Shown here: piece by piece, positions 1 to 64,000 of the stretch
Position numbering within the stretch: the first letter of the stretch is position 1
Layout of the letters: each line of letters opens with the position of its first letter
IMG/VR virus record: IMGVR_UViG_3300037234_000698
Length of the DNA: 64,000 bases
Origin: an uncultured virus (IMG/VR IMGVR_UViG_3300037234_000698)
Taxonomy: Duplodnaviria > Heunggongvirae > Uroviricota > Caudoviricetes
Strand: one strand, 5' to 3'
Position numbers and translations under genes: made by a program
Notes under the pieces: model-generated
What the model was told of the DNA's origin: nothing
The model's input: only the letters and a program-made list of their open reading frames with translations
Database searches by the model: none

Positions 1-1
1 C

Positions 2-532
2 TTCGGAGCCTACGCCGCGACGCGGCTGCTCTCGCGCATGATCTACTCGATGGTGCAGCGGAGGTGGCCCAAGTTTGGCAAGCACGCCGCGGCCCTGGGT
101 GCCGTCGGCGCCTTCGGCGGTTCCTGGTTCCTCGCCCACCGGATCAAGAAGCTAGCGCCGTACCACGACGCCATCGTTGTCGGCTCTGGGATCGCCGCGC
201 TCCAGACCATTGTTCGCACCTACGTGCCGAAGTACGGCTGGATCGTCAGCGATTACAAGCCCGAGGATCTCAGCCAGGCGAAGCAGCCAGCCCAGCTCGC
301 GACGCGCGCGGCCGAGGTGGAGGCCGCGGCCGGCGAGTTCGAGGGCGACGAGTATTCGTATCTCGAAGCCGAGCTCGAGGCCGTCGAGGCGACAGCTCCC
401 CCATCACAGACCGCGGCTGCCTACGCTACCGCCGATGCCGATGACAACGAGATCACCGAGGAGGATCTGGCCGCGGTACTCGGCGACGACGAGGATTCCG
501 GCGACCTTTACCAGGGCAGTTTTGCCAACTAG
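2..532 (+). CDS. 5'-truncated membrane protein with acidic tail; paralog of the C-terminal half of 34641-35939
   Basis: Frame is open from base 2 (FGAYAATRLLSRM...). Hydrophobic helices, then a D/E-rich tail ending LYQGSFAN. Confidence 0.7.
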   Translation, partial: FGAYAATRLLSRMIYSMVQRRWPKFGKHAAALGAVGAFGGSWFLAHRIKKLAPYHDAIVVGSGIAALQTIVRTYVPKYGWIVSDYKPEDLSQAKQPAQLATRAAEVEAAAGEFEGDEYSYLEAELEAVEATAPPSQTAAAYATADADDNEITEEDLAAVLGDDEDSGDLYQGSFAN

Positions 533-541
533 GAGGCCACC

Positions 542-859
542 GTGTCCTATAGCTCAGTAGGCAGCGGCGTGTTGACAGATGTGGTGGCGACGATTCCGGC
601 GTGCTCGTCCCTTACCGTCAACGAGGCGGCCGACCTCCTAATAATGGGGGGAAAAACCTGGGCAGAGCGCGACGTGATACTGCGCCGCCTGGAGAACATC
701 GGCGGTTTCTGTACCAAGGACTATCTCGCGGCCGTACGAGACATCGCAGAGCGCATCGATCCCCGGCCGGTCAAAGAGCCGCCGCCGGTTATGCAGAAGG
801 GGATCCCGCCCTGGATGTTCGTCGCCGGCCTGGTCGGCGTGTTCTTGCTCGTGAGGTGA
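542..859 (+). CDS. small C-terminally anchored membrane protein
   Basis: GGAGG RBS, GTG start, N-terminal SYSSVGS, C-terminal TM IPPWMFVAGLVGVFLLVR. Confidence 0.75.
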   Translation: MSYSSVGSGVLTDVVATIPACSSLTVNEAADLLIMGGKTWAERDVILRRLENIGGFCTKDYLAAVRDIAERIDPRPVKEPPPVMQKGIPPWMFVAGLVGVFLLVR

Positions 860-861
860 TC

Positions 862-1101
862 ATGGCCTATGTCCCCGCAGGATTCACCGAGGAGCAAGAG
901 AAGCTGGTGCTCTCCCGCCAGGAGAAGATCGAGGCTCACGTAGACGAGATCATAGCCAGGCAAAAGACCGAGGAGTCGCGCCGGCGCTGGACGCTGCTCT
1001 TTGCGGTGGTCGGCGGCGTGTTCGCGGCCGTTCGCCTGGGAGTGATCGCCTTCCCCTTGATGAAGAAGCGAAAGGCTCGACTGGGCCAACTAGGAGAGTA
1101 G
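862..1101 (+). CDS. small membrane protein
   Basis: GAGG RBS, ATG at 862 (MAYVPAG), one TM followed by KKRKAR. Confidence 0.7.
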   Translation: MAYVPAGFTEEQEKLVLSRQEKIEAHVDEIIARQKTEESRRRWTLLFAVVGGVFAAVRLGVIAFPLMKKRKARLGQLGE

Positions 1102-1103
1102 CC

Positions 1104-1412
1104 GTGACGCGATCTGTTGAGGATATGATCGGCGAAGCGGTTGCGATAAACGAGGGAGAGACGTTCCTCGCCTACCTGTTCCCGCCCTACCGGAAGCACG
1201 GCTGGCGGATCGGCATCATCCGGCCCGACGGCGTTGTGAAGCACTGGGAGGGTTTCGCGGAATTTCCGGCCGAGTGGGGCGACTACGCCGCGCTTCGACA
1301 CAGTGAGCTCTTCGACGACGTTGACATCGAGGATGTGCTCCGCGAGTGGGCAAAGGACGAGCGGGTGAAGATCAAATTCGACGAGTTCGTCGGCAAGTCG
1401 GAGGGCCTCTAA
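1104..1412 (+). CDS. hypothetical protein
   Basis: GGAG RBS; packed tightly between its neighbours. Confidence 0.65.
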   Translation: MTRSVEDMIGEAVAINEGETFLAYLFPPYRKHGWRIGIIRPDGVVKHWEGFAEFPAEWGDYAALRHSELFDDVDIEDVLREWAKDERVKIKFDEFVGKSEGL

Positions 1413-2447
1413 ATGCCGCTTCCCCGACCAGCGAACGCGAAGCCCGATACTGCCGAGCTGCTCGACCTGCGCGAGTACGAGAAGATCATTGTCTCCTACT
1501 CGGGCGGCAAGGACTCAACCGCGTGCGTGCTCCACCTACTCGACCTCGGGGTGCCGCGCGGGTGCATCGAGCTCTGGCACCAGGCCGTCGATGGCCGCCC
1601 AGGCGGCGACCCGTTCTTCGACTGGCCGATCACCGAGGCCTACTGCGAGGCCTTCGCCGCGGCGATGGAGCTGCCGTTGCTCTACCAGTGGCGCGACGGC
1701 GGCATCGAGGCCGAGATGCTCAAAATGGGCACGCCAACGGCCGGCGGGACATTCCAGCTTCTCGACGGGAGCGAGATGAGCGCCGGCGGCACCGGAAAGC
1801 CGAAGAACCGTCTGATGTTTCCGGCGCCGATTGTAGACCTGCGCAAGCGGTGGTGTACCTCCCTTCTGAAGATCGACGTCGACGCGATGGTCTATGCCAA
1901 CGATCCGCGTTTCAAGACGGGCTGCACCGTCGTCGAACTCACCGGCGAGCGTCGCCAGGAGAGCGGCAATCGAGCCAAGTACGCCGAGATCCTTCCCCAC
2001 AAGGCAACCACCCAGAAGCGACGCATTGACAAATGGCGAGCGGTGATCGACTGGACCGAAGAGGAAGTCTGGGACGCGCTCAAGCGGCACAACATCAATC
2101 CGCACCCCTGCTACCACCTGGGCTGGTCGCGCTGCTCGTGCCTACCCTGTATTTTCGGCGATGCTCGCGACTGGGCATCGGTGCGCGCACTAGACATCAA
2201 CCTCTTTCGCGCGCTAGAGGAGCTCGAGGACACGTTCGGCAAAACGATCCGGATGGACAAGATCCCCCTGGGCGACTGGGCGAACATGGAGTGCAAGCGC
2301 GGCTGCGGCCCGTACCTCGACATGAAGAAAGATCACCTGATGGTTGGGAAGGCGCTGGGCAGGAGCTACGACCCCGCCGACATCTTCGTGAAGGGCAAGT
2401 GGACGCACCCGCGCGGAGCGTTCGGACACTCTGGAGGGCCGGTATGA
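1413..2447 (+). CDS. PAPS reductase-family (PP-loop) protein, CysH/DndC-like
   Basis: SYSGGKDS PP-loop, RWCTSLLK, GERRQESxxR, HPCYxLGWSRCSCLPCIF. Confidence 0.88.
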   Translation: MPLPRPANAKPDTAELLDLREYEKIIVSYSGGKDSTACVLHLLDLGVPRGCIELWHQAVDGRPGGDPFFDWPITEAYCEAFAAAMELPLLYQWRDGGIEAEMLKMGTPTAGGTFQLLDGSEMSAGGTGKPKNRLMFPAPIVDLRKRWCTSLLKIDVDAMVYANDPRFKTGCTVVELTGERRQESGNRAKYAEILPHKATTQKRRIDKWRAVIDWTEEEVWDALKRHNINPHPCYHLGWSRCSCLPCIFGDARDWASVRALDINLFRALEELEDTFGKTIRMDKIPLGDWANMECKRGCGPYLDMKKDHLMVGKALGRSYDPADIFVKGKWTHPRGAFGHSGGPV

Positions 2448-3658
2448 GAAACGCCGAAGTTTGCGACCTCGATCCACTCTGGGACGACGACGTGCTCGTC
2501 TACGACGAAGGCGACCCTCGCCTCGAAGAGGGTCTAACCCATAACCCTCCCCAGACCTTCGAGCGCATGGACCTGGCGAAGAAGGCCTGCGCCGATGTCA
2601 TCAAGGGGGCGAAGAAGGCCTACGGCCCGACCGTCGATGGCAAGCTAGAAAAGCTGAAGACGATCTGCGACCTGCCGATCATCTACAACAGCCGCCTGCG
2701 CCGAGCGCTCGCGCGCTGCATTTTCGCCTACGACAAGAAAACCGAGAAGCACCGCCCGGTGAAGCTCGACTTCGCCAACGACATTGTCTGGCCAGACGAC
2801 CTCCTCTTCGAGACGCTGGTTCACGAATACTGCCACGCGGCACACGGCATCATTGCCGGCGACTACATCAGCGAGCGAGCCCACGGCCCCGAGTGGAAAA
2901 CCCTGATGCTAGCCAGCGGCCAGCTGCCGGATCGGCAGTGCAATGACGAGCGGATCTCGCGCCAGCGCCAGCCCGAGTATTGGGCGCAGCGCGACAAGGA
3001 ACTCGCCGAGCCGCCGCGGCCACCAGGGCTGCCGTCGCTTGGCGACTGGGTGTCCGAGTACGAGAAGGGGGAAGGCGAGCTCGGCGAGGTGTTCCCTCCC
3101 CCCGCTCCCCGTCGGAAGAAGAAGCCGACCGGACACCTGGAGCACAAGCCGACTGGCTGGACGGTCAAGTTGCCCCCTGGCGTTCCAGTTCCCGAGGTGC
3201 TGTCCTTTTATAGCCCCGACGGCGAGCTGGCCGGCTCGGTCGAGTACGAGGGCATCGAATACGAGGACGTGGTCGACCAAACCGGAGCGCCTACCGAAGC
3301 GGTGTATTGGCTTCTGGCCCAGGTCGCCGCGAGGGCGAGAATACTGAAGCCGAAGGCCAAGAAGCCGCCAGCGCCGAAGCCGCCAGCGCCGAAGCCGCCA
3401 GCGCCGAAGCCGCCAGCGCCGAAGCCGCCAGCGCCGAAGCCGCGACCGAAGCCGCGACCGAAGCCAGCGCCGAAGCCCAAGCCCGCGGCGCCCCCCGGCA
3501 ATGGCTACGGCGGCATGAGCATGTCGAAGCTGGAGGGCGAGCTCGAACGCCTTACCAGCGCGCTGGAGAAGGGCAACCTGAGTGCATCTGAGGATGCGCG
3601 ACTCTCGCGCGAATGGGACGACGTGGTCGCCGAGCTCGGGAGGCGTGGGGCCGAGTAA
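2444..3658 (+). CDS. SprT-like zinc metalloprotease with PAPK linker and C-terminal helical module
   Basis: ATGA overlap start at 2444; TLVHEYCH (HExxH) followed by HGPEWK. Confidence 0.82.
   Translation: MRNAEVCDLDPLWDDDVLVYDEGDPRLEEGLTHNPPQTFERMDLAKKACADVIKGAKKAYGPTVDGKLEKLKTICDLPIIYNSRLRRALARCIFAYDKKTEKHRPVKLDFANDIVWPDDLLFETLVHEYCHAAHGIIAGDYISERAHGPEWKTLMLASGQLPDRQCNDERISRQRQPEYWAQRDKELAEPPRPPGLPSLGDWVSEYEKGEGELGEVFPPPAPRRKKKPTGHLEHKPTGWTVKLPPGVPVPEVLSFYSPDGELAGSVEYEGIEYEDVVDQTGAPTEAVYWLLAQVAARARILKPKAKKPPAPKPPAPKPPAPKPPAPKPPAPKPRPKPRPKPAPKPKPAAPPGNGYGGMSMSKLEGELERLTSALEKGNLSASEDARLSREWDDVVAELGRRGAE
3361..3480 (+). repeat. 15-bp coding tandem repeat GAAGCCGCCAGCGCC (KPPAP) x5, plus degenerate copies
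   Basis: Read directly from the sequence. Confidence 0.9.
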
Positions 3659-5160
3659 TGTACGCGGCCGAGGCATTCGCCGGCGGTGGTCTGCTTTCCC
3701 TCGGCCTGACTATCGAGGGGATCCACGTCGGCGAGACGTGCGAGATCAACCCGCAAGCGATCAAGACGCTCAAGGCGAACTTCGATCTGAAGATCACGCG
3801 CTGCGACGCGCGCAAGTGGACTCCAAAAGTTCCCAGGGGCGGGATCGACTTGCTCTGTGGCGGCCCGCCCTGCCAGCCCTGGTCGGGCGCCGGCGCCAAG
3901 AAGGGCAAGCGCGACGAGCGCGACATGTTTCCAGAGATCGTCCGCTGGACGAAGGCGACGAAGCCGCGCGTGGTGGTCATGGAGAACGTCGGCTCGACAC
4001 CCGAGTCGCGCAAGCGCGCTCACGCCGGACTGCACCCTGGGATCCTTGCCGACAAGCACGCCGGCTACCTGGAGTGGTGGTGGCGCGAGATGGGCAAGCT
4101 CGGCTACGAGGGCGTGGTCTGGTCGCTCCTGGCGGCCGACTACGGCACTCCCCAGCTGCGAGCTCGCGTGATCTTCGTGGCGTGGCCGAAGGGGTCGCCG
4201 GTTGCCGACGTCCTGTCCGAGCCCCCGCCGATCACCCACGCCTTCCCAGGCGACGCCGCCTCCCTGGGCCTGCTCCCCTGGACCGGAAGCGCCGAGCGGC
4301 TCACCAGCGGATGCTGCGGCCGGTGGGGCTACTACTCGTGCGCCTTCTTGTGGAATCTCGACGGCTTCTGCGAGAACTGCTTTCAGGGCGCGAACTACGA
4401 GATGGCCGAGGGCGACTACGGCGTGAACGAGGATCTCTCGCGCGAGTCGCTCGAATACGTGATGCGCGACCCGAAGCGGATCCACAAGCACAGACCGGCC
4501 GACATGAGTGGCACACTCGACCGGCACCTGGCACCGACCATGGTGGCCGATCTGGCCAGGGGAGTCCCCTACGGCCTGGTCGTCGAAACCGGCGGCTTCG
4601 TCAGCGACTTCTCCGACCCGGCCGACTACGAATTCCTGCGCCGGCTCACGCCGAAGGAGGCCGCGAAGCTGATGGACGTGCCCCAGTGGTACAACTTCGA
4701 GGGCTCGGTCGCGCAGCAGTACAAGCAGATCGGCAACGGCATCCCGATCAACCTCGGCCGCGCCATCAGCCGCCATGTGCTCGTGGCGCTCGACGAGCCG
4801 CTCCTCGACCCCTACCACGACCGCGCCGGCATCTGGCCGTTCATGGAGGGCGACGACTGCCACTTTACAGATGACATGCTGCGCAGCCTGCGCGCCAGCG
4901 ACGTTCGCTACTCTCCCTCGGAGCCGCCGGCACCGAAGCCGAAAGCGAAGAAGCCAGCGCCGAAGCCAGCGCCGAAGCCGAAGCCAGCGCCGAAGCCAGC
5001 ACCGAGCGCCCTGGGTTCCATGTCCGATAGCCAGCTCGAGGACGAGCTGAACCGCCTGACGTCGCTGCTCGAAGGCTCGCTGCCTCCCGAGGAGGACGAG
5101 GCCGTATCGGCAGGGTGGGACGCGGTGGTCGCCGAGCTCAACAACAGAGGATGGGACTAG
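3658..5160 (+). CDS. C5 cytosine DNA methyltransferase with Cys-rich insert, PAPK linker and C-terminal helical module
   Basis: TAATG overlap start; FAGGG (motif I), GGPPCQ (IV), ENV (VI), QLRARV (VIII), YKQIGNG (X). Confidence 0.9.
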   Translation: MYAAEAFAGGGLLSLGLTIEGIHVGETCEINPQAIKTLKANFDLKITRCDARKWTPKVPRGGIDLLCGGPPCQPWSGAGAKKGKRDERDMFPEIVRWTKATKPRVVVMENVGSTPESRKRAHAGLHPGILADKHAGYLEWWWREMGKLGYEGVVWSLLAADYGTPQLRARVIFVAWPKGSPVADVLSEPPPITHAFPGDAASLGLLPWTGSAERLTSGCCGRWGYYSCAFLWNLDGFCENCFQGANYEMAEGDYGVNEDLSRESLEYVMRDPKRIHKHRPADMSGTLDRHLAPTMVADLARGVPYGLVVETGGFVSDFSDPADYEFLRRLTPKEAAKLMDVPQWYNFEGSVAQQYKQIGNGIPINLGRAISRHVLVALDEPLLDPYHDRAGIWPFMEGDDCHFTDDMLRSLRASDVRYSPSEPPAPKPKAKKPAPKPAPKPKPAPKPAPSALGSMSDSQLEDELNRLTSLLEGSLPPEEDEAVSAGWDAVVAELNNRGWD

Positions 5161-5164
5161 GCTG

Positions 5165-6301
5165 ATGGGAACGTGGCAATACCGCTTCGCCTGCACCGAC
5201 AGCTACGGCGAGCTGATCAACTACATCACCGACGACGAGCGCTCGCGCGACATCTCCTATCGCACCTTCACCAAGTACGCCGACCTCGGCCCGCTGCGAC
5301 GCGACGACCACCCGGCGATGTGGAGGATCTCATGCCCCGACAACTGGGCGATCAGCTTCCACGAGAGCGCACTACCATCGGGGACGCCAATCGTCTACTT
5401 CGACTGGTCGCGCATCGAGCATGTGTTCTCCGCGGAGCCGATCAACCAGAGGGAAGAGCTCGCCCTACTGACCGGCCAGGCGACCACCGAAGGTGACCAG
5501 TGGAAGCTGGAGGAGCTTCTCGACAACGGAGCGGACGTTGACTCTCTCAACCGAGTCACCGTCTACCACCACACGTCCAGAGATGCCGCCGACCGAATTC
5601 TCGCGACCGGCGTCATGTACTCCAAGGAGGATGGCCTCTTTTTCTCGACAAGGCCGGATGGCCACGCAGCAGGATATGGCCCGGCCGTCGTCAAGTTCCT
5701 GATCCCCGTTTCCGAGCTCCAGCTCGACGACGTGTTCGGAGACGAGGCGCATGTGCGCCTACCAACCCATATTGGCACGACGGTCGTGAGGCACTATCTC
5801 GTTCGCGAGAACCCCGCCGGCAAGCGCCGCGTCGCGCCGGTGCCGAAGGGCTGGTCCGACAGGCCGGCGCCGACGGCCGACAAGATGTGCTACCGCACCA
5901 AGACCGACGCGCTGAACAAGTTTCTCGATTACAACTGGCGCATCGTGGAAGAAGTGTTCCGCGGCCCTAACTTCGGCCACGGACGCGAGGGCTTCGACAA
6001 CATCAACCATGCCTACGAGCTCACGGGGCGCAACGTCGCCGACACGCTCGCAAAGGCGGTGTGGTGGTCGCTGCCGGGGCCGAAGCCCTGGTGCCTAACA
6101 AACATCAACGTCGCCCTCCTGAACGAGGGCGACATAGCGCAGCGCGCTGGCGCGACGTTCTCCCTGCCCGCTTACGCCGAAGAGCAGAAGATGATCGAGG
6201 AGGAGGAGGAGTGGTGGAAGGACCAGGGGGAGGAGGCCTGCGAGTGGAAGTGCGACTGCCCGCCGGCCGAGTATCCGACCGAGGACGAAGTCCCGTTCTA
6301 G
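5165..6301 (+). CDS. multi-module protein; middle module resembles an ADP-ribosyltransferase-like fold
   Basis: Middle module reads VYHHTS..A..ILATG...GLFFST; apparent module junctions at LLDNG and RENP. Confidence 0.6.
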   Translation: MGTWQYRFACTDSYGELINYITDDERSRDISYRTFTKYADLGPLRRDDHPAMWRISCPDNWAISFHESALPSGTPIVYFDWSRIEHVFSAEPINQREELALLTGQATTEGDQWKLEELLDNGADVDSLNRVTVYHHTSRDAADRILATGVMYSKEDGLFFSTRPDGHAAGYGPAVVKFLIPVSELQLDDVFGDEAHVRLPTHIGTTVVRHYLVRENPAGKRRVAPVPKGWSDRPAPTADKMCYRTKTDALNKFLDYNWRIVEEVFRGPNFGHGREGFDNINHAYELTGRNVADTLAKAVWWSLPGPKPWCLTNINVALLNEGDIAQRAGATFSLPAYAEEQKMIEEEEEWWKDQGEEACEWKCDCPPAEYPTEDEVPF

Positions 6302-6873
6302 CGGCGCCCGCGCCAGCCGCGGCGCTGGATTCGCTCGAACATGGTTAGCTGGCGATCCGGCGGGACCGGCGCGTCCTTGAACCGGCGGTAGACGTCGGCC
6401 GCGGCCTGCCCGCGGGAGCACGCGACGCGCACCTCCAGCGGGCAGGAGGGGGCGTAGTAGAGGCTGCCCGGCAGCCCGACCTTGCGCTGGCGAAGCGGGT
6501 GCATGAGCTCCCCGCAGGCAACGCAGCGCATTTCCAGGGCGAGCGCTTGCTCCCGCACGTCCGGCGGCACTTCCTTGAATTCGATCCGGATGCGCGGATC
6601 TTCGTGGCCGCCGTCGCGGTCGTACTGCTCGATGTGTAGGAAGGGCTGCACCTTTGGCCAGAACGGGTGGTCGAGCAGGTCGCGGGCTTCGAGGGAGGCC
6701 TGCTCGTCGGCGACGATCAGCGCCTCAAAGATCCGTTCGAGCTCGCGCGCCATGTCTCGGCAGAGCTCCCAGTCTTTGCGGCCGTAGGCGATCTCCAGCT
6801 GTGCCATGCCCTGTTGGTCGGGTGTCGGGTCGTTCGCCATGCCCTGTTGGTCGGGTGTCGGGTCGTTCGCCAT
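6298..6873 (-). CDS. hypothetical Cys-containing protein with duplicated N-terminus
   Basis: GAGGG RBS; MANDPTPDQQG occurs twice; CxxC. Confidence 0.7.
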   Translation of the reverse strand: MANDPTPDQQGMANDPTPDQQGMAQLEIAYGRKDWELCRDMARELERIFEALIVADEQASLEARDLLDHPFWPKVQPFLHIEQYDRDGGHEDPRIRIEFKEVPPDVREQALALEMRCVACGELMHPLRQRKVGLPGSLYYAPSCPLEVRVACSRGQAAADVYRRFKDAPVPPDRQLTMFERIQRRGWRGRR

Positions 6874-6874
6874 G
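6803..6874. repeat. perfect 33-bp tandem duplication
   Basis: GCCATGCCCTGTTGGTCGGGTGTCGGGTCGTTC x2, followed by GCCATG. Confidence 0.95.
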
Positions 6875-6875
6875 T

Positions 6876-7325
6876 CTATCCCTCTTTGTCCTCGGCGCCT
6901 TCGTCCCCAGGCGTCTTACCGAAAGCCGAAATCAAGCTCACCAGGCCGCCGATGCCGCCGGCGGCACCGCCCAGGGCGTGCATGTTGCCGGCGCTCTTCG
7001 TGCGACGCGCGAGCAGCCAGGTCGCCGCCACCTGGGCGGCCCTCATGTCGAGCGCCAGCCGCTCGGCAGGCATCTCGCTGGCCGCCGGGTGTTCCTCGGC
7101 CCACGTCTCGACGCGGGCGCACAGCGCAGAGTCCACCTTCTCTTCGAGGGCGCCCATGCGCTTGTGCTCCAGCGCGAGCTGGTCGCAGCCGATGGCGATG
7201 CTTCGCAGCAGCCGGACGGCGCGCTTGCGCGCCTCGTCGTCTCTGAAGGTAACCTCGCCGGCGTCCGCGACGCTCAGTGCGAGGGTTTCGAGGAAGATTC
7301 GTTCTTCGGTTGGTTCGTCGAACAT
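6876..7325 (-). CDS. hypothetical protein
   Basis: AGGAG RBS, start MFDEPT, coupled to neighbours. Confidence 0.65.
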   Translation of the reverse strand: MFDEPTEERIFLETLALSVADAGEVTFRDDEARKRAVRLLRSIAIGCDQLALEHKRMGALEEKVDSALCARVETWAEEHPAASEMPAERLALDMRAAQVAATWLLARRTKSAGNMHALGGAAGGIGGLVSLISAFGKTPGDEGAEDKEG

Positions 7326-7636
7326 CAGAGTGGATCTCCTTTGAGAATGCTGGCGGTCACCCGGAGGATGTTGTAGGGGTGAGCCAGCAGCGCGTGGGCC
7401 TTCGCTTTCGCCTGGGCCTCGTGGGTGTGCAGTGCGCAGTGCTGCACGGTGAACACATGCTCCGGCTTGCGCTTGCCGGCTTCGACCAGTTGCTCGCAAG
7501 TGCGGCAGTGGACGATCTCGCCGCCGCGGTTCTCGCACCCGTCAACGAAGCACGGGCCGCGGTGCGGCCTCTCTTTGTCCACGAGCAGCCCCTGCTGCTT
7601 CAGCTTGTTCTTTTCTCGCTTATGAGCCTTGCCCAT
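7325..7636 (-). CDS. hypothetical Cys/His-rich protein
   Basis: Coupled ORF with Cys and His pairs. Confidence 0.6.
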   Translation of the reverse strand: MGKAHKREKNKLKQQGLLVDKERPHRGPCFVDGCENRGGEIVHCRTCEQLVEAGKRKPEHVFTVQHCALHTHEAQAKAKAHALLAHPYNILRVTASILKGDPL

Positions 7637-7842
7637 CGTCTTCTCCCCATCGCTCGGCCAGGTCGCGCAGGCCGACCGAGAATAACTCCAAGATCCGCGC
7701 GGCCTCGTCCACGGCGACGCCGGCGCGCTCGATCCACTGCTTGTCCTGACGCGCCAGGGCGAGGTCGGAGTCGAACATTACGTCCTGCACGCGCGACAGC
7801 TTCTCGGCAACGCGCGCCCGGCACAGCTTGATGAGATCGGGA

Positions 7843-8328
7843 TCAGTCATCGGCGCCCCCTCCCACTCCCAACAGCGGCGGCATGTTTCCGTTCTCGTAC
7901 ATCTTGTCCACCTGGGGGTGCGCCCAGTCGCCGAAGCTGCGGCCATCGGGCATAACTATGTCGGCGAGGAACTCGCGCTCGACCGTGGTGAGCCCGCATT
8001 CGACCGCCTCGAGCTTGGCCTTGATGATCAAGCACAGCGAGCGCCAGCGCTGGCGGCAGGCCTGCTCCCACTTCTTCTCCGCGGCGTCGGGCGAAAGCGC
8101 CTTGCGACAGGTGCCGCCGTGCATGTAGTGGGTGAACGCCTCGTCGTCGCGGTCGGGCATTCGCATCACGACCTTGACCATGCGCTCGGCGATCTGGAAG
8201 CCGACCATGGCCTTGTTGTCGGAGAAGCCGGAGAAGAAGCCGGAGGCTCCGTAGCGCATCAGGATCGTCTCGATCTCTGCGCGCGACTTCGCGACGGGGA
8301 CGTTGGTGTCAGCGGCGAACCTTGCCAT
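7843..8328 (-). CDS. phage-type hypothetical protein
   Basis: SRAEIE...QRWR.L.L.IKAKLEAVE...EFLA pattern, which I recognise from phage early proteins. Confidence 0.75.
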   Translation of the reverse strand: MARFAADTNVPVAKSRAEIETILMRYGASGFFSGFSDNKAMVGFQIAERMVKVVMRMPDRDDEAFTHYMHGGTCRKALSPDAAEKKWEQACRQRWRSLCLIIKAKLEAVECGLTTVEREFLADIVMPDGRSFGDWAHPQVDKMYENGNMPPLLGVGGGADD

Positions 8329-8569
8329 GAGCAACCTCTGTGAGTGCAGATAGGATCATCGGGCCGATGCCCAACAGGAGGCGAGAGCGCACGACCTCGG
8401 CGTCGGCCTTCTTGAGCGCGAGACTGATCGCGCTTAGGACCGACAGGTGCATCCCGGTGGGCTCCGCTCCGGCCTCCCAGCGGTAGAGCGTGCGATCCGT
8501 AACCCCCAGAATGCGAGCCCACTCCGAGCAGGAGAAACCGAGGGACGCGCGCATCGCCTTGGCGTTCAC
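8309..8569 (-). CDS. XRE-type helix-turn-helix regulator
   Basis: MRASLGFSCSEWARILGVTDRTLYRWEAG. Confidence 0.8.
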   Translation of the reverse strand: MNAKAMRASLGFSCSEWARILGVTDRTLYRWEAGAEPTGMHLSVLSAISLALKKADAEVVRSRLLLGIGPMILSALTEVAHGKVRR

Positions 8570-9045
8570 GGCGTTTCCTTCTCCTCGGCGTCGCGCTCGG
8601 CGAGCACCTCGCCGACCACCCTCTGCACGTACTTCGGATCGACGGGGATTAGCTCCCGCGCCGTCTCGAAGAGCTTGTCGTAGTTGGCGACGCACCACTC
8701 GACGGCCTTGCGCACCTCGTCGGGGTCGGCGATGTTGCAGAGGCCACCGACCAGGCCGCCGAAGACGAGCTCGGTGGCTTTGAGCTCCTTGGTTTTGAGC
8801 CGGGCCAGGCGCTGCTCGGCCGCCTTCACCAGATGTGTCTGCGTGGGCATCTTGCCCTTGCGCACCCGCTTCTGGATCTTCCAGCTGATTGAGGACTCGG
8901 CCAGGAACGTGAGCACGACGCGGATGTTATCGCGGCCGAAGTGCTTGGACGCGGGTAGGATCTGCGCGCAGAAGAGCTTGGCCATCTCGCGACTGGTAAG
9001 GGCCTCGGTGCGCGCCTCCCGGGTGTCGAGCTTTCGCTCACTCAC
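8566..9045 (-). CDS. hypothetical protein
   Basis: GGAGG RBS, GTG start, coupled ORF. Confidence 0.6.
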   Translation of the reverse strand: MSERKLDTREARTEALTSREMAKLFCAQILPASKHFGRDNIRVVLTFLAESSISWKIQKRVRKGKMPTQTHLVKAAEQRLARLKTKELKATELVFGGLVGGLCNIADPDEVRKAVEWCVANYDKLFETARELIPVDPKYVQRVVGEVLAERDAEEKETP

Positions 9046-9622
9046 CGGCCGCCTCCTTTTCCATGGCTTCGAGCTCGTCGTCGGTGTACTCGCCCAGCCC
9101 CTCCTCGCCGTCGCCGAGCATACCCTTGGGCTTCTCGGCCTTCTGCAACTCGGGCAGGGCGTGGCCGGAGCCGATCTGCCTGGCGAGCGCCTTGCCCTCG
9201 GAGTAGATCGCCTTGATCTCTTCGAGGGTCGGCACGCTGGCCGCGGCCGGTAGCGCGAGGTCGCGCTTGCCATCGTGCCCAGCCGGAAGCTGGGCGTTGG
9301 CCATGGCGTTGCCGTACTTCGAGATCGCCGCGCGCAACTCCTTGAACGGCGGGCGCTTGAGCGGCTCGGAGTCGGGGCGGTCGATCACGCGCTGGCCGAT
9401 GCAGCGCGGGCAGATGTCACCCAGGCTGCCGCCGGACACGCTACCGGCGCCCACACACTCGGGGCACGGCATCTTCGGATTGCCCAGAAACGCCAGCTCC
9501 TCGTAGAGCTCCTCGGCTTCGTTGAGCGCTTGCGACCGCTCGCGCAGGTCGTCGTCGGTTAGCGAGTCCACCACGTCGGCGAGCTCGTCGTCGGTCAGTT
9601 CAGAATCTTCGTGCTCGGGCAT
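9038..9622 (-). CDS. hypothetical protein with DnaJ-like CxxCxGxG zinc motif
   Basis: CPECVGAG...CPRCIG. Confidence 0.65.
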   Translation of the reverse strand: MPEHEDSELTDDELADVVDSLTDDDLRERSQALNEAEELYEELAFLGNPKMPCPECVGAGSVSGGSLGDICPRCIGQRVIDRPDSEPLKRPPFKELRAAISKYGNAMANAQLPAGHDGKRDLALPAAASVPTLEEIKAIYSEGKALARQIGSGHALPELQKAEKPKGMLGDGEEGLGEYTDDELEAMEKEAAGE

Positions 9623-10110
9623 TCCTTGTCTCCTTCGAGTTGGCTGGTGATCACATCGACACACTCGGCGATGCTCATAAGATCCGTTTGCACGGTGATG
9701 CCATGGGTGGGCGCGTCGTAGGGCGCATCCCATCCGGTGACGCCGGCGATCTCCCCGGCCCTGGCGCGGCGGTAGAGCCCCTTCGGATCCCGCGCCCAGG
9801 CGACGCTCGGGGGGCACGCCACATAGACCTGCACAAACGTGATCCCGTGGGCCTGGGTCAGGTAGCGCACGAGCCGCCGATCCCGCCGGTACGGCGAAAC
9901 GCAGGCCACGACTACGTCGCCGCCGTGCTTGATCGCGTTGACGGCCATGACCATCACATTCCGGCACCGGCCCTCGCGGCTGAAGTCCTGGTCGCCGTGG
10001 AGGGCGCGGGCCTCGTCGCCGTCGAGCAGCTTGGCGTGGACCGCTTCGGCTAGAGCCTTGGCCAGCGTGGTCTTGCCGCTGGCGGGGATCCCGGTGAGCC
10101 AGATGATCAT
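9595..10110 (-). CDS. cysC: adenylyl-sulfate (APS) kinase
   Basis: IWLTGIPASGKTTLA, LLDGD, FSREGR..N, VSPY, RDPKGLY..ARAGEI...TG...PY. Confidence 0.92.
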   Translation of the reverse strand: MIIWLTGIPASGKTTLAKALAEAVHAKLLDGDEARALHGDQDFSREGRCRNVMVMAVNAIKHGGDVVVACVSPYRRDRRLVRYLTQAHGITFVQVYVACPPSVAWARDPKGLYRRARAGEIAGVTGWDAPYDAPTHGITVQTDLMSIAECVDVITSQLEGDKECPSTKILN

Positions 10111-10773
10111 GCCGGTGGCCTTTCTTCCTTGAGGATGAGATCGAGGGTGGTGCAGCGGCGCTTCACCACATCGAGCTCGGCCTCGAGCTCCCCGATCCGC
10201 TCTTCCTTCTTATGGACGGCCTCGTGCAGCTTGTTGACGGTGTCGAGGAACATGCTGATCGCCGCGTCGGCGGCCTTGGCCTTGTCGTGGTTGGCGTGCC
10301 TGGGCGCCTTCGAGACGATCTTGCCGAAGGTTCCCTTGAGCCAGCGGAGCGCCGCGACCTGATCGTCGGTGAGCGTTGGTAGCCACTCGCACGGCGCGTG
10401 CTGCTGGTGGCGCTTGAGCTCTATCAGAATGGGAATCACGACGGCACCTCCTCTATTAGATCGACGGTCACGACCAGCCGGCTCCCAGGCGCGATCAGCG
10501 CGATGTAGAGCAGGGTGTCGGAAAAGTAGAAGCCGAGGCTCCCGATTACCACGGTCAGCGGCGCGGCGGCACTCAGCGTCGAGCTCCACGGCTCCTCGAA
10601 GCGGCTGTAGCGATCCCCGTCGCCGTCGAGGTCCAGGCCTTCGGCCTCGGCGGCGGCCAGCCGCGCCCGCGATCCGTCCCCGCGACCAGTGCGCGACCGG
10701 GTCGGCCGGTGGCGCTGGCCCAGGGGCGCGCTCGGCGGCGCGCTCGGCGGGCGGAAGTGCTCGACCGATCCCA

Positions 10774-11169
10774 CTAGTCGACCGGCTCCAAGAGAACGAC
10801 GGCTCGATAGCGGCGGCCCGACTCCAGGCACGGCCGGAGATCCTCAGAGGATCCCCGGAAGGCGTCGGCGTCGAGGGTCACGCGGTAGCCGTGCCGGGGG
10901 AAGTTGAGCTCGGCGCCGCTGATCGACAGGCGGTCGCCGGGCGCGAAGCCCCGGATCTCGAAGGTCGCGACGAAGAGCCCGACGGCGCGGTCGACCAGCG
11001 TGCCGATCCCCGTCTCCAGCGCCTCGATGCCGGCCGCGGCGTCGCGCATGTGGCGGATCGTCTCCTTCGCCTGCTCGTCGATCTGACGCTTCGCCGACTC
11101 CGCGCTCTGCACCAGGCGGGCCTCGGCGCGCCCCAGCGCTTCTTCTCCGGTGATCTGCTTGACTTCCAT
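10774..11169 (-). CDS. hypothetical protein
   Basis: ORF packed in the operon. Confidence 0.55.
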   Translation of the reverse strand: MEVKQITGEEALGRAEARLVQSAESAKRQIDEQAKETIRHMRDAAAGIEALETGIGTLVDRAVGLFVATFEIRGFAPGDRLSISGAELNFPRHGYRVTLDADAFRGSSEDLRPCLESGRRYRAVVLLEPVD

Positions 11170-11171
11170 GG

Positions 11172-11834
11172 CTACACCTGTTCCTTGGCCGGCTTGACCA
11201 TCTCGGCCACGTACCCTTCCCAGCCCAGGCGCCCAGCGGTGAGCGCGTGCGTGATGGTGGCCTGCACCATCGCTCCGGTGACGCCGCCCTCGCCGTGCTC
11301 CTTGCCGTAGACCTCGGCCGCGGCGACCATTGCCTTGATCATGGCCTCGCCGTCGGGCGTGTTGGCGTTGATCACGCCGTAGACGTTCTCGTAGCCCGAA
11401 AACTGCAGGTCCGCTTCCGTGTGCTTCTCGAGCCAGGCCAGGCCGGCGAGCACCATCGTGCGGCAGGCGCCCTCATATCCGCCGCCGAAACCGGAAACCT
11501 CGTGCATCTCGGCGCCGAACTCGCGCTTGCCGAGGGTGATCGCGGGCGTCGGCCCCATCCGGCAGGCCGCTTCCTCGTCCACTTCGACGTGGGAAAGGGC
11601 GATCCCGCCGGCTCGGCCCTCGACGGCGACCACCGGAGTGCCGTCTCCGAGCTCCCAGGCCTCGCTCCTGGTCACCGCCAGCTCACCGTCCCCAGACCTC
11701 ACCCCAGGCCAGAAGCGGACGGGGGTGCCGACCGGATAGCTGACGTTCCAGGCGCGGGCTGTCAGTTGCGCCCGAGGCCGTTTTTGGCTCTCTTTGTCGT
11801 CCCTGCTCATCTGCAACTCCTTGTAATCATTCAC
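11172..11834 (-). CDS. hypothetical protein (two apparent modules)
   Basis: WN..YPVGTPV...TRSEAW.LG phage-type N-terminal module. Confidence 0.65.
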   Translation of the reverse strand: MNDYKELQMSRDDKESQKRPRAQLTARAWNVSYPVGTPVRFWPGVRSGDGELAVTRSEAWELGDGTPVVAVEGRAGGIALSHVEVDEEAACRMGPTPAITLGKREFGAEMHEVSGFGGGYEGACRTMVLAGLAWLEKHTEADLQFSGYENVYGVINANTPDGEAMIKAMVAAAEVYGKEHGEGGVTGAMVQATITHALTAGRLGWEGYVAEMVKPAKEQV

Positions 11835-11900
11835 GTATTCACGAAAGTTGTCGTTAAACTACTATTTACCGACACCGGAAACGGACGTAGAAACGGGCAC

Positions 11901-12296
11901 TTACGGGGGTCCGCTCACGCTCAGCAAATCGCGCCCGGAAGGGCTGGGGCGCGGCCATTTGGGAATGCTGGGCGCCCTCGCGCGCCAAGGCGTCGTGCGC
12001 GCCACCGCGTCGAGCGCCAGCGTCACGCGGCCTATCATTATATGTGCGCCGTCCGCGTCGGCCGCGATCACGCGCGCCGCGGCCTCGAGCCGGTCGCTTC
12101 GTTCGTTGATCTGCCGAATGTCGGCCGCGAACCCGCCGAGCTCGCCGTTGCAGGCCTTGCTGGCGGCGGCCGGGAGGCGATCTTGGCGACCTTCGAGCGC
12201 CCGCAGGCGGTGATGGAACACCACGATCCCGCTCAACAGGCCCAGGGCGACCGCGATCAGCCCGCCGGCGATTATTTTTCCCAACTTCTCGGTCAC
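11901..12296 (-). CDS. N-terminally anchored membrane protein
   Basis: TM segment IIAGGLIAVALGLLSGIVVF. Confidence 0.55.
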   Translation of the reverse strand: MTEKLGKIIAGGLIAVALGLLSGIVVFHHRLRALEGRQDRLPAAASKACNGELGGFAADIRQINERSDRLEAAARVIAADADGAHIMIGRVTLALDAVARTTPWRARAPSIPKWPRPSPSGRDLLSVSGPP

Positions 12297-12595
12297 GATT
12301 TGTGCTCCGGGTAGCCCAGCTCGGCGACGACCTCCTCATCGGAAAGGTCTTTCCAGCCCAGGTGGTGGCGCAGCTGCATGTTTTGGGCGACCGCGCCTTC
12401 GAGCTCGGCCGCGAGATCCTCGCTGGAGTTGTCGATGGCGGCCTCGGCGGCGGCCAGGATCTTGTTGCTGGCGTCCTTGAACTGCCCCAACAGGTGCCAG
12501 AGCGCCGCTTCGCGGCCCGGCGGGCTCTGATCGTTGGCCACCATGCGGGTCAGTCGGTCCATTTCGCTCTGCAAAACCTCGGTCGGTGTCACCAC
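12293..12595 (-). CDS. hypothetical protein
   Basis: GGAG RBS, coupled ORF. Confidence 0.6.
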   Translation of the reverse strand: MVTPTEVLQSEMDRLTRMVANDQSPPGREAALWHLLGQFKDASNKILAAAEAAIDNSSEDLAAELEGAVAQNMQLRHHLGWKDLSDEEVVAELGYPEHKS

Positions 12596-13023
12596 AGCGC
12601 TCCTTGTGCCCCATCCCAGGTGCGGGGCGGCTCGGGTTCTGGCTCTTCGGCCTCTTCGTCTTCGGGATCTCCCTCGGCCGCACGCAGCTCGAAGAACATC
12701 GCGAACTCCTGCGGGTGGTTTTCGATGATCAGACGGGCGTAGTAGGCCGCGTGGTTGTTGTTGAGCTTGACGTGGAGGGTATCGCCGCCCGCGATCTCGA
12801 CGTCGTCGCCGCCCGTCTCAAGATCGCGCTGGTACCGAAGCGCGTGCATGATGGTGTGGGAGCCGTACTGGCGGAACCCCCTGTGCATGAGCGCCCTCGC
12901 CGCGGCGAGCATCTGGTCGTAGACCCACGGATTCGCCTGGTGAAACTCCAAAAACGCACACCAGCGCGGCCCGGAGCGGTCGCACCGCCTGCCCTGGAGC
13001 AGCAACTCGCCCAACGAGCTCAC
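12589..13023 (-). CDS. phage-type hypothetical protein
   Basis: FHQANPWVY...KLNNNHAAYYARL...FFELR pattern. Confidence 0.7.
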   Translation of the reverse strand: MSSLGELLLQGRRCDRSGPRWCAFLEFHQANPWVYDQMLAAARALMHRGFRQYGSHTIMHALRYQRDLETGGDDVEIAGGDTLHVKLNNNHAAYYARLIIENHPQEFAMFFELRAAEGDPEDEEAEEPEPEPPRTWDGAQGALW

Positions 13024-13315
13024 GTTACTGAACGTCCCGAGTCTGTAGGAGCCTCATCACGAAAGGGATCGTGGTAGAGGTCGGCCAGCGCGGCCTGGGC
13101 GCGCTCGCTTAAAGTGAAGTTGACCTTCCCCTCCAGCGCCGGGCGCTCCGGCCCAGCGACGATCCGGTCCTTGCAGGCCTCGCAAGCGTTCTTCTCCTCG
13201 CCGATCTCCCAGCCCGGGTTGCCGATGGAGTACGACTTGTCGCGGATCTTCGTGATCACTCGGGACGGGCGGGTGCCCGGGGGCTGCGCTTCACCACAAA
13301 ACTGACACCGATAGC

Positions 13316-13693
13316 TCACTGTGACTCCTCCGCGAAAGCAAACACCTGATGCTCGCGCCCATCGTGAGTCACGCGCACCGGGTTGAGTTTGAAAAGGCCG
13401 CCGCCGGCGTAGTCGCAACCCAAGCGACGGTGCGGGCCGGGCTTCGCGGCCTCGCCGGAGAGCCCCTTGTGCTCGCAGCCGCCCTTCGCATACCGGCCGA
13501 TGCAAGAGAAGCCCATGTACCCCGAGATTTGCTCCTTCGGGATGTCGGTGTGCTCCTCGAAGTCGCGGCACGACTGCACGGTCGCGCAGACCGGGCACAC
13601 AACCTTCCAGTCGCGCGGCTCGGCGCCGAAGAGCTCGCGGCCTTGGGCCATCCACTCTTGCCTGGTCATCGGTTCATTCGTCGTCGTCGTCAT
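13316..13693 (-). CDS. VVA0879-like phage protein
   Basis: W..VCPVC..VQS..DF...GFSCIGR...GCDY..GGLF.L. Confidence 0.7.
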   Translation of the reverse strand: MTTTTNEPMTRQEWMAQGRELFGAEPRDWKVVCPVCATVQSCRDFEEHTDIPKEQISGYMGFSCIGRYAKGGCEHKGLSGEAAKPGPHRRLGCDYAGGGLFKLNPVRVTHDGREHQVFAFAEESQ

Positions 13694-14105
13694 CGTCCCA
13701 TTCCTCCCAGATGCGCTCGACAATGTCGCAAACGTCGTCGCGCGCGGCCTTGGTTAGTGAAGCCATGCAGTCACTCGACACGCCGGTGCCGAACCGCACG
13801 ACCTCGGCCAGGTGCTCTTCGAGGTCGTCCCAGATCCGGCCGTAGTACCAGCCCTCGCAAAAAAACGACTTGCGCATCGACGAGCAGTCGCGGCAGGTCG
13901 CGTAGTCGTTGGACTCCTCCTCTATAACCTTCTCGTCGTCGTCGAGCTTCACGCCCCACGAGAACTCGTACTCTTCGCCGAGGGCGATCTCGCGGCTGCA
14001 CTCGCCGCACTTGTGCTCGACGCCGGCGACGCGCATCTCGTCGCCACCGTCGTCGTAGCCTTCGTCCACGTAGACCGCGACGCAGGAGCAGGCATCGCTA
14101 CTCAC
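13674..14105 (-). CDS. Cys-rich phage hypothetical protein
   Basis: HKCGECSREI..GEEYE...TCRDC. Confidence 0.7.
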   Translation of the reverse strand: MSSDACSCVAVYVDEGYDDGGDEMRVAGVEHKCGECSREIALGEEYEFSWGVKLDDDEKVIEEESNDYATCRDCSSMRKSFFCEGWYYGRIWDDLEEHLAEVVRFGTGVSSDCMASLTKAARDDVCDIVERIWEEWDDDDDDE

Positions 14106-14303
14106 GGTTGCCTCCTTTGTCGAGCGTCGCGAGCAGGTAGCCGATGACCACGGGGTCGAGGCCGAGCTCCTCGGCGACAGCGCGGACCACGCGAATGACG
14201 AAGTCGGGATCCTTCTTGGCTTCGCCCAGTGCCGCGCGCAGAGCAGCGCGGACGCGGGCCTCCAGGTGGTCGAGGATCAGCTTCTTGTCGGCCGGGTGTC
14301 TGC

Positions 14304-14942
14304 TCATAGCGATCCCTTCTGGCGCCGGCGTACGTGCGGCACCCGCAGGCTGCCGTTCTTCGAGTGGCACGGCTCGCCCTCCTTCACATGGCAGGTCGGG
14401 CAGACGTCGAGGTCGGCCGCCAGCTTGTGGTGGCGCGACTGGCCGGTGCGCCGCACATGCGGCTTGCGCAGCTGGCTGCCAGGGGTCCGGCAGGCGTCGC
14501 CGGCGGCCACCCCACAGACCGGGCACTTCGGCAGATCCTTTGCGGCATCGCCGAAGTCCGAGGTGCGTATGCGGCGGGCGTGCGGCCGGCAGAGTGAGCC
14601 CGACGGCTGCTTGCACGGCTGGCCCGCCTCCACTTCGCAGTGCGGGCAGACGCCCAGTTCCTCGGCATCGATGCGTACCTGCGTGCGGCGCCCGGTTATG
14701 CCCTTACTCTCGAGGTAGGCGGCGTAGCTCGGGATCAGCTCGCGGAGCTCGCCGCCGTAGCGCCGGTGCGTCCGCTCGGCCGCCGGCCGACCGAGCAACC
14801 TGGAGTTGCCGACGTGCTGCGTATCCACGCGCCAGCGCCGGGTCGGCCAGCGCTTCGAGAGCTTGTGCTCCTCCGCGGCCCAGGCAATCGCTCCCTCGTC
14901 GCTGAGAAGTGACTCGGCGACGGCCTCCGCGCCGCGGCTCAT
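14304..14942 (-). CDS. protein with three tandem phage zinc-finger repeats
   Basis: CPxCxVxxGxxCxxxxGxxxxxHxxR occurs three times. Confidence 0.75.
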   Translation of the reverse strand: MSRGAEAVAESLLSDEGAIAWAAEEHKLSKRWPTRRWRVDTQHVGNSRLLGRPAAERTHRRYGGELRELIPSYAAYLESKGITGRRTQVRIDAEELGVCPHCEVEAGQPCKQPSGSLCRPHARRIRTSDFGDAAKDLPKCPVCGVAAGDACRTPGSQLRKPHVRRTGQSRHHKLAADLDVCPTCHVKEGEPCHSKNGSLRVPHVRRRQKGSL

Positions 14943-15140
14943 TGCGCCGGCCTCCAGTACCAGACGATCAGCGTAATGCAGTGGTACTCGCTGTCCGAGC
15001 TCTGGCGAACGTCCACCCTATCGACGTCTGGGAAGCCGGCCTCCTCGTGCCAGGCGTTGTAGGCCTCGCCGAGGCGCTCGCGCTCCTTGGCCATGGTCGC
15101 CGAGATCACCTTGCAGGCCAGATGGCCCAGCGCGGCGTTA

Positions 15141-15590
15141 TCAGGCGTCCGCGACGACGATCTCCGTACGCGGGGCTTCCGCGTCGATGTCTTGCTTGTA
15201 TCGGTCATCAAGTGCGTCCTCTGTGTCGTCCGTGATGAGTCCCCGAATGATCGCCGCGTCGATCAGTGGCTTGCAGCCGCCGACGTGGTTCCCGCGATCA
15301 AGGAGGTAGCGCTTCGACTTGGCGTAGCGGGTGACGATCAACACCCGCTTGCCGGTGGCCTTGGGAATGCGCCCGTTGGCCATTCCCACCATGATCCAGC
15401 TCGCCAACTCGTCGCGCAGCCGGGCGTAGGCGTGCTTGTTTCGGTATCGCCGCCGCAGCACATTCTGGCTCGGGGTCGGGCGACCGATTGTGATCGTGCC
15501 TAGCAAGATGGGAAGTCCCGCCAAGCGGAGCAACTCGGGCCGGATAGGCGTGATTCCGAGAAGCTCCGCAAGGCTGAGATGATCAATCAG
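15141..15590 (-). CDS. RusA-like Holliday junction resolvase (start uncertain)
   Basis: PSQN...DRGNHVGGCKPLIDA....GLITDD. Confidence 0.65.
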   Translation of the reverse strand: MIDHLSLAELLGITPIRPELLRLAGLPILLGTITIGRPTPSQNVLRRRYRNKHAYARLRDELASWIMVGMANGRIPKATGKRVLIVTRYAKSKRYLLDRGNHVGGCKPLIDAAIIRGLITDDTEDALDDRYKQDIDAEAPRTEIVVADA

Positions 15591-15912
15591 TCTCTTCTTC
15601 GTCGTCGTCGTCGTCATCGTCCTCGGGATCTTCGCCGTCGCCCTCGGGGATGTCCGGCTCGCCCTCCCTGGTGTCGATCTCGTCGAAGAGCTCCTGGGCC
15701 GCCTGGACCGCGCGGGCACCCTCGCCCAGCGCGTCGTCGATGGTTTCCAAGAGCTCGCCCCGGGCCTTGCCCTTCTTGTCCTCGTCGGGCTCGATGAAAA
15801 GTGCGAGCGTCTGGTCGAGCGCGTCGCCGGCGATGGCAACCGCGCCGCGGCACGCCGCCAGGCGAGCCATAACGAAGTCCCTGGCCGCCTGCTGTTCTTC
15901 CCTCTTGCTCAC
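15583..15912 (-). CDS. acidic hypothetical protein
   Basis: GGAGG RBS; poly-D/E tail. Confidence 0.7.
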   Translation of the reverse strand: MSKREEQQAARDFVMARLAACRGAVAIAGDALDQTLALFIEPDEDKKGKARGELLETIDDALGEGARAVQAAQELFDEIDTREGEPDIPEGDGEDPEDDDDDDDEEETD

Positions 15913-15921
15913 GTCGTCCTC

Positions 15922-16155
15922 CTATGCCTGTTTCACGGTGATCACCGTGACGTCCTGCACCCCGGCGATCTCCATGAGCTTGCCGCAGTGGTCACAGTCG
16001 ATCTTGGTTCCCGCTTCCAGGCCGTAACCGCCCCAGCCGCCCACGCCCTCCTTCGGGCGAAGGCCGCGGCAGTCGTTTGCCTTGCCGCAGTGGGGGCACG
16101 GGACGCGATGAATCGCGCCCGAGCTCGCCTTTTTAGTCCGCGGTTTCTTGGCCAT
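15922..16155 (-). CDS. small zinc-ribbon protein; first gene after a putative promoter
   Basis: CPHCG...CDHCG; GGAGG RBS. Confidence 0.7.
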   Translation of the reverse strand: MAKKPRTKKASSGAIHRVPCPHCGKANDCRGLRPKEGVGGWGGYGLEAGTKIDCDHCGKLMEIAGVQDVTVITVKQA

Positions 16156-16159
16156 GTGT

Positions 16160-16200
16160 CCCTCCAGACCTACACCGTGGGTATGACATTTGTCAAGAAT
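16160..16200 (-). promoter_or_regulatory. putative sigma70-type promoter with an operator-like palindrome
   Basis: TTGACA on the minus strand (16191-16196), overlapping the inverted repeat TGACA-TT-TGTCA (16184-16195). Confidence 0.55.
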
Positions 16201-16208
16201 AAGTCCGA

Positions 16209-16517
16209 CTACGCGGACGGGAGTGAAATGCCCGACTCGGCCGGCGAAAGGATATTCGAGCCTTCGACGCCCTCTGGCCCCTCGGACACCCAGATCACAT
16301 CCTCGGCCCGGAAAAGGAACGGCATCGACACCACGCGCGGCCCCGCCCCCGTCGCCATCTGGGCCTGCTGCTCGATCCGGTAGATGCCCGGGAAGTCGGT
16401 TTCCGTGATCCGGCCGGGACCGATGCCCCCGACGCCCTGCACCAGGGCGAGATCACCCTTCAGCTTGACCTGGATCTCCTTGTCGGTCCCCACGAAGGTT
16501 TTAAGTAGCTCTTCCAT
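16209..16517 (-). CDS. hypothetical protein
   Basis: AGGAG RBS; start MEELLK. Confidence 0.65.
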   Translation of the reverse strand: MEELLKTFVGTDKEIQVKLKGDLALVQGVGGIGPGRITETDFPGIYRIEQQAQMATGAGPRVVSMPFLFRAEDVIWVSEGPEGVEGSNILSPAESGISLPSA

Positions 16518-17688
16518 CTGCGATCTCCTTGAGAGTGGTGCCCAAAAGCTGGGCGACTGGTTCGTAACCGTACACGCGCTCGAGGCGAGCTCGCGATTCG
16601 GTCGCATCGTATGGCAATGTGCGGTCCTCGTAGACCGCGCGCATCTTCTGGCCGAGCTCGACGAGGTTGGGCTCGGCCCAGGTCTGCCGGCAATCCACGC
16701 CAGGGGGGAGCGCCACGCGCGAGTGCTGCACGAAGCTCCCGCCGTCCTTGGTGATCTCCCCGCGCACCTCGGTGCCGAAGCACGGCGTTGGCTGGTAGTC
16801 GACGTACTGGACCCACTCGTAGTCGTCGAGAAAATCCACGAATCCGCCGCAGCCGGGGGTCACGATCTTGCGCGCCATGATGGCGGCCTCAAAGTGGCCC
16901 AGGCCGAAACCCTCGCCGCGAGTCGCGGAAACGAAGCAGTCGGCGCCGGCGTGGAGCTCGACAAGCTGCTCCTCGGTCAGCTGCTCGTTGGGTACCTGTA
17001 GCCCTGGCAAAGCCTCGGCCGGCACGCCGGTCCTGGCCAGGAGCGATCTGACCTCGGTGAAGTCGGCGCCGCTGCAGATCAGATAGAGCGCGACGTTGTC
17101 GGCCTTCGTGAACTCGTGAAGGTAGGCCTTGATCAACCCCAGGGCGTTCTTGCGCTCACCCCAGGCTCCAATCGAGTAGAAGCGGAAGGGGTCGCCGGTC
17201 GCCAGGCTCGTGGGCACCATGCGGTGGTCCCAGAACTCCGGCTCGAAGCAGTGGGGCACGACGTGGACCGACACCAGGCCGTTGGCCACCGCGCCGTTGA
17301 CGTCGATGGCCTTCTGGCAGAACTCGCTGGGAACGATCACCGCGTCGTAGCCGGCGAGCGCGGCCCGAAGGTCGCTCGGCATCCGGTTGGTTTCCCAGGT
17401 GGTGAGCGCAACGTGCTTTGCCGCCCCGGGGTCGAGCAGACCGTTCTCTACCAGGGCCGCCAGCGCGCGAGGAGTCGTGTGATAGACCGCCACATCCGCG
17501 AGAGGAAGCTCCCTCCCGACGAGCCGCGCAAGCTGGTGATAGCGCGGCTCGAGCTGGGTTCCGCGGTCGCCGAGCGCGACGATTTCGACTTCGTCGTCGG
17601 TGTACTCGTCGAGCGCTTTGAGGTAGTCGTGGGCTGCGCGGCCGTAGCCGGTGAGCCGGGCGAAGTGACAGTGGTAACGGATCCGCAT
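16501..17688 (-). CDS. glycosyltransferase family 4 (GT-B)
   Basis: TGYGRAA, TTWET, RKN, ADCFVSATRGEGFGLGHFEA. Confidence 0.9.
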   Translation of the reverse strand: MRIRYHCHFARLTGYGRAAHDYLKALDEYTDDEVEIVALGDRGTQLEPRYHQLARLVGRELPLADVAVYHTTPRALAALVENGLLDPGAAKHVALTTWETNRMPSDLRAALAGYDAVIVPSEFCQKAIDVNGAVANGLVSVHVVPHCFEPEFWDHRMVPTSLATGDPFRFYSIGAWGERKNALGLIKAYLHEFTKADNVALYLICSGADFTEVRSLLARTGVPAEALPGLQVPNEQLTEEQLVELHAGADCFVSATRGEGFGLGHFEAAIMARKIVTPGCGGFVDFLDDYEWVQYVDYQPTPCFGTEVRGEITKDGGSFVQHSRVALPPGVDCRQTWAEPNLVELGQKMRAVYEDRTLPYDATESRARLERVYGYEPVAQLLGTTLKEIADGRAT

Positions 17689-18269
17689 AGGTCGTCCAAA
17701 AGCTCTCTGAGTTGGGAGCGGTCGGAGGGCATGTGTACCGCATCGAGGCCCAGGGCGCGTAGCCCCTCGGTGTCCGCTCGGGTGGGGGCGATGATCGCGT
17801 CGTAGCGCTGGAGCGCGAACACCTCCTTGGGATCTGGTCCCCTGGGAACGATCCCGGTGATCGCCACGTTCTTACAGCCCACGGTGTAGATGCCGCCGAG
17901 GGCCGTCTGCGGCTCGTAGATCACCTCCCGGCCGGGCTCTACCTTTATATGTGCGAGCTCGGCGAGCACCTTGCCGACGTCCTGCACGTCGAGCTCGCGG
18001 GGATCCACGCCGGTTCCCGGGATCATGTCCCGGCTGCTCATCCGCCCCCCCATCAGGAACCCCGGGGGCGCGCAGACAATGTTGACGAAGGGCTCGGAGA
18101 GGTCAGTCACGAACAGGCGCGCCAGCGGCCCCCAGCCTTCCGGGCAGGCTGGCCCTATCGGGATCGCCCGCACGGGCCGCCCGCACCCCTGGAGCTCAGC
18201 CAGGTATTCTCGGGAGAGGTCGCCAACCGGCCCGTGGGCGACGACGCAGAAGTAGCGAATCATCGTCAC
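17448..18269 (-). CDS. hypothetical protein, possibly GT-B N-terminal-like; 3' end overlaps the GT4 gene
   Basis: LSREY...L...YDAIIAPT resembles the neighbouring GT4 N-terminal domain. Confidence 0.45.
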   Translation of the reverse strand: MTMIRYFCVVAHGPVGDLSREYLAELQGCGRPVRAIPIGPACPEGWGPLARLFVTDLSEPFVNIVCAPPGFLMGGRMSSRDMIPGTGVDPRELDVQDVGKVLAELAHIKVEPGREVIYEPQTALGGIYTVGCKNVAITGIVPRGPDPKEVFALQRYDAIIAPTRADTEGLRALGLDAVHMPSDRSQLRELLDDLCGSVTTVTSPGSPATAAQPTTTSKRSTSTPTTKSKSSRSATAEPSSSRAITSLRGSSGGSFLSRMWRSITRLLARWRPW

Positions 18270-18298
18270 GCCGCGAGCCTAGCACGGCGCGGCGACTG

Positions 18299-18595
18299 CT
18301 ACAGGATGCAGGCGATACAGCCCAGCCCGTTCTGGGCGCCCGGAGCGGGCTTGACGACGCTGACGCGCTGGCGCCCTGCGACCATCTGCACGCCGAAGAG
18401 AGCCAGGCCGGCACCCATGCCGACGTTCTGGAGCGACCGGCTGCCGAGCAGCAGACCGAGCCCCCAGACGCCGACGGCTAGCAGGCCGCCGGTCTTGACC
18501 GCCTGCTCGGTGACGTTGCCCTCGTGCTCGTCGGCCCCGACGGCCATCAGCTGGGTGACGCCTTTCGCGCCCGGTGGTCCGTAGCTCACTTGCAT
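18299..18595 (-). CDS. small two-TM membrane protein
   Basis: GGAG RBS; two hydrophobic segments; AVGAD and NGLGC motifs. Confidence 0.7.
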   Translation of the reverse strand: MQVSYGPPGAKGVTQLMAVGADEHEGNVTEQAVKTGGLLAVGVWGLGLLLGSRSLQNVGMGAGLALFGVQMVAGRQRVSVVKPAPGAQNGLGCIACIL

Positions 18596-18604
18596 GGCGT
18601 GCTC

Positions 18605-19480
18605 CTACTGGTATCCGAAGGCCTGGTTGTAGCCGCGGAACTTGGACATGACCAGCTGGGCGATGTCCCGCGGAACGTGCTTCTGCCAGTCGTCGTCCCT
18701 GGGTTCGATCTTCCCAGTCCCATCGTGGGGGAACTTGTTGTTGTAGAGCCCGTCCACGTCCTGGTTGCCGACCGAGTCCTTGACGTCGTCGAAGTCATGC
18801 TCGAACGGCTCTTCGCCCAGCGCCGCGTAGATTCTGTCGATGACCATCTGCGGGGCCTGCACGAACGTCTCGTACTGGACGACGTGGACGAAGGGCTTGC
18901 CCTCCTGGTTTCGGAGATTGCGCCGGATGAGGTCTTCGATGCCGAGGATCTGCTGGCCCAACATCCCGTTCGGCGCGAACATCCGGTCGGCGCGATTGTA
19001 CGAGGTGAGCTCGACGGCGTTGCCGGCCTCATCGATCATCGGGTTTTTCGCGTGCTGCTTCTCAACCGAGGCGAAGATCGCTCGCAGGTCGCGAACGCAG
19101 ATGAAGAGCTGGGCCGTGGGGAACAGCTGATTGAGCAGCGGCGCGTTCAAATTCCAGAATCTGCACTTGTCGAGGATCACCTCGCCGCGGCCCGCGTACC
19201 ACTCCTCGACGAGCGCCCGCGCAGCGCGCGTCATGCGGTCCTGCGCGTCGTCCTTGTCCACGATCATCGCGCTCTTGATCTCGGGGGACCGTGACCAGAG
19301 GTTGCTGATCGCGCGGACGGTCTGCGCCATGCAGGACGTGGAGCTCGCATGGAAGCGCGGGTTTTGATTGATCGTGTTGCAGAGGAGGGTCGAGCCGCTT
19401 CGGGGCATACCCGACAAGCAGTTGAATTTCATAGCGTGTCCATTTCGGCTGCGAGTGCGGCTGCGAGGTTTGCGCTTCAT
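18605..19480 (-). CDS. sulfotransferase-family protein
   Basis: SGMPRSGSTLL (5'-PSB loop), VRDLRAIFAS (3'-PB), VQYE.F...P. Confidence 0.9.
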   Translation of the reverse strand: MKRKPRSRTRSRNGHAMKFNCLSGMPRSGSTLLCNTINQNPRFHASSTSCMAQTVRAISNLWSRSPEIKSAMIVDKDDAQDRMTRAARALVEEWYAGRGEVILDKCRFWNLNAPLLNQLFPTAQLFICVRDLRAIFASVEKQHAKNPMIDEAGNAVELTSYNRADRMFAPNGMLGQQILGIEDLIRRNLRNQEGKPFVHVVQYETFVQAPQMVIDRIYAALGEEPFEHDFDDVKDSVGNQDVDGLYNNKFPHDGTGKIEPRDDDWQKHVPRDIAQLVMSKFRGYNQAFGYQ

Positions 19481-19490
19481 GGCGTGGTTT

Positions 19491-19745
19491 CTATGCGGGC
19501 TCGGCGTTGACCCGGGCGCGCAGTGCCACGAGCGCGGCCTCCTCCGCTGTCATCGCGTCCAGCCTGGCCTGGGCCGTCGCGACCTGGGTTGCCGCCCGCT
19601 CCTTCTGCTGGCCAAGGCGGGCAATCGCCCTGTCGAGTTTCTTTGAGGAAACCTGCCGGGATTCCGCGGTCGCCGCCGGCCTGACCAGGACGGCGACTCC
19701 GCTTCCGTCCACGTCCCACTTCTCGCCTCTTTTGTTCTCTGCCAT
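19491..19745 (-). CDS. small coiled-coil protein
   Basis: Heptad-like Ala/Leu pattern; lies directly after the fibre gene. Confidence 0.6.
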   Translation of the reverse strand: MAENKRGEKWDVDGSGVAVLVRPAATAESRQVSSKKLDRAIARLGQQKERAATQVATAQARLDAMTAEEAALVALRARVNAEPA

Positions 19746-19765
19746 GTCTCTTGCCTTTCTCGGTT

Positions 19766-22198
19766 CTAGTTGATGGAGCGGCTTACCTCGTACCAGCTGG
19801 TGCCGTCGAAGATCAGTCTGAGAACTGTATCATCGGCGCTGGTGAAGGCGGCGGCCAGATCGACGCTGTTGGCGGCGTGCGTGTTGTCGTCGGTGATCGT
19901 CACCAGCCCGTCCACGAAGAGCAGCACGAGCTCCTGTCCGCTGAACCCATTGGTAATAGTGGCTATGGTGTTGCCGAGGGCATCGCCGGTGACCGTCATC
20001 AGGCTAGAGGACGTCGCCATCGTCGTAACTCCGACGCCGAGAGTGACGGGGTTGTTCGCGCCGCCGAACTGGCCCGTGCCCCGCGCCTGGAACCGGGTGC
20101 CGACTTTCATGGAGTTAGGGATGTTGTTGACCCCTGTTCCGAACTGGATTGCGTTGACTGCGGAGGCCAAAATTGCTCCCGCGCCGGTGGCGTTGCCAAA
20201 GGCAAGCGCTCCAGCGGCGGTGGCTCGAACCGAGTAGCTGTCTGCGAAACCGCCCGCGAAGCTGCCCTCTCCCGTCGCGTCGATGTTATTGCCATTGTCG
20301 GAGCTCCCGAACGCGAACGATCCCCGGCCGGACGCGCCAATGTCGGCGCCGTCGATGGCCGAGCCGAACGCATGAGCGCCAGCGCTGGGTGCTTGGATCT
20401 CGCCGTCCAATACGTAGCCGTGTGCGAACGAGCCCCGGCCGCCTGCCCGGATCAGTCCGGTGGCGGCGGCCTCCGCTCTTACGAAACCGCCGGCCCAGGC
20501 GCCCTCGTTGATCGCTTCGATCTCCCCGACAGAGGCAGCGCCCTCGGCCTTGTAGACGGCGCCCCACGCGAACGCCCCCTGGTCATTTGCGAGGATCACC
20601 CCACCGGGGTCGCCGGGATCCTGGCTCCCGCTTCCTTCGGCCCAGCCGCCAGCGAGAGTTCCGTCGCCGCTGGCTGTGATGTTCCCGCCTTCTTCGGTGG
20701 CGCCCATCGCGAAGGCCCCTTGTCCGCTCGCCGTGATCTGCGACCACACGTACGGGCGATACTTATAGGCGTAGCCCATGGCGAAGGAGCCGTCGCCGTT
20801 CGCCTCGATCTTGGCCCAGCCGTAGCCGCCGTCGCCGCCGCTGGCGTACCCCATCGCAAACGAACCCGAAGACACGCGCGTCAGGAGCACCGCCGTGCCG
20901 CGGTCGGGAATTGGTCGAATCGCCGCCTCGCCGTACGAAGCACCCCCGCCTGAGAAAGAGCCCCAGCCGTCGGCGGTAATGCGCCCGGACCTGTAGGTGT
21001 AGCCCCTCGCCTGGTTACCAGGCCCCGACGCGAGGATGTGGCAATCCTCCTCCGCAAAGCCGAACGCCTGCGCTCCCTCGCCGGTGGCTTCGAGGACAGA
21101 GTTGTCATAGGCGTACCCACTCGCAAGCGCACCCTTGCCAGCAGCCCCACCCGCATAGATCCGCCCAGTGTCTTTCGCGTAGCCGTGCGCGAACGCACCC
21201 TTGCCGTCTGCGATAACGTCGCCAGCGGAGTTGCTGTACCCGGCCGCGAAGCTACCGCCACTTAGGGCCTGTACGGACGAGCCGGCACCTTCCGCGTAAC
21301 CCGTCACGAAGCTGCCGTTCTGCTCCGACTCGACCAGGCCGTCATTGCGCGTGTACCCATGTGCGAACGATCCAGGGCCGTCCGCGTTGACATCACCGCC
21401 GTTACGCGCGACCCCGCACGCAAACGCGCCCGGGTCTAGGGCTTGAACCTGGCCGCTGTAAGCGTAGCCGAACGCCGCCGCGCCATGGTGCCCAGCGTAG
21501 ACGCGCGCTCCACTGCCAACGTACCCGGAGTAGGCCCACCCGTGCGCGAAGGCCCCTCGTCCGCTCGCCGTGACGTAGGTGTTGCCGTAACCTGGCCCTG
21601 TGTTGCCGGCACTCCTCACGTACCCCCCTGCGTGGGCACCGAAAGCGTTAGCCGTGATCTCGCCAGTGTATTCGTCTCCTAGGATGTAACCATGCGCAAC
21701 CGCGCCGGCTCGCGCGTATATCTGACACCAGGCGTCGTTGGTGTTGTTGATGTAGCCCATGGCGAAGGAGCCTAAGCCGCGCGCCTCGATGTTCGCTGTG
21801 TTGCTGTTGGGAGTGTTTTCGATGTAGCCCATGGCGAGGCCGCTCGCCGCGCCCGCCACCTTCACTGATGAGTTGTTTCCTCCCTCGATGTGACCAATGG
21901 CCCCTGAAGCCTGGCCCACCGGAGCAGTGACAACGCCTGCTGCGTCTCCGGTCTTGAGGATTAGTGGGTTCGTGATGCCGCCGCCGCTGACGATTTGCGT
22001 CCAGGCCGTGGCCGCGGCGCCGGTCTTGATCCAGACCTCACCGCCGGCGGCGACGTAGCGCTCGAAGAGCGAACCCTCGGCGGCGACCACGCCACCACCG
22101 GCCGACGGATCGACCGTGCCGGCATAGACGCCGGGATCGCCCGCGCCGCCGCTGATCAGGACGATGTTATCTACGCCACCGCGTCTAGCTATCGACAT
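19766..22198 (-). CDS. long spike/fibre protein with Gly/Ala-rich beta-roll-like repeats (YadA-head-like)
   Basis: Shared N-terminal DPSAGGG..A.EGS domain; many A.G.GSFA.GY repeats. Confidence 0.75.
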   Translation of the reverse strand: MSIARRGGVDNIVLISGGAGDPGVYAGTVDPSAGGGVVAAEGSLFERYVAAGGEVWIKTGAAATAWTQIVSGGGITNPLILKTGDAAGVVTAPVGQASGAIGHIEGGNNSSVKVAGAASGLAMGYIENTPNSNTANIEARGLGSFAMGYINNTNDAWCQIYARAGAVAHGYILGDEYTGEITANAFGAHAGGYVRSAGNTGPGYGNTYVTASGRGAFAHGWAYSGYVGSGARVYAGHHGAAAFGYAYSGQVQALDPGAFACGVARNGGDVNADGPGSFAHGYTRNDGLVESEQNGSFVTGYAEGAGSSVQALSGGSFAAGYSNSAGDVIADGKGAFAHGYAKDTGRIYAGGAAGKGALASGYAYDNSVLEATGEGAQAFGFAEEDCHILASGPGNQARGYTYRSGRITADGWGSFSGGGASYGEAAIRPIPDRGTAVLLTRVSSGSFAMGYASGGDGGYGWAKIEANGDGSFAMGYAYKYRPYVWSQITASGQGAFAMGATEEGGNITASGDGTLAGGWAEGSGSQDPGDPGGVILANDQGAFAWGAVYKAEGAASVGEIEAINEGAWAGGFVRAEAAATGLIRAGGRGSFAHGYVLDGEIQAPSAGAHAFGSAIDGADIGASGRGSFAFGSSDNGNNIDATGEGSFAGGFADSYSVRATAAGALAFGNATGAGAILASAVNAIQFGTGVNNIPNSMKVGTRFQARGTGQFGGANNPVTLGVGVTTMATSSSLMTVTGDALGNTIATITNGFSGQELVLLFVDGLVTITDDNTHAANSVDLAAAFTSADDTVLRLIFDGTSWYEVSRSIN

Positions 22199-22491
22199 TA
22201 CTGTATGTCCTTGGTCGAGAGGTTCCCGGCGTCGTCCACGACGAGCTCGTGAGTCTTGCCGTCAGGGCTGACGACATGGGGGGAGGTGAGCGCTTTCGCG
22301 TCGTAGGTGAAGCCCTGGCTGGCCATGAACTCGTCCAGGGCCTCGATGACGCCCTTTGTCGAGTCGTCTACCTCGACGTCGAAGGCTGGCGTGCAGTACA
22401 CCGCCGCGATTCGTGTGCCCTTCGCGACCTTGCTGGCGAGCACTGCGTTGCTCACGCCAGTGAGCTTATAGCGTCTGATTACGGTTGCCAT
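22198..22491 (-). CDS. small putative virion protein
   Basis: GGAGG RBS; sits inside the spike cluster. Confidence 0.6.
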   Translation of the reverse strand: MATVIRRYKLTGVSNAVLASKVAKGTRIAAVYCTPAFDVEVDDSTKGVIEALDEFMASQGFTYDAKALTSPHVVSPDGKTHELVVDDAGNLSTKDIQ

Positions 22492-22500
22492 GGTGTCCTC

Positions 22501-23100
22501 CTAGTAGGCGATCTCCAGCGATGCCATCACCTCGACGTTCCCAGACCCAATCGCGCTTGCCTTTACCGCCCTAATGGTGATCAGGTCGCCCGCCGCAAAC
22601 GCGACCGTGTTGGCGAGATCCGAGGCGTCGCCCACGGCGCCGGTCGCGAGAGTGCAAGTGATAATCGACGCAACGCCGTTCTGGTCAACGGAGTACACTA
22701 CGCTGTTGCCGTTGCCGTTGGCGAGGTTGTGCCGCACTCTCAGATTCCTGACGGTGCCGGCGCGGGGTAGTCGAAAGGCATGGTGGTCGACGTTGTCCGC
22801 GGTCGCTTGCTCGTAGCCGGGGTCCAACCAGCGGGTGTCTGCGGACGCGGCCACGCTGTTGTTGCCCCAGGTCAGGACAGACGAGCCCGCGCTGCCCAGG
22901 ATGGTGGTGAGGAGCTTCGACCAGGCGATGGCCGCGGCGCCGGTCTTGAGCCAGAGCTCGCCGGCCGTGGCGACGTAGCGCATGTAGGTGCTGCCCTCGG
23001 GAGCCGCCAGGCCGCCGCCGGCGCTCGGGTCGGCGGTGCCGGCCAGCTTCCGCGGGTTCGCCGTGAAGTGGATTTCCTCGATGCGCTGTAGCTTGCTCAT
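22501..23100 (-). CDS. spike paralog
   Basis: Shared N-terminal domain plus a beta-rich C-terminal domain. Confidence 0.75.
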   Translation of the reverse strand: MSKLQRIEEIHFTANPRKLAGTADPSAGGGLAAPEGSTYMRYVATAGELWLKTGAAAIAWSKLLTTILGSAGSSVLTWGNNSVAASADTRWLDPGYEQATADNVDHHAFRLPRAGTVRNLRVRHNLANGNGNSVVYSVDQNGVASIITCTLATGAVGDASDLANTVAFAAGDLITIRAVKASAIGSGNVEVMASLEIAY

Positions 23101-23109
23101 GCTCGCCCC

Positions 23110-23754
23110 CTACCCGATCTGATGCGCCATTAGCTGCATGTAGACCGGCGTTATCGTGCCGGTCGGCTGGGCGTCGCTTGAAACCCTCACCTCGACGCTG
23201 TCGCCCGTGACGGTGGCGTGCTGTCCCACGAAGCCGGCGCTACCGACATCGCCGCCGGATGAGAGCTTGCGGCGGCATCCAAGGCCCGGGATCGGATTGC
23301 CGAACGAGTCGTAGGCCAGGAACGTCAACGTCGAGTTGGGTGTCCCGAGAAAGCTGATCTGGAACACGACCTCAACGATGCTGACCGGCGTGCCGCCGTA
23401 GGTGATCTTGTCCTGCGTGTGGTCGGGGGTGTAGTAGAGCGGGGCGCCGTAGTTGGCGGCGAATCCCAGCACCTTTACGAACGCCCCTGTGAGTCCGGTC
23501 TGTTGTGTGCCTCCGTTGTCCACGTACATCCCAGCGCGCCCCTGGGTGAGCGTGAGAGCGCCGGCGATTCGCTGCCAGGCCGTGTCCGCGGCTCCGGTTT
23601 TGACGTAGAGCTCACCGGCCGTGGCGACGTAGCGCATGTAGGTGCTGCCCTCGGGAGCCGCGACGCCGGCACCAGCCGAGGGATCGACGATGCCGGCCAG
23701 CTTGCGAGGGTTGGCGGTGAAGTGGATTTCTTCGATGCGTTGTAGCTTGCTCAT
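23110..23754 (-). CDS. spike paralog with C1q/TNF-like beta-sandwich C-terminal domain
   Basis: N-terminus nearly identical to 22501-23100; C-terminus unrelated. Confidence 0.72.
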   Translation of the reverse strand: MSKLQRIEEIHFTANPRKLAGIVDPSAGAGVAAPEGSTYMRYVATAGELYVKTGAADTAWQRIAGALTLTQGRAGMYVDNGGTQQTGLTGAFVKVLGFAANYGAPLYYTPDHTQDKITYGGTPVSIVEVVFQISFLGTPNSTLTFLAYDSFGNPIPGLGCRRKLSSGGDVGSAGFVGQHATVTGDSVEVRVSSDAQPTGTITPVYMQLMAHQIG

Positions 23755-23760
23755 TGCGAC

Positions 23761-24723
23761 CTAGAAGGCGAACCAGCGGAATTGCGTTGCGCGGACGTGC
23801 GCCACCCATTTGCGAAGCGTCTCGTCGCCTGGCGTGACCTGCACCTCGATGGAGCCGAGGACGCTATTGCCGACCAGATCGACCACGTCACCGCGTTGGT
23901 TGACGAGCTCGTCGATTTCGACCGGCCCCTGGATGTCCACGGTGTTTCCGGTAGAGCGACGGCCGATCACGCAGCGGAGGATCCACCCGCCGAGCTGGGA
24001 GAGGCCCCCCTGGAGCTCGTGGCCGCCGATCAGCCTCACCTCGATGATCCAGGCATAACGGATGTTCGCCAGGTCCAGTGAGTTGAGCGCGGTCGCAGGC
24101 TCGATGCCATCGAGAGTTAGGACGTGCAGGTTCGTGTCGTTGCTCGTCGCCCGCACGACCATCTCCATGGACTGGGCGTCGCCTTGCTCGTTGAACTGCC
24201 CACCGGCTAGCGCCTTCGAGCCCAGCCAGCGGGCCTGCGATTGCTTGCCCTGTGCCGACGAATGGCCTGCCGCCGCCTGGCACTGCTCTCCAGAGCAGAA
24301 CGTGTCGGCTCCACTCGCGCGGTTGTTCTGCCCGGCCGCAATGAACGAGCGGGCTCCGCTGGCGACTTCCGAGCCGATGGATCGGGTCTGCTGGAAGTCG
24401 GCGGCGAGCGCACCTCGATTGCCGCCTCCGTTGTCCATGCGGATCCTCCGGCCGTTGTTAACCGGCTGGAGCCTCGTGCCGTCGTCGGTCCACACGGCTA
24501 CGCCTGCGCCAGTGGCGGCCTTCGACCAGGCGGTCGCCGCCGCCCCCGTCTTAATCCAGAGCTCACCGGCGGCGCCAACGTAGCGCATGTAGTTCGAGCC
24601 CTCGACCGCGGGGACGCCACCTCCCGCGGTCGGATCGACCGTGCCGGCGATCACGGAGGGGTTGCCGGCCCCGCCGCTGATCACGATGTACTGCTCTGCT
24701 CCTCCGCGAACTCCGATGCTCAT
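23761..24723 (-). CDS. spike paralog
   Basis: Shared N-terminal domain; short ASG..S repeats. Confidence 0.75.
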   Translation of the reverse strand: MSIGVRGGAEQYIVISGGAGNPSVIAGTVDPTAGGGVPAVEGSNYMRYVGAAGELWIKTGAAATAWSKAATGAGVAVWTDDGTRLQPVNNGRRIRMDNGGGNRGALAADFQQTRSIGSEVASGARSFIAAGQNNRASGADTFCSGEQCQAAAGHSSAQGKQSQARWLGSKALAGGQFNEQGDAQSMEMVVRATSNDTNLHVLTLDGIEPATALNSLDLANIRYAWIIEVRLIGGHELQGGLSQLGGWILRCVIGRRSTGNTVDIQGPVEIDELVNQRGDVVDLVGNSVLGSIEVQVTPGDETLRKWVAHVRATQFRWFAF

Positions 24724-24782
24724 GGCGTCTCCTGTGCAATCTGCCTTACAACGAGCGACATACGGCCTAGACCGCTAGCGCG

Positions 24783-25406
24783 CTACGAGATAGCGAACGA
24801 CACCTCCATCACGGCCTCGAGGTCCAGGGTGATGGGCGCGTACGAGGCGAGCGTGGTGATCTCGACGCCCAGCAGGTCGCCGGCCACGAACGAGTCGACG
24901 CCAGCGGCCTGGGTGGCCTCGCCGCCAGAGGGGTTGCCTCCGGCGTTGTGGCTGATCGCCAGCGTGCCGGTTGCGCCGTTCACCGTGACCGTGGCGATCA
25001 GGGCGTCGGCGGTCGCGTCGGTGATCGCGCCCGTGAGCCGGGTGCCCAGGCCGACGATGCTGCCGGCGCGGATCGCCTTGATGTCGTCGAACGAAGTCGA
25101 GACGAGCGCGAACAGGTCCACGTCGGTCTGCGATACGCCCACGTTCTGCTGCGTCCACTTCTCGCCGAGCCACTCGCGCGAGACTTGCGCGCCCGGGTCG
25201 ACCTCCGTCCATGCGGTCGCCGCGGCGCCCTCCTTGAGCCAGAGCTGGCCTGCAGCCGCGCCGTAGCGCAGATACAGTGAGCCCTCCTGGGCGGCAACGC
25301 CGCCGCCTGCGCTCGGGTCCACTGTCCCGGCCAGTAGCTCGGGGTCGCCCGCGCCGCCACTGATCAGGATTACGTTGTCTGTTCCGCCTCTTCTTGCTGT
25401 GCTCAT
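24783..25406 (-). CDS. spike paralog
   Basis: Shared N-terminal domain; C-terminal domain shared with 25417-26433. Confidence 0.75.
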   Translation of the reverse strand: MSTARRGGTDNVILISGGAGDPELLAGTVDPSAGGGVAAQEGSLYLRYGAAAGQLWLKEGAAATAWTEVDPGAQVSREWLGEKWTQQNVGVSQTDVDLFALVSTSFDDIKAIRAGSIVGLGTRLTGAITDATADALIATVTVNGATGTLAISHNAGGNPSGGEATQAAGVDSFVAGDLLGVEITTLASYAPITLDLEAVMEVSFAIS

Positions 25407-25416
25407 GATCGTTCTC

Positions 25417-26433
25417 CTAGAACTCTAAGTCCATCCAGGCTTCGACGTCCGTGGTCACAGGCGTGAAGGTCTGCAGGGTTGTGATCTCGATGCCGAGAAG
25501 ATCCCCAGCAACGAAGGTATCGATAGCGGCTGCTTGGACTGCCTGGCCGCCGCTCGGATTTACGCCACTTGAGTGAGCGATCTGAAGGCTGCCGCCCACG
25601 CCGTTGATCGTCACCTTGACGATTGCGCTGTTCGCGGTTGCGTCGGTGAGCGCCTCGGTGAAGCGCGTGGAAAGGCCGACGATGCTGCCGGCGCGGATCG
25701 CCTTGATCGAATCGAAGGACACGGACATGAGCGCCGACAGATCGACCTCTGCCTGGCTGTCCGCGACGTTCTCCTGGTGCCACTTCTCCGGTGGGGCATA
25801 CCTGTCGAGCCCCCCGACACCGCCGACGGTGATCGGATCGTTAATGGCGCCGACCGCGGCGATTGCCGTGAAGGTAACGCCGGTCTTGGTACCCTTGACG
25901 TTGACGCGCATCCAGTTGGCGATCACCTCGCGGTTGCGGAGGCTGTTGCCCGACTGGAAGCCGGCGCCGCAGGCCGCGTAGTCCACGCCGTCCTCGGAGC
26001 TCTCCACCGTGACCAGTGCGCCCTTGAAAGAGCCGCCCACCACGATAGTGGTGAAATTGCCCAAAGCCGACACGTCCACCGGAGCGCCGTTGCCGTCGCC
26101 GACCGGCATCGGCAGGACGACGAAATTGCCGCCGTTGTCGTTGGCGCCCACGTCGCAGTTGGCGCTGAACGGCACGCCTGACTTGCGACCCTTGACGTGG
26201 ACGCGCATATACTGCGCGGCCACGTCCTTGGTTTTCTTCTCGCCCGAGCTCTGGAAGGTAATCAGCGGCGCCCAGGTGTTGCCGCCGTCCTCGGACACCT
26301 GGACGGTGACAGTGACGCCTGGGAAGCTGCCCGTGCATTGGACGGTCTTGCTTTTGCCCATGGCCGAGGTATCGACCGCGGCGCCAGCGCCGTTTAGGAC
26401 GGGAAATGGAAGGTCGACAAAAAGGTTTGCCAT
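25417..26433 (-). CDS. putative vertex/spike protein with two tandem beta-sandwich repeats
   Basis: NG.GA.VD.SA.G...VTV..SEDG...FQS...MRV.VKG.K.GV.F occurs twice. Confidence 0.75.
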   Translation of the reverse strand: MANLFVDLPFPVLNGAGAAVDTSAMGKSKTVQCTGSFPGVTVTVQVSEDGGNTWAPLITFQSSGEKKTKDVAAQYMRVHVKGRKSGVPFSANCDVGANDNGGNFVVLPMPVGDGNGAPVDVSALGNFTTIVVGGSFKGALVTVESSEDGVDYAACGAGFQSGNSLRNREVIANWMRVNVKGTKTGVTFTAIAAVGAINDPITVGGVGGLDRYAPPEKWHQENVADSQAEVDLSALMSVSFDSIKAIRAGSIVGLSTRFTEALTDATANSAIVKVTINGVGGSLQIAHSSGVNPSGGQAVQAAAIDTFVAGDLLGIEITTLQTFTPVTTDVEAWMDLEF

Positions 26434-26532
26434 GGTGTTCTCCTAAAGAAGGTCGTTGATCCAAGTGTAAGGGTTGAGCGTCGTGAGCATACGGCAGAGC
26501 TGGGGAAGCGATACGCTCTTGTTGGCCATGAC

Positions 26533-26745
26533 CTAGCCCCAGAGATCCTTCTGGAAGTTGTCCCAGACCCTCGGAAAAACGACCAGCAGTCCGACGGCCG
26601 CGATGGCCAGAAGGCCGACGGCGCCGATGCCGCCCGCGACGCTGCCGGTTGGCTCGGGGCTGCCGCAGCAACCGATGCTCTGGAGCGGCGCGCCGTTCAT
26701 GTAGAGTCGGCTTCCCGGCATCTTCTTGTAGTAACCGTTACGCAT
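26533..26745 (-). CDS. small membrane protein
   Basis: Start MRNGYY; C-terminal TM. Confidence 0.6.
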   Translation of the reverse strand: MRNGYYKKMPGSRLYMNGAPLQSIGCCGSPEPTGSVAGGIGAVGLLAIAAVGLLVVFPRVWDNFQKDLWG

Positions 26746-26989
26746 CGGATTTCCCCTTCTCTCCCGTGATGAACTTCCGGAGCCCAAAGAACCCGGCGAT
26801 GGGAATGCCGACCAGGGCGAGCGCCTGCAGCGCTTCCCAGAATGCCGCCTTCTCCTGGGCCTTGACCCGCCGCACGTCGAGCGTGACGCTTTGCCGTTCG
26901 AGCTCGAGCCGGGCATCGTCGCGAGTCTCGCGGCGCTCGACGAGGTCGGGCGCCGCGTCCTCCTGGCCTACTGATCGGTAGTAGCTCAT
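26738..26989 (-). CDS. small membrane protein
   Basis: MSYYRSVGQ; TM followed by a basic tail. Confidence 0.7.
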   Translation of the reverse strand: MSYYRSVGQEDAAPDLVERRETRDDARLELERQSVTLDVRRVKAQEKAAFWEALQALALVGIPIAGFFGLRKFITGEKGKSDA

Positions 26990-28173
26990 CGCCCGCTTCC
27001 AACCCAGCGCGCCTGGAAGCCCTGGGGGTCGATGGCGAAGCGGCGAGCTCGCGCAAGGATCCGGCGGTAGGCCTTCTTCTGCTGCTGTTTGTGATCGAAC
27101 TCGTACTGGTTGAACCGGGCCATGGCGGCGCGAGTCCGGCCAGGGGTGTCGATGGGGAGCCCCTCGTGCTCGGGCACGGCGAAGTCGGCGCTGGGGAGCT
27201 CGTGGCGCTCCTCGGCAGTGATCGCCGGGTTGGTGGAGTAGCCCCGGAACTGGTTGAACTCGACGAGCGTTTCGCGCTCGCTCTCATCGGCGCCGGGGTG
27301 AGGGCGATAGCCCTCGTTGGGGCCGCCGTCGCCGGGGCCTGCCCAGAAAGCGATGGGGGTCGAGTCGCGATAGACGGTGCCTCCCAGCAGGGTCAGCGTG
27401 GTGTAGAGCCGCTCGCGCTCGCGGCTGCGCCTGGACGTGGCGTAGTGCGCCTCGCTGGCTCGGCCTGGGTTGGAGCGCGGCTTCATAGTGATGTCCCAGT
27501 CGCCGATGTAGCGCTCGGCGGCCTCGTCGGCTTCCCTGGGCGCCATCTGCAGCGCCTCGTCGCGGTCGTAGGAGATGGTCGACCACTCGCTTCCGAGCAG
27601 GCGGCCGTTCTGCCAGACGGCCGGTAGCCAGCCGCCCTGGCGCTCGTTCTTGTTCTTGACCACGCCGTACTCGAACACGAGCTCGTCGTCGGCGTACTCG
27701 GGTGCCGGGTTGCCGCGCACCAGGCGGTCGAGGCCCTCCTCGGTGATCTGGAGCTGCCGGCTACCGCCCTGGCCCATCACGTCCTCGACCAGTCCCGCCT
27801 TCCGCAGTCGGTTGACCGTCGTGGAGCCGAAGTGCCAGGACGACTTCGGGCCTTCGCGCTGGAGTTGGTCGAGCGCTTCGAGCTGCTTGGCGGTCAGGCC
27901 GCGCGCCGGATTGAACAGCGAGCCCTGGGGGTCGTCGGGCGGCTCGCCGCCGAAGAGAGCGCCCTGCTGTTGCTTGCGGAGCTTGGGCGGCGGCTTCACG
28001 CCTGGCGGCTTACGGTCGAGCTCGACCATGCCGATGCTCGTCTGGCCCTGCTTCCGCAGCCGGTTGAGGTGCGAGTAGGCGCGCTCTTCGTCGGCCGTGG
28101 CCGAGATGTACTCCGGAGGCTGGCCCTCGACGATGCGAGCAACGCAGTAGTAGGTGCGCGGGTTGTGCATCAT
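26986..28173 (-). CDS. NP-punctuated multi-module protein including winged-HTH-like and DUF6582-like modules
   Basis: Start MMHNP at an ATGA overlap; five NP junctions; LT..QLEAL..L...T...L...GLV...ITEEG; ER..LP..DFA.P...P......AA.ARF.Q. Confidence 0.75.
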   Translation of the reverse strand: MMHNPRTYYCVARIVEGQPPEYISATADEERAYSHLNRLRKQGQTSIGMVELDRKPPGVKPPPKLRKQQQGALFGGEPPDDPQGSLFNPARGLTAKQLEALDQLQREGPKSSWHFGSTTVNRLRKAGLVEDVMGQGGSRQLQITEEGLDRLVRGNPAPEYADDELVFEYGVVKNKNERQGGWLPAVWQNGRLLGSEWSTISYDRDEALQMAPREADEAAERYIGDWDITMKPRSNPGRASEAHYATSRRSRERERLYTTLTLLGGTVYRDSTPIAFWAGPGDGGPNEGYRPHPGADESERETLVEFNQFRGYSTNPAITAEERHELPSADFAVPEHEGLPIDTPGRTRAAMARFNQYEFDHKQQQKKAYRRILARARRFAIDPQGFQARWVGSGR

Positions 28174-28481
28174 GGCGACTCCACCCAGGCCGCCCTGGCC
28201 ATCGAGTAGCACGCGACCTGCTCGTCGTTGGCGTTCTCGACCTGCTCGCCGGCGTTCCGTCCAAGCCCGGCCGCCTGCAGAGCGGAGTTGTCGTCGTACG
28301 GCTCGGCAATGAGACGGGCGATCTCGTAGACGTAGACCTCGGCGTCGTCGAAGACGAACCAGAACCACGGCGGCGCGCTGTTCTGCTTGTGGCCGTACGC
28401 GAACCACTCCTCGAGCTCCTCGATCAGCACGCCGCGCATGATCGAAATCTCATCTCTGTCGGGTTCGTGAAAGCTCGGCAT
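28170..28481 (-). CDS. hypothetical protein
   Basis: GGAG RBS; coupled ORF. Confidence 0.65.
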   Translation of the reverse strand: MPSFHEPDRDEISIMRGVLIEELEEWFAYGHKQNSAPPWFWFVFDDAEVYVYEIARLIAEPYDDNSALQAAGLGRNAGEQVENANDEQVACYSMARAAWVESP

Positions 28482-28491
28482 CGAAGTGCTC

Positions 28492-28983
28492 CTAGACGTC
28501 GATCACCACGTTCTTGTCGACCACGACCTTCCAGGGGCACACGGCGAAGCCAAACTGGCGCCGAAGGTCGGGCTCGACCTCGAACGTGCAGGCGAACTCC
28601 GCGACGCTGAGCAGGCCGCCGGCGCCCTGGGGGAGAGCGCTGCGCATCTGCGCTGGCTTCCAGCCCGGGAACACCGGCACGCGCGCTTTTGCGTCGTACG
28701 ATACATCCTTGTTCTCGGCGCCGATCCGCAGCATCCGGGTGTTGCCGGTCATCATGCAGAGCGGGCAGATCACGTAGATGTACATCGGCTGCCCTGGCAG
28801 CTGATAGACGTCGGCTTCGAGGATGATCTCGCGCCCGTTGGGGAGCGCGTAGTAGAGCATCGGGTGGCCGATGGCGGTGCGGGTGAGGTCGTATCCGGCG
28901 GCTACGCCGCGCAGATCGGTGCCGGCCGGGTCTGGCTGATCGCCGGCTACGTAGAATGTCTCTTTGAGTGCATCTTGAGTCAT
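28492..28983 (-). CDS. hypothetical Cys-containing protein
   Basis: CPLC...C...C. Confidence 0.65.
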   Translation of the reverse strand: MTQDALKETFYVAGDQPDPAGTDLRGVAAGYDLTRTAIGHPMLYYALPNGREIILEADVYQLPGQPMYIYVICPLCMMTGNTRMLRIGAENKDVSYDAKARVPVFPGWKPAQMRSALPQGAGGLLSVAEFACTFEVEPDLRRQFGFAVCPWKVVVDKNVVIDV

Positions 28984-28992
28984 GCCCAGATG

Positions 28993-29280
28993 CTAGCGCT
29001 TCTTCTTCAGCAGCAGAACCAGAACAAGCGCTCCGGCTCCGAGGCCCACCGGGAGCAACCACTTCGGGGTTCGCCCTGGCGGCTTGCGGCCAGAGGCGGC
29101 GGCGGCCTGGGCTTTGGCGATCTCCTCGTAGGCCGCGGCCTTGCCCGCCGTCTGTTGGGCCTGCCCGTAGAAGTTCAACCCGCCCGAGAGCAGGCCCTTG
29201 ACTGTGTCCGTGAAATCGCCCATGCCTGAGTAGCCCTGGCGCGCGACGAGCTCGGTGGCTCCGACATCAAAATAGCTCAT
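28993..29280 (-). CDS. tail-anchored membrane protein
   Basis: MSYFDVGA, YSGMGD, C-terminal TM plus KKKR. Confidence 0.8.
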   Translation of the reverse strand: MSYFDVGATELVARQGYSGMGDFTDTVKGLLSGGLNFYGQAQQTAGKAAAYEEIAKAQAAAASGRKPPGRTPKWLLPVGLGAGALVLVLLLKKKR

Positions 29281-29849
29281 TTTTTCCTCCGTTTGAGAAG
29301 CACGACCAGGAGCACGAGGGCGCCCCCGCCTGCGAGTAGCAGTCCGATGGGAAGGCCCTTGCGCGGCGCGCCGGGCATTCCGGCGCCTGGACCCATTTCG
29401 GCCGTCTGCTCGGCGACCTGCTGGGCGATTCCTTCGAGGATCGCGGCCTGCTCCTCCGGGGTGCTACCCTTGCGGATCTCGTCGTAGCACTGCTGGAGCA
29501 TGTCCTCGGGCACACCCGCCTGGCGGCAGAGCGGGAAGATCACGCTCTTGCGCCCCTCGCGCACAATGGCTGGCGCGCCAGCGCGCTTGACCGCCGCGGC
29601 CAGCGACAGGCCGCGCTTGAGGTCGGCGACGCAGCCGGGCCGACGACTGACGGAGACGCCAGCATCTCTGCACTGGGAGCTCGGACTCGTGGAAGGCGTC
29701 CACTTCCCAGTCGAGACGACGGCGCAAGGGTTCTTGCCATCGGCTCGCTTGCGCCTCCAGTGGGCCGCCACGTTCCCAACTTTCGGGCACCAGACGTGAG
29801 TGGCCGCGCTGGGCGCCGCGGCTCGGGCTCCGACGGGTAGGTAGCTCAT
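29277..29849 (-). CDS. tail-anchored Cys-containing membrane protein
   Basis: MSYLPVGA; TM plus KRRKK. Confidence 0.8.
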   Translation of the reverse strand: MSYLPVGARAAAPSAATHVWCPKVGNVAAHWRRKRADGKNPCAVVSTGKWTPSTSPSSQCRDAGVSVSRRPGCVADLKRGLSLAAAVKRAGAPAIVREGRKSVIFPLCRQAGVPEDMLQQCYDEIRKGSTPEEQAAILEGIAQQVAEQTAEMGPGAGMPGAPRKGLPIGLLLAGGGALVLLVVLLKRRKK

Positions 29850-29850
29850 G

Positions 29851-30963
29851 CTATCTCCTCACGACCAGGAAGTAGTAGCCGAGGGCGGCGGCGGCCAGGC
29901 CGCCGAGGATCAGCTTGGTTCGCCGGCTCATGGGCTTGGAGGCCTCGAGCCGGGCCATGATCTCCTCCGCGGTTTCCCCTTCCTCGCCCGGGATCGGCTC
30001 GGCTTCGTAGGTCGGAATCTCGATGCGACCGCCAGTGAACATAGATGCGCCCTTCTGGGCGTAGCCGGCCTCGGTCCTGGTGAGCGCCACGCCCGCCTGG
30101 CGGGCCTTGTAGCGGCTCCAGGCGTCGTCTGCGGGCGCCAGGACGTCCCGGCGCGGCGTGCCGATGCCAGAGCCGATCTGGACGCTGGGCTGCCGGAGCG
30201 GCGGGGCGATGGTCAGGACGGGCCTTCGGGGCGCGAGGCCGACCTGGGCCGCCGTCTGTCGGCCGCTGAGAATGACCGGAGCTCGGGTCGGGCCGTACTT
30301 GCGGGTGGTGACGCCCGGGTAGATCCGCCGGACGCCGGACGACGGCCGGGCAATCGTGGGGATCCCGCGGATGACCCCGGCGGTCGGGCTTCCGGCAATG
30401 CGCCCGACGGTGGGGGCTGGAGCGCTCCGAGGCGCCGGGGCGCTCGCGGCGATGGCGCCGGCGCCCTGGTAACTGTCCGCGAAATAGGGCATATCGCCTC
30501 CTGTGCCGAGCAGGGCTGTAGACGGGCCGTAGTTCTTCCAGGCCCTCACCGCGGCGTGCTCGGGCGCCTGGGCGGGTAGGGGGCCTCCGGAGAGGCCCTT
30601 GGAGATAACGCAGTTGGCGCCGAAGACGACGCGGCCGTCGACCTCGACCTGGCAGGCGCCGGTCTGAGCTCCCTCGGGGACCACGACGGATCCGCCGTAG
30701 GGACTCATCATGGCGATGGCCTGGGCGGGGACGCCGGCGAAGCGCACCACTACCTGGCCTTGGAATTTGCCAGCGAAGTTGCCCTGGACGGTGACCACGT
30801 CGCCCCACTTGACCGTGGTCGGAAACAGCGAGGCGGGCATCGACGGCGTGGGGTGCCCCGGCGAGGCCGGGCCGGGCACGCCGCTGGCGACGTCGCCGCC
30901 GCGGCGCATTCCGTAGACTCCCGGTTGAAACTGGCCGAGAGAGTGATCACGGTAGTAGCTCAC
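29851..30963 (-). CDS. tail-anchored protein with IPT/TIG-like N-terminal domain
   Basis: MSYYRDHSLGQ; GDVVTVQG.F...V.F.G..A...VVVPEGA.TG...V; C-terminal TM plus RR. Confidence 0.72.
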   Translation of the reverse strand: MSYYRDHSLGQFQPGVYGMRRGGDVASGVPGPASPGHPTPSMPASLFPTTVKWGDVVTVQGNFAGKFQGQVVVRFAGVPAQAIAMMSPYGGSVVVPEGAQTGACQVEVDGRVVFGANCVISKGLSGGPLPAQAPEHAAVRAWKNYGPSTALLGTGGDMPYFADSYQGAGAIAASAPAPRSAPAPTVGRIAGSPTAGVIRGIPTIARPSSGVRRIYPGVTTRKYGPTRAPVILSGRQTAAQVGLAPRRPVLTIAPPLRQPSVQIGSGIGTPRRDVLAPADDAWSRYKARQAGVALTRTEAGYAQKGASMFTGGRIEIPTYEAEPIPGEEGETAEEIMARLEASKPMSRRTKLILGGLAAAALGYYFLVVRR

Positions 30964-31292
30964 TTGCCACTCCCACGAATAAACCAGCCGAGGCCCACGA
31001 GGCCGCCCACGACGGCCACGCCCACCAGGGGCAGAAGCCAGGGGCGCTGCCGCGCGTACACCACGGCCTTGAGCGGCTTGACCGCGCGACAGAGGCCTAC
31101 GCCTCCAAACTTAGGGGTTGCTCCGGTCGGGGTGAAGGAGGAGACGGCCTTGCGAGATTCGAGCTCGTTGAGCTTGAGCACCAGCGACGTCACGTCATAC
31201 AGGCACGGATCGGTCATCACCTTGGCCGCCGCTTTGGCGACCTCCCTGATGTCCGCTCCTACTGCAGTCGGGTATTTCCGCTGATAGCTCAT
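30960..31292 (-). CDS. tail-anchored membrane protein
   Basis: MSYQ...AVGAD; C-terminal TM. Confidence 0.75.
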   Translation of the reverse strand: MSYQRKYPTAVGADIREVAKAAAKVMTDPCLYDVTSLVLKLNELESRKAVSSFTPTGATPKFGGVGLCRAVKPLKAVVYARQRPWLLPLVGVAVVGGLVGLGWFIRGSGK

Positions 31293-31298
31293 GCGCGA

Positions 31299-31396
31299 GT
31301 TCCTGAAGTGGTCCGTCGGACGATTGACACATGCTGGCCAGCTCTCCGGTGTTCTCGTCAGCTTGGACCCCCCGCTCGACGGGCCACTTCAAGAAC
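31299..31396. repeat. 20-bp imperfect inverted repeat enclosing 58 nt; candidate structured RNA
   Basis: GTTCCTGAAGTGGTCCGTCG (31299-31318) versus CGACGGGCCACTTCAAGAAC (31377-31396), 18/20 complementary. Confidence 0.85.
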
Positions 31397-31408
31397 CCCC
31401 GCTGCCGC

Positions 31409-32110
31409 CTACCTCTTCTTCTTCCCCTTGAGCATTCCTTTCACTCGTTCGCCTACACCCATCTTGTCCCAAACGATCACGCCGATGACGGCGAGAGCGC
31501 CTATCTTCAGCCAGAAGCCCTCGTCGGTGCATTTGCCGGCCATCTGGCAGTCGATCTTCGCCTGGTTCTTCGCGATGTCGGCCTTCGAGCGAATGCTCGA
31601 ACTGATGACGAAGGCCACCCCGCCGACCACGATCACAAGCGGCCACATCCAAATGATGCCGGTGGCCTGCTGGACCGGCGCGTCGCCTGGCAGCTGACCG
31701 CCGATGGCGATCTTGGCGAGGTTCACCGCAGCCAGGGGATCCTTGGCAACATCAGGAGCTGGCAGCTGCGCGGGATCGAACACCTCCGAAAGGAGGGCGT
31801 AGAGCTCCAGAGCCAGCGGCTGCTCGACCGCATAGCGCCGCTCTCGAAGCCCAGACGCCAGGGCCGACGGGTGAGGCGGCCTTGCTCCCGGCCGCTTGAG
31901 TAGCGGCGTCGAGATGTCGGCGCCCCGCCCTTCGGCGAGCAGACTGATCTTTTTCCGGTAGCTGAGCCACGACTTCAGCGAGGCCTTCATGCTCTTGAGG
32001 GACGCCTTGGACCTGGCCGCGGCCTCCTTCGTGACGGGAGCGGTAGGGACGGCGTCGACCGTCATCTCGTCGGCACCCATCTGGTAGCTCACCGGGCTGT
32101 AAATGGACAT
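31409..32110 (-). CDS. two-TM membrane protein
   Basis: AGGAG RBS; MSIYSPVSYQMGAD; two C-terminal TMs; KGKKKR. Confidence 0.78.
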   Translation of the reverse strand: MSIYSPVSYQMGADEMTVDAVPTAPVTKEAAARSKASLKSMKASLKSWLSYRKKISLLAEGRGADISTPLLKRPGARPPHPSALASGLRERRYAVEQPLALELYALLSEVFDPAQLPAPDVAKDPLAAVNLAKIAIGGQLPGDAPVQQATGIIWMWPLVIVVGGVAFVISSSIRSKADIAKNQAKIDCQMAGKCTDEGFWLKIGALAVIGVIVWDKMGVGERVKGMLKGKKKR

Positions 32111-32123
32111 GGTCGCGTTCTCC

Positions 32124-32534
32124 TTAGCAGGCCCCGAGGGAGCCGAGGCCACAGCCGCCCAGCGAGCCCAGGCCGTTGCTGCCGAGGGAGCCGACTCCGG
32201 CGAGCTCCAGCGACTTGACGAGGTGGTCGCACGAGGAGGTGGGCGCACGGTTGCCCTGGAAGTTCCAGCAGACCGGCGCGCCCGACAGGTTCTTCTTGAG
32301 GAACAGCCCGTTCTTCGGGTCGATTGCGAGGATCGGCTTCGAGCCGGTGTTGCTCGGGCCGGGCTTGCCCTTCACGATCTGGCTCGTGTAGGCGGTGCCC
32401 ATCGTGATCCCCTTCGCGGCTGGCGCCGCGGCCTTGCCCTTGCCCCGCAGAAAGAAATACCAGATGCCGGCGGCGGCGACGGCGCCCCCGATCAGCAACA
32501 TGGTGGTGTCTGGGTTCTTCTTGCGTGCCATCAT
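32124..32534 (-). CDS. N-anchored membrane protein with NP motif and (G/S)LG-repeat tail
   Basis: RKKNPD, TM, ending GVGSLGSNGLGSLGGCGLGSLGAC. Confidence 0.75.
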   Translation of the reverse strand: MMARKKNPDTTMLLIGGAVAAAGIWYFFLRGKGKAAAPAAKGITMGTAYTSQIVKGKPGPSNTGSKPILAIDPKNGLFLKKNLSGAPVCWNFQGNRAPTSSCDHLVKSLELAGVGSLGSNGLGSLGGCGLGSLGAC

Positions 32535-33061
32535 TTCCTCCAGAAAAGTAACCAGAGCACACCGACGACGGCGCCGGCGAAGAGAAGCGGACTTGAGCTC
32601 GAGCCCGCGCACCGCTTGATGGTGCCAGCGCCGATCTTCTCGCCGAGCGTCATCATCCGCTCGATGATGCGGTCCTGGTTCCAGGCGACCCACATCTGCT
32701 CGGGCGTCGGCTTGGGCGTGATCGGTTCGTCCTCGGCCCACTCGGCCGCCTTGTCGAGCGCGACTTCGAGATTGCCCAGGAGGGTTTCGCGCGAGCTCGC
32801 GTTGCAGACGAAGTGCGAAACGAGGTAGCGCTGGATGCGGACGACGCGGTCGGCGTCCGTTGCGTCGATCTTGGCGTCCTGCCGAACCTTCGGGAACCCG
32901 ACCATGCCGGCGTAGGCGTTGATCGCGATCTCGATCTGCTCGGCGTTGACCTCGTCGAAGCCGTAGCGGCCGGCGGTCGCACCGCCGATCCTGACTCCCC
33001 CGACGGTGTCACCCACCGCGAGGGAGGGGCCAATCTGGCCGAATGTCGCGACTCGCGCCAT
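32531..33061 (-). CDS. tail-anchored membrane protein
   Basis: C-terminal TM plus WRK. Confidence 0.75.
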   Translation of the reverse strand: MARVATFGQIGPSLAVGDTVGGVRIGGATAGRYGFDEVNAEQIEIAINAYAGMVGFPKVRQDAKIDATDADRVVRIQRYLVSHFVCNASSRETLLGNLEVALDKAAEWAEDEPITPKPTPEQMWVAWNQDRIIERMMTLGEKIGAGTIKRCAGSSSSPLLFAGAVVGVLWLLFWRK

Positions 33062-33068
33062 GGCGAGC

Positions 33069-33716
33069 CTACAGGTTGACGATCTTGTAGCCGGGGAACC
33101 CGAAGTAGAGCTCGCCCTGCGTTGTCGGCTCGTCCACGCCGTCCGCGAACGCGATCCGCTCGTAGGTCGGCCACACGGAAATCACCGTATTCGGAGCGAA
33201 CAATGTCGGAACGGGGAGGGGGAAAAGCGCATCCGGGCGACTGAAAATTGGCCCCGCCGCTTCGTTCTGGAAGTTGCGCTGGCTGCCCGAGTCGCTGAGC
33301 TCCCAGGAGAGGTCGATCAGATCGGTGTCGAGCACCTGATCGGGAAGCGGCCAGGTCGAGACAGGACGCCACGCGCCGAAGTTGGTAGCGGTGTCTGGCG
33401 CGTTGGGCTTCCACATCGCGATGGGATAGTGCGTCGCGATGAAGGGGCCGTCCTGTGAAATGAGAAATTGGAGCGGATCGCCCCGCCTCCCGGCCAGCGT
33501 GTCGTCGAAGTCGACGCGGTCGGAGAGCGTGTAGAAGATCCGGCGGCCAGGGATGCTGTCGATCTCTTGGGTGATCGACCGCGGCTGCTCTTCGCAGGCC
33601 TGGATGAACTCCTCGTACTTGTCGAGGATGGCCTTGTGCTGGGATTCAATCGCCTTCTGGCGGCTCACCAGCTTACGGACCAAGCCGTGCAGCTGCTGCT
33701 CTTTGGTAGTCAACAT
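33069..33716 (-). CDS. probable second single-jelly-roll capsid or penton-type protein
   Basis: N-terminal helix then a beta-rich body (ISQDGPF, DSGSQRNFQN, LPVPTLF..NTVISV, YFGFPGYK); directly follows the putative MCP. The fold is inferred. Confidence 0.55.
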   Translation of the reverse strand: MLTTKEQQLHGLVRKLVSRQKAIESQHKAILDKYEEFIQACEEQPRSITQEIDSIPGRRIFYTLSDRVDFDDTLAGRRGDPLQFLISQDGPFIATHYPIAMWKPNAPDTATNFGAWRPVSTWPLPDQVLDTDLIDLSWELSDSGSQRNFQNEAAGPIFSRPDALFPLPVPTLFAPNTVISVWPTYERIAFADGVDEPTTQGELYFGFPGYKIVNL

Positions 33717-33770
33717 TGTGCTCTCCCTGGGGGGTTAGCGCCGAGGCGCTCTCTGCAGCGAGCTGCAGGT

Positions 33771-33805
33771 AAAAGGGGCCGCCGCCGAGTGGACGGCGGC
33801 CCCCT
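33771..33805 (-). terminator. intrinsic terminator downstream of the putative MCP
   Basis: 10-bp stem GGGGCCGCCG/CGGCGGCCCC (33775-33784 and 33794-33803) followed by UUUU on the minus strand. Confidence 0.8.
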
Positions 33806-33882
33806 GGTTCAGCACTTTTGGCGAGTTCAGCTGAGAGTGTGGTCGGCCTTACGGTGCGACCCTCGTCGAAGTGTAGTGGGGC

Positions 33883-34464
33883 TCACTGAACATCGCGAGT
33901 TTGTAAGCCATCTATCACATAGGTGACACACATCTGGTCGTCAGTGGCCGCGTTGTTGATGATGTCCAGCACGTTGGTCGTGCCCATCGTGAAGAACTCG
34001 GCCTTGACCGCGATGTTCTGGCGCACCGGGATGATGATCGGCCTGGCCAGCTTGAGGATGCTCTGCTGGGAGGGGTAGCCGTTGTTGTAGATACCGGCCT
34101 GCTGTGGTCCCGGCGTCCCGTAGATGCCACCGCCCGCGGGGTGATACCAGCACGGCGCGACGAACTGCGGTTTGTCGCCCAAAGTGAGGGTGAAAAACAG
34201 CTGCGAGACGGTCTGGAGGTACAGGTCACGAGCGTTCGTGCCGTCATAGTAGAGCCATGCCCGCAGGGCCAGGATGACATATGTTTGGTCACTGGCCAAC
34301 TGGCCCGCGACTTGCATGTTCGTAAGCGCCAAGTTTCCGACATTGGAGTTGCCGAACAGAATGGAGCTCGCCGGGATGGTCGCGGCCGGGCTTCCGGTCG
34401 ACCTAAGCAGCGAATCCCAAACGGGTTGGTGGCGTCTCTCTCTTACTCCGTGTACTCGTGGCAT
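33883..34464 (-). CDS. probable single-jelly-roll major capsid protein
   Basis: GAGGAG RBS, ATG at 34464 (MPRVHG), 193 aa; HQPVWD, TNMQVAGQL, PIIIP..QN, IDG..TRDVQ; beta-rich; long structured leader and its own terminator. The fold is inferred. Confidence 0.6.
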   Translation of the reverse strand: MPRVHGVRERRHQPVWDSLLRSTGSPAATIPASSILFGNSNVGNLALTNMQVAGQLASDQTYVILALRAWLYYDGTNARDLYLQTVSQLFFTLTLGDKPQFVAPCWYHPAGGGIYGTPGPQQAGIYNNGYPSQQSILKLARPIIIPVRQNIAVKAEFFTMGTTNVLDIINNAATDDQMCVTYVIDGLQTRDVQ

Positions 34465-34640
34465 CTCGACTCTCCTCTGCCCGACATGGGCTGCTGTACG
34501 TTTGATGCGGCGGGTCATTCCGCCAGGCAGGTGCCGCCTGCCGTTAGTGGCCACTAGGGCCGGTTGTCTTATAGTGCAGCGGAGAGGGCAGATGAGAGGG
34601 GGGCTGAGAGTGCAGCTATATAAAGGAAGGGTGTCCGGCG
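34465..34640 (-). promoter_or_regulatory. structured 5' leader of the putative MCP
   Basis: 34586-34598 is 12/13 complementary to the RBS region 34470-34482; internal hairpins are present. Confidence 0.6.
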
Positions 34641-35939
34641 CTAGTTGCCGAACCCGCCGGCGAAAATGCCGCCGTAGAGCACGCCGGGCTTGTCGTAGCC
34701 CGTGCCGGCCCGCGCGATCTTGCGAGTGAAGCTGCGGGTCGGGATGGCCGCCACCATAGGCTTGCGGCCGATTTGCCGGAGCATGGAACCTCGCGCGGTG
34801 CCGCCGAGGTAGGCGCGACTCAGGGGATCGCCGCCGAGCTCTTCCTCGACACCGAGATCCTCTTCCAGGCCGAGCTCCTCTTCGAGCGCGCCCAGCTCTT
34901 CCTCGAGCTGGCCGACCTCGACGTAGTCGCTCATGGTGATGTCGTCGTCGATGGGCTCGGCGCCGACTTCGAGGTAGTCGCCCACCTCGACGTAGTCAGA
35001 CATCGCCTCGTCGTAGATGCCATAGTCGGCCAGGCCGAACATGGCTTTGACGTTGGCCGGGGCGAACGCCGACAGGACGTTGTCGATCAGGTTGAGGCCG
35101 GTTCCGACCATGATGCCGGGGCGCCACTTCTTGAGCACCTTGACCTTCTTGGTCGCCATGTGCGCGCCGACGAACAGGAGGCCTGCCATCGCCGTGCTCT
35201 GGTACTGAGCCGGGATCATGTTGAAGCCGGGGATCTTGCCGGCGAGCTTGTAGCTCACGAACCGCGCGCCGTAGAGCGAAGCGGCGACTGGGAGTGCCTG
35301 CTTGATGACTCCACCGAGCGTGTTCATCTTCGCGTTGGGATTCGACCGCATCCGGTACCGGCGCTTGGTCGCGTGGGCCAGGGGCGTCTTGTACTTATTC
35401 TTGACCGACCGGCGAGCTCGCAGCATCGAGCGCTGGGTGCTCGGGCGCGGATTCCGACGCTTCCGACGGACGCGACGCTTCCGGCGACTGGCCGGGTTGC
35501 GCACGGTCACGCTCACGGTGCGGCGACGCTTGGTGGTGCGGCGGCGAGCGCGAGTGCGAGTGGCCGGCTTGCGGGTGCGGCGCCTGGCGGCTGCTTTGCG
35601 CTTGCGCGTGCGGGCGGCCTTCTTGCCAGCGGCTACGCGCTTCGGACTCTTCCGCTTCGTGGCTGCGCGCTTCGTGGTGCGGCGCTTGCGAGCCTTCCGG
35701 GCGGGGTTCTTTCGTGTGCGGCGAGCTTTGAGGCGACGCATTCGCTTGCTGTGCGCCTTCTTAGCCGCCCCGAACAGTTTTTTGGCCATGGCCGTTCTCC
35801 CTTTCGTGGCTGGTTTGGTGGCGGCGTTTTTCCGAACGCCGGTGGGCCGTCTTAGTGTTGCTCGCGAGCCTTCCGCAGTGCGACGGCGGGTGGGCCGGCT
35901 TCGTCGCTTCGGTGCTGGATTGGCGTACCAGAGTGGCAA
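34641..35939 (-). CDS. putative core/membrane protein: very basic NP-punctuated N-terminus, hydrophobic middle, acidic repeat tail
   Basis: R/K-rich first ~200 aa with ANP, RKNP, VRNP, RRNP, RSNP; DY(V/L)EVG x3; EE(E/D)LG x4; second RBS-led in-frame ATG at 35789. Confidence 0.8.
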   Translation of the reverse strand: MPLWYANPAPKRRSRPTRRRTAEGSRATLRRPTGVRKNAATKPATKGRTAMAKKLFGAAKKAHSKRMRRLKARRTRKNPARKARKRRTTKRAATKRKSPKRVAAGKKAARTRKRKAAARRRTRKPATRTRARRRTTKRRRTVSVTVRNPASRRKRRVRRKRRNPRPSTQRSMLRARRSVKNKYKTPLAHATKRRYRMRSNPNAKMNTLGGVIKQALPVAASLYGARFVSYKLAGKIPGFNMIPAQYQSTAMAGLLFVGAHMATKKVKVLKKWRPGIMVGTGLNLIDNVLSAFAPANVKAMFGLADYGIYDEAMSDYVEVGDYLEVGAEPIDDDITMSDYVEVGQLEEELGALEEELGLEEDLGVEEELGGDPLSRAYLGGTARGSMLRQIGRKPMVAAIPTRSFTRKIARAGTGYDKPGVLYGGIFAGGFGN

Positions 35940-36071
35940 GTATCTCTCCGTGGGCTACGCGAGTTCCCCGCTCGCATCGCGCGCTGACCGGAGAGTCCAG
36001 TGCTCGGTGCGAGTTGATCGAAACAGGACGGGAACCTTGTGTCAAGTCTAGTGTCGCCGTCGGCCGCCATG

Positions 36072-36560
36072 TTAGTTGACGATCCCACGCGCCTCGACGG
36101 TCAGCCGACCGCCCCAGATGAGGGCCAGCACCTTGCTCTGGTCCTGAATAACCAGCAGCGCCTTGCCGGACGGGATCGCGAAGAGCACGGGCAGCGGGCG
36201 CTTGCCCTTGGCCTCGACCTTCGAGCCGTCGGCCGCCTCGTAGGCGAAGCCCAGGCAGTCGCCGAGACGCCACAGTCCCTCGACTCCGCGGATGTAGCGG
36301 GGAACGCGGCGGTCGGGGCCGTCGGCATCGGGATCGGCGCGGTAGACGTTCACGCCGGCTTTGTGATCGTGGATGTAGTCGATCACGCCTTCGTCGGCTC
36401 CGGTCGTGGGGTTCAGCTTGTCGCTCCGGTAGAGCACGTTGACCGCCGGCCCCGCCAGGCGTGCCCACTCGGGGATGTCGAAGGATCTGGGAAACTTTCC
36501 GACCTTCCGGGGCTCGAGTTGGTGAAACTCGATGTACGACCGGACCCCGGCGACGCTCAT
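36072..36560 (-). CDS. hypothetical protein (putative virion protein)
   Basis: Coupled ORF; FH...YRSDK...YIHDH...P.L...WGGRL.V..RGI. Confidence 0.7.
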   Translation of the reverse strand: MSVAGVRSYIEFHQLEPRKVGKFPRSFDIPEWARLAGPAVNVLYRSDKLNPTTGADEGVIDYIHDHKAGVNVYRADPDADGPDRRVPRYIRGVEGLWRLGDCLGFAYEAADGSKVEAKGKRPLPVLFAIPSGKALLVIQDQSKVLALIWGGRLTVEARGIVN

Positions 36561-36862
36561 GCGACATGCTTCCAGAGGAGATAGGCGCAGAGGCCGAGCA
36601 GGCCGATCTTGACCAGGCCGCCGGACCCGTCGGTCGCGCCGAGCTCGGCGCCCCCGACCGAGGACACGCGCCCCTGGGCGTGCTCACCGGAGCCGACCAG
36701 GCGCGCCGCGGCCGGAAGCGGCCAGGCCGCCTGCGACGGCGTCGCGCCGAGGGTGCGGCTGCGAAGGTGAGTCGGCTTGCCGACGTTGGCCTTCGCCTCG
36801 ACGCCCGGCGCTTCGTAGTAGTCGAAGACGCCGGCGCCCTGGTTCCAGACGGAGTAGATCAT
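36557..36862 (-). CDS. tail-anchored membrane protein
   Basis: YSVWN....FDYYE; TLGAT, ELGAT; C-terminal TM. Confidence 0.75.
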   Translation of the reverse strand: MIYSVWNQGAGVFDYYEAPGVEAKANVGKPTHLRSRTLGATPSQAAWPLPAAARLVGSGEHAQGRVSSVGGAELGATDGSGGLVKIGLLGLCAYLLWKHVA

Positions 36863-36864
36863 GG

Positions 36865-37476
36865 CTACCCTGGCGCCTTCGCTACCGTGACGTTCCTCTT
36901 GCCGGCGCGTCGGCGCCGCGCTGCGAAGTCTTGGGCAGCGCGCTTCGTCGTGAATCTCCCCGCGACCTTGCGCCTACCACCTGGGCGCTGATCTACGCCC
37001 CAGTATTCCGCGACGTGCCATTTGATGTTCGTTCGACGAGAACGACCGCGTTTGCCCCACCGCCGGCCAGGATTGCGCCGCCGCCGCGTTGGTTTCTTTC
37101 GCACGAGGAAGTACCAGGCAGCGAGGCCCGCGGCGCCGAGCAGAAGGAGCTTCTGCTCGTTGTCGGACATGCCGGACCAGAACCCCAGCGGCGCGCCCCC
37201 TTCGCCGGGGTCAAGCGGTTCTGGTCCTGCGGGTCGGAGAGCTGGCCAGTCGCCGGGGGCAATTACGTGGGGGGGTTCGTCGGTGTCACCTTCCTCGCCG
37301 CGGAGGGCGGGGAAGTTCATTGAATAGGGAGTGAGTCCGGACTCTTCGATGTCGTACTCGCCGAGTCCGCGGCTCTCGGCAGCAGGGAGGCCCTGGGGGA
37401 CGCCGCCGGCGCCGCCATGCCAGTTGAAGGCGTAGCGACCGCCCTGGTATCCGAATCGGTAGTAGGGAGAGGACAT
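36865..37476 (-). CDS. membrane protein with basic RRRRNP tail
   Basis: RGLGE, PLGFW, TM, RRRRNPGRR. Confidence 0.75.
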   Translation of the reverse strand: MSSPYYRFGYQGGRYAFNWHGGAGGVPQGLPAAESRGLGEYDIEESGLTPYSMNFPALRGEEGDTDEPPHVIAPGDWPALRPAGPEPLDPGEGGAPLGFWSGMSDNEQKLLLLGAAGLAAWYFLVRKKPTRRRRNPGRRWGKRGRSRRTNIKWHVAEYWGVDQRPGGRRKVAGRFTTKRAAQDFAARRRRAGKRNVTVAKAPG

Positions 37477-37479
37477 GGC

Positions 37480-37779
37480 TCACTTCGCTTTCTTGCGCTT
37501 GCCGAAACCCTGCGCGATGGCAATCACGTTGGTGATCGGAGGCGAGGCCACGCCGAGCAGCGACCAGACAAGCGCCCAGGCGACGGAGTTGCTGCGCCGG
37601 TAGCCGTGGAAGGCCGCCGCAAGGCCGCCGATCACGCGCGCCTCCCTCGACCAAAGGAAATCGAGCTTGCCGGGGGTGCCAGGCGGGCTCCCAAACTGGC
37701 CCATGCCGCGCTGGTCGAGCGCGTAGTAGCGCGGCATCGGCCGCGCGTTGACTTGTCCGTTCCAGGCGGGGTGGTACAT
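37480..37779 (-). CDS. small multi-TM protein
   Basis: RGMGQ; AAFHGYRR..S..WAL.W; QGFGKRK. Confidence 0.75.
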   Translation of the reverse strand: MYHPAWNGQVNARPMPRYYALDQRGMGQFGSPPGTPGKLDFLWSREARVIGGLAAAFHGYRRSNSVAWALVWSLLGVASPPITNVIAIAQGFGKRKKAK

Positions 37780-38285
37780 CAGCGCCTCCGCTTCTTGGGC
37801 TTGTCGAAGAAGAGAAACCAGAGGCCGAAGCCGCCGAGGAGGATAAAGGTCAGCGGCATGGTCGCGACCTGCGGTGCCCTCGCTCCGATCTTGCCCTTGC
37901 CGCCGACATAGTCCGGCGCCATGAGCAGCTCGATCTCCGGCGCCGGCGCCAGGCCCCAGTCGTCGGCGTCTTCTCTGAACATGGCGGTGATCGCCTTGGC
38001 GTACTTCCCGATCTGCCTGGCGTAATCCTTGACGCCGCTCGGGCCGTGGAAGGCTTCCATTAGCTCGGCCGTTTTCCTGACTGCGGCCGTGGTTTTCGAC
38101 CCGAGGTTGCCGTCAATCTTGAGGGGGAGGTTGGGCACGGGGCCGAGGGTCCACCCCTTCGAGTTGTAGTGCTTCCCCAGGCGGTTTGTTTCCGCCTGGA
38201 GCGCGGCGAGCTGCACGTCCCCCGCGACCTCGATAGCCCCGAGGCCGCCGCTGAATCGCTCTGGTCCTGCGTCGACGTAGCCCAC
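37779..38285 (-). CDS. tail-anchored protein with peptidoglycan-binding-like (PG_binding_1) domain
   Basis: GGAGG RBS, GTG start; LQ..TN...LKIDGNLGSKTTAAV; TM plus KKRRR. Confidence 0.7.
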   Translation of the reverse strand: MGYVDAGPERFSGGLGAIEVAGDVQLAALQAETNRLGKHYNSKGWTLGPVPNLPLKIDGNLGSKTTAAVRKTAELMEAFHGPSGVKDYARQIGKYAKAITAMFREDADDWGLAPAPEIELLMAPDYVGGKGKIGARAPQVATMPLTFILLGGFGLWFLFFDKPKKRRR

Positions 38286-38295
38286 GGTGCCCTCC

Positions 38296-38886
38296 CTAGA
38301 ACCAGCTGTAGGTGACCCGGCGCTTGGCCTTCCGACGCGCCTTCCGCTTCTTCTTTGCCTTCGGCGTCTGAGACTTCCAGAGCAGAATCGCGCCGATGCC
38401 GAGCGCGGCCAGGCCGAGCGGCGAGGTGAGCGCACCGGCGAGGCCGGCGGTGCTGAGCTTCGCCTTGGGCTCGAGGGGGCCGAGGTCAATGCCCTTGCCG
38501 CTGTCGATGACGGGCGGGCCGCCCTCTGCGACCACCGCCGGCGCCCCGGCCGCCGCATTGAAGGTCTGCAGCTGGCCGATCAGGTTGTCGATGACTGTGC
38601 AGAGCGCGTCGCAGTGAGAGAAGCTGGTGCCGAAAAACGCATTGGTCGCCTTGACGGTTTCGGGGCCAGGGCGCGCGTCAACCCAGAGCGCCTTCGGAAC
38701 CGACTCGCCAGCCTTCCGTTTAACGAAGAGCGCACGGTTCAGCTCGCGCTGGTAGTCCTTGAACAGCTCTGCAGCCGGCACGTCCATCGGCTTGCAGATG
38801 TTCTTGAGCGGCTTGCACCGCCCCTGGGGGTTCTGGTCGGAACACCACTTGGTCATCTCGATGTCTGCGAAGGGGAAGTAGCTCAT
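38296..38886 (-). CDS. tail-anchored protein with degenerate PG-binding-like domain
   Basis: MSYFPFAD; YQRELN...LWVDARPGPETVKA; TM plus basic tail. Confidence 0.68.
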   Translation of the reverse strand: MSYFPFADIEMTKWCSDQNPQGRCKPLKNICKPMDVPAAELFKDYQRELNRALFVKRKAGESVPKALWVDARPGPETVKATNAFFGTSFSHCDALCTVIDNLIGQLQTFNAAAGAPAVVAEGGPPVIDSGKGIDLGPLEPKAKLSTAGLAGALTSPLGLAALGIGAILLWKSQTPKAKKKRKARRKAKRRVTYSWF

Positions 38887-38901
38887 GGTGGCCGATCCTT
38901 T

Positions 38902-39390
38902 CTAGCGGAACCACTTGTACCAGATGAGTGCGGCGGCGCCGATCCAGGGGAGCGGGCTCGCCATGACGTCGCCGAGCAGTCCCGAGAGTGGGTCCGGCGT
39001 TGCGTAGTCGTAGTCGGCCATCGGCTGCTCGTAGATGCTGCCGCCGCGGTTCACGAGCCCCTTCTCCCAGGGCTTGCCCGCGAGCACATCGCCGTAGAGC
39101 TGCGTCCACGTCTTGTCGTGCCACGCCGGGCCGGCGTACTTGCGCAGCGCGCGGATTGTCTTGATGCCGAGGCCGCCGTCCACGTCGAGGTGGGCGCCGC
39201 GCTTGTTGAGAATCTGCTGCAGACCCTGGACGATCTGAATCACGCCCTGGGCGTAGGGGTCCGAGGTCCGCGGGAGCTCGAACATGTAGGGGATAGACAT
39301 GACCGCGTTGAACTGGCCGACGCCTCCCGCCAGCAAGAGCTCGCGGACGTCCTCGAAGCGGCCCTGGTGTTTCGTGCTCGTGCTCCTCAT
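38902..39390 (-). CDS. tail-anchored protein with PG_binding_1-like domain
   Basis: VQGLQQILN..G..LDVDGGLG.KT.RAL; C-terminal TM. Confidence 0.75.
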   Translation of the reverse strand: MRSTSTKHQGRFEDVRELLLAGGVGQFNAVMSIPYMFELPRTSDPYAQGVIQIVQGLQQILNKRGAHLDVDGGLGIKTIRALRKYAGPAWHDKTWTQLYGDVLAGKPWEKGLVNRGGSIYEQPMADYDYATPDPLSGLLGDVMASPLPWIGAAALIWYKWFR

Positions 39391-40376
39391 CAGGTGTGAC
39401 CTTTCTTCTTGTCCTTCTTGAGCAGCAGCCACCACAGAAGGAACGCGACCCCGCCGTACATCGAATACTTGATGAGCTTGCCGATCATCCCGGCGGCCTT
39501 CGATGCGATGTCGGCCATGGCGGCGAGGCTGTCGGGGATGATGTCGAACGCGGCCCCGACTTTCTTGCTGACCGCCCAGACGTACTCGCCGATGGTCGCG
39601 AACACTTCCCACACGAAGTCAACGATGCCCAAGAACCAGGGCCGGATGTCTTCGAGAAAGGCGATTGTCTCGAAGAAACGCGCCACCGCGCCGAGTATGA
39701 AGATCACGCGCTCGCGAATGCCGCCGCCGGCCTGATTGCGATCCATGCACGCTGGCTGATCGTCGAGGCCGATCTCGACGGCCTTCGCTAGCGAGATGGT
39801 GCCGCGCTCGTACTTGTCGTCGGTCCAGGGCAGCCCGGCGTTCTTCTTGTACTCCTCGATGATCGGCCAGAGGGCGTTGTTGATCGGGCCGAAGCCCCAC
39901 TTCCCGTACCAGTCGTTCCGGAGGGTGTTGAAGGCCCGGTCGTATGCCTCTCCGACGTACGCCCGCGTGATCCCCTTGTTGCGAAGATCCTGGGTGAGCG
40001 CGTCCAATTTGAAAACGAAGGCGCCGAGCTCGTCGCGGATCTTGATGATGGCGGCGACGCTGGTGCAGTGTCCGGTCGCCGGCCAAGTCTTCATAAGTAG
40101 GTCGCGGTCCTCCCCTATCTGTTTGGCCAGCGACTTCATGTCCGACACCGAGGAAATCCCGAAGTCGCCATAGAGCGCCTTGGCCGGCGCCTTGGCCGCC
40201 TCCATGTCAGCCACGCTGATCACCGGCTCGCCTGTATCCGCGACCACGTCCTGCCCGAGGCCGCCGCCGAAGTGGCGACGTGGCGGGAAGCCGTTGAACT
40301 TCCGGCCGGCGAACTGGCGAAGGGTGTCGCGGTCGACCGCCTCCCACTTCGCCCTCTGGTATGCGACGTAGTCCAC
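39390..40376 (-). CDS. tail-anchored helical membrane protein
   Basis: AGGAG RBS; GGGLGQD; TM plus KKDKKK. Confidence 0.75.
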   Translation of the reverse strand: MDYVAYQRAKWEAVDRDTLRQFAGRKFNGFPPRRHFGGGLGQDVVADTGEPVISVADMEAAKAPAKALYGDFGISSVSDMKSLAKQIGEDRDLLMKTWPATGHCTSVAAIIKIRDELGAFVFKLDALTQDLRNKGITRAYVGEAYDRAFNTLRNDWYGKWGFGPINNALWPIIEEYKKNAGLPWTDDKYERGTISLAKAVEIGLDDQPACMDRNQAGGGIRERVIFILGAVARFFETIAFLEDIRPWFLGIVDFVWEVFATIGEYVWAVSKKVGAAFDIIPDSLAAMADIASKAAGMIGKLIKYSMYGGVAFLLWWLLLKKDKKKGHT

Positions 40377-40385
40377 GGCGTTCTC

Positions 40386-41357
40386 CTATTTCAGGGCCAG
40401 CACCAGGACCAGGACGCCGCCGCCGATGGCCGCCGGCAGAACCCAGCCGGGCATACCGCCAGCCGCGCCAGGGGTCGGGGTGTTCAGGGCCTGCTGCGCG
40501 GCGGCGCTGTCGCCGTTCTTGCCGCAGAGGGTCTGGGCGAAGGCGAGCCCGGTGGTTCCCGCCTGGGGCGGTGCGCCCATCGCGGCGGCGCCGGCGCCGG
40601 CCGCCAGGGGAGCGACGCTCGAGTTGGCGACAGAGCAGGCCAGGCCGCCCAGTTTCTGGACGCCCTTGCTCACCCAGCTGGTGGCCGTCGAGGCGCCGCC
40701 GGCGACCTTGCCGCCGACATACTTGGCTGCGTCGCGGACCTTCTTGGCCGCGCAGATGGGACCGCAGAAGCCCAGGGCCTGCAGCTGGCCTGGCCCGGCG
40801 GCGCGCTTCTGCAGCACCTTCTCGCCGGTCTTGACGAGCTCGGCGATCATTCCGTTGGCGAGGCACACGGCCAGCGCCTTCTGCATCGCCGCTTTCGGCG
40901 GTAGGCCCTTGGCCTTGAACTTGGCCGCTTCCGCGGCGACGCGATCCCAGAGCGACTTGTCGACCGAGTCGAGAAGAGCTCGCATCGCGATGGCGCGGTT
41001 AGCGGGCTCGACCTCGTTGATCGTCCGCATGATCCACTCCGACGCCCGAAGGCCGTAGGCCTGGATCGGGTCGCCGCCGCCGACACCGCCGAGGGCGTCG
41101 AGCTGGTAGACCTCGGCCGCGCCGAGCGTGTCGCAACCCAGGCTGCCCAGGCCCTTGTCGCAGCCGAGCGTAGCGTCGGTGCGGCCAGTGAGCTCGCGCG
41201 AAACCGGCTTGGCCAGGTAGTCGGGCACCATCTGTGAGATTGTCCCGCGCGGGAGCCACTTCGTGGTGATGGTCCCGCGGCCGGGTGGTTCCGCCATCAC
41301 GTAGTCGGGGATGGCGTAGTGTGGATTGTAGGGGTGCGGGAGGTGATAGAAGCTCAT
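40386..41357 (-). CDS. tail-anchored protein with LG repeats
   Basis: MSFYHLP; TLGCDKGLGSLGCDTLGA; TM ending LALK. Confidence 0.75.
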   Translation of the reverse strand: MSFYHLPHPYNPHYAIPDYVMAEPPGRGTITTKWLPRGTISQMVPDYLAKPVSRELTGRTDATLGCDKGLGSLGCDTLGAAEVYQLDALGGVGGGDPIQAYGLRASEWIMRTINEVEPANRAIAMRALLDSVDKSLWDRVAAEAAKFKAKGLPPKAAMQKALAVCLANGMIAELVKTGEKVLQKRAAGPGQLQALGFCGPICAAKKVRDAAKYVGGKVAGGASTATSWVSKGVQKLGGLACSVANSSVAPLAAGAGAAAMGAPPQAGTTGLAFAQTLCGKNGDSAAAQQALNTPTPGAAGGMPGWVLPAAIGGGVLVLVLALK

Positions 41358-41368
41358 GGTTTCTCCTA

Positions 41369-41926
41369 CTAGGCCACTGGCCATATCTTGACGTGCTTGA
41401 CTCGTCGGAGCATCTCGCCGGAGTCCTCGGCGGCAACGGGGTCGAGAACGATCCACGTTGCCGTGCGCGGCTCGCGGACCTGGATGTAGACGTGCTGGTA
41501 CTGGCGTCTACCTTTAAACCGGAGGTCGCGGAAGGCGACGGTGACGATCCGGACCTCGCGGCCGAGCACGAGGAAGAGCCCGACAAGCAGGGTCACCAGA
41601 TCGTCGCAGTCCAGGCTCGGACGCCAGCCGCCGCGCAAGCGCTCGACCGCTTCCTTGATACGCGCCAGGATCTCGCGCGGTGAGCGCACGAGCTCGACGG
41701 TGCGGGGGTCGTTCGCGTAGCGGGTGTGGGAGAGGGTCCAGTAGTAGACCGCCAGGATCTCGGAGAGGTAGTCCTTAGACCCGAGGTTGCCGACGATGTC
41801 CTCGGCGAGCATCCGGAGCGGATAAAAGGTCTGCGCTTCGAGCGCTACCCGCTTGATGTGCGCGACAGTGTGCGGAGCCCCGCGAAAGGGCTCGGTGATC
41901 ACCCTGCCATGTGAGCCGAGTTGCAA
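41369..41926 (-). CDS. transglutaminase-like (papain-fold) cysteine protease; candidate virion maturation enzyme
   Basis: Y..DP..VEL...P; LDCDD (Cys), QHVY (His), W..LDP (Asp) triad. Confidence 0.85.
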   Translation of the reverse strand: MQLGSHGRVITEPFRGAPHTVAHIKRVALEAQTFYPLRMLAEDIVGNLGSKDYLSEILAVYYWTLSHTRYANDPRTVELVRSPREILARIKEAVERLRGGWRPSLDCDDLVTLLVGLFLVLGREVRIVTVAFRDLRFKGRRQYQHVYIQVREPRTATWIVLDPVAAEDSGEMLRRVKHVKIWPVA

Positions 41927-41965
41927 CCTGTCATCAGCGATCTACCGGAGAGAGAGAGCCTATCA

Positions 41966-43597
41966 TCACTCGGTCGTTCCTTCGAGCAGCTGTTTCCCCA
42001 CTGCCCGCGCGAAGTTCCGACCCGTCTGGGTGGTCAAGGGACTACCCGGCTCCAATCGTGCCACCTTGTTGAGGAACTCGTCAACGCCAACGTGCTGGAT
42101 GAAGCGGAGGATGTCGCCGGGGATCAGCGATCTAGCGGTCGCGGCGAACTGGGCGGGATCGGTGTTGTTCTGGATCGCGCTCTCCATGAAGTTGACCGCG
42201 ATGGCGACCTCGGCGGCGTCCGGCGGCCTGGGGGGCGCCTCGCCCCCGGCAGCGGCTGCCTCGCCCTCGGCTGGCGCCCCCGCCTGGGCAGCCTGGGCGG
42301 CCTCGGCCTGCTTGCGCGCCTTCGCTTGAGCGGCGCCCGCTCGGCGCTGGTGCTGCGCCATGTCCACCGGCGTCACGCTGTTGTCGGGGTTCCTGACGTA
42401 GACCTGGCCGTCGGGGCCTTGGAAGGGCATCCCGACCGGCGGGAGCATCTGCTGCGGCTCGGCCGCTGGCTGCTCCCCGCCGCCGACCATCTTATTGATC
42501 AGGGCGAGCGCGGCCTCGGAGTTTCCAGCCGCCGCCAGAGCCCGCTCGTACCACGGCTTGTCGCCGTCGTCGTCGCCGCCGAGCCCTGATAGCGCCTCCT
42601 TGACCTTGATCAGCTCGTCGGCCTTCTCCGGAAGTGTCTGGTCTTTCCTGGCGCGCAGCGCGGCGAGCTCGGAGCGGGCCTCGGTGAGCTCGCGGTTGAG
42701 CCGGTTGGTTTCGGTCTTGAGCCCGTCGGTGCGCGTACCGTAGGCCACGTCGTTCGATTTGACCTGGCCCTCGTAGGAGTGCCTCATCATGTCGATCTCG
42801 CGCTCGTGGCGGCGGTCGGCCTGCTTGATGTCGTCGCGGTGCTGCTCGCGGATCGTCTTGACCTCCGCGCCGTGGTTCTCTCGAAGCTGGCGCATCTCGG
42901 AGTTGAACTGCTGGCGCAGCGCTTCGATGCGCGCCGACTCGCCGTCGACCATCTTTTCGAGGATTCGGTCGCGGAAGGGATCGGTGGCGGGCTTCGCCGA
43001 CGCCTGGTCGAACACGCGGCCCTGCAGCTCGCGCACGAGGGTCTGGGCCGACTCGAGCTGGGCTATCAGCGGCGCGTTGAGCGCGGTCATAGCCTGGTAG
43101 TCGAGGCCGCCGCTGCCGTTGCGGTTCCGCTCTTCGGCGTCCTCTGCTCTCTGCTGTGCGAGCCGCATGTTTCGCTCCATTGCTGAAAACGCCTGCGAGG
43201 CGAGGGGATCGCTGGCCGCCTCGGGCGGCGCCTGGGCGCCGGCTGACACGATCTGCTGGCCGTGCATCTTGGGGTCGCCCGCGATCTTGATCGTGCGAGC
43301 TCGGAAGTATTGCCAGCCGCCGTCGGGCTTCGGTATCGACACCTTCAACTGGTAGGTTCCGCCGCCCCACACGTCGCGGATGTAGTCCTCATCGACGCGC
43401 TCTTCGCGCGTTTCGAGGCTGCCGCCCGTCGTGGTGCCGTTGTACTCCTCGGGTCGCTTGCGAATGATCGCTACCTTGACCAACCCCTCGCCGGCGAGGC
43501 TGTCGATCCACTCGCGGACGCTGCCCGCGTCCTCTTCCCGCATCTGCTTGGCGGTGGTGCCGGCAGCGGCGGGGGCGTTCTCTGTGGCGGTTTCCAT
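41966..43597 (-). CDS. large coiled-coil protein
   Basis: 543 aa; long E/R/Q/K heptad region. Confidence 0.8.
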   Translation of the reverse strand: METATENAPAAAGTTAKQMREEDAGSVREWIDSLAGEGLVKVAIIRKRPEEYNGTTTGGSLETREERVDEDYIRDVWGGGTYQLKVSIPKPDGGWQYFRARTIKIAGDPKMHGQQIVSAGAQAPPEAASDPLASQAFSAMERNMRLAQQRAEDAEERNRNGSGGLDYQAMTALNAPLIAQLESAQTLVRELQGRVFDQASAKPATDPFRDRILEKMVDGESARIEALRQQFNSEMRQLRENHGAEVKTIREQHRDDIKQADRRHEREIDMMRHSYEGQVKSNDVAYGTRTDGLKTETNRLNRELTEARSELAALRARKDQTLPEKADELIKVKEALSGLGGDDDGDKPWYERALAAAGNSEAALALINKMVGGGEQPAAEPQQMLPPVGMPFQGPDGQVYVRNPDNSVTPVDMAQHQRRAGAAQAKARKQAEAAQAAQAGAPAEGEAAAAGGEAPPRPPDAAEVAIAVNFMESAIQNNTDPAQFAATARSLIPGDILRFIQHVGVDEFLNKVARLEPGSPLTTQTGRNFARAVGKQLLEGTTE

Positions 43598-43598
43598 C

Positions 43599-44231
43599 TC
43601 AGCCCTCCAGTCCTTCGAGGTCGTCCTCTAGTTCGTCGAGCGCGTCGGGCGCGCCGCTGGCCAGGATCTCGGCCGCCGAGGTCGTGCCCACGTTGACCAC
43701 CTCGCCGACGTCGGGCTCGACCGCGGCCTCGGCGTCCTCGGGCTTGATACTCGTCTTTGCGGCGGCATCGAAGTCGGGATCATCCTTCTCCTCGCCGTTC
43801 TTCTTCTCGTCGTCTTCGAGGGTGACCTCGTTGACGGCGTCGCCGACGATAGACGAGCCCTGGCGGTAGGCCATGATCAGCTCGGAGATCCGCTTCTTGC
43901 CGACCTCGTCCCCGCTCGCCTCGCTGGCCTTTTCGAGCTCGAGGCAGATGAGCTTACCGGCCTCGAACACGCCGAGGATCATCGCGGCGAGCTCGGGGTG
44001 AATCGCGGACTCCTCGCGCTCGATCAGCATGTCGAGTCCTTCGCCGATGTCGGCGACCTCTTCGAGCACCTCTTCGCGGATCGCCTCGACCAGTCCGTCG
44101 AGCCACGGCCACACGTTCTCCGCGAGCTCGACCTGGAGTACCTTGCCGGCCTCGCCCAGCTTCGAGTAGTCGCTTCTCAGGATCCGCTCGCGGTGGATCT
44201 GCACGTCAGCTTTCAGTTCCGCTAGTCCCAT
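43599..44231 (-). CDS. acidic helical protein
   Basis: GGAG RBS; E/D-rich. Confidence 0.75.
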   Translation of the reverse strand: MGLAELKADVQIHRERILRSDYSKLGEAGKVLQVELAENVWPWLDGLVEAIREEVLEEVADIGEGLDMLIEREESAIHPELAAMILGVFEAGKLICLELEKASEASGDEVGKKRISELIMAYRQGSSIVGDAVNEVTLEDDEKKNGEEKDDPDFDAAAKTSIKPEDAEAAVEPDVGEVVNVGTTSAAEILASGAPDALDELEDDLEGLEG

Positions 44232-44715
44232 CTTCTATCTCCTCGTCGTCGATGTCGTCGATGCCTGCAATGCTCGGCAGCTCTTCTACTGGCCGATGAT
44301 CGGGGTGGCGCCGGTAGTGGCGCTCCCGTCGCTTCTCCCGCTTGCGCACCTCGCGAGGCGAGAGGGGATCCCACCTGGAGCAGTCGAAAGCGCAATCCTC
44401 GGTGAGCTCCGTCTCGGTTCCCGGGTGCGCGATGCAGGAGCGGTTGATCTGGCGCGGCTCGCGGACGCCGAGCTCTTCCCACGTTCCGGCCGGGTTGCCC
44501 GCTCCCATCCACGTCACCAGCTCCCAGTAATGCCGACACGGCCCGCGAAGGCAGATCATGTTGCGCGGCGTGGCCGCGGGCACCGGAGTGGGCGGCCCCA
44601 CGCCGGTCGCAACCAGCCCGCCGTCTGGCGCTACCGGCGGCAGCGGCGCGGGCTCGATGTCCTGGTACTGGTCCTTCGGCGACTTGCGGCGCTCGCCCCC
44701 ATCGTTTTTCTGCAA
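44206..44715 (-). CDS. Cys-containing hypothetical protein; first gene of the leftward operon
   Basis: GGAGGA RBS then TTG at 44715; CLRGPCRHYW, RSC, DCSRW. Confidence 0.7.
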   Translation of the reverse strand: MQKNDGGERRKSPKDQYQDIEPAPLPPVAPDGGLVATGVGPPTPVPAATPRNMICLRGPCRHYWELVTWMGAGNPAGTWEELGVREPRQINRSCIAHPGTETELTEDCAFDCSRWDPLSPREVRKREKRRERHYRRHPDHRPVEELPSIAGIDDIDDEEIEDGTSGTES

Positions 44716-44784
44716 AGCAATCCTCCGGAGAGAGCTTCGAGGCAGCTGAGAGGGCAGATGAGAGGCGCCGAGGCGCGAGAGCAC

Positions 44785-45348
44785 ACTAGCACGAGATTCC
44801 GACTGAGCTCCAGCTCGGTTCCAATGGCATTACTGTGGGGTTCCCCGGGGTTTAGGAGCGGCGAAACGGTGAACGGTCGCGCGAACGCTCGACGGCCGCC
44901 GAGCTGTCGCCGACACCCCTGGACCCGTTTGGCATTCGGACTCGGGCCGATCCCCGGTCGAGCTCGAAGCCGCCGGCCGGTGTCGATGATAGACCGCTCC
45001 GGATTGCCGCGCGGTTTCGGTCGGCCGCCCCGGTGGACGGCGCGCCCTGGCGCCCTGGGATGGCCGAAACATCGATAGCCGCCCCGGTCGCACCTCCTCC
45101 CACCCGCACCTACACCCGCGTTGCCACTGGCAACCTGTCAGTCCCCCCCGGTCGCGTGGTGAATTTTTCACAGGTGTGGCGGAGATTAAACAGGGGGACA
45201 CCCACCTACACCCGGTCAAGCCCCCGAAATCCCACGGATTGGCCCCGGTCGAGGCCCCGGCACACTGGCTGCATAACCACTGGATTTCAGTTTTTTACCC
45301 GGTCGAAACCGGGCGCGCGGGGGACACCGCGCGGGGAGAACCACCGAC
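44785..45348. promoter_or_regulatory. divergent non-coding control region (candidate origin/partition/promoter region)
   Basis: Strand switch; seven CCCGGTCG-like repeats, palindromes, A/T tracts. Confidence 0.65.
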
Positions 45349-46138
45349 ATGGGCGACACCGACCGACAGCGACCGACCGACGCGGGCCACCTGGCCCACT
45401 GCGCCGACGGCCACCCCCGGGCGCGACGCAGCCGCGAGGCCTTCGACCGCTTCGTGGTGGCCGCGCGCGACTGGGCCGACCTGGCGCTGCGCATCGGCGA
45501 GTGCCCGCACTGCGAGTCCACCATTGTACGGGCCATCGAGCCCGCGGGAGGCGACCGATGAGCAGCACCCATACCTTTCTGACTGACGGGATCACCCGGT
45601 GCGCGGCGTGCGGCGACCCCGCCCACGCCAGCGAAACCGACGACTACGATCACTGCGAGGCGTGCCGCGCCGGTCTGGAGCGCTTCCGTGCAAGCGCGAG
45701 AGCCGGCTCGGTGGACGACGACAAGCCGGGGTGGACGTACGAGGGCGGGGCGTGGCTACTGGACACCGAAGACGGCACCGGCAACGTCTTGCTGGTGCTC
45801 GGCAATCAGCAGTGGATCCTCCCCCGCGACGAGGCCGAGGCCCGCCTGTACGACTGGGCCGTCTCGGAAGGGGTGGCGTCGTGACCAACAAGAACATCAC
45901 CCCGCGGCGGTGCGTGTATCCCGACTGCCGGAACACCGCACGCACCCGCGGACTCTGCCACGGCCACTACCAGATCATGCGCGACCGCGTTCGCAAGGGC
46001 GTGGCCGATGAGAGCGACCTCGAACGCCGCGGGCTGCTGCTGCCGAAGGGCACCGGCGGCTCGCCGGTCAACACAGTGAAGGACAGCGAAGGGCGCGACC
46101 CGTTCGCGAAGGGCTCGACGGTCATAGGCCAGAAGTGA
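45349..46138 (+). CDS. three small coupled Cys-rich ORFs (45349-45561, 45558-45884, 45881-46138)
   Basis: ATGA/GTGA overlaps; CxxC motifs; the last has C..PDC......RGLC..HY. Confidence 0.6.
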
Positions 46139-46198
46139 TGACCACCAACCTCAACACCGTGCAAGGCCGCGAGGCCGACCCACATCGGAGAACACTCG

Positions 46199-46951
46199 AT
46201 GAAAGCACTCGACCTTTTCTGCGGCGCCGGCGGCTCCGCAATGGGCCTGCACCGCGCAGGATTTGACGTGATCGGGATCGACATCAACCCAGACCTCAAC
46301 TACCCCTTCCCGTGGGTGGCCGCGGACGCCATGCCGCTCCTCAAGCGCATGGCGCGCGAAGGCCTCGGCGTTCTGCGCGAGTATGGCCTCGACCCGGACG
46401 GCATCTCGCTGATCTGGGCGAGCCCCCCTTGCCAGTCGTTCAGCGCCTACCGTCGCAAGGATCCGAAGCGCATCGGCGCCCAGGCGAAAGACCTGATCGC
46501 CCAGGTGCGCGGGTACCTGGAGCGCATCGGGCTCCCGTACATCATCGAGAACGTCGAGGCGGCTCCGCTGAAAGACGCGATCCGCCTCTGCGGCTCCAGC
46601 TTCGGGCTCGACGTTCGCCGGCACCGGCTGTTCGAGTGTTCGTTCCCCGTCGAGGCGCCGCCCTGCGATCACGCGCTGCACGTAGCGCGGGGCAAGCGGT
46701 TCCCAGGGGCGACCAACCGGCCGGCCGGCCGCTACACCTGTGAGATCGGCGTCTACCGGATCCCGCTGGCGATTCAGCGCGAAGTCATGGGCATCGACTG
46801 GATGACTCTCAAGGAGCTGTCGCAGGCGATCCCGCCAGCCTACAGCGAGTATCTGGCCGAGGAGTTCAAGGCGTGGGTGGCCGAGGAGTTCAAGGCAATC
46901 GTGGCCGAGAAGTCGGCCGCTCAACTGGACCTGTTTGGAGGAGCGCAATGA
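46199..46951 (+). CDS. short phage-type C5 cytosine methyltransferase
   Basis: DLFCGAGG, WASPPCQ, IIENV, RRHRLFE, MGIDWM..KELSQAIPPAY. Confidence 0.88.
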   Translation: MKALDLFCGAGGSAMGLHRAGFDVIGIDINPDLNYPFPWVAADAMPLLKRMAREGLGVLREYGLDPDGISLIWASPPCQSFSAYRRKDPKRIGAQAKDLIAQVRGYLERIGLPYIIENVEAAPLKDAIRLCGSSFGLDVRRHRLFECSFPVEAPPCDHALHVARGKRFPGATNRPAGRYTCEIGVYRIPLAIQREVMGIDWMTLKELSQAIPPAYSEYLAEEFKAWVAEEFKAIVAEKSAAQLDLFGGAQ

Positions 46952-47874
46952 AAGCTATCGACCTGTTCGCCGGGTGGGGCGGGTTCACCGAGGGCGCGAC
47001 CGCTGCCGGCGTCGATGTGGTGTGGGCGTCCAACCACTGGCCGCTCGCGGTGGCCGCTCACCGGCTCAACCACCCCGACACGATCCACACCTGTCAGGAT
47101 CTGCAGCAGGCCAACTGGTCGCTGCTCCCCTCCTACGATCTCCTGCTCGCGTCGCCGGCTTGCCAGGGGCACGCCCAGGCGGCTCAGCCCGCACGCAAGG
47201 CCGACGCCAGCATCCGGGCGCGCCACGACGATCTCAGGGCCACGGCGTGGGCCGTGGTCAGCTGCGCGGACGCGACCCGGCCCGAGGCCCTCGTGGTCGA
47301 GAACGTGGTCGACTTCCGCCGGTGGGAACTCTATCCGGTGTGGCGGCTGGCGCTCGAAACCATCGGCTACCACTTGCAGGAGCTGGAGCTGACCGCCAGC
47401 TGGCACGGCGTCCCCCAGCGGCGCAAGCGGCTGTTCGTGGTCGGCACCCGCCAGCCCGTCGAGGCCATCACGCTGCCCAGGACGCGGCGCGAGGCGGCCT
47501 TCGGCCCGTGCATCGACTGGTCGGCCGGTGAGTGGCGGCCCATCTGCAAGGCCTCCCAGCGCGTCAGGGAGCGCATGGCCAAGGGACGCCGCAACTGTGG
47601 CCGGCGCTTCTTGAGCCAGCACGTCAGCAACCACCCCGGCGTCGCGCTCGACGAGCCGATCCGGACGATCACCACGAAGGATCAGTGGTGCGCGGTGGAC
47701 GGCCCGAACTACCGGCCGCTCACGATCAGGGAGTATGCGCGGGGCATGGGGTTCCGCGACGACTACGGATGGCCCACGGGCGTGTCGCGCAGCGATGCGA
47801 TCAAGGGGCTTGGCAACGCGGTCTGCCCGCCGATGGTGGCGCAGCTCATTGAACGGGTCGCGGACGCGACCTGA
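46948..47874 (+). CDS. C5 cytosine DNA methyltransferase
   Basis: DLFAGWGG, ASPACQ, VENV, GVPQRRKRLF, LGNAVCP. Confidence 0.9.
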   Translation: MKAIDLFAGWGGFTEGATAAGVDVVWASNHWPLAVAAHRLNHPDTIHTCQDLQQANWSLLPSYDLLLASPACQGHAQAAQPARKADASIRARHDDLRATAWAVVSCADATRPEALVVENVVDFRRWELYPVWRLALETIGYHLQELELTASWHGVPQRRKRLFVVGTRQPVEAITLPRTRREAAFGPCIDWSAGEWRPICKASQRVRERMAKGRRNCGRRFLSQHVSNHPGVALDEPIRTITTKDQWCAVDGPNYRPLTIREYARGMGFRDDYGWPTGVSRSDAIKGLGNAVCPPMVAQLIERVADAT

Positions 47875-47887
47875 AAGGGACAGGGAC

Positions 47888-48394
47888 ATGGGAATCACAC
47901 TCAACCGTACCACCCGCGAATCGGGCAGCTGCTACGCGGCGGCGCTCGTCGAGGCCTGCCAGACGGCCGGCGTCGCCGATCCCGTCAAGGTGCTCACCGA
48001 CACCGACGACTACCCGCAGGTAGTCCGCGACGTCGCCATGGCCGAATTTCTGGTCGGCTGGTTCCACGGCGTCGCCGACAGCCTCGGCCTGCAGATCGAG
48101 GCGCTCTGGGAAGCCGTCGCCCCGGCGGCCGAGCCCCCGAAGCCGCGCAAGAAGGCGTCGGCGAAGCGCAAGCCGCGCGCGAAGGCGAAGCCGAAGGCCC
48201 CGGCGCCCACGCCCGCCCCGGCGCCCGAGCCCGCCCCGGTGGCGAAGGCCCCGGCGAAGGCCCCCCAGACGGACGCCCAGGCGGTCAGCGAGGCCATGAA
48301 GGGCGCGCCCGAGGATGTGGCGGCCCGCGCGAAGGCGGCCATCGAGGCGCTCAGAGCGCGCCGCAACGAGGCCCAGGCGGGAGCGGTGACATGA
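47888..48394 (+). CDS. hypothetical protein with K/A/P-rich linker
   Basis: RBS plus ATG at 47888. Confidence 0.65.
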   Translation: MGITLNRTTRESGSCYAAALVEACQTAGVADPVKVLTDTDDYPQVVRDVAMAEFLVGWFHGVADSLGLQIEALWEAVAPAAEPPKPRKKASAKRKPRAKAKPKAPAPTPAPAPEPAPVAKAPAKAPQTDAQAVSEAMKGAPEDVAARAKAAIEALRARRNEAQAGAVT

Positions 48395-48578
48395 CGCGCG
48401 ATGACATCGACGGGTTGGTCGAATCGTGGCACAACGGCAACCGCTCGACGGTAGTGGACGACCTACTCGCCGAGGCCGATCCCGCCGCGGTGGCGCTGGC
48501 GACCGGCCGGCTGCTGGCGTGCTTGCTGCCGGACGAGCAGGACACGCTCCTGCGGCTCCTGTCGCTTCGGGTGACGTC

Positions 48579-48839
48579 ATGAAGCGCAGCGGTGACGTGA
48601 CCAGGGCCGACGTGCTACGCGCCATCGCCGAGTGCGACGAGCGCGGCGTCGAGGCCTTCCTGACCGAGCATGGCTACCGCCAGTCGCTCAAGTACAAGCT
48701 GGTCCTCGGCGGCCAGGAGTACCCCTCGAAGGCGATCTTGGGGGTCGCCTCGGGGCGCGAGGCCAAGCAGTTCTCGGGCGGCGCGGCTCACACCGTCCGC
48801 GCGCTGGCGAAGCTCGGCTTCGAGGTCATCAGCAAGTGA
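48579..48839 (+). CDS. stand-alone domain resembling the N-terminal head domain of ScoMcrA-type restriction enzymes
   Basis: VTRADVLRAIAECD..G...FL..HGY.....Y.L..GG..YPSKAILGVA...FSGG...V..L..LGF.V. Confidence 0.65.
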   Translation: MKRSGDVTRADVLRAIAECDERGVEAFLTEHGYRQSLKYKLVLGGQEYPSKAILGVASGREAKQFSGGAAHTVRALAKLGFEVISK

Positions 48840-49741
48840 CCTGCCCGGCCGACCTCGTCGCGCTGCTCGACGGCGTGCCCTTCCCGATCCCGGCGCCCCC
48901 GGCTCCGGGCCTTCCCCTCGACCCCGCGGCCTACTTCGCGAGCGGGTGTCAGCGGGGGGAGGTCCGCGGGTTCGCGGCAATCGGCCACGACGTGGGCGTC
49001 GAGGCCGGGCGGTGCAACGCGGACGTCGAGGCCGAGCTCGGCGAGCTGGCCGGCACCGACATTCAGGCCTTCATCGACTCGGGCGCCTACGGCGAGTTCA
49101 CCGCGAAGCTGCGCGGCGAGTCGGCGCCGGTCAACTGGCCGCGAGTGATCGCGCTCTACAAGCGGGTGGGCGCGGTGCTCGGCGACCAGCTGCACGTCGT
49201 CGCCCCCGATTGCATCGGCGACCAGATCGAAACCATGCGGCGGCTCGAAGAGTACGCCGACGACATGAGGGAGCTTGACGCGATGGGCGTCAGGATCCTG
49301 ATGCCGGTCCAGCGCGGCGCGCTCAGCCAGGCCGAGTTCTTCGCGCTCACCGTCGAGGTGCTCGGCTTCGAGCCGACCCCGGCGATCCCGTGCAAGGCGG
49401 CGGCGACCAGCGTGCAAGAGGTCGCCGACTTCGTGCGCGAGATCCAGCCGGCGACCGTTCACATGCTCGGGCTCGGCCCTCGTCGGCACGAGGCGCCGGC
49501 CTACCTCGAAGCGGTCGCCAGCGCGTGCGACTGGACCGAGGTCACCATGGACAGCTGCCTGTCGGCCGCGCACGCCGGCAAGACCAACGGCCCAGGCGGC
49601 GGCCCCAGGCGGCTGACCGCGGCGGCCCAGATCGTCAACGAGCTAGCGGCCGACGGTCACATCGACAGCGACACCCAGACCCGCAAGGCGGCCGGCGTAA
49701 TCCTCGGCCTTAGAGGCATCGGCCGACGGGATACAGCATGA
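48836..49741 (+). CDS. TGT-fold (queuine tRNA-ribosyltransferase/DpdA-like) transglycosylase
   Basis: GTGA overlap start; FIDSGAY, APDCIGD..ET, MPVQ, VHMLG, TMDS. Confidence 0.65.
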   Translation: MTCPADLVALLDGVPFPIPAPPAPGLPLDPAAYFASGCQRGEVRGFAAIGHDVGVEAGRCNADVEAELGELAGTDIQAFIDSGAYGEFTAKLRGESAPVNWPRVIALYKRVGAVLGDQLHVVAPDCIGDQIETMRRLEEYADDMRELDAMGVRILMPVQRGALSQAEFFALTVEVLGFEPTPAIPCKAAATSVQEVADFVREIQPATVHMLGLGPRRHEAPAYLEAVASACDWTEVTMDSCLSAAHAGKTNGPGGGPRRLTAAAQIVNELAADGHIDSDTQTRKAAGVILGLRGIGRRDTA

Positions 49742-50553
49742 TCACTGACAGAGTCCAACGCAGCCGCGAGCGGCGCCAGTCGTGGCGCCCAGCCGGCGAG
49801 CCCTTCGAGCCCGGCCGCCATGAGGTCGCCGAGATCGCCGGCGAGGGCGCCGACAACCTGTGCCGCGCGTTCGTGGTCAGGCATCACTACGCCGCGACCT
49901 ACCCGGCCGCCAGGCGGCGCTTCGGGTTGTTCCGCGACGCTGGCGAGCTCGTCGGAGTCGCCGTGTTCTCGATGCCATGGCAGCGCAGCCTCGACCGCAT
50001 TAGCTGTCCTTGGGACAACCGCGACGTGCTGGAGCTGTCGCGCTTCGTGCTGCTCGACCACGTCGAGGGCAACGGCGAGTCGTGGTTCCTGGCGCGGTGC
50101 TTCGAGCTGCTCTGGCGCAAGGGCGACGGCTTCGCCGGCGTGCTCTCCTACAGCGACCCGCAGCAGCGCACCGGCGCCGACGGCGCGCTGGTATTCCCCG
50201 GCCACATCGGCACGATCTACCAGGCGCACAACGCGATCTACCTCGGCCGCGCGAGCAAGCGGACCCTGCACATTTTCGACGACGGCGGCGTGTTCAGCGA
50301 GCGCGACATGAGCAAGATCCGCAGCGGCGAGCGCGGCCAGGACTACGCTATCCAGCTGCTCGTGGACCGCGGCGCCGAGCGCCCCGGCCCGGCCGCCAAC
50401 ATGAAGCAGTGGCTCGGCGCCTGGCGCCAGTCGCTCTGCCGCCCGCTCCGTCACCCCGGCAACCACACCTATCTGTGGGCGCTCCACCGGAACCTGAAAC
50501 GCTACCTGCCCGCCGGGCAGGCCTACCCCAAAGCCACCTTCGAGGTGGCGTAG
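49738..50553 (+). CDS. Mom-like (GNAT-fold) adenine-modification protein
   Basis: FV.RHHY, LELSRFVLLD...NGESWFLAR, SYSDP, GHIGTIYQAHN. Confidence 0.8.
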   Translation: MITDRVQRSRERRQSWRPAGEPFEPGRHEVAEIAGEGADNLCRAFVVRHHYAATYPAARRRFGLFRDAGELVGVAVFSMPWQRSLDRISCPWDNRDVLELSRFVLLDHVEGNGESWFLARCFELLWRKGDGFAGVLSYSDPQQRTGADGALVFPGHIGTIYQAHNAIYLGRASKRTLHIFDDGGVFSERDMSKIRSGERGQDYAIQLLVDRGAERPGPAANMKQWLGAWRQSLCRPLRHPGNHTYLWALHRNLKRYLPAGQAYPKATFEVA

Positions 50554-50567
50554 CAAAGGACAACGAC

Positions 50568-52745
50568 ATGGGACACACGAAAAACAATCCGAACACCCGC
50601 AACGGCCTGCCCCTCACCATCCTGCCGAAGGGCGACCGCCGCCGCATGAGCGACGGGAAAAACGCCTGGAGGAAAATGTCCCCCGAGCAGCGCCGCGACT
50701 TCAGGGCGTGGCAGGACTCCGAGGGCCTCAAGGTCGCCGGGGAGGAGAACTAACATGGACACTATCTACAGAGTCACCAGGGCGCGCGGCTCAAACCAGG
50801 GATACCTCGAAGAGCACGGGCGCGACGTGCTGTACGTCGGCTACGACCACGCGGTGGCGCTCCACGCCTACGTCGAGTCGGAGGCCAAGGACCACCACGG
50901 CCAGCCGGGCGACAGCTACACCCAAACCCGATGGGAGCGCGCAAGCGTCGAGGACGGGTGTCACCCCAACGACCTCGACTGGGCCATCGCTTCGGAGGAA
51001 AACTGACGTGGCGCACCTACCGAAACCGACCGTTCACGACTCGGCCACCTACTGGCAAGCGTACCACCTCGGAGGCGAGGGCCGCACGCGCGCTAAGGGC
51101 GGCTACATCTGCTACGCGCCCGGTTGCCCCGGCAACTCGGCCAACTACCACCCCGGGTGGGGAGGCACGGAGCGCGAGGCGCTGCTGGCGGCCTGCTACT
51201 GGAGCAACCAGGCGGCGTGTGTCCGCGTGGTGCCCGTCGGCCGCGCTCCCCAGTGGGCCATCGAGCAAGCAGAGGAGGGCTGACATGAAGCTCGCAACCA
51301 TCACCGTCACCACCGCCGAGGTTGAGCTCCCCGAGAAGTGCCCCGAGTGCGGGGAGTGCCTGCTCCGGCACCACCGGCATGGCCCCTCGGTTCGAGTGTC
51401 GCTTCTCTCCGACGTCGAGCGCGTGGGGGCCATCGACCAGAACGGCGGCGTGATCTACATCGACGCCGGCGACCCCGACACCGACGGCGGCATGACCGAC
51501 GCGCCCTACATGGTGCAGTGCCAGGCGTGCGGCCACGTCCTGGCCGGCGACATCCCCCAGGTGGACTGTGGCTAGCAGGTCGAAGCCGCAGCCGCGCATC
51601 GCGGTCAAGGTCGGGCAGGTCTACCAAGCACCCCGCCCTGGCCTCCCTGCGCGGTACGTGAAGATCGCCCGCATCACGAAGGGCGACCAGCCGAAGGCGC
51701 GCTACTTCGAGGTCGCCCGCGGCTCGCACGTCCGCAAGGGGCCGCGCCGGATCGTCGGCAGCGTCCGGTGGGAGAACAACCGGCCGACCAAAACCTACGT
51801 GGCGAACACCACGCCTCACTATCTGCAATGGGACTGCTCCATTGCCGCGTTCGTCATGGGCGCCGGCTTCGAGCTCGTGGACTGAAAGGACTGACATGCC
51901 GGATTGTATCGAGTGCGGACAGGACTACTGGATCAAAAAAGCCGACATCGATAAACCCGCGGGCTCGTGCCCCGGCTGCCAGGTGAAGGCGATCAACGCC
52001 ACGACCACGCCGGTCTGGCCCTTCACCGCCGACGACGGAACGGTCTGGGGCCAGGTGCTCGCGGACTGCCCCCTCTGCGGGACCGTGGTGGAAGTGCAGG
52101 AGGGCTGGGTTGCGCCCGCACACCCGACACCCCAGGGAACGAAGGTCTGCGCCGGCACCGGCCGCGCGCCTCGCAGATACGAAAAGGTCCGCTTCGAGGT
52201 CGAGGCGCGCCACTACCACAAGACGCACGGCACCCCCAAGCGCAGCCACCACAAGAAAGGGCAGTGACATGAGCTGGGATGAAATCGAAGGAACGCTGGC
52301 CGAGGTCACCGCGCGGCTCACGAGGGCCGCCCTGGCGCACCACGTAATCGAGAACGCGCCGGTTGACCGTCGCCTGGTTGGCCACGACGACGACGCGGTA
52401 GCCGAGCACCGGATCTGGTGGGTCGCCGAGGTGGACGCCGGCGAGTGCGGCACCGACCGGCTGATCATGGTCGCCCAGCTGCGCGAGTTCGCGGGCGGCC
52501 CGTTCGCCTACAACCTCATGCAAGAGGGCATGGGGCCGTGGTGCATCGACTGCCCCCAGGAGCTGCTCGACCTGGCGCCTACCGCTCCAACCGGGAGCGG
52601 CTACGAGCACGCGGCCGAGTGGCGCGACCGGGTCAAATGCCACAACGAAGCCATGGCGCAAATGCGAGAGGCGGTCGAGAAGCGTCGCCTCGAGCGAAAC
52701 CGGCGCGAGCGGGAACGCTGCGCAGCGAAAAGGAGAAACCGATGA
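50568..52745 (+). CDS. run of small hypothetical ORFs (50568-50753, 50755-51006, 51008-51283, 51285-51575, 51568-51885, 51896-52267, 52269-52745)
   Basis: Tightly packed, most with a visible RBS; several zinc ribbons; the last has a M.EGMGP...DCP..LL...WR motif. Confidence 0.6.
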
Positions 52746-53599
52746 CCGAGACGCGACCCTACGGAGAGCTCAAGCTCACCAGCGAAGACTTCCAGAACCC
52801 CCGCATCCTCAACCGCAGCGGTCTATCCAAGAAAGACTTGCGCGAGCTCGCGTTGGATATTGCCCGCCGCGGGCTGCTCTATCCGCTTCTCGTCGATGCC
52901 GACGGCCTGATCATCGGCGGCCAGCGCCGCTACCTGGCCATCGGCCTGATCCTGACCGAGGAAGGGTGCCTTCTCGGCCACGTCGATGAGCACGACGCCT
53001 ACGCCCTGGCCGCCCGCTGCCGCGAATTCCAGCGCGACGGGATCCCGGTGCGCCGCATCGAGGGCGACCTCGACGCCGCCGCCACCGCCCTGGCCGATAA
53101 CCTCCACCGGGCCGACCTGTCGAGCTTCGAGGTCGCCGAGCGCCTGGCCGCGTTCAACAGCGACGAGGGCGGCCCGACCGGGGCCGAGCTCGCCCGGCGA
53201 ATCGGCAAATCGAAGACCTACGTCAGCCGGATGCTGAAGGCCTGGCGCGGCGCCTCCCCGGCGCTGAAACGCGCCTGGAGCGCCGGTACCATCGCCTACG
53301 ACACGGTCAAACAGATCGCCGAGCTGCCGACGGCCGAGCAGCCAGCGGCCGTAGCGAGGGCCGAGAGGGCGCTGGAGCGGGCCAAGCCCGGCCCGAAGGG
53401 ATCGCACGGCCGCCCAGGGGTCGCCGCGCTCAAGGCCGCGCACGAGCGGCTCGTGGACCTTTGCGACCGCGACGACGATCACGGGCTGCCCGAGGACTAC
53501 CTCGTGGGCGTCCGCGACGCCCTGGACTTCGCCACCGGGGGCAAACCCCACGCCGATCTGGCGGTCCTGATAGGCCAGGCCGCCCCGTCACCAGAATAG
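52742..53599 (+). CDS. ParB/Spo0J-family protein
   Basis: L.ELA.DI...GLL.PLLV....IIGGQRR..A; DNLHRADLS; ELARRIGKS..YVSR HTH. Confidence 0.85.
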   Translation: MTETRPYGELKLTSEDFQNPRILNRSGLSKKDLRELALDIARRGLLYPLLVDADGLIIGGQRRYLAIGLILTEEGCLLGHVDEHDAYALAARCREFQRDGIPVRRIEGDLDAAATALADNLHRADLSSFEVAERLAAFNSDEGGPTGAELARRIGKSKTYVSRMLKAWRGASPALKRAWSAGTIAYDTVKQIAELPTAEQPAAVARAERALERAKPGPKGSHGRPGVAALKAAHERLVDLCDRDDDHGLPEDYLVGVRDALDFATGGKPHADLAVLIGQAAPSPE

Positions 53600-53667
53600 A
53601 GGGAGAAAGGTCGACGAAGGTCGACAGTCTAGGGCACCCCGCCCCGTCTACTAACCAGAGGGACAAC

Positions 53668-53976
53668 ATGAAAGACAACGACATGAAAGACAAGAACACC
53701 AAAACCCACCGAATTTGCTGGCGGAACAAGTGGCTGACCAGCGAGGCCACGACGATCACGGAGATGGTCGAACACCTACGGAACGCGGCCACGTCGCTCG
53801 AGGCCATGGCCGAGGAGGGGGTCACTCTCGAATACGACCCCGACAGCATGGCCGACGACTACGCCGAGCTCGTGACCACGGACCCGGAAGTGGCCAATAC
53901 GTTCAGCATGGTGCCGGACCACGACTGCGACCGCCGGCTGTCAGACGACGGCGAGTTCCTCGACGACGGCGAGTAG
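53668..53976 (+). CDS. acidic hypothetical protein
   Basis: GAGGG RBS, ATG at 53668. Confidence 0.6.
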   Translation: MKDNDMKDKNTKTHRICWRNKWLTSEATTITEMVEHLRNAATSLEAMAEEGVTLEYDPDSMADDYAELVTTDPEVANTFSMVPDHDCDRRLSDDGEFLDDGE

Positions 53977-53977
53977 G

Positions 53978-54007
53978 GCTATACTCGGGGCGCTCTCTGG
54001 CTGAAGG
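53978..54007 (+). promoter_or_regulatory. repeated promoter-like element, copy 1
   Basis: GCTATACTCGGGGCGCTCTCTGG..GAAGG; TATACT at 53980-53985. Confidence 0.6.
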
Positions 54008-54014
54008 AGATCCC

Positions 54015-54389
54015 ATGCCCGTCACCGCGACGCTCGTCCGCGCAACCGACTACCGCCTTTTCTACGCAATCGACTACAACAACCAACCGGCGGGCAACCC
54101 GCTCATCATCGCCAGCGCGACGTTGCAGGCCGACGCGGCCGGGAAGCCGCACCTCCTCAAAGTGTTTCAGACAGCGGTGGCCAACAACACTGAGGCCATC
54201 TTTCTTCTGCTGGGCGGCGTGGGCTGTGTCTCGCGACTCACCCCCGGAGAATCGGTCGCCTGGTCCCTGGACGCGCAACGGGGTGAGCTGAGTGGCCTCG
54301 CCGAGCTGCTCATCGAGTCTGGGCTAGGAGGAAACAACAACGGCATCTTAGAGCTCCAGGTCACTTCTGCCCCAATGTTCCGGGCGTAG
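54015..54389 (+). CDS. hypothetical protein
   Basis: AAGGAG RBS. Confidence 0.65.
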   Translation: MPVTATLVRATDYRLFYAIDYNNQPAGNPLIIASATLQADAAGKPHLLKVFQTAVANNTEAIFLLLGGVGCVSRLTPGESVAWSLDAQRGELSGLAELLIESGLGGNNNGILELQVTSAPMFRA

Positions 54390-54390
54390 C

Positions 54391-54420
54391 GCTATACTCG
54401 GGGCTGCTCTCCGGGAAGGG
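54391..54420 (+). promoter_or_regulatory. repeated promoter-like element, copy 2
   Basis: GCTATACTCGGGGCTGCTCTCCGGGAAGG; TATACT at 54393-54398. Confidence 0.6.
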
Positions 54421-54430
54421 AACAGCCATC

Positions 54431-54700
54431 ATGTTGAAGGCATTGAGAGACGGCCTGGTCGGTCTGGCCGGGAGCAAGAAGTTTCTGGCGGCATTCCTGG
54501 CCGCGGTCTGCTGGGGAGTTGGCAAGCTCGGCCTGGAGCTCGACGCCGAGGAGGTCTACCCAATGGTCGTCCCAATGTGGGTTTTCATCCTCGCCCAGAT
54601 GGGTGCCGACTGGAAGAAGGCGGCGGCCCTGATCGCGGCCAGCTCCAACGGCAACGGCGAGCTCGAAGCGCCGAAGCCCGAGGAACCCACGCCGGAGTGA
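54431..54700 (+). CDS. holin-like two-TM protein
   Basis: SKKFLAA; two TMs; lies upstream of the spanin-like pair. Confidence 0.55.
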   Translation: MLKALRDGLVGLAGSKKFLAAFLAAVCWGVGKLGLELDAEEVYPMVVPMWVFILAQMGADWKKAAALIAASSNGNGELEAPKPEEPTPE

Positions 54701-54915
54701 ACGCCTGGCACGGAGCGCAGGGCGTCGCCAAGGCGCTCTTCGGGTTCGATCCGGCGCCGACCCGCACCGTCATGGCGCGGCGGCGCGCCTGCCTGGCCTG
54801 CCCCGCGCTCCGGAAGCCCAGTATCGCCGTGCCGGCGCGCTGCGCCGAGTGCGGTTGTATCGTACGACTCAAATCCGTGGTGCTCGGCGAGGAGTGCCCG
54901 AGGGGGATGTGGTGA
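54697..54915 (+). CDS. small Cys-rich protein
   Basis: RR.AC..CP...RC.ECGC...K......CP.G.W. Confidence 0.6.
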   Translation: MNAWHGAQGVAKALFGFDPAPTRTVMARRRACLACPALRKPSIAVPARCAECGCIVRLKSVVLGEECPRGMW

Positions 54916-55325
54916 GCGCAGTCGTCGTTGCTGTCGGTGGGTTCGGCGTGATCGCCCTGCAGATCGCGTTCTCCTGGTGGCTGGTCAAGTGGGGGCGAAA
55001 GGACGAGGGCGAGCTCCGAGTGCAGCAGTCGCGCATTGACGAGCTCGACCGCGCCGTGGAAGATCGCGACATCGCCCTGGCGGGCGCGAAAAGTGCCCTG
55101 GCCCGAGAGCGGGCTGCACTCTCAGCAGCGGAGGAGCAACGTGCAAGCGCGATCAAGCTGGTCGAAACCCTGGCGGCCGATAATCCTGGCGCTGTCGCTG
55201 ATGCTATTCGCGAGCAGCTCGCTCGGCTGCAGGCTCTTTCGCGGGTGCCCAAAGTGCCCGCCGGCCCCGCCGGCGACGGTGATCGAGAAGCCGATCCCGT
55301 GCATGGCGGCTCTACCCCCGATTGA
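54912..55325 (+). CDS. i-spanin (Rz)-like protein
   Basis: N-terminal TM followed by a coiled coil. Confidence 0.65.
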   Translation: MSAVVVAVGGFGVIALQIAFSWWLVKWGRKDEGELRVQQSRIDELDRAVEDRDIALAGAKSALARERAALSAAEEQRASAIKLVETLAADNPGAVADAIREQLARLQALSRVPKVPAGPAGDGDREADPVHGGSTPD

Positions 55326-55473
55326 CTTCGCGCCCGAGGACTGGCCCGACCCCCAGGCCGACGGCTCGACCTCGCTGACCCCCGAGCTCGCCGCGCGCTT
55401 CCTGGCGCTGCTCATCACTCTCACCGACTACCTGGAACAGCAGTATGCCCGGTGCGCGGAAACCGCGCCCTAG
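55141..55473 (+). CDS. o-spanin (Rz1)-like lipoprotein, overlapping in another frame
   Basis: GGAGGAG RBS, GTG start, signal peptide with lipobox SLG-C, Pro/Cys-rich body. Confidence 0.7.
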   Translation: MQARSSWSKPWRPIILALSLMLFASSSLGCRLFRGCPKCPPAPPATVIEKPIPCMAALPPIDFAPEDWPDPQADGSTSLTPELAARFLALLITLTDYLEQQYARCAETAP

Positions 55474-56038
55474 GCGCTGCGCGTACGCGGAGGGCAGCAA
55501 GAGGTGTCGCCGGGTCGGCTTCGGCAACCCGCCTCTCTGCCGCCACCACGCGCTGGTCATCGAGCTTGAGCTCGAACAGAACGATCCCCTGTCGGACGTG
55601 ATGGAGAATTTCGACCGCTGGCTGTCCGGCCAGCGTGGAGATCCCTTCCTCGACGGCATCATTGGAATCCTGGGCAGCGTCATCGGGCCGCGGATCAACT
55701 ACTCCCAGCAGCAGGCCGCCTGGCACCAGGCCCGGATGGCGGGCTCTAGCTCCCAACGGCCAGGCCGGCGGCGGGTTCCCCCTCCCCCGCCACCGCCGCC
55801 ACCGCCGCCCCCCACCTGGGAACCGCCCCCGTGGGAGCCTCCCCAGGCACCCGACCAGGCCGTGAAGGCCAAGCAAGTGCTCAACTTCGAGGCCGGCGAG
55901 GCCCTGACGGCCGCCGCGGTGAACAAGCGACGGCGCGAGCTCGCGCGGATCTACCACCCCGACCGGCCCAACGGCTCGAAAGAGGCCATGCAACGGATCA
56001 ACGAGGCGGCCGACGACCTGCTCGCCAACCTGGCGTAG
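55445..56038 (+). CDS. J-domain (DnaJ-like) protein with poly-Pro linker
   Basis: C-terminal RRELARIYHPDR..GS.EAMQRINEA. Confidence 0.8.
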   Translation: MPGARKPRPRRCAYAEGSKRCRRVGFGNPPLCRHHALVIELELEQNDPLSDVMENFDRWLSGQRGDPFLDGIIGILGSVIGPRINYSQQQAAWHQARMAGSSSQRPGRRRVPPPPPPPPPPPPTWEPPPWEPPQAPDQAVKAKQVLNFEAGEALTAAAVNKRRRELARIYHPDRPNGSKEAMQRINEAADDLLANLA

Positions 56039-56087
56039 GTTCTGCTATTCTGCTCGACGTCGGCTCTCCGGGGAAACGCGCCGCCAA

Positions 56088-56699
56088 GTGGTACTCACCA
56101 CGCAGTTCGATCCACTGTTCCGCGAATACGGAGGCCGTGTGCCGGTCGCATTCCTGCGCGCCCTGGGCAAGCGGGAGTCGAACCTCAACCCGGCCGAGGC
56201 CAAGGATCCCGCGTGGGGCCTGCTCCAGGTGATCCCCTCCGTCCGCACCAGCCACAACAAGCGCCGCGGGACGAGCTACAGCCAGGGCGACCTGCTCGAC
56301 CCGGAGATCAACGTCAGGATCGTCACCGACCTGCTCAACCGGATCGTGACCGCCTACGGCAAGCACCCCAGCGCCAACATGCAAGAGGACTGGACGAACC
56401 CCGAGTTCGTCAACCTCATTACCGCCGGCTGGAACAGCGGCTACTCCGAGGCCGCCGGCGTTGGCCATGTCGCCAGCTGGCTCGAGGCGCACGGCATCCC
56501 CGTGACGCACGACGCGGTGTTCGAGTACGCCGGCCCGGCGGCCGGCACGCGCCACCTACAGAACGACAAGAAGCGGAGCTGGCAGAAGACCGTGACCGAG
56601 CTCTACTTCGCCCAGCCGGACGCGGGGAAAGCTGCCGGTGGATTGCTGGCGCTGGCCGTCGTAGGATTCTTTGCGTGGGCCGCCTACCGGCTCCTCTAG
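56088..56699 (+). CDS. lytic transglycosylase (SLT-like) with C-terminal membrane anchor
   Basis: RESNLNP.A....AWGLLQV, LLDPEIN, AGWNSG; TM ending AWAAYRLL. Confidence 0.82.
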   Translation: MVLTTQFDPLFREYGGRVPVAFLRALGKRESNLNPAEAKDPAWGLLQVIPSVRTSHNKRRGTSYSQGDLLDPEINVRIVTDLLNRIVTAYGKHPSANMQEDWTNPEFVNLITAGWNSGYSEAAGVGHVASWLEAHGIPVTHDAVFEYAGPAAGTRHLQNDKKRSWQKTVTELYFAQPDAGKAAGGLLALAVVGFFAWAAYRLL

Positions 56700-56707
56700 G
56701 AGAACAC

Positions 56708-57259
56708 ATGAGCATCGACACAGCCCGCATCGCCAGGATCCCGAAGGAGGTCGCCCGCGCGCTCCCGAGCTCGAAGCAAGGCGAGACGCCTGGCGCGCTC
56801 CAGAACGCGAGGACCGATCTCTATACCTACTTCACGCAGATCGGCGACTCGCGCCTGCTCTACTCGGCCGACCGCTGGGTGACCGTCCGGCTCACGCTCG
56901 AAACCGCCGGCCCGGTTGACATCGGCACCGCCGCGAACATCACCCCCGTACTGTCGGGCAAGGGGCGAAGCCTGATTACCGGCGTCGAGTTCGAGACGCG
57001 GCTGGCCAAGGGCTCGCGCCTCTACATCACCGCCCAGTCGATCAACCGCGTCCTGGTGACCATCGAGCCGATCCCCTGGATGGAGCAGATCAGCAACGAG
57101 ATCATCCTGGTCGGCCAGGGCATCATCGCCGCCATCGGCCGACTCAGCCGGTCGAAGGCCGGCGCGGCCACGTCGAGCTCCGGCAAGACGGCCGACGACA
57201 TCCCCTGCCCGCCGCCGCAGCGCAAGTTCCTCCCGAAGCTACGTCGGGGTAGGAGGTAG
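56708..57259 (+). CDS. hypothetical beta-rich protein (putative virion protein)
   Basis: AGGAG RBS, ATG at 56708. Confidence 0.7.
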   Translation: MSIDTARIARIPKEVARALPSSKQGETPGALQNARTDLYTYFTQIGDSRLLYSADRWVTVRLTLETAGPVDIGTAANITPVLSGKGRSLITGVEFETRLAKGSRLYITAQSINRVLVTIEPIPWMEQISNEIILVGQGIIAAIGRLSRSKAGAATSSSGKTADDIPCPPPQRKFLPKLRRGRR

Positions 57260-57261
57260 AC

Positions 57262-58125
57262 ATGCCCGGATTGCAGCGAGACACCGCATCGAACCGCGTG
57301 CAGCGCAGCCAGGACTACTGGCGGCTGTTCCAAGAGATCCAGAGCTCCGGTGACATCTGGGAGATCGACGAGTCACTCAAGGGCGTGGCCATCGGCCCCG
57401 ACTCCGACGTTTCCGAGGTGATCCTTTCCTACTACGATCCCGCCCAGCCGCAGAGCGTCGAGCAGCTCTCGGTCGCCGTTGGCAATCCGTTCGAGGGGCG
57501 CATCGACGCGCTGATGGGCACCGAGTACCCACAGACCAAGTCGCCGGCGCGGATCCTCATCAGCCTGGGCGACCTGATCGACAACGCCTACGTCCCCCAC
57601 AACTTCAACAGCGGCCAAGAGGTCACCAACGACACGATCACCCGGGCTCCGGCGTTTGTCGATTTGCTCGGCTACTTTGACAAGAAGGCCGAGCAGGCGC
57701 GGGTCCGCTCGGATCGCAAGATCCTCTTCTCGCGCTTCAAGGGCGTTCCCGTCGGCGGTCAGCGGTCCTACTACATCGTGCCGTCCTACGGGCGTCGCTA
57801 CTGTCGGGCGCTCTTCGTCAACAACGTCTCGGCGTCGCCGGTTTACACGGTGTCCCTGCGGCTACTCGGCGTGCGCCTCGGCCACGGCCTGAACAGCAGC
57901 GGCGGTAACTCGTCGGGCGAGATCGTCATCGGAAGCCACGGGCCGATTGCCGGCGTCGGAGCTGCGCCGGCGGTCAACGGCGACTCGGGGCAGATCATCT
58001 TCCGCAGCAGCCTGCACGGGCTCTTCGACCTCTTGATCCTCGAATGCACCCCCAGCCATCAGATCGCGATCAACGGCACCGACGCCAACATCCGCTTCGA
58101 TCTGTCAGACACCGAGGAGGGGTAA
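57262..58125 (+). CDS. hypothetical beta-rich protein (putative virion protein)
   Basis: AGGAGG RBS. Confidence 0.7.
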   Translation: MPGLQRDTASNRVQRSQDYWRLFQEIQSSGDIWEIDESLKGVAIGPDSDVSEVILSYYDPAQPQSVEQLSVAVGNPFEGRIDALMGTEYPQTKSPARILISLGDLIDNAYVPHNFNSGQEVTNDTITRAPAFVDLLGYFDKKAEQARVRSDRKILFSRFKGVPVGGQRSYYIVPSYGRRYCRALFVNNVSASPVYTVSLRLLGVRLGHGLNSSGGNSSGEIVIGSHGPIAGVGAAPAVNGDSGQIIFRSSLHGLFDLLILECTPSHQIAINGTDANIRFDLSDTEEG

Positions 58126-58482
58126 ATGCCCGCCGCAAACATCGATGAAGCAATCGCCGACGTTGTGACCAACGTGATCATCAAGGCGCCCGTCATGGCG
58201 ACGGCCCTCTCGCTGTGGCTGGTGATCTTCGGCCCGACGATCAGCAACCCCTTCGACGAGAACAAGCCCGGCCAGCGCACCGTTAGGGACTGGCAGGTAC
58301 CAACGCGCCGTGCGTTCGGCGAGATCCCCGACACCGGCGTGTCGCCGGACTGGCTGACCGAGGAGATCATCTCGATTGTCAACGCCACGCTCGAGGCGGT
58401 GAGGGCTGCCAATGCCGCCGGGCGGATCAGCCAAGCCCAAGAGGACGACACCGTCGCCCAGTACAATATCGCCTGGCCGTAG
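58126..58482 (+). CDS. hypothetical protein
   Basis: GGAGG RBS; abuts the upstream gene. Confidence 0.7.
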   Translation: MPAANIDEAIADVVTNVIIKAPVMATALSLWLVIFGPTISNPFDENKPGQRTVRDWQVPTRRAFGEIPDTGVSPDWLTEEIISIVNATLEAVRAANAAGRISQAQEDDTVAQYNIAWP

Positions 58483-58493
58483 GAGGCACTCCC

Positions 58494-59420
58494 ATGATCT
58501 CAGTCATCACGATCTCCTGTCGCGAAAAGGGCCGTCTCTCCGAGATGGCCAAGACCCTCGTGGCGAACGCTCGCGCGTCCAAGGTCAAGCTCGAATGGAT
58601 CGTCGTAGACGAGCAGTTCGCGAAGCCGCACCGGCGCGACTTCACCAAGCTGGTGGGCAAAGCGATCAAGCTCAGGCACATCAAGTTGCCGCTCTCCGAT
58701 CTCCGCAAGGCGGGGCTTCCCGATCACAACCGAGCTCGGAACATCGGCCTGGCCGAGGCCAAGGGCAACTACGTCGTGTTCCTCGACGACTGCTATCTGG
58801 TCGCGGACGGCTGGGCCAAGGCCGTGGCTGACGTCGCGAAGGCCGGCAAGGGCTTCCGCCCCAAGATGCACAGCGTCAACAACTTGGTGCTGCCGCCCGA
58901 TGCCCTGATCAAGGGGCTGGCGCACTGGGACAAGTTCACCCCGGTAAAGGCAAACACCGTCGCCGGCCCGTGCTGGGGCGCGCCGAAGGCGGCCTTCGAC
59001 AAGATCGTCGGCTTCGATGAGGCCTACTGCGGCCAGGACAAGTACCACGACCTCGACGCCTGCATTCGCCTGGGGCGCGCCGGCGTCAAATTCGTGACCA
59101 CCGAGCGCGCGTTCGTCGTCTGCCTTCGGTCAACGAAGGACCACGACGACGTCACCGCCAACAAGGAGGCGCAAGGTGGACACCGAAACCAGAAGCTGTA
59201 CAACGACCTCGTCCTCGACCGCTCTCGCATTGTCCCGGTCAAGCCTGCTGCGCCGGTGGTTGTGGAGCCTCCTACACCTACTCCGGCGCCGCCCCCGGCC
59301 GCACCCCCGGCCGCGAAGCCTGCGGCTCCGAAGGCGCCAGCTCCACCGGCAGTGCCTGGCCCGTCAAATCGTGGAAACCACACGGGCAAACGGCCACCCG
59401 CACCAAAGCCTGTGAAGTAG
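58494..59420 (+). CDS. glycosyltransferase family 2 (GT-A)
   Basis: ISVI, EWIVVD, ARNIGL..AKGNYVVFLDD, GFDE.Y. Confidence 0.85.
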   Translation: MISVITISCREKGRLSEMAKTLVANARASKVKLEWIVVDEQFAKPHRRDFTKLVGKAIKLRHIKLPLSDLRKAGLPDHNRARNIGLAEAKGNYVVFLDDCYLVADGWAKAVADVAKAGKGFRPKMHSVNNLVLPPDALIKGLAHWDKFTPVKANTVAGPCWGAPKAAFDKIVGFDEAYCGQDKYHDLDACIRLGRAGVKFVTTERAFVVCLRSTKDHDDVTANKEAQGGHRNQKLYNDLVLDRSRIVPVKPAAPVVVEPPTPTPAPPPAAPPAAKPAAPKAPAPPAVPGPSNRGNHTGKRPPAPKPVK

Positions 59421-59429
59421 GCGGCGGCC

Positions 59430-60062
59430 GTGACCGCCCTGATCACCGTCAACCCGACGCCCCGGCTCGCGCCGGGTCGGCCCCCGTTCGTGACTTCCGG
59501 GTACGGGCCGCGGGAAGGCGGCATGTACTCCACCCACTTCGGCGTCGACCAGCTGGTCAAGCGCCGGGAGGGCGAGCCCGAGAAGAGCCCCGAGGCCACC
59601 CTCGGCCGCGAGCTCGGCTGGTTCCTGCCCTCGCTCGTGCTGCCGGCGGTGGCTGCTGGGGCGGGCCGGGTGATCTCCGCGCGCTGGACAAGCACTGGCT
59701 ACGCGGTTCGCATCGACCACGGCGGCGGCTGGTACACGCTCTACTGCCACCTGGGCAACCTCATGGTGCGCAAGGGCCAGTACGTCGAGGCCGGCACCCC
59801 GCTCGGCTGGATCAGCTACTCGCCCTACAAGAGCGGATGCACCTCCCGGCCGGGCCAGCCCTGCAAGATCGGGCTGAACCACCTACACTGGCAGGTCGAG
59901 TACGGCGGCATCGGCAACGCCTTCGCCGTCGATCCCGAAGAGCTCTTCGGACGCCACCTCGAGAATCTGCAGATCATCGACAACCCGCTGGGGAGCTCAT
60001 TCCTGGTCAAGCTGGCGCTGGCGGGCTTCGTCGCCTGGGGCGCGTATAGGCTGCTCCAATGA
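59430..60062 (+). CDS. M23 peptidase with C-terminal membrane anchor
   Basis: HFGVD, IDHGGG..T.YCHL, HLHW; TM ending AWGAYRLLQ. Confidence 0.85.
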   Translation: MTALITVNPTPRLAPGRPPFVTSGYGPREGGMYSTHFGVDQLVKRREGEPEKSPEATLGRELGWFLPSLVLPAVAAGAGRVISARWTSTGYAVRIDHGGGWYTLYCHLGNLMVRKGQYVEAGTPLGWISYSPYKSGCTSRPGQPCKIGLNHLHWQVEYGGIGNAFAVDPEELFGRHLENLQIIDNPLGSSFLVKLALAGFVAWGAYRLLQ

Positions 60063-61405
60063 TCCACTACGTCGCATTGGACTCCAGCGGAGAGATTCTC
60101 GGGGTCGAGCCAACGGTGGACGACGCGGTGGATGCCGCCCTCGAAGCCGAGCCCGACAAGACCGTCCAGGTGCAGGAGCTCCCCGCAAAGAGCAACCCGC
60201 AGGAGACGGTGCCGCCGGCCGAGCGCGTGGTCGCGAAGGCCGTCAAGCGGATGGGGCTCGAAGCGCTCACCGGCATGTCCACGATCCCGAGCTCGGCGGC
60301 CGATATGGACCTCGTGGAAGCGCACGAGCGGGTCATGGGCTACTTCCAGGGCCTGCGGTCGCGCAAAGACAGCGACGTCAAGGTCTACGACACCGTCTCC
60401 GGAACCGTTGACGCTTGGATCGGCCAGAACTATAAGACGGTGAAAGAGCACCCCGAGCAAAAGTCGAAGGTGATGGGGCTGACCCTGACGCCGCACGAGC
60501 TCGTCTACCAGATCGCGCGCAAGCCAGGCCTCTACAGTCGCAAGTTCACCAACCGGCTGAAGAAGGTGCTCCCTCCGATGCCGCATTCGTTCACGTTCTG
60601 CGCGGGCTCGAACGATCTTTGCCGCGACTCGTGCCTGGTTCACGCCGGCCAGAACTCCGGGCCGATTTACAACACGCACCGCAAGGCCATGCAGACCGCC
60701 GTGCTGCTCAACGAGCCGCAGGCCTTCATGCGCCTCCTGGTGGCGGCGGTGCAGAAGCACGAGTGCGTCGCCCCGGCCGAGGGATACGTCCCCTACATGC
60801 GCCTCAACGTGGTGTCCGACATTCCCTGGGAGCGGGTCACCCCGTGGCTCTTTGAGCTCTTCCCGGATCTTTCGTTCTATGACTACACGAAGGTGGGGAA
60901 GCGGAGCCCGCCGGACAACTACGAGCTCACCTTCTCGTTTTCGGGAGACAACAAGAGCCAGTGTCAGAGGGAGATTGCCGAGCTTGGCCGCAAGGTCGCG
61001 GTGGTGTTCCTGGCGAAGAGGTGGGGCACGAAGAAGGGCGTGAAGGGCAAGAGCTGGGTGCCGATTTGGAGGGGGGACAAGGCGGGCGTGCGACCCCTGC
61101 CGACCACCTTCTGGGATCTGCCGGTGCTCGATGGCGACGTCAGCGACGTTCGCCCGCTGGACCCCGTGTCACCCGCGATTGTCGGCCTGCGCTGGAAGAT
61201 CCCCAGCGGCAAGCGCGCCGGCAAGGTCGTGGACGCGACCCAGGAGAAGTTTACTTTCGTCACGCCGGTCTACGTGGTTGACGGAGAGGCACACATCGAC
61301 GCGCCCTTTGCTCGGCCGAACCCGGCCCGAGAGCAATTCCTGATCTCCGCGGCCACCCCGAGATTTGAGAACATCATCCACGACGTCGGCCAGCCTGGGC
61401 TATGA
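60059..61405 (+). CDS. Gp88-like protein (Cys-cluster, radical-SAM-related) flanked by NP motifs
   Basis: FCAGS...CRDSCL..AG, RLNVVSDI.WE, FYDYTK, NY.LTFS, DGD.SD.R.LDP, IVGLR.K. Confidence 0.75.
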   Translation: MIHYVALDSSGEILGVEPTVDDAVDAALEAEPDKTVQVQELPAKSNPQETVPPAERVVAKAVKRMGLEALTGMSTIPSSAADMDLVEAHERVMGYFQGLRSRKDSDVKVYDTVSGTVDAWIGQNYKTVKEHPEQKSKVMGLTLTPHELVYQIARKPGLYSRKFTNRLKKVLPPMPHSFTFCAGSNDLCRDSCLVHAGQNSGPIYNTHRKAMQTAVLLNEPQAFMRLLVAAVQKHECVAPAEGYVPYMRLNVVSDIPWERVTPWLFELFPDLSFYDYTKVGKRSPPDNYELTFSFSGDNKSQCQREIAELGRKVAVVFLAKRWGTKKGVKGKSWVPIWRGDKAGVRPLPTTFWDLPVLDGDVSDVRPLDPVSPAIVGLRWKIPSGKRAGKVVDATQEKFTFVTPVYVVDGEAHIDAPFARPNPAREQFLISAATPRFENIIHDVGQPGL

Positions 61406-61851
61406 GCGAGCGGAACTTCGACAGAGTCTCGGCCAGGCTCTACCAGGGCGGGCGCGTGGACGGTCGATACGCCTACAAGCCGTTCGACATGATCGTGCTC
61501 TGCTCCGAGGAACACCAGCCGCGCATGTCGAGGTTCCACGGCAAGATCGTCAGGCCTCGCTTCGACGACACCCTCTACCCCAACGAGCGAGAGACGGCCG
61601 CGGCTTTCGCGGCGGCCAAGCAGGTCGCCGGCGAGCTCTACAAGGGCGGGGTGGTCCTGGTCACATGCTCAGCCGGGCTCAACCGCAGCGGCCTGGTGAC
61701 CGGCCTGGCGCTCTGCATGGGCACGAAGCTGCACGGCGAGCAGATCGTCACACTGATACGGCGAGCGCGGGGGGATTGGGCGCTAGGGAACCGGACATTT
61801 GAGAAGATGGTTCGCGACTTCGCCCAGGGGAAAGCTCGGCACCGCGCCTGA
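61402..61851 (+). CDS. dual-specificity/PTP-like phosphatase
   Basis: VLVTCSAGLNRSG (CX5R). Confidence 0.85.
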   Translation: MSERNFDRVSARLYQGGRVDGRYAYKPFDMIVLCSEEHQPRMSRFHGKIVRPRFDDTLYPNERETAAAFAAAKQVAGELYKGGVVLVTCSAGLNRSGLVTGLALCMGTKLHGEQIVTLIRRARGDWALGNRTFEKMVRDFAQGKARHRA

Positions 61852-62021
61852 GTTCCTCGATGCGCCCCTGGATAGCCGCCTGGCAGCCGGGGCAGGTAGC
61901 CTCCGACATAAACAGGGTGGTCGCGTCGCCGGCCTCGCCGAGCTCGAGCCCACACGCGGTTTCGCGCAGGTCACCCGAAAAATCTACCCAGTGAATCCCC
62001 CCTACCATCGGTCGCAGCCTC

Positions 62022-62651
62022 CTAGCTGATCACTCGGCGACCAAAGTGGGGCAAATAGAGCCGGGGGTCAAGGGGAAGGCCGGGTCGGTCGGTCGGATTG
62101 GGGACGCCAAACTCCCAGAGCTCTAGGTGGACGTGGTTTCTCTCGGTCGGCCCTTCGCCGACGATGCCGATCTCCTGGCCGGCATAGAGCGGCTGGCCGC
62201 CCCCCTTGCCTGGCCAGGGGTCCACGAACATCCGGCTCATGTGCGTCACGTACGAATTGAGCAGGATGCCGGCGTGGTCGCCATGGTCGATCCTGACGGT
62301 CCAGCCCCACTCGGTTTCGCCTGCGAACCAGACGCGCCCTGGGCCAACCGCGAGGGCCGGGATCTTCCCGGTGGGCACGAAATACCTGTTGTGCCCCAGG
62401 GCGCCGTCGAGGCCCCCGTAGACCTCGGGGTAGTTCTGCGGGAGCAGGTCGACCAACCAGTTGAGGTAGGCCAGGTCGCTCCCCCAGTGGTCCGGTCCCC
62501 AGCTGTTGCCGGTCCACACCGGCTCCTGATCTTGGAACACTCCCATGGGCCATACCCAGCCCGAGAAGTCTCCCTTCGGGGTTTCGGTGGCCGGCTCGAC
62601 TGGGAGGCGCAGAAGAAGATCGCCGGTGGCGCCCAAGGCCGCTACCGTCAC
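62022..62651 (-). CDS. M23 peptidase-like protein
   Basis: HWGSD, V.IDHG, Y.THM, HVHLE, LDP. Confidence 0.78.
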   Translation of the reverse strand: MTVAALGATGDLLLRLPVEPATETPKGDFSGWVWPMGVFQDQEPVWTGNSWGPDHWGSDLAYLNWLVDLLPQNYPEVYGGLDGALGHNRYFVPTGKIPALAVGPGRVWFAGETEWGWTVRIDHGDHAGILLNSYVTHMSRMFVDPWPGKGGGQPLYAGQEIGIVGEGPTERNHVHLELWEFGVPNPTDRPGLPLDPRLYLPHFGRRVIS

Positions 62652-62905
62652 TGCGCGACTCGGCGCTCGGCGCGCGACCTATCCTCGATCTCGTCGAGCT
62701 TTTCTTCGAGTGCATCTAGCAGGCGGCGAGCTCCGGCGATGTGCCGGCGGGCCAGAAACGAGCTCCGGCAGGTTTCCCCGTTCCGGTCAAACTCGCGGGC
62801 AACCATGAAGCTGACATGGCCGGTGGCGAGTCGTTCGCTAACGACCGCGACGACCCCATCGGGATCTCGCAGTGTCTCGACTTCGCGAAAGTCGGTTCGG
62901 GGCAT
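62648..62905 (-). CDS. small hypothetical protein (start approximate)
   Basis: GAGG RBS upstream of MPRTDF. Confidence 0.5.
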   Translation of the reverse strand: MPRTDFREVETLRDPDGVVAVVSERLATGHVSFMVAREFDRNGETCRSSFLARRHIAGARRLLDALEEKLDEIEDRSRAERRVAQ

Positions 62906-63093
62906 CAATACACCTCGTAGTCCGTCCAATCTCCCTGTCCCCGGAGCTTGATTGAAACCGTGCCGCCCTTCCTCGGTTTGTGCTTCCGCAAGAAGGTGTC
63001 CATCGCACCCTTCACGCTGCGAGCCCAGACTGTCGCCATCTGGCCCCCCGGCCCTCGGACGAGATATGCCTTCTCGGCTGGCACGGCCCGATA

Positions 63094-63819
63094 CTAGCAT
63101 TGCTCCTCAGACCTTGCACAGCGGGATAGTTCGGGCAGCTGGTCGAGGTCGGCCGGGGTGTCTATGTCGTCGGTCCAGTCGTCGATGCCGAGGTAGAGCT
63201 CCTCGCACCACGTCATCTCGTGGTCGAAGTCGAGCTGGTCGGCGTCGGGGCCTACGACCGACTGGTGGTTACTCAGGGGCCGGAGCCCGCGGCACTGCTG
63301 AATCCACCAGAGTAGGCGGCGCAGATGACCACCCTGGGAGCCCCCGTAGCGCACGCTCCGGCAGGGGCAGCTCACCAGGGCGCCGACCGCCTCCTCCCGA
63401 GCCCGAAGGCCGCTGGCGGCGAAGCCAAACACCTCGCCGCCGGCGGTCGAGAGATCCGACGTGCCGGCGAAGAAGAGATCGCGCTCGTCGGAGAAGATCC
63501 CGGCCAAGGCGGCGCGCGAGAACACGACGTCGCCGAGGAGCACAACCACCCGGCCGGAGGACCATAGAAAGCGGGTCTGATCGATCCCGTCAAGGATGCA
63601 CTGGCCCGGATCGGGAATCGTCACCAGCGAATCGACGGCTCGAGCCAGCCTTGGCCAGCCAACGGTGGTGATCGACCGGACGTCGGCGAGCTCTCCGATC
63701 AGCCGGTGGGTGCGGCGGATGTTCGGCTCGCCGTTGACTCTCACCATCTGCTTGGGAATGCCGAGGTCGGGGAGCCTGGACTGCGAACCCTGGCACATGA
63801 TCACTACTGTCGTTTCCAC
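63094..63819 (-). CDS. NTP-transferase (sugar/phosphocholine nucleotidyltransferase-like)
   Basis: GGAGG RBS, GTG start; IMCQGSQSRL....PKQM..V.GEP; LLGDV; DDIDTP.D. Confidence 0.78.
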   Translation of the reverse strand: METTVVIMCQGSQSRLPDLGIPKQMVRVNGEPNIRRTHRLIGELADVRSITTVGWPRLARAVDSLVTIPDPGQCILDGIDQTRFLWSSGRVVVLLGDVVFSRAALAGIFSDERDLFFAGTSDLSTAGGEVFGFAASGLRAREEAVGALVSCPCRSVRYGGSQGGHLRRLLWWIQQCRGLRPLSNHQSVVGPDADQLDFDHEMTWCEELYLGIDDWTDDIDTPADLDQLPELSRCARSEEQC

Positions 63820-63998
63820 ATTTCCTCCGCAACGTCGTCGAGCTCCTGGCCGCGGTCGTGGTCGACGTAGCCCATAGCCGTCGCCAGCGAGGCCCACTGC
63901 ATGTGCTGCTGCAGCTTCACCGCGGCGAAGGCGTCAGGGCCGAGAGCCTGGAGGTACTCAACCGCGTAGGTGCGACGCAGCCTGTGGGGGTACAGGCT
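63804..63998 (-). CDS. C-terminus of a tyrosine recombinase/integrase (runs off the window; not in the ORF track)
   Basis: Manual translation SLYPHRLRRTYA...LQQHMQWASLATAMGYV shows HxxR, the H/W position and the catalytic Tyr. Confidence 0.8.
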   Translation of the reverse strand, partial: SLYPHRLRRTYAVEYLQALGPDAFAAVKLQQHMQWASLATAMGYVDHDRGQELDDVAEEMWKRQ

Positions 63999-64000
63999 TT

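Follow-up and report, generated by a model that had tools for sequence, protein, structure and literature searches.

The N-terminal tail of the vaccinia virus protein A17 starts with MSYLRYYN, and its tyrosine residues are reported to bind the base cavity of D13 (PMC13672803); I7-dependent cleavage of A17 at an AG/X site accompanies removal of the scaffold (PMC4213562). Viruses with two single-jelly-roll capsid proteins have been argued to be separate in origin from the vaccinia and adenovirus lineage (PMC8812541), so the parallels with vaccinia and adenovirus drawn below are analogies only.

The window (the whole 64,000-nucleotide stretch of DNA analysed) belongs to a complete circular phage genome of 70.7 kb, that of a large, uncultured, likely tailless bacterial virus. 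A first-pass annotation had pointed out that otherwise unrelated proteins of this virus share a Met-Ser-Tyr start followed by [VLM]G[ADQS], together with a C-terminal membrane helix and a basic tail. All 11 N-termini it quoted are found in the sequence, those at 542, 30963 and 38285 requiring GTG starts, and a Kyte-Doolittle scan places a hydrophobic segment at the C-terminus of all 11 proteins and at the N-terminus of none. The other elements are less general: two or more Lys/Arg residues directly follow the C-terminal segment in nine proteins and are lacking in two, while the full [VLM]G[ADQS] occurs within the first 25 residues of eight. Of the three exceptions, MSYFPFAD and MSFY are without the motif and MAYVPAG has Ala-Gly-Phe instead.

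Structural genes were contrasted with the others, and the motif is not equally common in the two. Of the 123 called genes, 31 encode a protein with a hydrophobic segment at its C-terminus; 14 of these proteins have Tyr at residues 2-4, versus three of the other 92 (p 1e-7), and eight combine Tyr with hydrophobic-Gly, versus none of the other 92. The test is partly circular because the pattern was derived from the same genome. In relatives (97 loci, counted per protein family), the corresponding figures are 98/161 versus 11/191 for Tyr and 39/161 versus 1/191 for Tyr plus hydrophobic-Gly. Across five whole relatives, M-[SAGPT]-Y starts 26 of 103 tail-anchored proteins and four of 549 others, with one of the five lacking the excess (1/18 versus 2/118). 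When membrane helices are excluded, the 24 genes of 26533-41357 contain 40 copies of [LMV]G[ADQES], with 21.6 expected, and 70 non-structural genes contain 43, with 51.3 expected; hydrophobic-Gly exceeds composition-matched shuffles in the virion membrane module only. The tail-anchored lytic enzymes encoded at 56139-56699 and 59430-60062 of the same genome do not carry the tag. The proposal of a virus-wide protein-level code on predicted virion membrane proteins is thereby supported in this genome and its relatives: a Tyr/Gly tag exists, is confined to tail-anchored and core proteins, and is conserved. A literature search found no paper on it.

The true signal is a small residue and Tyr, then hydrophobic-Gly; Ser is not part of it. 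In relatives, 82 of 95 MSY starts sit in an NTGA stop-start overlap, with AGC or AGT used for Ser, so Ser2 mostly reflects gene overlap, whereas Tyr3 is enriched both with overlap (0.54 versus 0.06) and without (0.42 versus 0.04). The residue preceding Tyr3 is small in 96% (versus 56%), Tyr occupies residue 3 in 45% (versus 3%), and the first hydrophobic-Gly is reached by residue 15 in 40% (19% in shuffles). A small or acidic residue is preferred after the Gly (Ala 0.30, Asp 0.21; in relatives, Gln is just 5%). In the short form and the core protein repeats, Tyr is 7.5-fold enriched at position -4 from the Gly, and Gly7 is present in 32%. Leaders range from 5 to 59 amino acids, with two anchors, Tyr and Gly, and a free spacer between them. 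In nine of 13 families, two of them marginally, conservation is lower in the spacer than over the 40 residues behind it; in the other four the leader is the better conserved part, as would also be expected of a binding peptide that is retained. In the short form, Ala, Thr and Gln are all accepted at residue 6, and the Gly site is therefore loose. Leu-Gly is a common dipeptide.

The genes of the virion membrane module are on the minus strand. At 40386..41357, a tail-anchored protein with an MSFY start has a Gly-Leu-Gly cluster at residues 69-94 (41076-41153), where the relatives L001 and L003 carry two separate genes; just three of 18 family members have an early Gly site. Tail-anchored proteins are also encoded at 39390..40376 (GTG start, Tyr3, Gly-Leu-Gly-Gln near residue 40, basic tail), 38902..39390 (leader absent; weak match to the peptidoglycan-binding family PF09374, E 3e-4, below the cut-off), 38296..38886 (MSYF start, long basic tail, early hydrophobic-Gly absent) and 37779..38285 (GTG start, MGYVDAG followed by Gly-Leu-Gly-Ala). 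Peptidoglycan-binding-like and M23/SLT proteins are encoded in the virus genome. The small membrane protein of 37480..37779 has Tyr2 and Gly-Met-Gly-Gln at residues 25-28, the single-helix protein of 36865..37476 has Tyr and Gly-Leu-Gly ahead of its helix and an Arg-run Asn-Pro behind it, and the tail-anchored protein of 36557..36862 has Tyr3 and, in the family alignment, conserved Leu/Met-Gly both mid-protein and right ahead of the anchor.

Further along the same strand, the tail-anchored product of 32531..33061 has no Tyr and carries Val-Gly-Asp at residue 17; that of 32124..32531 is N-terminally anchored, with a basic Asn-Pro ahead of the helix and C-terminal Gly/Ser-Leu-Gly repeats (32133-32198). 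The leader is MSIYSPVSYQMG in the two-helix protein of 31409..32110 and MSYQRKYPTAVG in the tail-anchored protein of 30960..31292, where it measures 5-28 amino acids in relatives. The tail-anchored protein of 29851..30963 (GTG start, leader MSYYRDHSLG) contains a second leader in the same frame, starting at 30492 and served by a ribosome-binding site of its own; the internal segment is similar to the beginning of proteins that L004 and L081 encode as separate genes. Module joints carry the tag, as at this internal start and at the Gly-Leu-Gly cluster of 40386-41357. Four further genes encode a tail-anchored protein with a basic tail and leader MSYLPVG (29277..29849), a tail-anchored protein starting MSYFDVG with a family-conserved Tyr-Ser-Gly-Met-Gly-Asp at residues 17-22 (28993..29280), a small membrane protein with leader MSYYRSVG (26738..26989) and a 70-residue membrane protein with a Tyr-rich start and Ile-Gly ahead of the helix (26533..26745). 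On the plus strand are a tail-anchored protein starting MSYSSVG from a GTG codon (542..859) and a small membrane protein starting MAYVPAG (862..1101), whose relatives keep Tyr3 and Gly7 in similar starts while residue 6 varies.

A core or scaffold candidate is encoded on the minus strand at 34641..35789, in a 67-member family adjoining the capsid genes. Its residues 1-150 contain 71 Lys/Arg and no Asp/Glu, its middle is hydrophobic, and residues 254-320 contain 25 Asp/Glu and no Lys/Arg. This acidic tail carries three Asp-Tyr-x-x-x-Gly and four Glu-x-Leu-Gly repeats (34833-35003). The internal repeats noticed earlier are real and conserved: of 52 homologs, 50 have two to four copies of [DE]-[YF]-hydrophobic-x-x-G and 51 have one acidic-[LM]-G or more. 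The motif, N-terminal in the quoted proteins, is not N-terminal only, being C-terminal in the core protein and in 32124-32531. Also on the minus strand, 33883..34464 encodes a predicted single-jelly-roll major capsid protein A of 193 amino acids (693 homologs; model pLDDT 75.6). Its best VIA match is the SPV1 capsid protein (Z 7.4, rmsd 3.2, 127 residues aligned), where a Z below 8 may reflect a common fold only; SPV1 also has the top TM-score among the Foldseek matches listed (E 0.047). The minus-strand gene at 33069..33716 likely encodes a second capsid protein, B, with a 40-residue N-terminal helix and an all-beta domain (model pLDDT 90.6). No packaging-ATPase candidate was found in the virus genome.

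Directly upstream of the membrane module, a GTG-initiated gene on the minus strand (41369..41902) encodes a transglutaminase-like cysteine enzyme of 177 amino acids, a candidate maturation protease with catalytic residues Cys99, His137 and Asp154 and no signal peptide. The 147-residue ATG form matches PF01841 at 23.9 bits (cut-off 23). The Cys-His-Asp motifs are intact in all 25 locus homologs and in the best 120 of 884 database homologs. The enzyme is present in 24 of the 25 loci with enough upstream DNA, lying across the contig end in the 25th, and in all five whole relative genomes. By eye, an intein-like insert was recognised at the catalytic Cys of the L001 enzyme. Similar Gly sites occur at the N-termini of the enzymes themselves, in 11 of 13 members of a distant clade and in 39 of 61 extended forms of the near clade. 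The relative L107 has a tail-anchored homolog and no Met-x-Tyr starts; in its enzyme and that of the cultured phage SSIP-1, the tail anchor would place the catalytic domain on the leader side. L110, an unrelated tailed phage, has a related enzyme fold in its lysis region. The idea of cleavage at Gly had been put forward with adenovirus and poxvirus proteases in mind and no enzyme named; it now has a candidate, but from the transglutaminase-like superfamily and not from those protease families.

In our preferred explanation, to which we give a probability of about one half, the tag is a two-part leader: its Tyr end docks on capsid subunits, and the transglutaminase-fold enzyme cuts after the Gly. 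A targeting leader and a Gly cleavage site, offered earlier as alternatives, would then probably be the two halves of one bipartite tag. Since residue 2 is small in 96%, removal of Met would expose the small residue and Tyr. By analogy with vaccinia A17/D13 and adenovirus pVI/pVII, this Tyr peptide would bind a capsomer cavity on the inner face and recruit any membrane protein bearing the tag. The core protein would dock likewise through its tandem Asp-Tyr-x-x-x-Gly copies, and the genome would be bound on the opposite side of the helix, by the Arg-rich N-terminal region of the core protein and by the small proteins through their basic tails, so that shell, membrane and DNA might co-assemble without a packaging ATPase. 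The enzyme would finally cut after Gly, mostly ahead of Ala, Asp, Gln or Ser, so that the membrane proteins come free of the shell and the acidic Glu-Glu-Leu-Gly run is broken into fragments; this would prime the particle for entry. The idea is testable because the cultured SSIP-1 carries a homologous enzyme, annotated as structural.

Several observations weigh against this reading: [VLM]G[ADQS] is missing from the first 25 residues in three of the 11 quoted proteins, the Gly site is loose, one of the five whole relatives shows no excess of the start, SSIP-1 and L107 possess the enzyme but no Met-x-Tyr starts, and L110 has a related fold beside its lysis genes. Net charge is +3.6 behind the helix and +0.5 ahead of it. 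Under the positive-inside rule, the leader domains would lie outside the cytoplasm despite having no signal peptide; the two-part leader could account for this only if the membrane were an open sheet. With a loose Asn-Pro pattern, the two-face model failed (seven of 22 families opposite); it held only with a stricter pattern picked afterwards (eight of 10).

The whole tag might instead be an uncut binding motif, a Tyr-x-x-x-Gly strand or turn cementing membrane proteins to the capsid, with the enzyme acting elsewhere, for instance on the host envelope. The tandem conserved copies in the core and the C-terminal copies in the 32124 family do resemble repeated binding units, leaders are conserved above the downstream part in four of 13 families, a related fold lies beside the lysis genes of L110, and the virus itself encodes peptidoglycan-binding-like and M23/SLT proteins. 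We nevertheless think this unlikely, as the small or acidic residue after Gly (Ala 0.30, Asp 0.21) and the free spacer suit a cut site, and the enzyme, without a signal peptide, adjoins the virion module in 24 of the 25 loci where the DNA extends far enough. We rate lower the view that the tag is a protease recognition sequence only, the leaders being disposable propeptides that keep membrane proteins inactive while docking uses other surfaces. The Tyr four residues ahead of Gly in the short form and core repeats (7.5-fold at -4) would suit it; but long leaders keep Tyr at residue 3 with the Gly site 5-59 residues off, a distance beyond the reach of a single active-site cleft, the requirement for a small residue 2 suggests that a free N-terminus is recognised, and SSIP-1 and L107 retain the enzyme without the Tyr start.

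It is improbable that the enzyme is a ligase, attacking the Gly site or a nearby Gln and, like a sortase or transglutaminase, cross-linking the membrane proteins to the capsid or the core: although its Pfam family belongs to the transglutaminase-like superfamily and Gln follows Gly in several leaders, in relatives Gln does so in just 5%, and, a few families excepted, the tag is not right ahead of the anchor as in sortase signals. Small microbial transglutaminase-like proteins of known activity are mostly proteases, which also counts against ligation. Still less probable is a membrane-insertion or export signal by which a host or viral insertase translocates N-terminal domains lacking a classical signal peptide. 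The charge bias, predicting the basic tail inside, and the absence of N-terminal hydrophobic segments from all 11 quoted proteins agree with such a signal, but the Tyr/Gly unit also occurs inside the core protein and C-terminally in N-anchored proteins, and the two tail-anchored lytic enzymes are without it. An origin of the pattern as a side effect of overlapping genes, codon bias and disordered Gly-rich ends is largely refuted and very remote: Ser2 is indeed largely due to the NTGA overlap (82/95), yet Tyr3 is about ninefold enriched with or without overlap and not in non-anchored genes, and hydrophobic-Gly beats composition-matched shuffles in the virion membrane module only.

Among 50,697 records, SSIP-1 was the sole phage matching the enzyme (gp34, E 3e-4). 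This gp34 is annotated as structural, and its C-terminal anchor follows a Gly-Met-Gly-Glu. SSIP-1 shares gp33 and the C-terminus of gp43 with genes of the present module, is described as having two capsid protein types and a membrane (PMC6356626), and carries G[ML]G in gp34, gp36, gp37 and gp53 (G[LM]G in its late genes, nine versus 5.3 expected). It differs in its 43.8 kb genome, the absence of Met-x-Tyr leaders, the membrane anchor of gp34 and a P-loop protein, gp40, with no homolog in the present virus; capsid profiles gave no match in SSIP-1. SPV1, whose capsid protein is the best structural match to predicted capsid protein A (Z 7.4), is likewise described as lacking a packaging ATPase (PMC8812541) but has an archaeal host; the accessible parts of the SPV1 literature mention neither a shared leader nor a maturation protease.

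The capsid targeting sequence (CTS) of phage T4 is a short N-terminal propeptide common to divergent virion proteins, its first part serving targeting and its last part processing, and T4 scaffold proteins are cut into many fragments (PMC9026906). T4 differs in its soluble cargo, its tailed-phage head and its prohead protease, gp21, a serine protease which cuts after L/I-X-E, whereas the present virus has membrane-anchored cargo, a site with Gly at its end and a spacer of varying length. Any likeness of the proposed leader to the CTS would be convergent. Consensus sites of the adenovirus protease AVP carry Gly at other positions. The cleaved N-terminal peptides of the adenovirus precursors pVI and pVII are thought to lie at the mouth of the jelly-roll hexon (10.1101/2025.04.23.650237), but there the internal membrane is absent and the protease is of another family, Ulp1-like in that virus lineage (PMC11161782). 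Vaccinia A17, like the tagged proteins, is a membrane protein with a Met-Ser-Tyr start, whose Tyr binds a membrane-facing cavity of a jelly-roll capsomer (PMC13672803) and in whose tail a cysteine protease of the virus cuts behind Gly (PMC4213562). Vaccinia, however, has one tail-bearing protein, and the present virus at least a dozen that are unrelated to each other; D13 consists of two jelly rolls, capsid protein A of one predicted barrel of 193 residues; and the present enzyme is transglutaminase-like. The comparison implies no homology. If the two-part leader is correct, maturation of this virus would parallel that of poxviruses and adenoviruses by convergence.

Eleven N-termini had been quoted by the first-pass annotation, on proteins encoded within 26533-41357 and at 542-1101, as carrying a common tag, MSY-x(n)-[VLM]G-[ADQS]. 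All eleven are present in the sequence, and all eleven proteins have a C-terminal hydrophobic segment and none at the N-terminus, where Sec, Tat or lipoprotein signal peptides would have one. The full hydrophobic-Gly site lies within the first 25 residues of eight of these proteins and is missing from that stretch in the other three. Genes (123 in all) were called with a codon-model caller that chooses starts by codon score and ribosome-binding site and is blind to the tag. Of their products, 31 have a hydrophobic segment at the C-terminus by hydropathy scan, and 14 of these have Tyr at residue 2-4, versus 3 of the 92 others; Tyr together with the Gly site is found in 8/31 versus 0/92. Some of the 31 are false positives of that scan, and these weaken the contrast rather than inflate it. 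The tag-bearing genes sit in a tightly packed module on the minus strand.

Because the pattern was derived from this genome itself, relatives were used as the test set: 97 loci found via the capsid alignment, with 80 of 191 metagenome matches retained, giving 1,187 unique proteins. Counted by family, Tyr is present at residue 2-4 in 98 of 161 anchored families and 11 of 191 others, and the combined tag in 39/161 versus 1/191. Among the 652 genes called in five relatives with nearly whole genomes, 26/103 anchored versus 4/549 other proteins start with M-[SAGPT]-Y, an excess that is significant in four of the five, G004 being the exception. Since the viruses counted are kin, these numbers reflect conservation, not independent origins. 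The tag is a real, conserved and apparently undescribed code of predicted virion proteins; no paper on the tag, the enzyme discussed below or the virus group was found in the literature as covered by listings and the opening lines of abstracts, mostly outside subscription papers. One locus fetched as a relative of the enzyme, L110, was rejected as kin, being an unrelated tailed phage.

The Tyr position is fixed at residue 3 (45% versus 3%). Starts of this Tyr3 type have a small second residue in 96% of cases, versus 56% for other genes. As a small second residue is expected where methionine aminopeptidase removes the initiator Met, this fits Met removal and reading of the free N-terminus. MSY starts lie within an NTGA overlap in 82 of 95 cases, and Ser2 of MSY is mostly a by-product of this overlap. 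As the source of the whole tag, gene overlap was rejected: it holds for Ser2 only, and Tyr3 is enriched with or without it. In the short form, Met-small-Tyr-x-x-x-Gly, Gly is at position 7 in 32%; in the long form, spacers separate Tyr from Gly and the leaders are 5-59 amino acids long. Of 13 families, nine have a spacer less conserved than the 40 residues that follow it, and in four the spacer is the better conserved part. The first hydrophobic-Gly, found in 267 of 316 Tyr-start proteins, is nearer the N-terminus than in shuffled sequences; it has Gly, Ala or Ser at -2 and Ala or Asp directly after the Gly, and relative to this Gly, Tyr is 7.5-fold enriched at -4.

The tag also sits at module joints. 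Inside the frame at 29851-30963, a second leader in the same reading frame has a strong ribosome-binding site (AGGAGG, 30492) and resembles the starts of separate genes in the relatives L004 and L081; this frame is likely a two-gene fusion or yields two products. At 40386-41357, a Gly-Leu-Gly cluster stands at the point where two genes replace the single one in L001 and L003. Tag-like units extend beyond N-terminal leaders. In the 382-residue core or scaffold candidate (34641-35789, minus strand), residues 1-150 include 71 Lys or Arg and no acidic residue, a hydrophobic middle follows, and residues 254-320 include 25 Asp or Glu and no basic residue. Of 52 homologs, 50 have two to four copies of [DE]-[YF]-hydrophobic-x-x-G in this acidic stretch, and 51 have acidic-[LM]-G there. 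The N-terminally anchored protein at 32124-32531 (minus strand) and its counterparts have C-terminal Gly/Ser-Leu-Gly or Glu-Glu-Leu-Gly repeats.

Anchored proteins have a net charge of +3.6 after the helix versus +0.5 before it. As a lead, this suggests two faces: the membrane helix would separate Tyr/Gly units from Arg runs that contain Asn-Pro. With a loose Asn-Pro pattern, 7 of 22 families agreed, which is not supportive; with a stricter pattern, picked after the loose test, 8 of 10 did. Within the tag module, [RKS]-Asn-Pro is enriched (8 observed versus 1.5 expected); at 26986-28173, 34641-35789, 36865-37476 and 32124-32531 it tends to accompany Arg runs, on the helix side opposite the Tyr/Gly tag.

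The window covers bases 1-64,000 of the record, whose full length is 70,805 bases with a 127-nt direct terminal repeat; the genome is thus complete and circular, at 70,678 bp. Scanning 56 proteins of the 123 genes against PHROGs and Pfam gave no match to head, tail or terminase families; in the module (28492-41357 plus 542-1101), 21 of 22 proteins have no family in either collection, sub-threshold matches aside, and Atlas matches were to unnamed viral clusters only. A Walker A motif scan of the 123 called genes gave four matches: two were named by eye, as an APS-kinase-like and a DnaC-like protein, and two are implausible; none is a candidate FtsK-HerA packaging ATPase. The same scan gives no such candidate across this genome and G001-G005, the near-whole relatives, all of 70-82 kb. 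SSIP-1, a cultured phage with an enzyme homolog, encodes gp40, which has no homolog in these six genomes. Given the many membrane proteins, the lack of head or tail families among the 56 proteins scanned and the kinship with SSIP-1, an internal lipid membrane in a tailless icosahedral particle is inferred. The virus is likely a tailless, membrane-containing, single-jelly-roll phage. Sequencing runs with matching DNA come from marine sediment, and two of them may be where this DNA originated; no RNA sequencing runs are among the matches listed. The relatives L081-L088, contigs of 68-89 kb (one of 5.6 kb), are binned with unrelated phyla, and for that reason the bin labels likely do not name the host.

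The predicted capsid protein A (33883-34464, minus strand, 193 residues) has 693 homologs, several on contigs of 70-85 kb. Its predicted structure is one beta-barrel (pLDDT 75.6), best matched by the capsid protein of SPV1, which has an archaeal host (Z 7.4, rmsd 3.2, 127 residues aligned). Further matches are HHIV-2 (Z 5.7) and P23-77 VP17 (Z 5.0), with HHIV-2, HCIV-1 and P23-77 at 4.8-5.7. Foldseek with this model returned weak matches only, mostly viral jelly rolls and none at E <= 0.001. Support for the single-jelly-roll fold is moderate, short of decisive. Protein B, a likely second capsid protein from a separate, neighbouring gene (33069-33716, minus strand), is modelled as a long helix and an all-beta domain (pLDDT 90.6), and profile comparison of A and B revealed no likeness. 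The capsid profiles miss gp45 and gp46 of SSIP-1 and the capsid candidates of the distant virus L107; a sequence search of the PDB with capsid and enzyme profiles gave nothing useful and no solved homolog of the enzyme. Beyond the window, in the region 64733-64933, the plus strand has a short frame whose wording is like that of a part of capsid protein A, possibly a degenerate copy or a product of chance.

The candidate enzyme, a protein of 177 residues with a GTG start (41369-41902, minus strand), matches the transglutaminase-like superfamily PF01841, in its 147-residue ATG form, with 23.9 bits, the curated cut-off being 23. Cys99, His137 and Asp154 do not vary across the 71 rows of an alignment, and the triad motifs are intact in all of the best 120 of 884 homologs. 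Of 25 loci whose sequence reaches at least 8.7 kb upstream, 24 have this gene upstream of the module; in the 25th contig the enzyme runs across the end. In L001, a relative locus, an intein-like insert of about 310 amino acids with endonuclease-like motifs, recognised by eye from its ends, is located exactly at the catalytic Cys (1037-2512), and the L095 and L106 enzymes contain an apparently similar insert. The distant 77-kb virus L107 has the same gene order at 9878-18541, with a tail-anchored enzyme and Phe-containing starts of Met-Phe type instead of Met-x-Tyr. Among 13 listed homologs of the L107 enzyme, 12 are without an anchor and only one has it, so anchoring of the enzyme is sporadic.

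By analogy with the systems compared below, we favour a reading, held at a probability of roughly one half, in which the Tyr end docks to capsid subunits and the candidate enzyme cuts after Gly. The Tyr end would bind the capsid subunits and thereby bring in the membrane proteins and the core protein, the basic tails would bind DNA, and the enzyme would then cut. Docking and cutting do not account for the topology to which the charge bias points. A wider proposal, which we consider possible though doubtful, is that poxvirus-style morphogenesis evolved independently in a widespread group of bacterial viruses of 70-90 kb with single-jelly-roll capsids: the Tyr leader, being portable, would fit any membrane protein into the capsomer cavity, the membrane would form around the Arg-rich nucleoprotein core without a packaging motor, and a protease of transglutaminase fold, cutting every leader at Gly, would free the shell and arm the particle.

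The tag has rival readings. As a binding motif it might stay uncut, which seems unlikely to us; it might be purely a protease site, a view we find somewhat harder to accept. It may also be a ligase substrate, an improbable reading. That it is an insertion signal we hold to be slightly more improbable again, and an artefact we regard as very nearly negligible. Set beside sortase-type sorting signals, the anchored proteins have the C-terminal helix and basic tail, and a Leu/Met-Gly site directly before the helix in some families only.

If docking followed by cutting is correct, a separate lineage of capsids would have reached the same solution using another enzyme, and the coupling of shell, membrane and genome in a virus without a packaging ATPase would be explained. 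Dedicated maturation proteases occur in eukaryotic jelly-roll viruses and tailed phages; to our knowledge, none has been shown for tailless membrane-containing phages. The tag would also be a simple rule for spotting virion proteins in a large unannotated group, with 693 capsid homologs. Elsewhere in the genome, 19766-26433 encodes a run of paralogous beta-rich proteins with a common N-terminal block and neither Tyr tag nor anchors, likely spike or vertex proteins. APS-kinase-like (by eye), sulfotransferase, glycosyltransferase and dual-specificity-phosphatase-like genes are located at 9595-10110, 16501-19432, 58494-59420 and 61402-61851; sulfated glycosylation of the particle is possible. An SLT transglycosylase and M23 peptidases are encoded at 56088-56699, 59430-60062 and 62022-62651; two of these proteins have C-terminal anchors and lack a Tyr leader.

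SSIP-1 offers a cultured system for testing cutting. Its gp34, annotated as a structural protein, is the sole enzyme match among 50,697 phage records and has a C-terminal anchor preceded by Gly-Met-Gly-Glu. Both gp33 and the C-terminus of gp43 have counterparts in the module; the latter, part of a 2,319-residue structural protein, is homologous to a conserved soluble protein at 36072-36560 with a 43-member family. G[ML]G is found in gp34, gp36, gp37 and gp53, and the Tyr leader is absent; across the late genes of SSIP-1, G[LM]G occurs nine times versus 5.3 expected.

Proteases of the I7 and adenain family have a His-first catalytic order. This Ulp1-like type is not matched here: Pfam places the enzyme in PF01841, and its Cys comes ahead of His and Asp. 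In the available text on vaccinia, the base cavity of D13 is bound by tyrosines in the N-terminal tail of A17, and even a tag starting Met-Ser-Tyr-Tyr is thought to bind there (PMC13672803); cleavage of A17 at AG/X is described as I7-dependent and as accompanying scaffold removal (PMC4213562, available text). The likeness lies in a viral membrane protein whose N-terminal tail bears Tyr and ends at a Gly site; D13, however, has a double jelly roll in one chain, while capsid protein A is predicted to have one barrel in 193 residues. For the T4 capsid targeting sequence, the available account assigns targeting to the first part and processing to the last (PMC9026906). At the level of sequence, both systems have a short N-terminal peptide common to otherwise unrelated virion proteins, but gp21 of T4 is a serine prohead protease cutting after L/I-X-E, whereas the enriched site here ends in Gly and the neighbouring enzyme is of PF01841. 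The cleaved peptides of adenovirus pVI and pVII are presumed to be positioned at the mouth of the hexon (10.1101/2025.04.23.650237, accessible portion). The FtsK-HerA packaging ATPase of Helvetiavirae has no counterpart here in the Walker A motif scan. The Odin group of Yutin et al., considered for its missing ATPase, was dropped, having genomes of 7-11 kb and a double jelly roll in the text available (PMC5894146). For viruses with two single jelly rolls, the part of the source consulted argues for a separate origin (PMC8812541). As the enzyme family differs for T4, vaccinia and adenovirus, and the capsid architecture differs as well for the latter two, these precedents are best seen as functional analogues and not as shared membership.

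What the first reader, a model, noticed from the sequence alone, without database searches (positions are those of the whole stretch)
26986..28173. Asn-Pro-punctuated polyprotein: one ORF divided into ~65-90-aa unrelated modules by NP motifs
Seen: MMH-NP, SLF-NP, VRG-NP, PRS-NP and YST-NP each fall at a junction between self-contained segments. One segment looks like a winged helix and the last resembles the stand-alone DUF6582 family. The same motif borders enzyme domains elsewhere: TH-NP before the SprT domain, RE-NP in 5165-6301, KS-NP and RP-NP around the Gp88-like domain, D-NP before the M23 anchor. It also occurs in RKK-NP, RRRR-NP and five times in 34641-35939. Inference: NP is a genome-wide processing or packaging signal that lets the virus string cargo effectors together, load them into the virion and release them by proteolysis.
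Basis: partly seen in the sequence, partly recalled or inferred. Interest (0 to 1): 0.88.

Follow-up and report, generated by a model that had tools for sequence, protein, structure and literature searches.

The report
Asn-Pro seams between swappable viral modules
One gene of an uncultured bacterial virus strings five small protein modules together, and each joint carries an asparagine-proline pair that relatives keep even when they reorder, drop or swap the modules; this looks like a cut-here mark, but no cutting has been shown.

Summary
The ORF 26986-28173 (-) is real: 395 aa with Asn-Pro at residues 4, 88, 155, 235 and 315. Shuffling gives 5 or more NP with probability 0.0014. An AlphaFold model puts all five NP between folded elements.

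The decisive result is a 44%-identical homolog, P0003. It has the same modules in another order (M1-M3-M2-M5 against M1-M2-M3-M4-M5), lacks M4 exactly from seam to seam, and keeps NP at every joint.

Three modules (M1, M3, DUF6582) occur elsewhere as free-standing 66-120 aa proteins, and their ends coincide with the NP positions.

I scanned 190 module flanks from 113 related proteins without choosing a dipeptide in advance. NP was by far the most enriched: 42 flanks against 9 expected, 0 of 500 shuffles reaching it. SP, TP and DP were not enriched. Arg sits at -2 in 39 of 89 seams.

The "genome-wide" claim fails. Outside four proteins the window has 39 NP against about 29 expected.

Best reading (about 0.45): R-x-N-P seams are maturation cut sites of a modular, virion-core-associated polyprotein. 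An uncut linker or docking motif (about 0.3) is not excluded. Cleavage, the protease and packaging are untested. My literature searches found no description of this. Earlier notes of this scan report the same seams in other large uncultured viruses.

The parts
26986..28173 (-). ORF of the modular protein P0001 (395 aa plus stop)
   Evidence: identical database protein P0002; GGAG RBS and ATGA overlaps
28159..28164 (-). seam 1, Asn4-Pro5 (MMH-NP-RTYY)
   Evidence: invariant against P0003
27913..28158 (-). module M1 (aa 6-87): beta-beta-alpha-beta core 8-52, then a disordered tail
   Evidence: pLDDT about 94 for the core; free-standing homolog P0013 (89 aa) starts and ends within 1-3 residues of the seams
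27907..27912 (-). seam 2, Asn88-Pro89 (SLF-NP-ARGL)
   Evidence: lies in the pLDDT<50 stretch 68-92
27712..27906 (-). module M2 (aa 90-154): winged helix-turn-helix, MarR-like fold
   Evidence: only sequence homolog is the permuted copy in P0003 (E 1e-29)
27706..27711 (-). seam 3, Asn155-Pro156 (VRG-NP-APEY)
27472..27705 (-). module M3 (aa 157-234): unnamed beta-rich domain (EYG...GGW.P..W.NGR...GDW)
   Evidence: pLDDT 95-98; 76 hits among the best 150, many of them free-standing 66-100 aa proteins
27466..27471 (-). seam 4, Asn235-Pro236 (PRS-NP-GRAS)
   Evidence: invariant against P0003
27232..27465 (-). module M4 (aa 237-314): orphan, low-confidence segment; absent from P0003 exactly from seam to seam
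   Evidence: no homolog; pLDDT 34-59
27226..27231 (-). seam 5, Asn315-Pro316 (YST-NP-AITA)
26989..27225 (-). module M5 (aa 317-395): DUF6582-like basic helical domain
   Evidence: PF20223 E 5.4e-6; phrog_16160; 74 hits; pLDDT 77-96
26738..26989 (-). downstream gene coupled by an ATGA overlap: 83-aa protein with a C-terminal membrane helix
   Evidence: its tail matches the C-terminus of the NP-type protein P0139 (16/29 identical, E 1e-9), where it is fused to the polyprotein
28170..28481 (-). upstream gene coupled by an ATGA overlap: 103-aa acidic protein
   Evidence: no significant similarity to the modules of P0004 or P0044
34641..35939 (-). P0009: protamine-like basic arm with 4-5 (R/K)-x-N-P sites, hydrophobic segment, acidic repeat tail
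36865..37476 (-). P0010: membrane helix, then RRRR-NP, then a basic 67-aa C-terminal module
32124..32534 (-). P0011: MMARKK-NP followed by a membrane helix
41369..41926 (-). transglutaminase-core (papain-like Cys) protein; candidate protease only
   Evidence: PF01841 E 6.8e-5, 23.6 bits against cut-off 23; candidate Cys/His/Asp motifs read from the sequence; no link to the seams was tested

Best explanation
The gene encodes a beads-on-a-string precursor: five autonomous modules of about 65-85 aa. They are M1, a MarR-like winged helix (M2), the unnamed M3 domain, an orphan segment (M4) and a DUF6582 domain (M5). The joints are short exposed seams with the consensus (R)-x-Asn-Pro.

The seam is selected at the protein level and belongs to the junction, not to any module. 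Each 'NP + module' unit behaves as a cassette that relatives permute, delete, add or encode as a separate small gene.

The most likely role of the seam is a maturation cut site. A virus-encoded protease would recognise R-x-N (with Pro favoured after it) and release the modules as small, mostly basic or DNA-binding proteins of the virion interior.

Shown here: the seams, their position between folds, their conservation through permutation, and their enrichment at module ends.

Inferred: cleavage, the identity of the protease (the transglutaminase-like protein at 41369-41926 is only a candidate), and the virion location.
For: 1. Permutation and indel exactly at seams. P0003 (44% identity) reads leader-NP-M1-NP-M3-NP-M2-NP-M5, against P0001's NP-M1-NP-M2-NP-M3-NP-M4-NP-M5. 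NP is invariant while the flanking residues differ.

2. The model m9d7fed9d7f36 (mean pLDDT 74) places all 5 NP between secondary-structure elements. The same holds for 4 of 4 NP in the low-confidence P0006 model.

3. Unbiased dipeptide scan of 190 flanks (20 aa each) in 113 proteins. NP was top, with 42 flanks against 9.1-9.3 expected (z about 11; 0 of 500 shuffles). NP per 1000 aa was 10.5 in flanks, 0.66 in module cores and 2.15 elsewhere.

4. Seams coincide with the natural ends of free-standing modules. For M3, NP lies 7-11 aa before the anchor in 10 of 11 cases, against Met 6-12 aa before it in 31 of 42. On the C side the figures are 9 of 11 against 36 of 48. For M1, P0013 shows the same.

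5. Replicate with modules not used for retrieval. The X module has NP within 24 aa upstream in 6 of 9 embedded copies, the GLPSGPF module in 5 of 5, and the TGMTAKG module in 3 of 3.

6. Extended motif. R at -2 in 39 of 89 seams (4.5x background), R/K at -1 in 31 of 89, nothing conserved after Pro. Where Pro is missing, R-x-N is often kept (RRNI, KRNI, RMNM, RANK, RRNA).

7. The codons vary (AAC/AAT with CCG/CCA/CCC/CCT), so the signal is in the protein.

8. The same DUF6582 domain in tailed-phage head-protease fusions is flanked by a different short motif, [RKH]-[LM]-D (33 of 57 downstream flanks, against NP in 4 of 57 and never both). This is what lineage-specific cleavage sites would look like.

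9. DUF6582 is fused to a portal (P0053) and to head-maturation proteases. By the argument of Iyer et al. 2017 (PMC5512222, passages read), such fusions point to packaged proteins.
Against: - No cleavage product, proteome or protease-substrate link was seen or could be tested.
- Only 42 of 190 flanks carry NP. 23 of 34 embedded M3 copies have none within 30 aa, so modules fuse perfectly well without NP in other lineages.
- R at -2 occurs in only 2 of the 5 seams of this ORF.
- The list of 28 'NP-type' proteins used for the logo was hand-picked by the presence of NP.
- For DUF6582 an Asn/Asp just before the first helix may be part of the domain itself.
- No relative's genome could be fetched, so co-occurrence of seams with any protease family is unknown.
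- Virion association rests on fusions seen in other, tailed phages. In this window no capsid, portal or terminase was recognised.
Confidence: 0.45

Rival explanations
1. The seams are never cut. R-x-N-P is a conserved linker element, such as a rigid kink or 'insulator' between independently folding domains. Alternatively it is a short docking motif, repeated once per module, that binds an assembly partner, the inner membrane or DNA.
For: - The seams lie in exposed linkers.
- They also occur right after membrane helices and inside polybasic arms, where a charge or docking role is natural (P0009-P0011; P0014, P0099, P0144, P0076).
- They occur at extreme N-termini (MSRRNP, MPRKNP, MKRRRRRNP), where a cut would remove only 4-8 residues.
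- No protease link was found.
Against: - A generic helix-cap or linker role predicts SP, TP and DP as well. These are not enriched (SP 7 against 14.4, TP 14 against 12.4, DP 22 against 18.5).
- Free-standing modules do not carry the motif, so it is not needed for folding.
- The parallel [RKH]-[LM]-D flanks in head-protease fusions look like processing sites.
Confidence: 0.3
2. The seams cut themselves without a protease, by Asn side-chain cyclisation at the Asn-Pro bond. This is asparagine-peptide-lyase chemistry, as in FlhB/YscU N|PTH or reovirus mu1, or slow spontaneous Asn-Pro/Asp-Pro scission inside the particle.
For: - Asn is the most conserved residue of the seam and Pro follows it.
- Two relatives use R-D-P at the same junctions: P0083 has 7 DP and 1 NP, and P0054 is similar. 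Asp-Pro is the other chemically labile bond (own knowledge).
- Self-cleavage at Asn is known, mostly in viral coat proteins (PMC3207474, passages read).
Against: - Known Asn lyases need a folded catalytic environment and conserved partner residues. Here nothing is conserved after Pro and the seams are disordered.
- None of the 5 seams is NPTH.
- Pro is replaceable in relatives (N-I, N-M, N-K, N-A), which argues against Pro-dependent chemistry.
Confidence: 0.08
3. The signal acts at the nucleic-acid or translation level. It could be a recombination micro-site for cassette exchange, or a ribosome pause or 2A-like 'StopGo' site.
For: - Breakpoints of permutation and deletion fall exactly on the NP codons.
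- R-x-N-P loosely recalls arrest and skip peptides that end in Pro (own knowledge).
- The rare codon AAT is used for 14 of 50 Asn before Pro, against 9.7% overall.
Against: - The codons at the seams vary freely.
- The AAT excess is the same at non-seam NP (10 of 38), so it is a context bias.
- No seam is NPGP and only one is NPG.
- No upstream nascent-chain motif is conserved.
Confidence: 0.05
4. Chance or composition: NP happens to fall between segments.
For: NP is mildly over-represented in the whole window (O/E 1.54), and high-GC proteomes are Pro-rich.
Against: - Shuffle P is 0.0014 for the ORF.
- NP is conserved through a module permutation.
- 0 of 500 shuffles reach the flank enrichment.
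- Control proteins of the same hit set have 43 NP against 43-44 expected.
Confidence: 0.02

Closest known systems
Polyvalent proteins of phages and conjugative elements (Iyer, Burroughs, Anand, de Souza, Aravind 2017; PMC5512222, passages read)
   Same: Many unrelated domains in one phage polypeptide; extensive domain shuffling; late-gene context; proposed packaging and processing into separate units; portal fusions used as evidence of packaging.
   Different: - Those proteins are large and enzyme-rich, and are thought to be processed by an embedded MPTase domain. No junction motif is described in the passages I read.
- Here the modules are 65-85 aa and non-enzymatic, there is no peptidase domain in the protein, and a defined R-x-N-P seam marks each joint.
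Core-protein precursors of adenovirus (pVII, pX/mu and others, cut by the AVP cysteine protease) and the asfarvirus polyproteins pp220/pp62 (recalled from own knowledge; PMC9910796 seen only as a search listing and abstract)
   Same: A short consensus site recurs in several basic, DNA-associated virion-core precursors of one virus. The virus encodes a cysteine protease among its morphogenesis genes.
   Different: Different site (GG-X or (M/I/L)XGX-G, recalled), eukaryotic hosts, and no cassette-like module exchange reported. Cleavage is not shown here.
Capsid-targeted internal proteins of T4 and giant phages, cut by the prohead protease (recalled; PMC5694885 and PMC7411985 seen only as listings and abstracts)
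   Same: Internal head or ejection proteins carry short protease sites and are trimmed during maturation.
   Different: Those sites end in Glu (recalled), there is usually one cut per protein, and the proteins are not multi-module chains. No HK97-type head genes were recognised in this window.
Asparagine peptide lyases cleaving Asn|Pro: FlhB/YscU (MEROPS N6, N|PTH) and reovirus mu1 (N7) (PMC3207474, passages read)
   Same: The scissile candidate is an Asn-Pro bond, and many members are virion proteins.
   Different: Those are single cuts inside a folded, conserved domain. Here there are multiple seams in disordered linkers with no conserved partner residues.
Junction motifs of polymorphic toxins (such as VENN of CdiA or DPxGL of Rhs) and 2A 'NPGP' peptides (both recalled, not tested against literature here)
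   Same: A very short conserved peptide marks the border where variable cassettes are exchanged or separated.
   Different: Different motifs, a single junction per protein (toxins) or a eukaryotic ribosome mechanism (2A). No seam here is NPGP.

Membership tests
DUF6582 (PF20223) | Match to the Pfam HMM at or above the gathering score | tested here: inconclusive
   27.1 bits against a cut-off of 27.3, E 5.4e-6, aa 321-382. Close homologs P0004, P0006, P0012, P0016 and P0149 pass. phrog_16160 matches at E 2.4e-4.
MarR-like winged helix-turn-helix (fold level) | H-H-H-beta-beta-H topology superposable on MarR-family DNA-binding domains | tested here: met
   Model residues 88-154: VIA-align Z 5.0-5.8, rmsd 2.4-4.2 A over 63-71 residues to 3nqo_B, 5f6f_A, 3bja_A, 2eth_B and 5h3r_A. 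Foldseek prob 0.99 to 3ech_B and 8ylh_B, but E 0.2. Z under 8 is only moderate support.
MarR family (sequence level) | Significant profile match | tested here: not met
   No MarR or HTH Pfam hit; the best is AphA_like at E 0.16.
Polyvalent proteins (Iyer et al. 2017) | Two to fifteen distinct domains in one phage or plasmid polypeptide, with shuffled architectures among relatives | tested here: met
   Five modules; permuted, deleted or split in relatives.
Polyvalent proteins (Iyer et al. 2017) | Contains conflict or enzymatic effector domains and often an MPTase peptidase | tested here: not met
   Pfam and PHROGs find only DUF6582. 0 of the 8 NP-rich relatives scanned (P0015, P0026, P0029, P0068, P0074, P0139, P0152, P0147) have any Pfam family.
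Polyvalent proteins (Iyer et al. 2017) | Context of a portal-terminase packaging module or a conjugation apparatus | tested here: inconclusive
   No portal, terminase or capsid family was recognised in 110 window proteins (Pfam) or in 48 of them (PHROGs). The gene does sit in a long co-directional late-looking block.
Protease-processed viral polyprotein | A recurring consensus site at every module junction | tested here: met
   NP at 5 of 5 junctions here and 4 of 4 in P0003. R at -2 in 39 of 89 family seams.
Protease-processed viral polyprotein | Demonstrated cleavage at the sites by a cognate protease | not testable with these tools
   No proteomic data. The candidate protease 41369-41926 has only a Transglut_core match (E 6.8e-5).
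Asparagine peptide lyase N6 (FlhB/YscU) | Asn|Pro-Thr-His motif within the conserved four-strand, four-helix domain | tested here: not met
   The seams read NPRT, NPAR, NPAP, NPGR and NPAI and lie in linkers. The family's features are taken from PMC3207474.
2A-like StopGo peptides | C-terminal NPG|P with a conserved upstream D(V/I)ExNPGP context (recalled) | tested here: not met
   0 of 5 seams are NPGP and 1 of 5 is NPG. No conserved upstream context.

The most novel reading that the evidence does not exclude
R-x-Asn-Pro is a dedicated cut-here code of a so far undescribed lineage of large, probably tailless, membrane-containing bacterial viruses. Virion-core and membrane-tethered proteins are made as chains of exchangeable 'NP + module' cassettes and released at the seams. 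This would be a prokaryotic-virus counterpart of adenovirus or asfarvirus core-precursor processing, combined with cassette shuffling.

A bolder sub-variant (about 0.08) is that the seams cut themselves at the Asn-Pro bond without any protease.
Probability: 0.4. Interest if true: 0.9.

Novelty: new variant of a known kind. Interest (0 to 1): 0.8.

Why it matters
If the seams are cut sites, a four-residue code would allow mature virion or core proteins to be predicted directly from sequence in a large group of uncultured viruses that otherwise have almost no annotation.

It would also explain how these viruses exchange tiny protein cassettes without breaking folds. It would define a new protease specificity (Asn/Asp at P1, Arg at P3) and provide a ready-made modular linker for engineering.

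Even if the seams are not cut, a strictly conserved junction peptide that survives module permutation is an unusual rule of protein architecture. It gives an immediately testable handle: five sites in one 44-kDa protein.

Tried and rejected
- **Genomic context of relatives.** The search for related loci with P0001 or the P0001+P0003 alignment found nothing in viral, metagenome or genome contigs. With the DUF6582 alignment it found only L001, a head-protease-fusion type and not an NP type.
  - With the M3 alignment it found L002 (a 1675+ aa protein with M3 but no seams) and L003 (free-standing M3).
  - With the X-module alignment it found L004-L008, where X is a free-standing 154-262 aa protein.
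  - No other window protein has a relative in any of these loci (tblastn).
  - Their NP-richest ORFs are not seam proteins; one is a helicase and one a stop-to-stop artefact.
- **Upstream gene 28170-28481.** I tested whether it is a split-off module related to the first module of P0004 or P0044. It is not significant (E 0.24-0.33).
- **Virus identity.**
  - No whole genome is held for the window.
  - tblastn of P0001, the 543-aa protein and the 328-aa protein against 50,697 phage records gave no match.
  - The 328-aa protein has no homolog but itself.
  - The Atlas look-up gave only scores up to 0.83.
  - The PDB sequence search with the transglutaminase-like protein gave E 0.33 or worse.
  - So capsid type and protease fold remain untested.
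- **Last word-index protein search**, on the X module of P0006: returned only itself.
- **Foldseek of the whole model:** nothing at E <= 1e-3.
- **Generic helix N-cap explanation:** rejected, because SP, TP and DP are not enriched.
- **Rare-codon pause at seams:** rejected, because the AAT excess is equal at non-seam NP.
- **Complex prediction of protease with a seam** was not run; the tool text says enzyme-substrate pairs are rarely informative.
- **Literature.** Full-text searches for DUF6582 (0 papers), DUF2213 (7, none on cleavage), Asn-Pro + autocleavage + bacteriophage (3, all on FlhB/HrcU), polyprotein/ejection-protein terms, prohead-protease cleavage-site terms, and asparagine peptide lyases found no description of NP-punctuated phage polyproteins.
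Full report
**The object.** On the minus strand, 26986-28173 encodes a 395-aa protein, P0001.
- The longer GTG-initiated frame listed by the ORF finder overlaps the better-coding upstream gene 28170-28481.
- The ATG at 28173 has a GGAG 5 nt upstream. It overlaps the upstream stop as ATGA, and the ORF's own stop overlaps the start of the next gene in the same way.
- An identical 395-aa protein is on record as P0002.
- Asn-Pro occurs at residues 4, 88, 155, 235 and 315 and cuts the protein into pieces of 84, 67, 80, 80 and 81 aa.
- 5 of its 13 Asn are followed by Pro. Only 0.14% of 100,000 shuffles reach five NP.

**Are the pieces modules?** An AlphaFold2 model built on a 55-sequence alignment (mean pLDDT 74) shows the following.

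| Module | Residues | Model | Confidence |
|---|---|---|---|
| M1 | core 8-52, tail 63-92 | beta-beta-alpha-beta core, disordered tail | pLDDT about 94 (core) |
| M2 | 95-153 | helix-helix-hairpin-helix unit | 61-84 |
| M3 | 164-232 | very confident beta-rich domain | 95-98 |
| M4 | 237-316 | poorly predicted | 34-59 |
| M5 | 320-392 | helical | 77-96 |

- All five NP lie between these elements.
- M2 superposes on MarR-family winged-helix domains over exactly residues 88-154 (Z 5.0-5.8; Foldseek local prob 0.99).
- M5 matches DUF6582 just under Pfam's threshold (27.1 against 27.3 bits).

**The decisive comparison.** A word-index search found one full-length relative, P0003 (335 aa, 44% identity, from a deltaproteobacterial MAG contig).
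- Its sequence reads leader-NP-M1-NP-M3-NP-M2-NP-M5.
- M2 and M3 have changed places, M4 is missing from seam to seam, and every joint is still NP.
- The residues on either side stay with their own module: RLVRG and RLARG end M2 in both proteins, whatever follows.

**A wider family.** An exhaustive phmmer search of 1.84 billion representatives gave 372 hits. I saw the best 150.
- M1, M3 and M5 hit independently. M3 gave 76 matches and M5 gave 74. M1 matched P0003, P0013, P0019 and P0035 (plus a repetitive protein, P0106, which I dropped). M2 matched only P0003 and M4 matched nothing.
- All three occur as free-standing proteins of 66-120 aa and also embedded in proteins of up to 955 aa.
- Splitting the hits at NP reveals a set of NP-punctuated multi-module proteins:
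  - P0132 has 7 NP in 364 aa against 0.7 expected.
  - P0044 has 8 in 521 aa.
  - P0015 has 7 in 717 aa.
  - Others are P0005, P0006, P0016, P0026, P0029, P0068, P0137, P0139 and P0149.
- These share further modules in varied orders.

**Statistics.** I took 190 flanks (20 aa on each side of an embedded M1, M3 or M5) from 113 proteins and asked which dipeptide is over-represented.
- NP came first, with 42 flanks against 9.1-9.3 expected (z about 11; 0 of 500 shuffles). The next were MD and LD, at z under 6.
- NP density per 1000 residues was 10.5 in flanks, 0.66 in module cores and 2.15 elsewhere; composition predicts 1.28.
- SP (7 against 14.4), TP (14 against 12.4) and DP (22 against 18.5) are not enriched. 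This is therefore not the generic helix-cap pattern.
- For M3 the NP sits where free-standing proteins begin and end:
  - N side: 7-11 residues before the anchor in 10 of 11 cases, against Met at 6-12 in 31 of 42.
  - C side: 4-8 residues after it in 9 of 11, against C-termini at 4-11 in 36 of 48.
- Modules that were not used for retrieval repeat the pattern. The X module has NP upstream in 6 of 9 embedded copies, GLPSGPF in 5 of 5 and TGMTAKG in 3 of 3.
- In 89 seams of 28 hand-picked NP-type proteins, Arg is at -2 in 39 (4.5-fold) and Arg/Lys at -1 in 31. Nothing is conserved after Pro.
- The codons vary, so selection acts on the peptide.

**Limits of the pattern.**
- Only 42 of 190 flanks (22%) have NP, and 23 of 34 embedded M3 copies have none within 30 aa. 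Seams are a habit of one group of viruses, not of the domains.
- Two relatives use R-D-P in the same places (P0083 with 7 DP, and P0054).
- In some junctions Pro is replaced while R-x-N stays.
- In tailed phages, DUF6582 sits inside head-maturation-protease fusion proteins (DUF2213 = phrog_530) or after a portal.
  - There it is followed by [RKH]-[LM]-D in 33 of 57 cases and by NP in 4, never both.
  - Two mutually exclusive short motifs around one domain, one of them in proteins that carry their own head protease, is what lineage-specific processing sites would look like. This is an inference.

**The 'genome-wide' claim.**
- My 111 crude gene calls contain 50 NP against 32.5 expected.
- Without this ORF and three basic or membrane proteins it is 39 against 29-30 (P 0.045).
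- The excess sits in the late block 19.7-44.7 kb (25 against 12-13).
- Related proteins outside the NP type have 43 against 43-44, so the baseline O/E is 1.0.
- The NP near SprT, GP88 and M23 are 26-125 residues from the domain ends, and NP also occurs inside conserved domains of the spike-like paralogs.
- The seam-like sites outside the ORF are these:
  - the protamine-like P0009 (RTRK-NP, TVR-NP, RKRR-NP, MRS-NP);
  - P0010 (membrane helix, then RRRR-NP, then a basic module);
  - P0011 (MMARKK-NP, then a membrane helix).

**Context.**
- None of the putative structural genes matches Pfam or PHROGs head, tail or packaging families, or any of 50,697 phage records.
- The block is full of small membrane-anchored proteins and has a polycationic core-like protein.
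- The 83-aa membrane protein coupled downstream of the ORF is fused to the end of the polyprotein in P0139.
- Earlier notes of this scan (unchecked AI notes) describe the same Asn-Pro seams, basic-NP-membrane proteins and NP-studded protamine-like core proteins. They place them in other uncultured viruses of 70-140 kb that they read as tailless, jelly-roll, membrane-containing.
- That fits this window, but I could not test the capsid fold here.

**Mechanism.**
- *Shown:* a protein-level junction motif in exposed linkers, conserved through permutation, deletion and gene splitting.
- *Most likely (0.45):* maturation cleavage at R-x-N|P by a viral protease. This would release small DNA-binding or basic modules inside the particle. 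The transglutaminase-core protein at 41369-41926 (E 6.8e-5; candidate Cys/His/Asp) is only a candidate.
- *Rivals:*
  - an uncut linker or docking motif (0.3);
  - protease-free Asn-Pro self-cleavage of the kind known from FlhB/YscU and reovirus mu1 (PMC3207474; 0.08);
  - a nucleic-acid or translational signal (0.05);
  - chance (0.02).

**Comparison and novelty.** The nearest concept is the polyvalent proteins of Iyer et al. 2017. Those are enzyme-rich, carry their own peptidase, and have no described junction code in the passages I read. Adenovirus and asfarvirus core-precursor processing is the nearest mechanism (recalled). My searches found no paper describing NP-punctuated phage polyproteins or DUF6582. 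I rate it a new variant of a known kind, with high interest, and stress that no cleavage has been shown.

Noticed in passing
window 34641-35939 (-): P0009 has three parts: a basic arm of about 200 aa (runs of R/K with 4-5 x-N-P sites), a hydrophobic middle, and an acidic tail with repeats (DYVEVGDYLEVG, LEEELGALEEELGLEEDLGVEEELG). It looks like a DNA-condensing core protein. Earlier scan notes describe the same architecture in other viruses.
   Followed up: partly
window 1413-2447 (+), 9595-10110 (-), 18605-19432 (-), 16501-17688 (-), 58494-59420 (+): The window encodes a PAPS-reductase-like domain, an APS kinase (E 1e-34), a sulfotransferase (E 6e-13) and two glycosyltransferases. This may be a virus-encoded sulfation and glycosylation pathway.
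   Followed up: no
window 3658-5160, 46199-46951, 46948-47874, 49738-50553 (+): Three C5 cytosine DNA methyltransferase genes and a Mom-family protein (E 3e-21), plus a ParB-like protein at 52742-53599. This suggests heavy DNA-modification capacity.
   Followed up: no
window 22501-26433 (-): There are paralog families among likely spike or fibre genes. 22501-23100 and 23110-23754 share an N-terminus (IEEIHFTANPRKLAG). 24783-25406 and 25417-26433 share a C-terminal domain of about 125 aa that contains an internal, conserved NP (GGNPSGG / GVNPSGG); 23761-24723 shares an N-terminal stretch (GAGNPSVIAGTVD) with 24783-25406 (GAGDPELLAGTVD). These NP are inside domains, not at seams.
   Followed up: no
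window 41369-41926 (-): A transglutaminase-core protein with candidate Cys (LDCDD), His (QHVY) and Asp (LDPV) sits between a 543-aa coiled-coil protein and 323-aa and 328-aa proteins. This gene order recalls portal-protease-scaffold-capsid, but none of them matches any family.
   Followed up: partly
proteins P0034, P0037, P0046, P0053, P0079 and others: In head-maturation-protease (DUF2213) fusion proteins of tailed phages, DUF6582 is flanked by VRMD upstream and GRLD downstream. [RKH]-[LM]-D occurs in 33 of 57 downstream flanks. This may be the unreported cleavage motif of that protease family.
   Followed up: partly
proteins P0083, P0054: A variant lineage uses R-Asp-Pro instead of R-x-Asn-Pro at the same module junctions. 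P0083 has 7 DP and 1 NP, with segments of 79, 54 and 132 aa among others.
   Followed up: partly
window, all 50 NP codon pairs: The rare Asn codon AAT (9.7% of Asn codons) is used in 14 of 50 Asn that precede Pro, at seams and non-seams alike. This is a codon-context bias (avoidance of AAC-CCN?).
   Followed up: partly
window 59430-60062, 62022-62636, 56088-56699, 60059-61405: Two M23 peptidases, an SLT lytic transglycosylase and a GP88-family protein cluster at the right end of the window. These are cell-wall-degrading functions.
   Followed up: no
L002 5543-10567 (+), IMG/VR contig of 23.6 kb: An open-ended protein of 1675+ aa carries an M3 domain near its end without NP seams. It is a giant polyvalent-type protein of another virus.
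   Followed up: no
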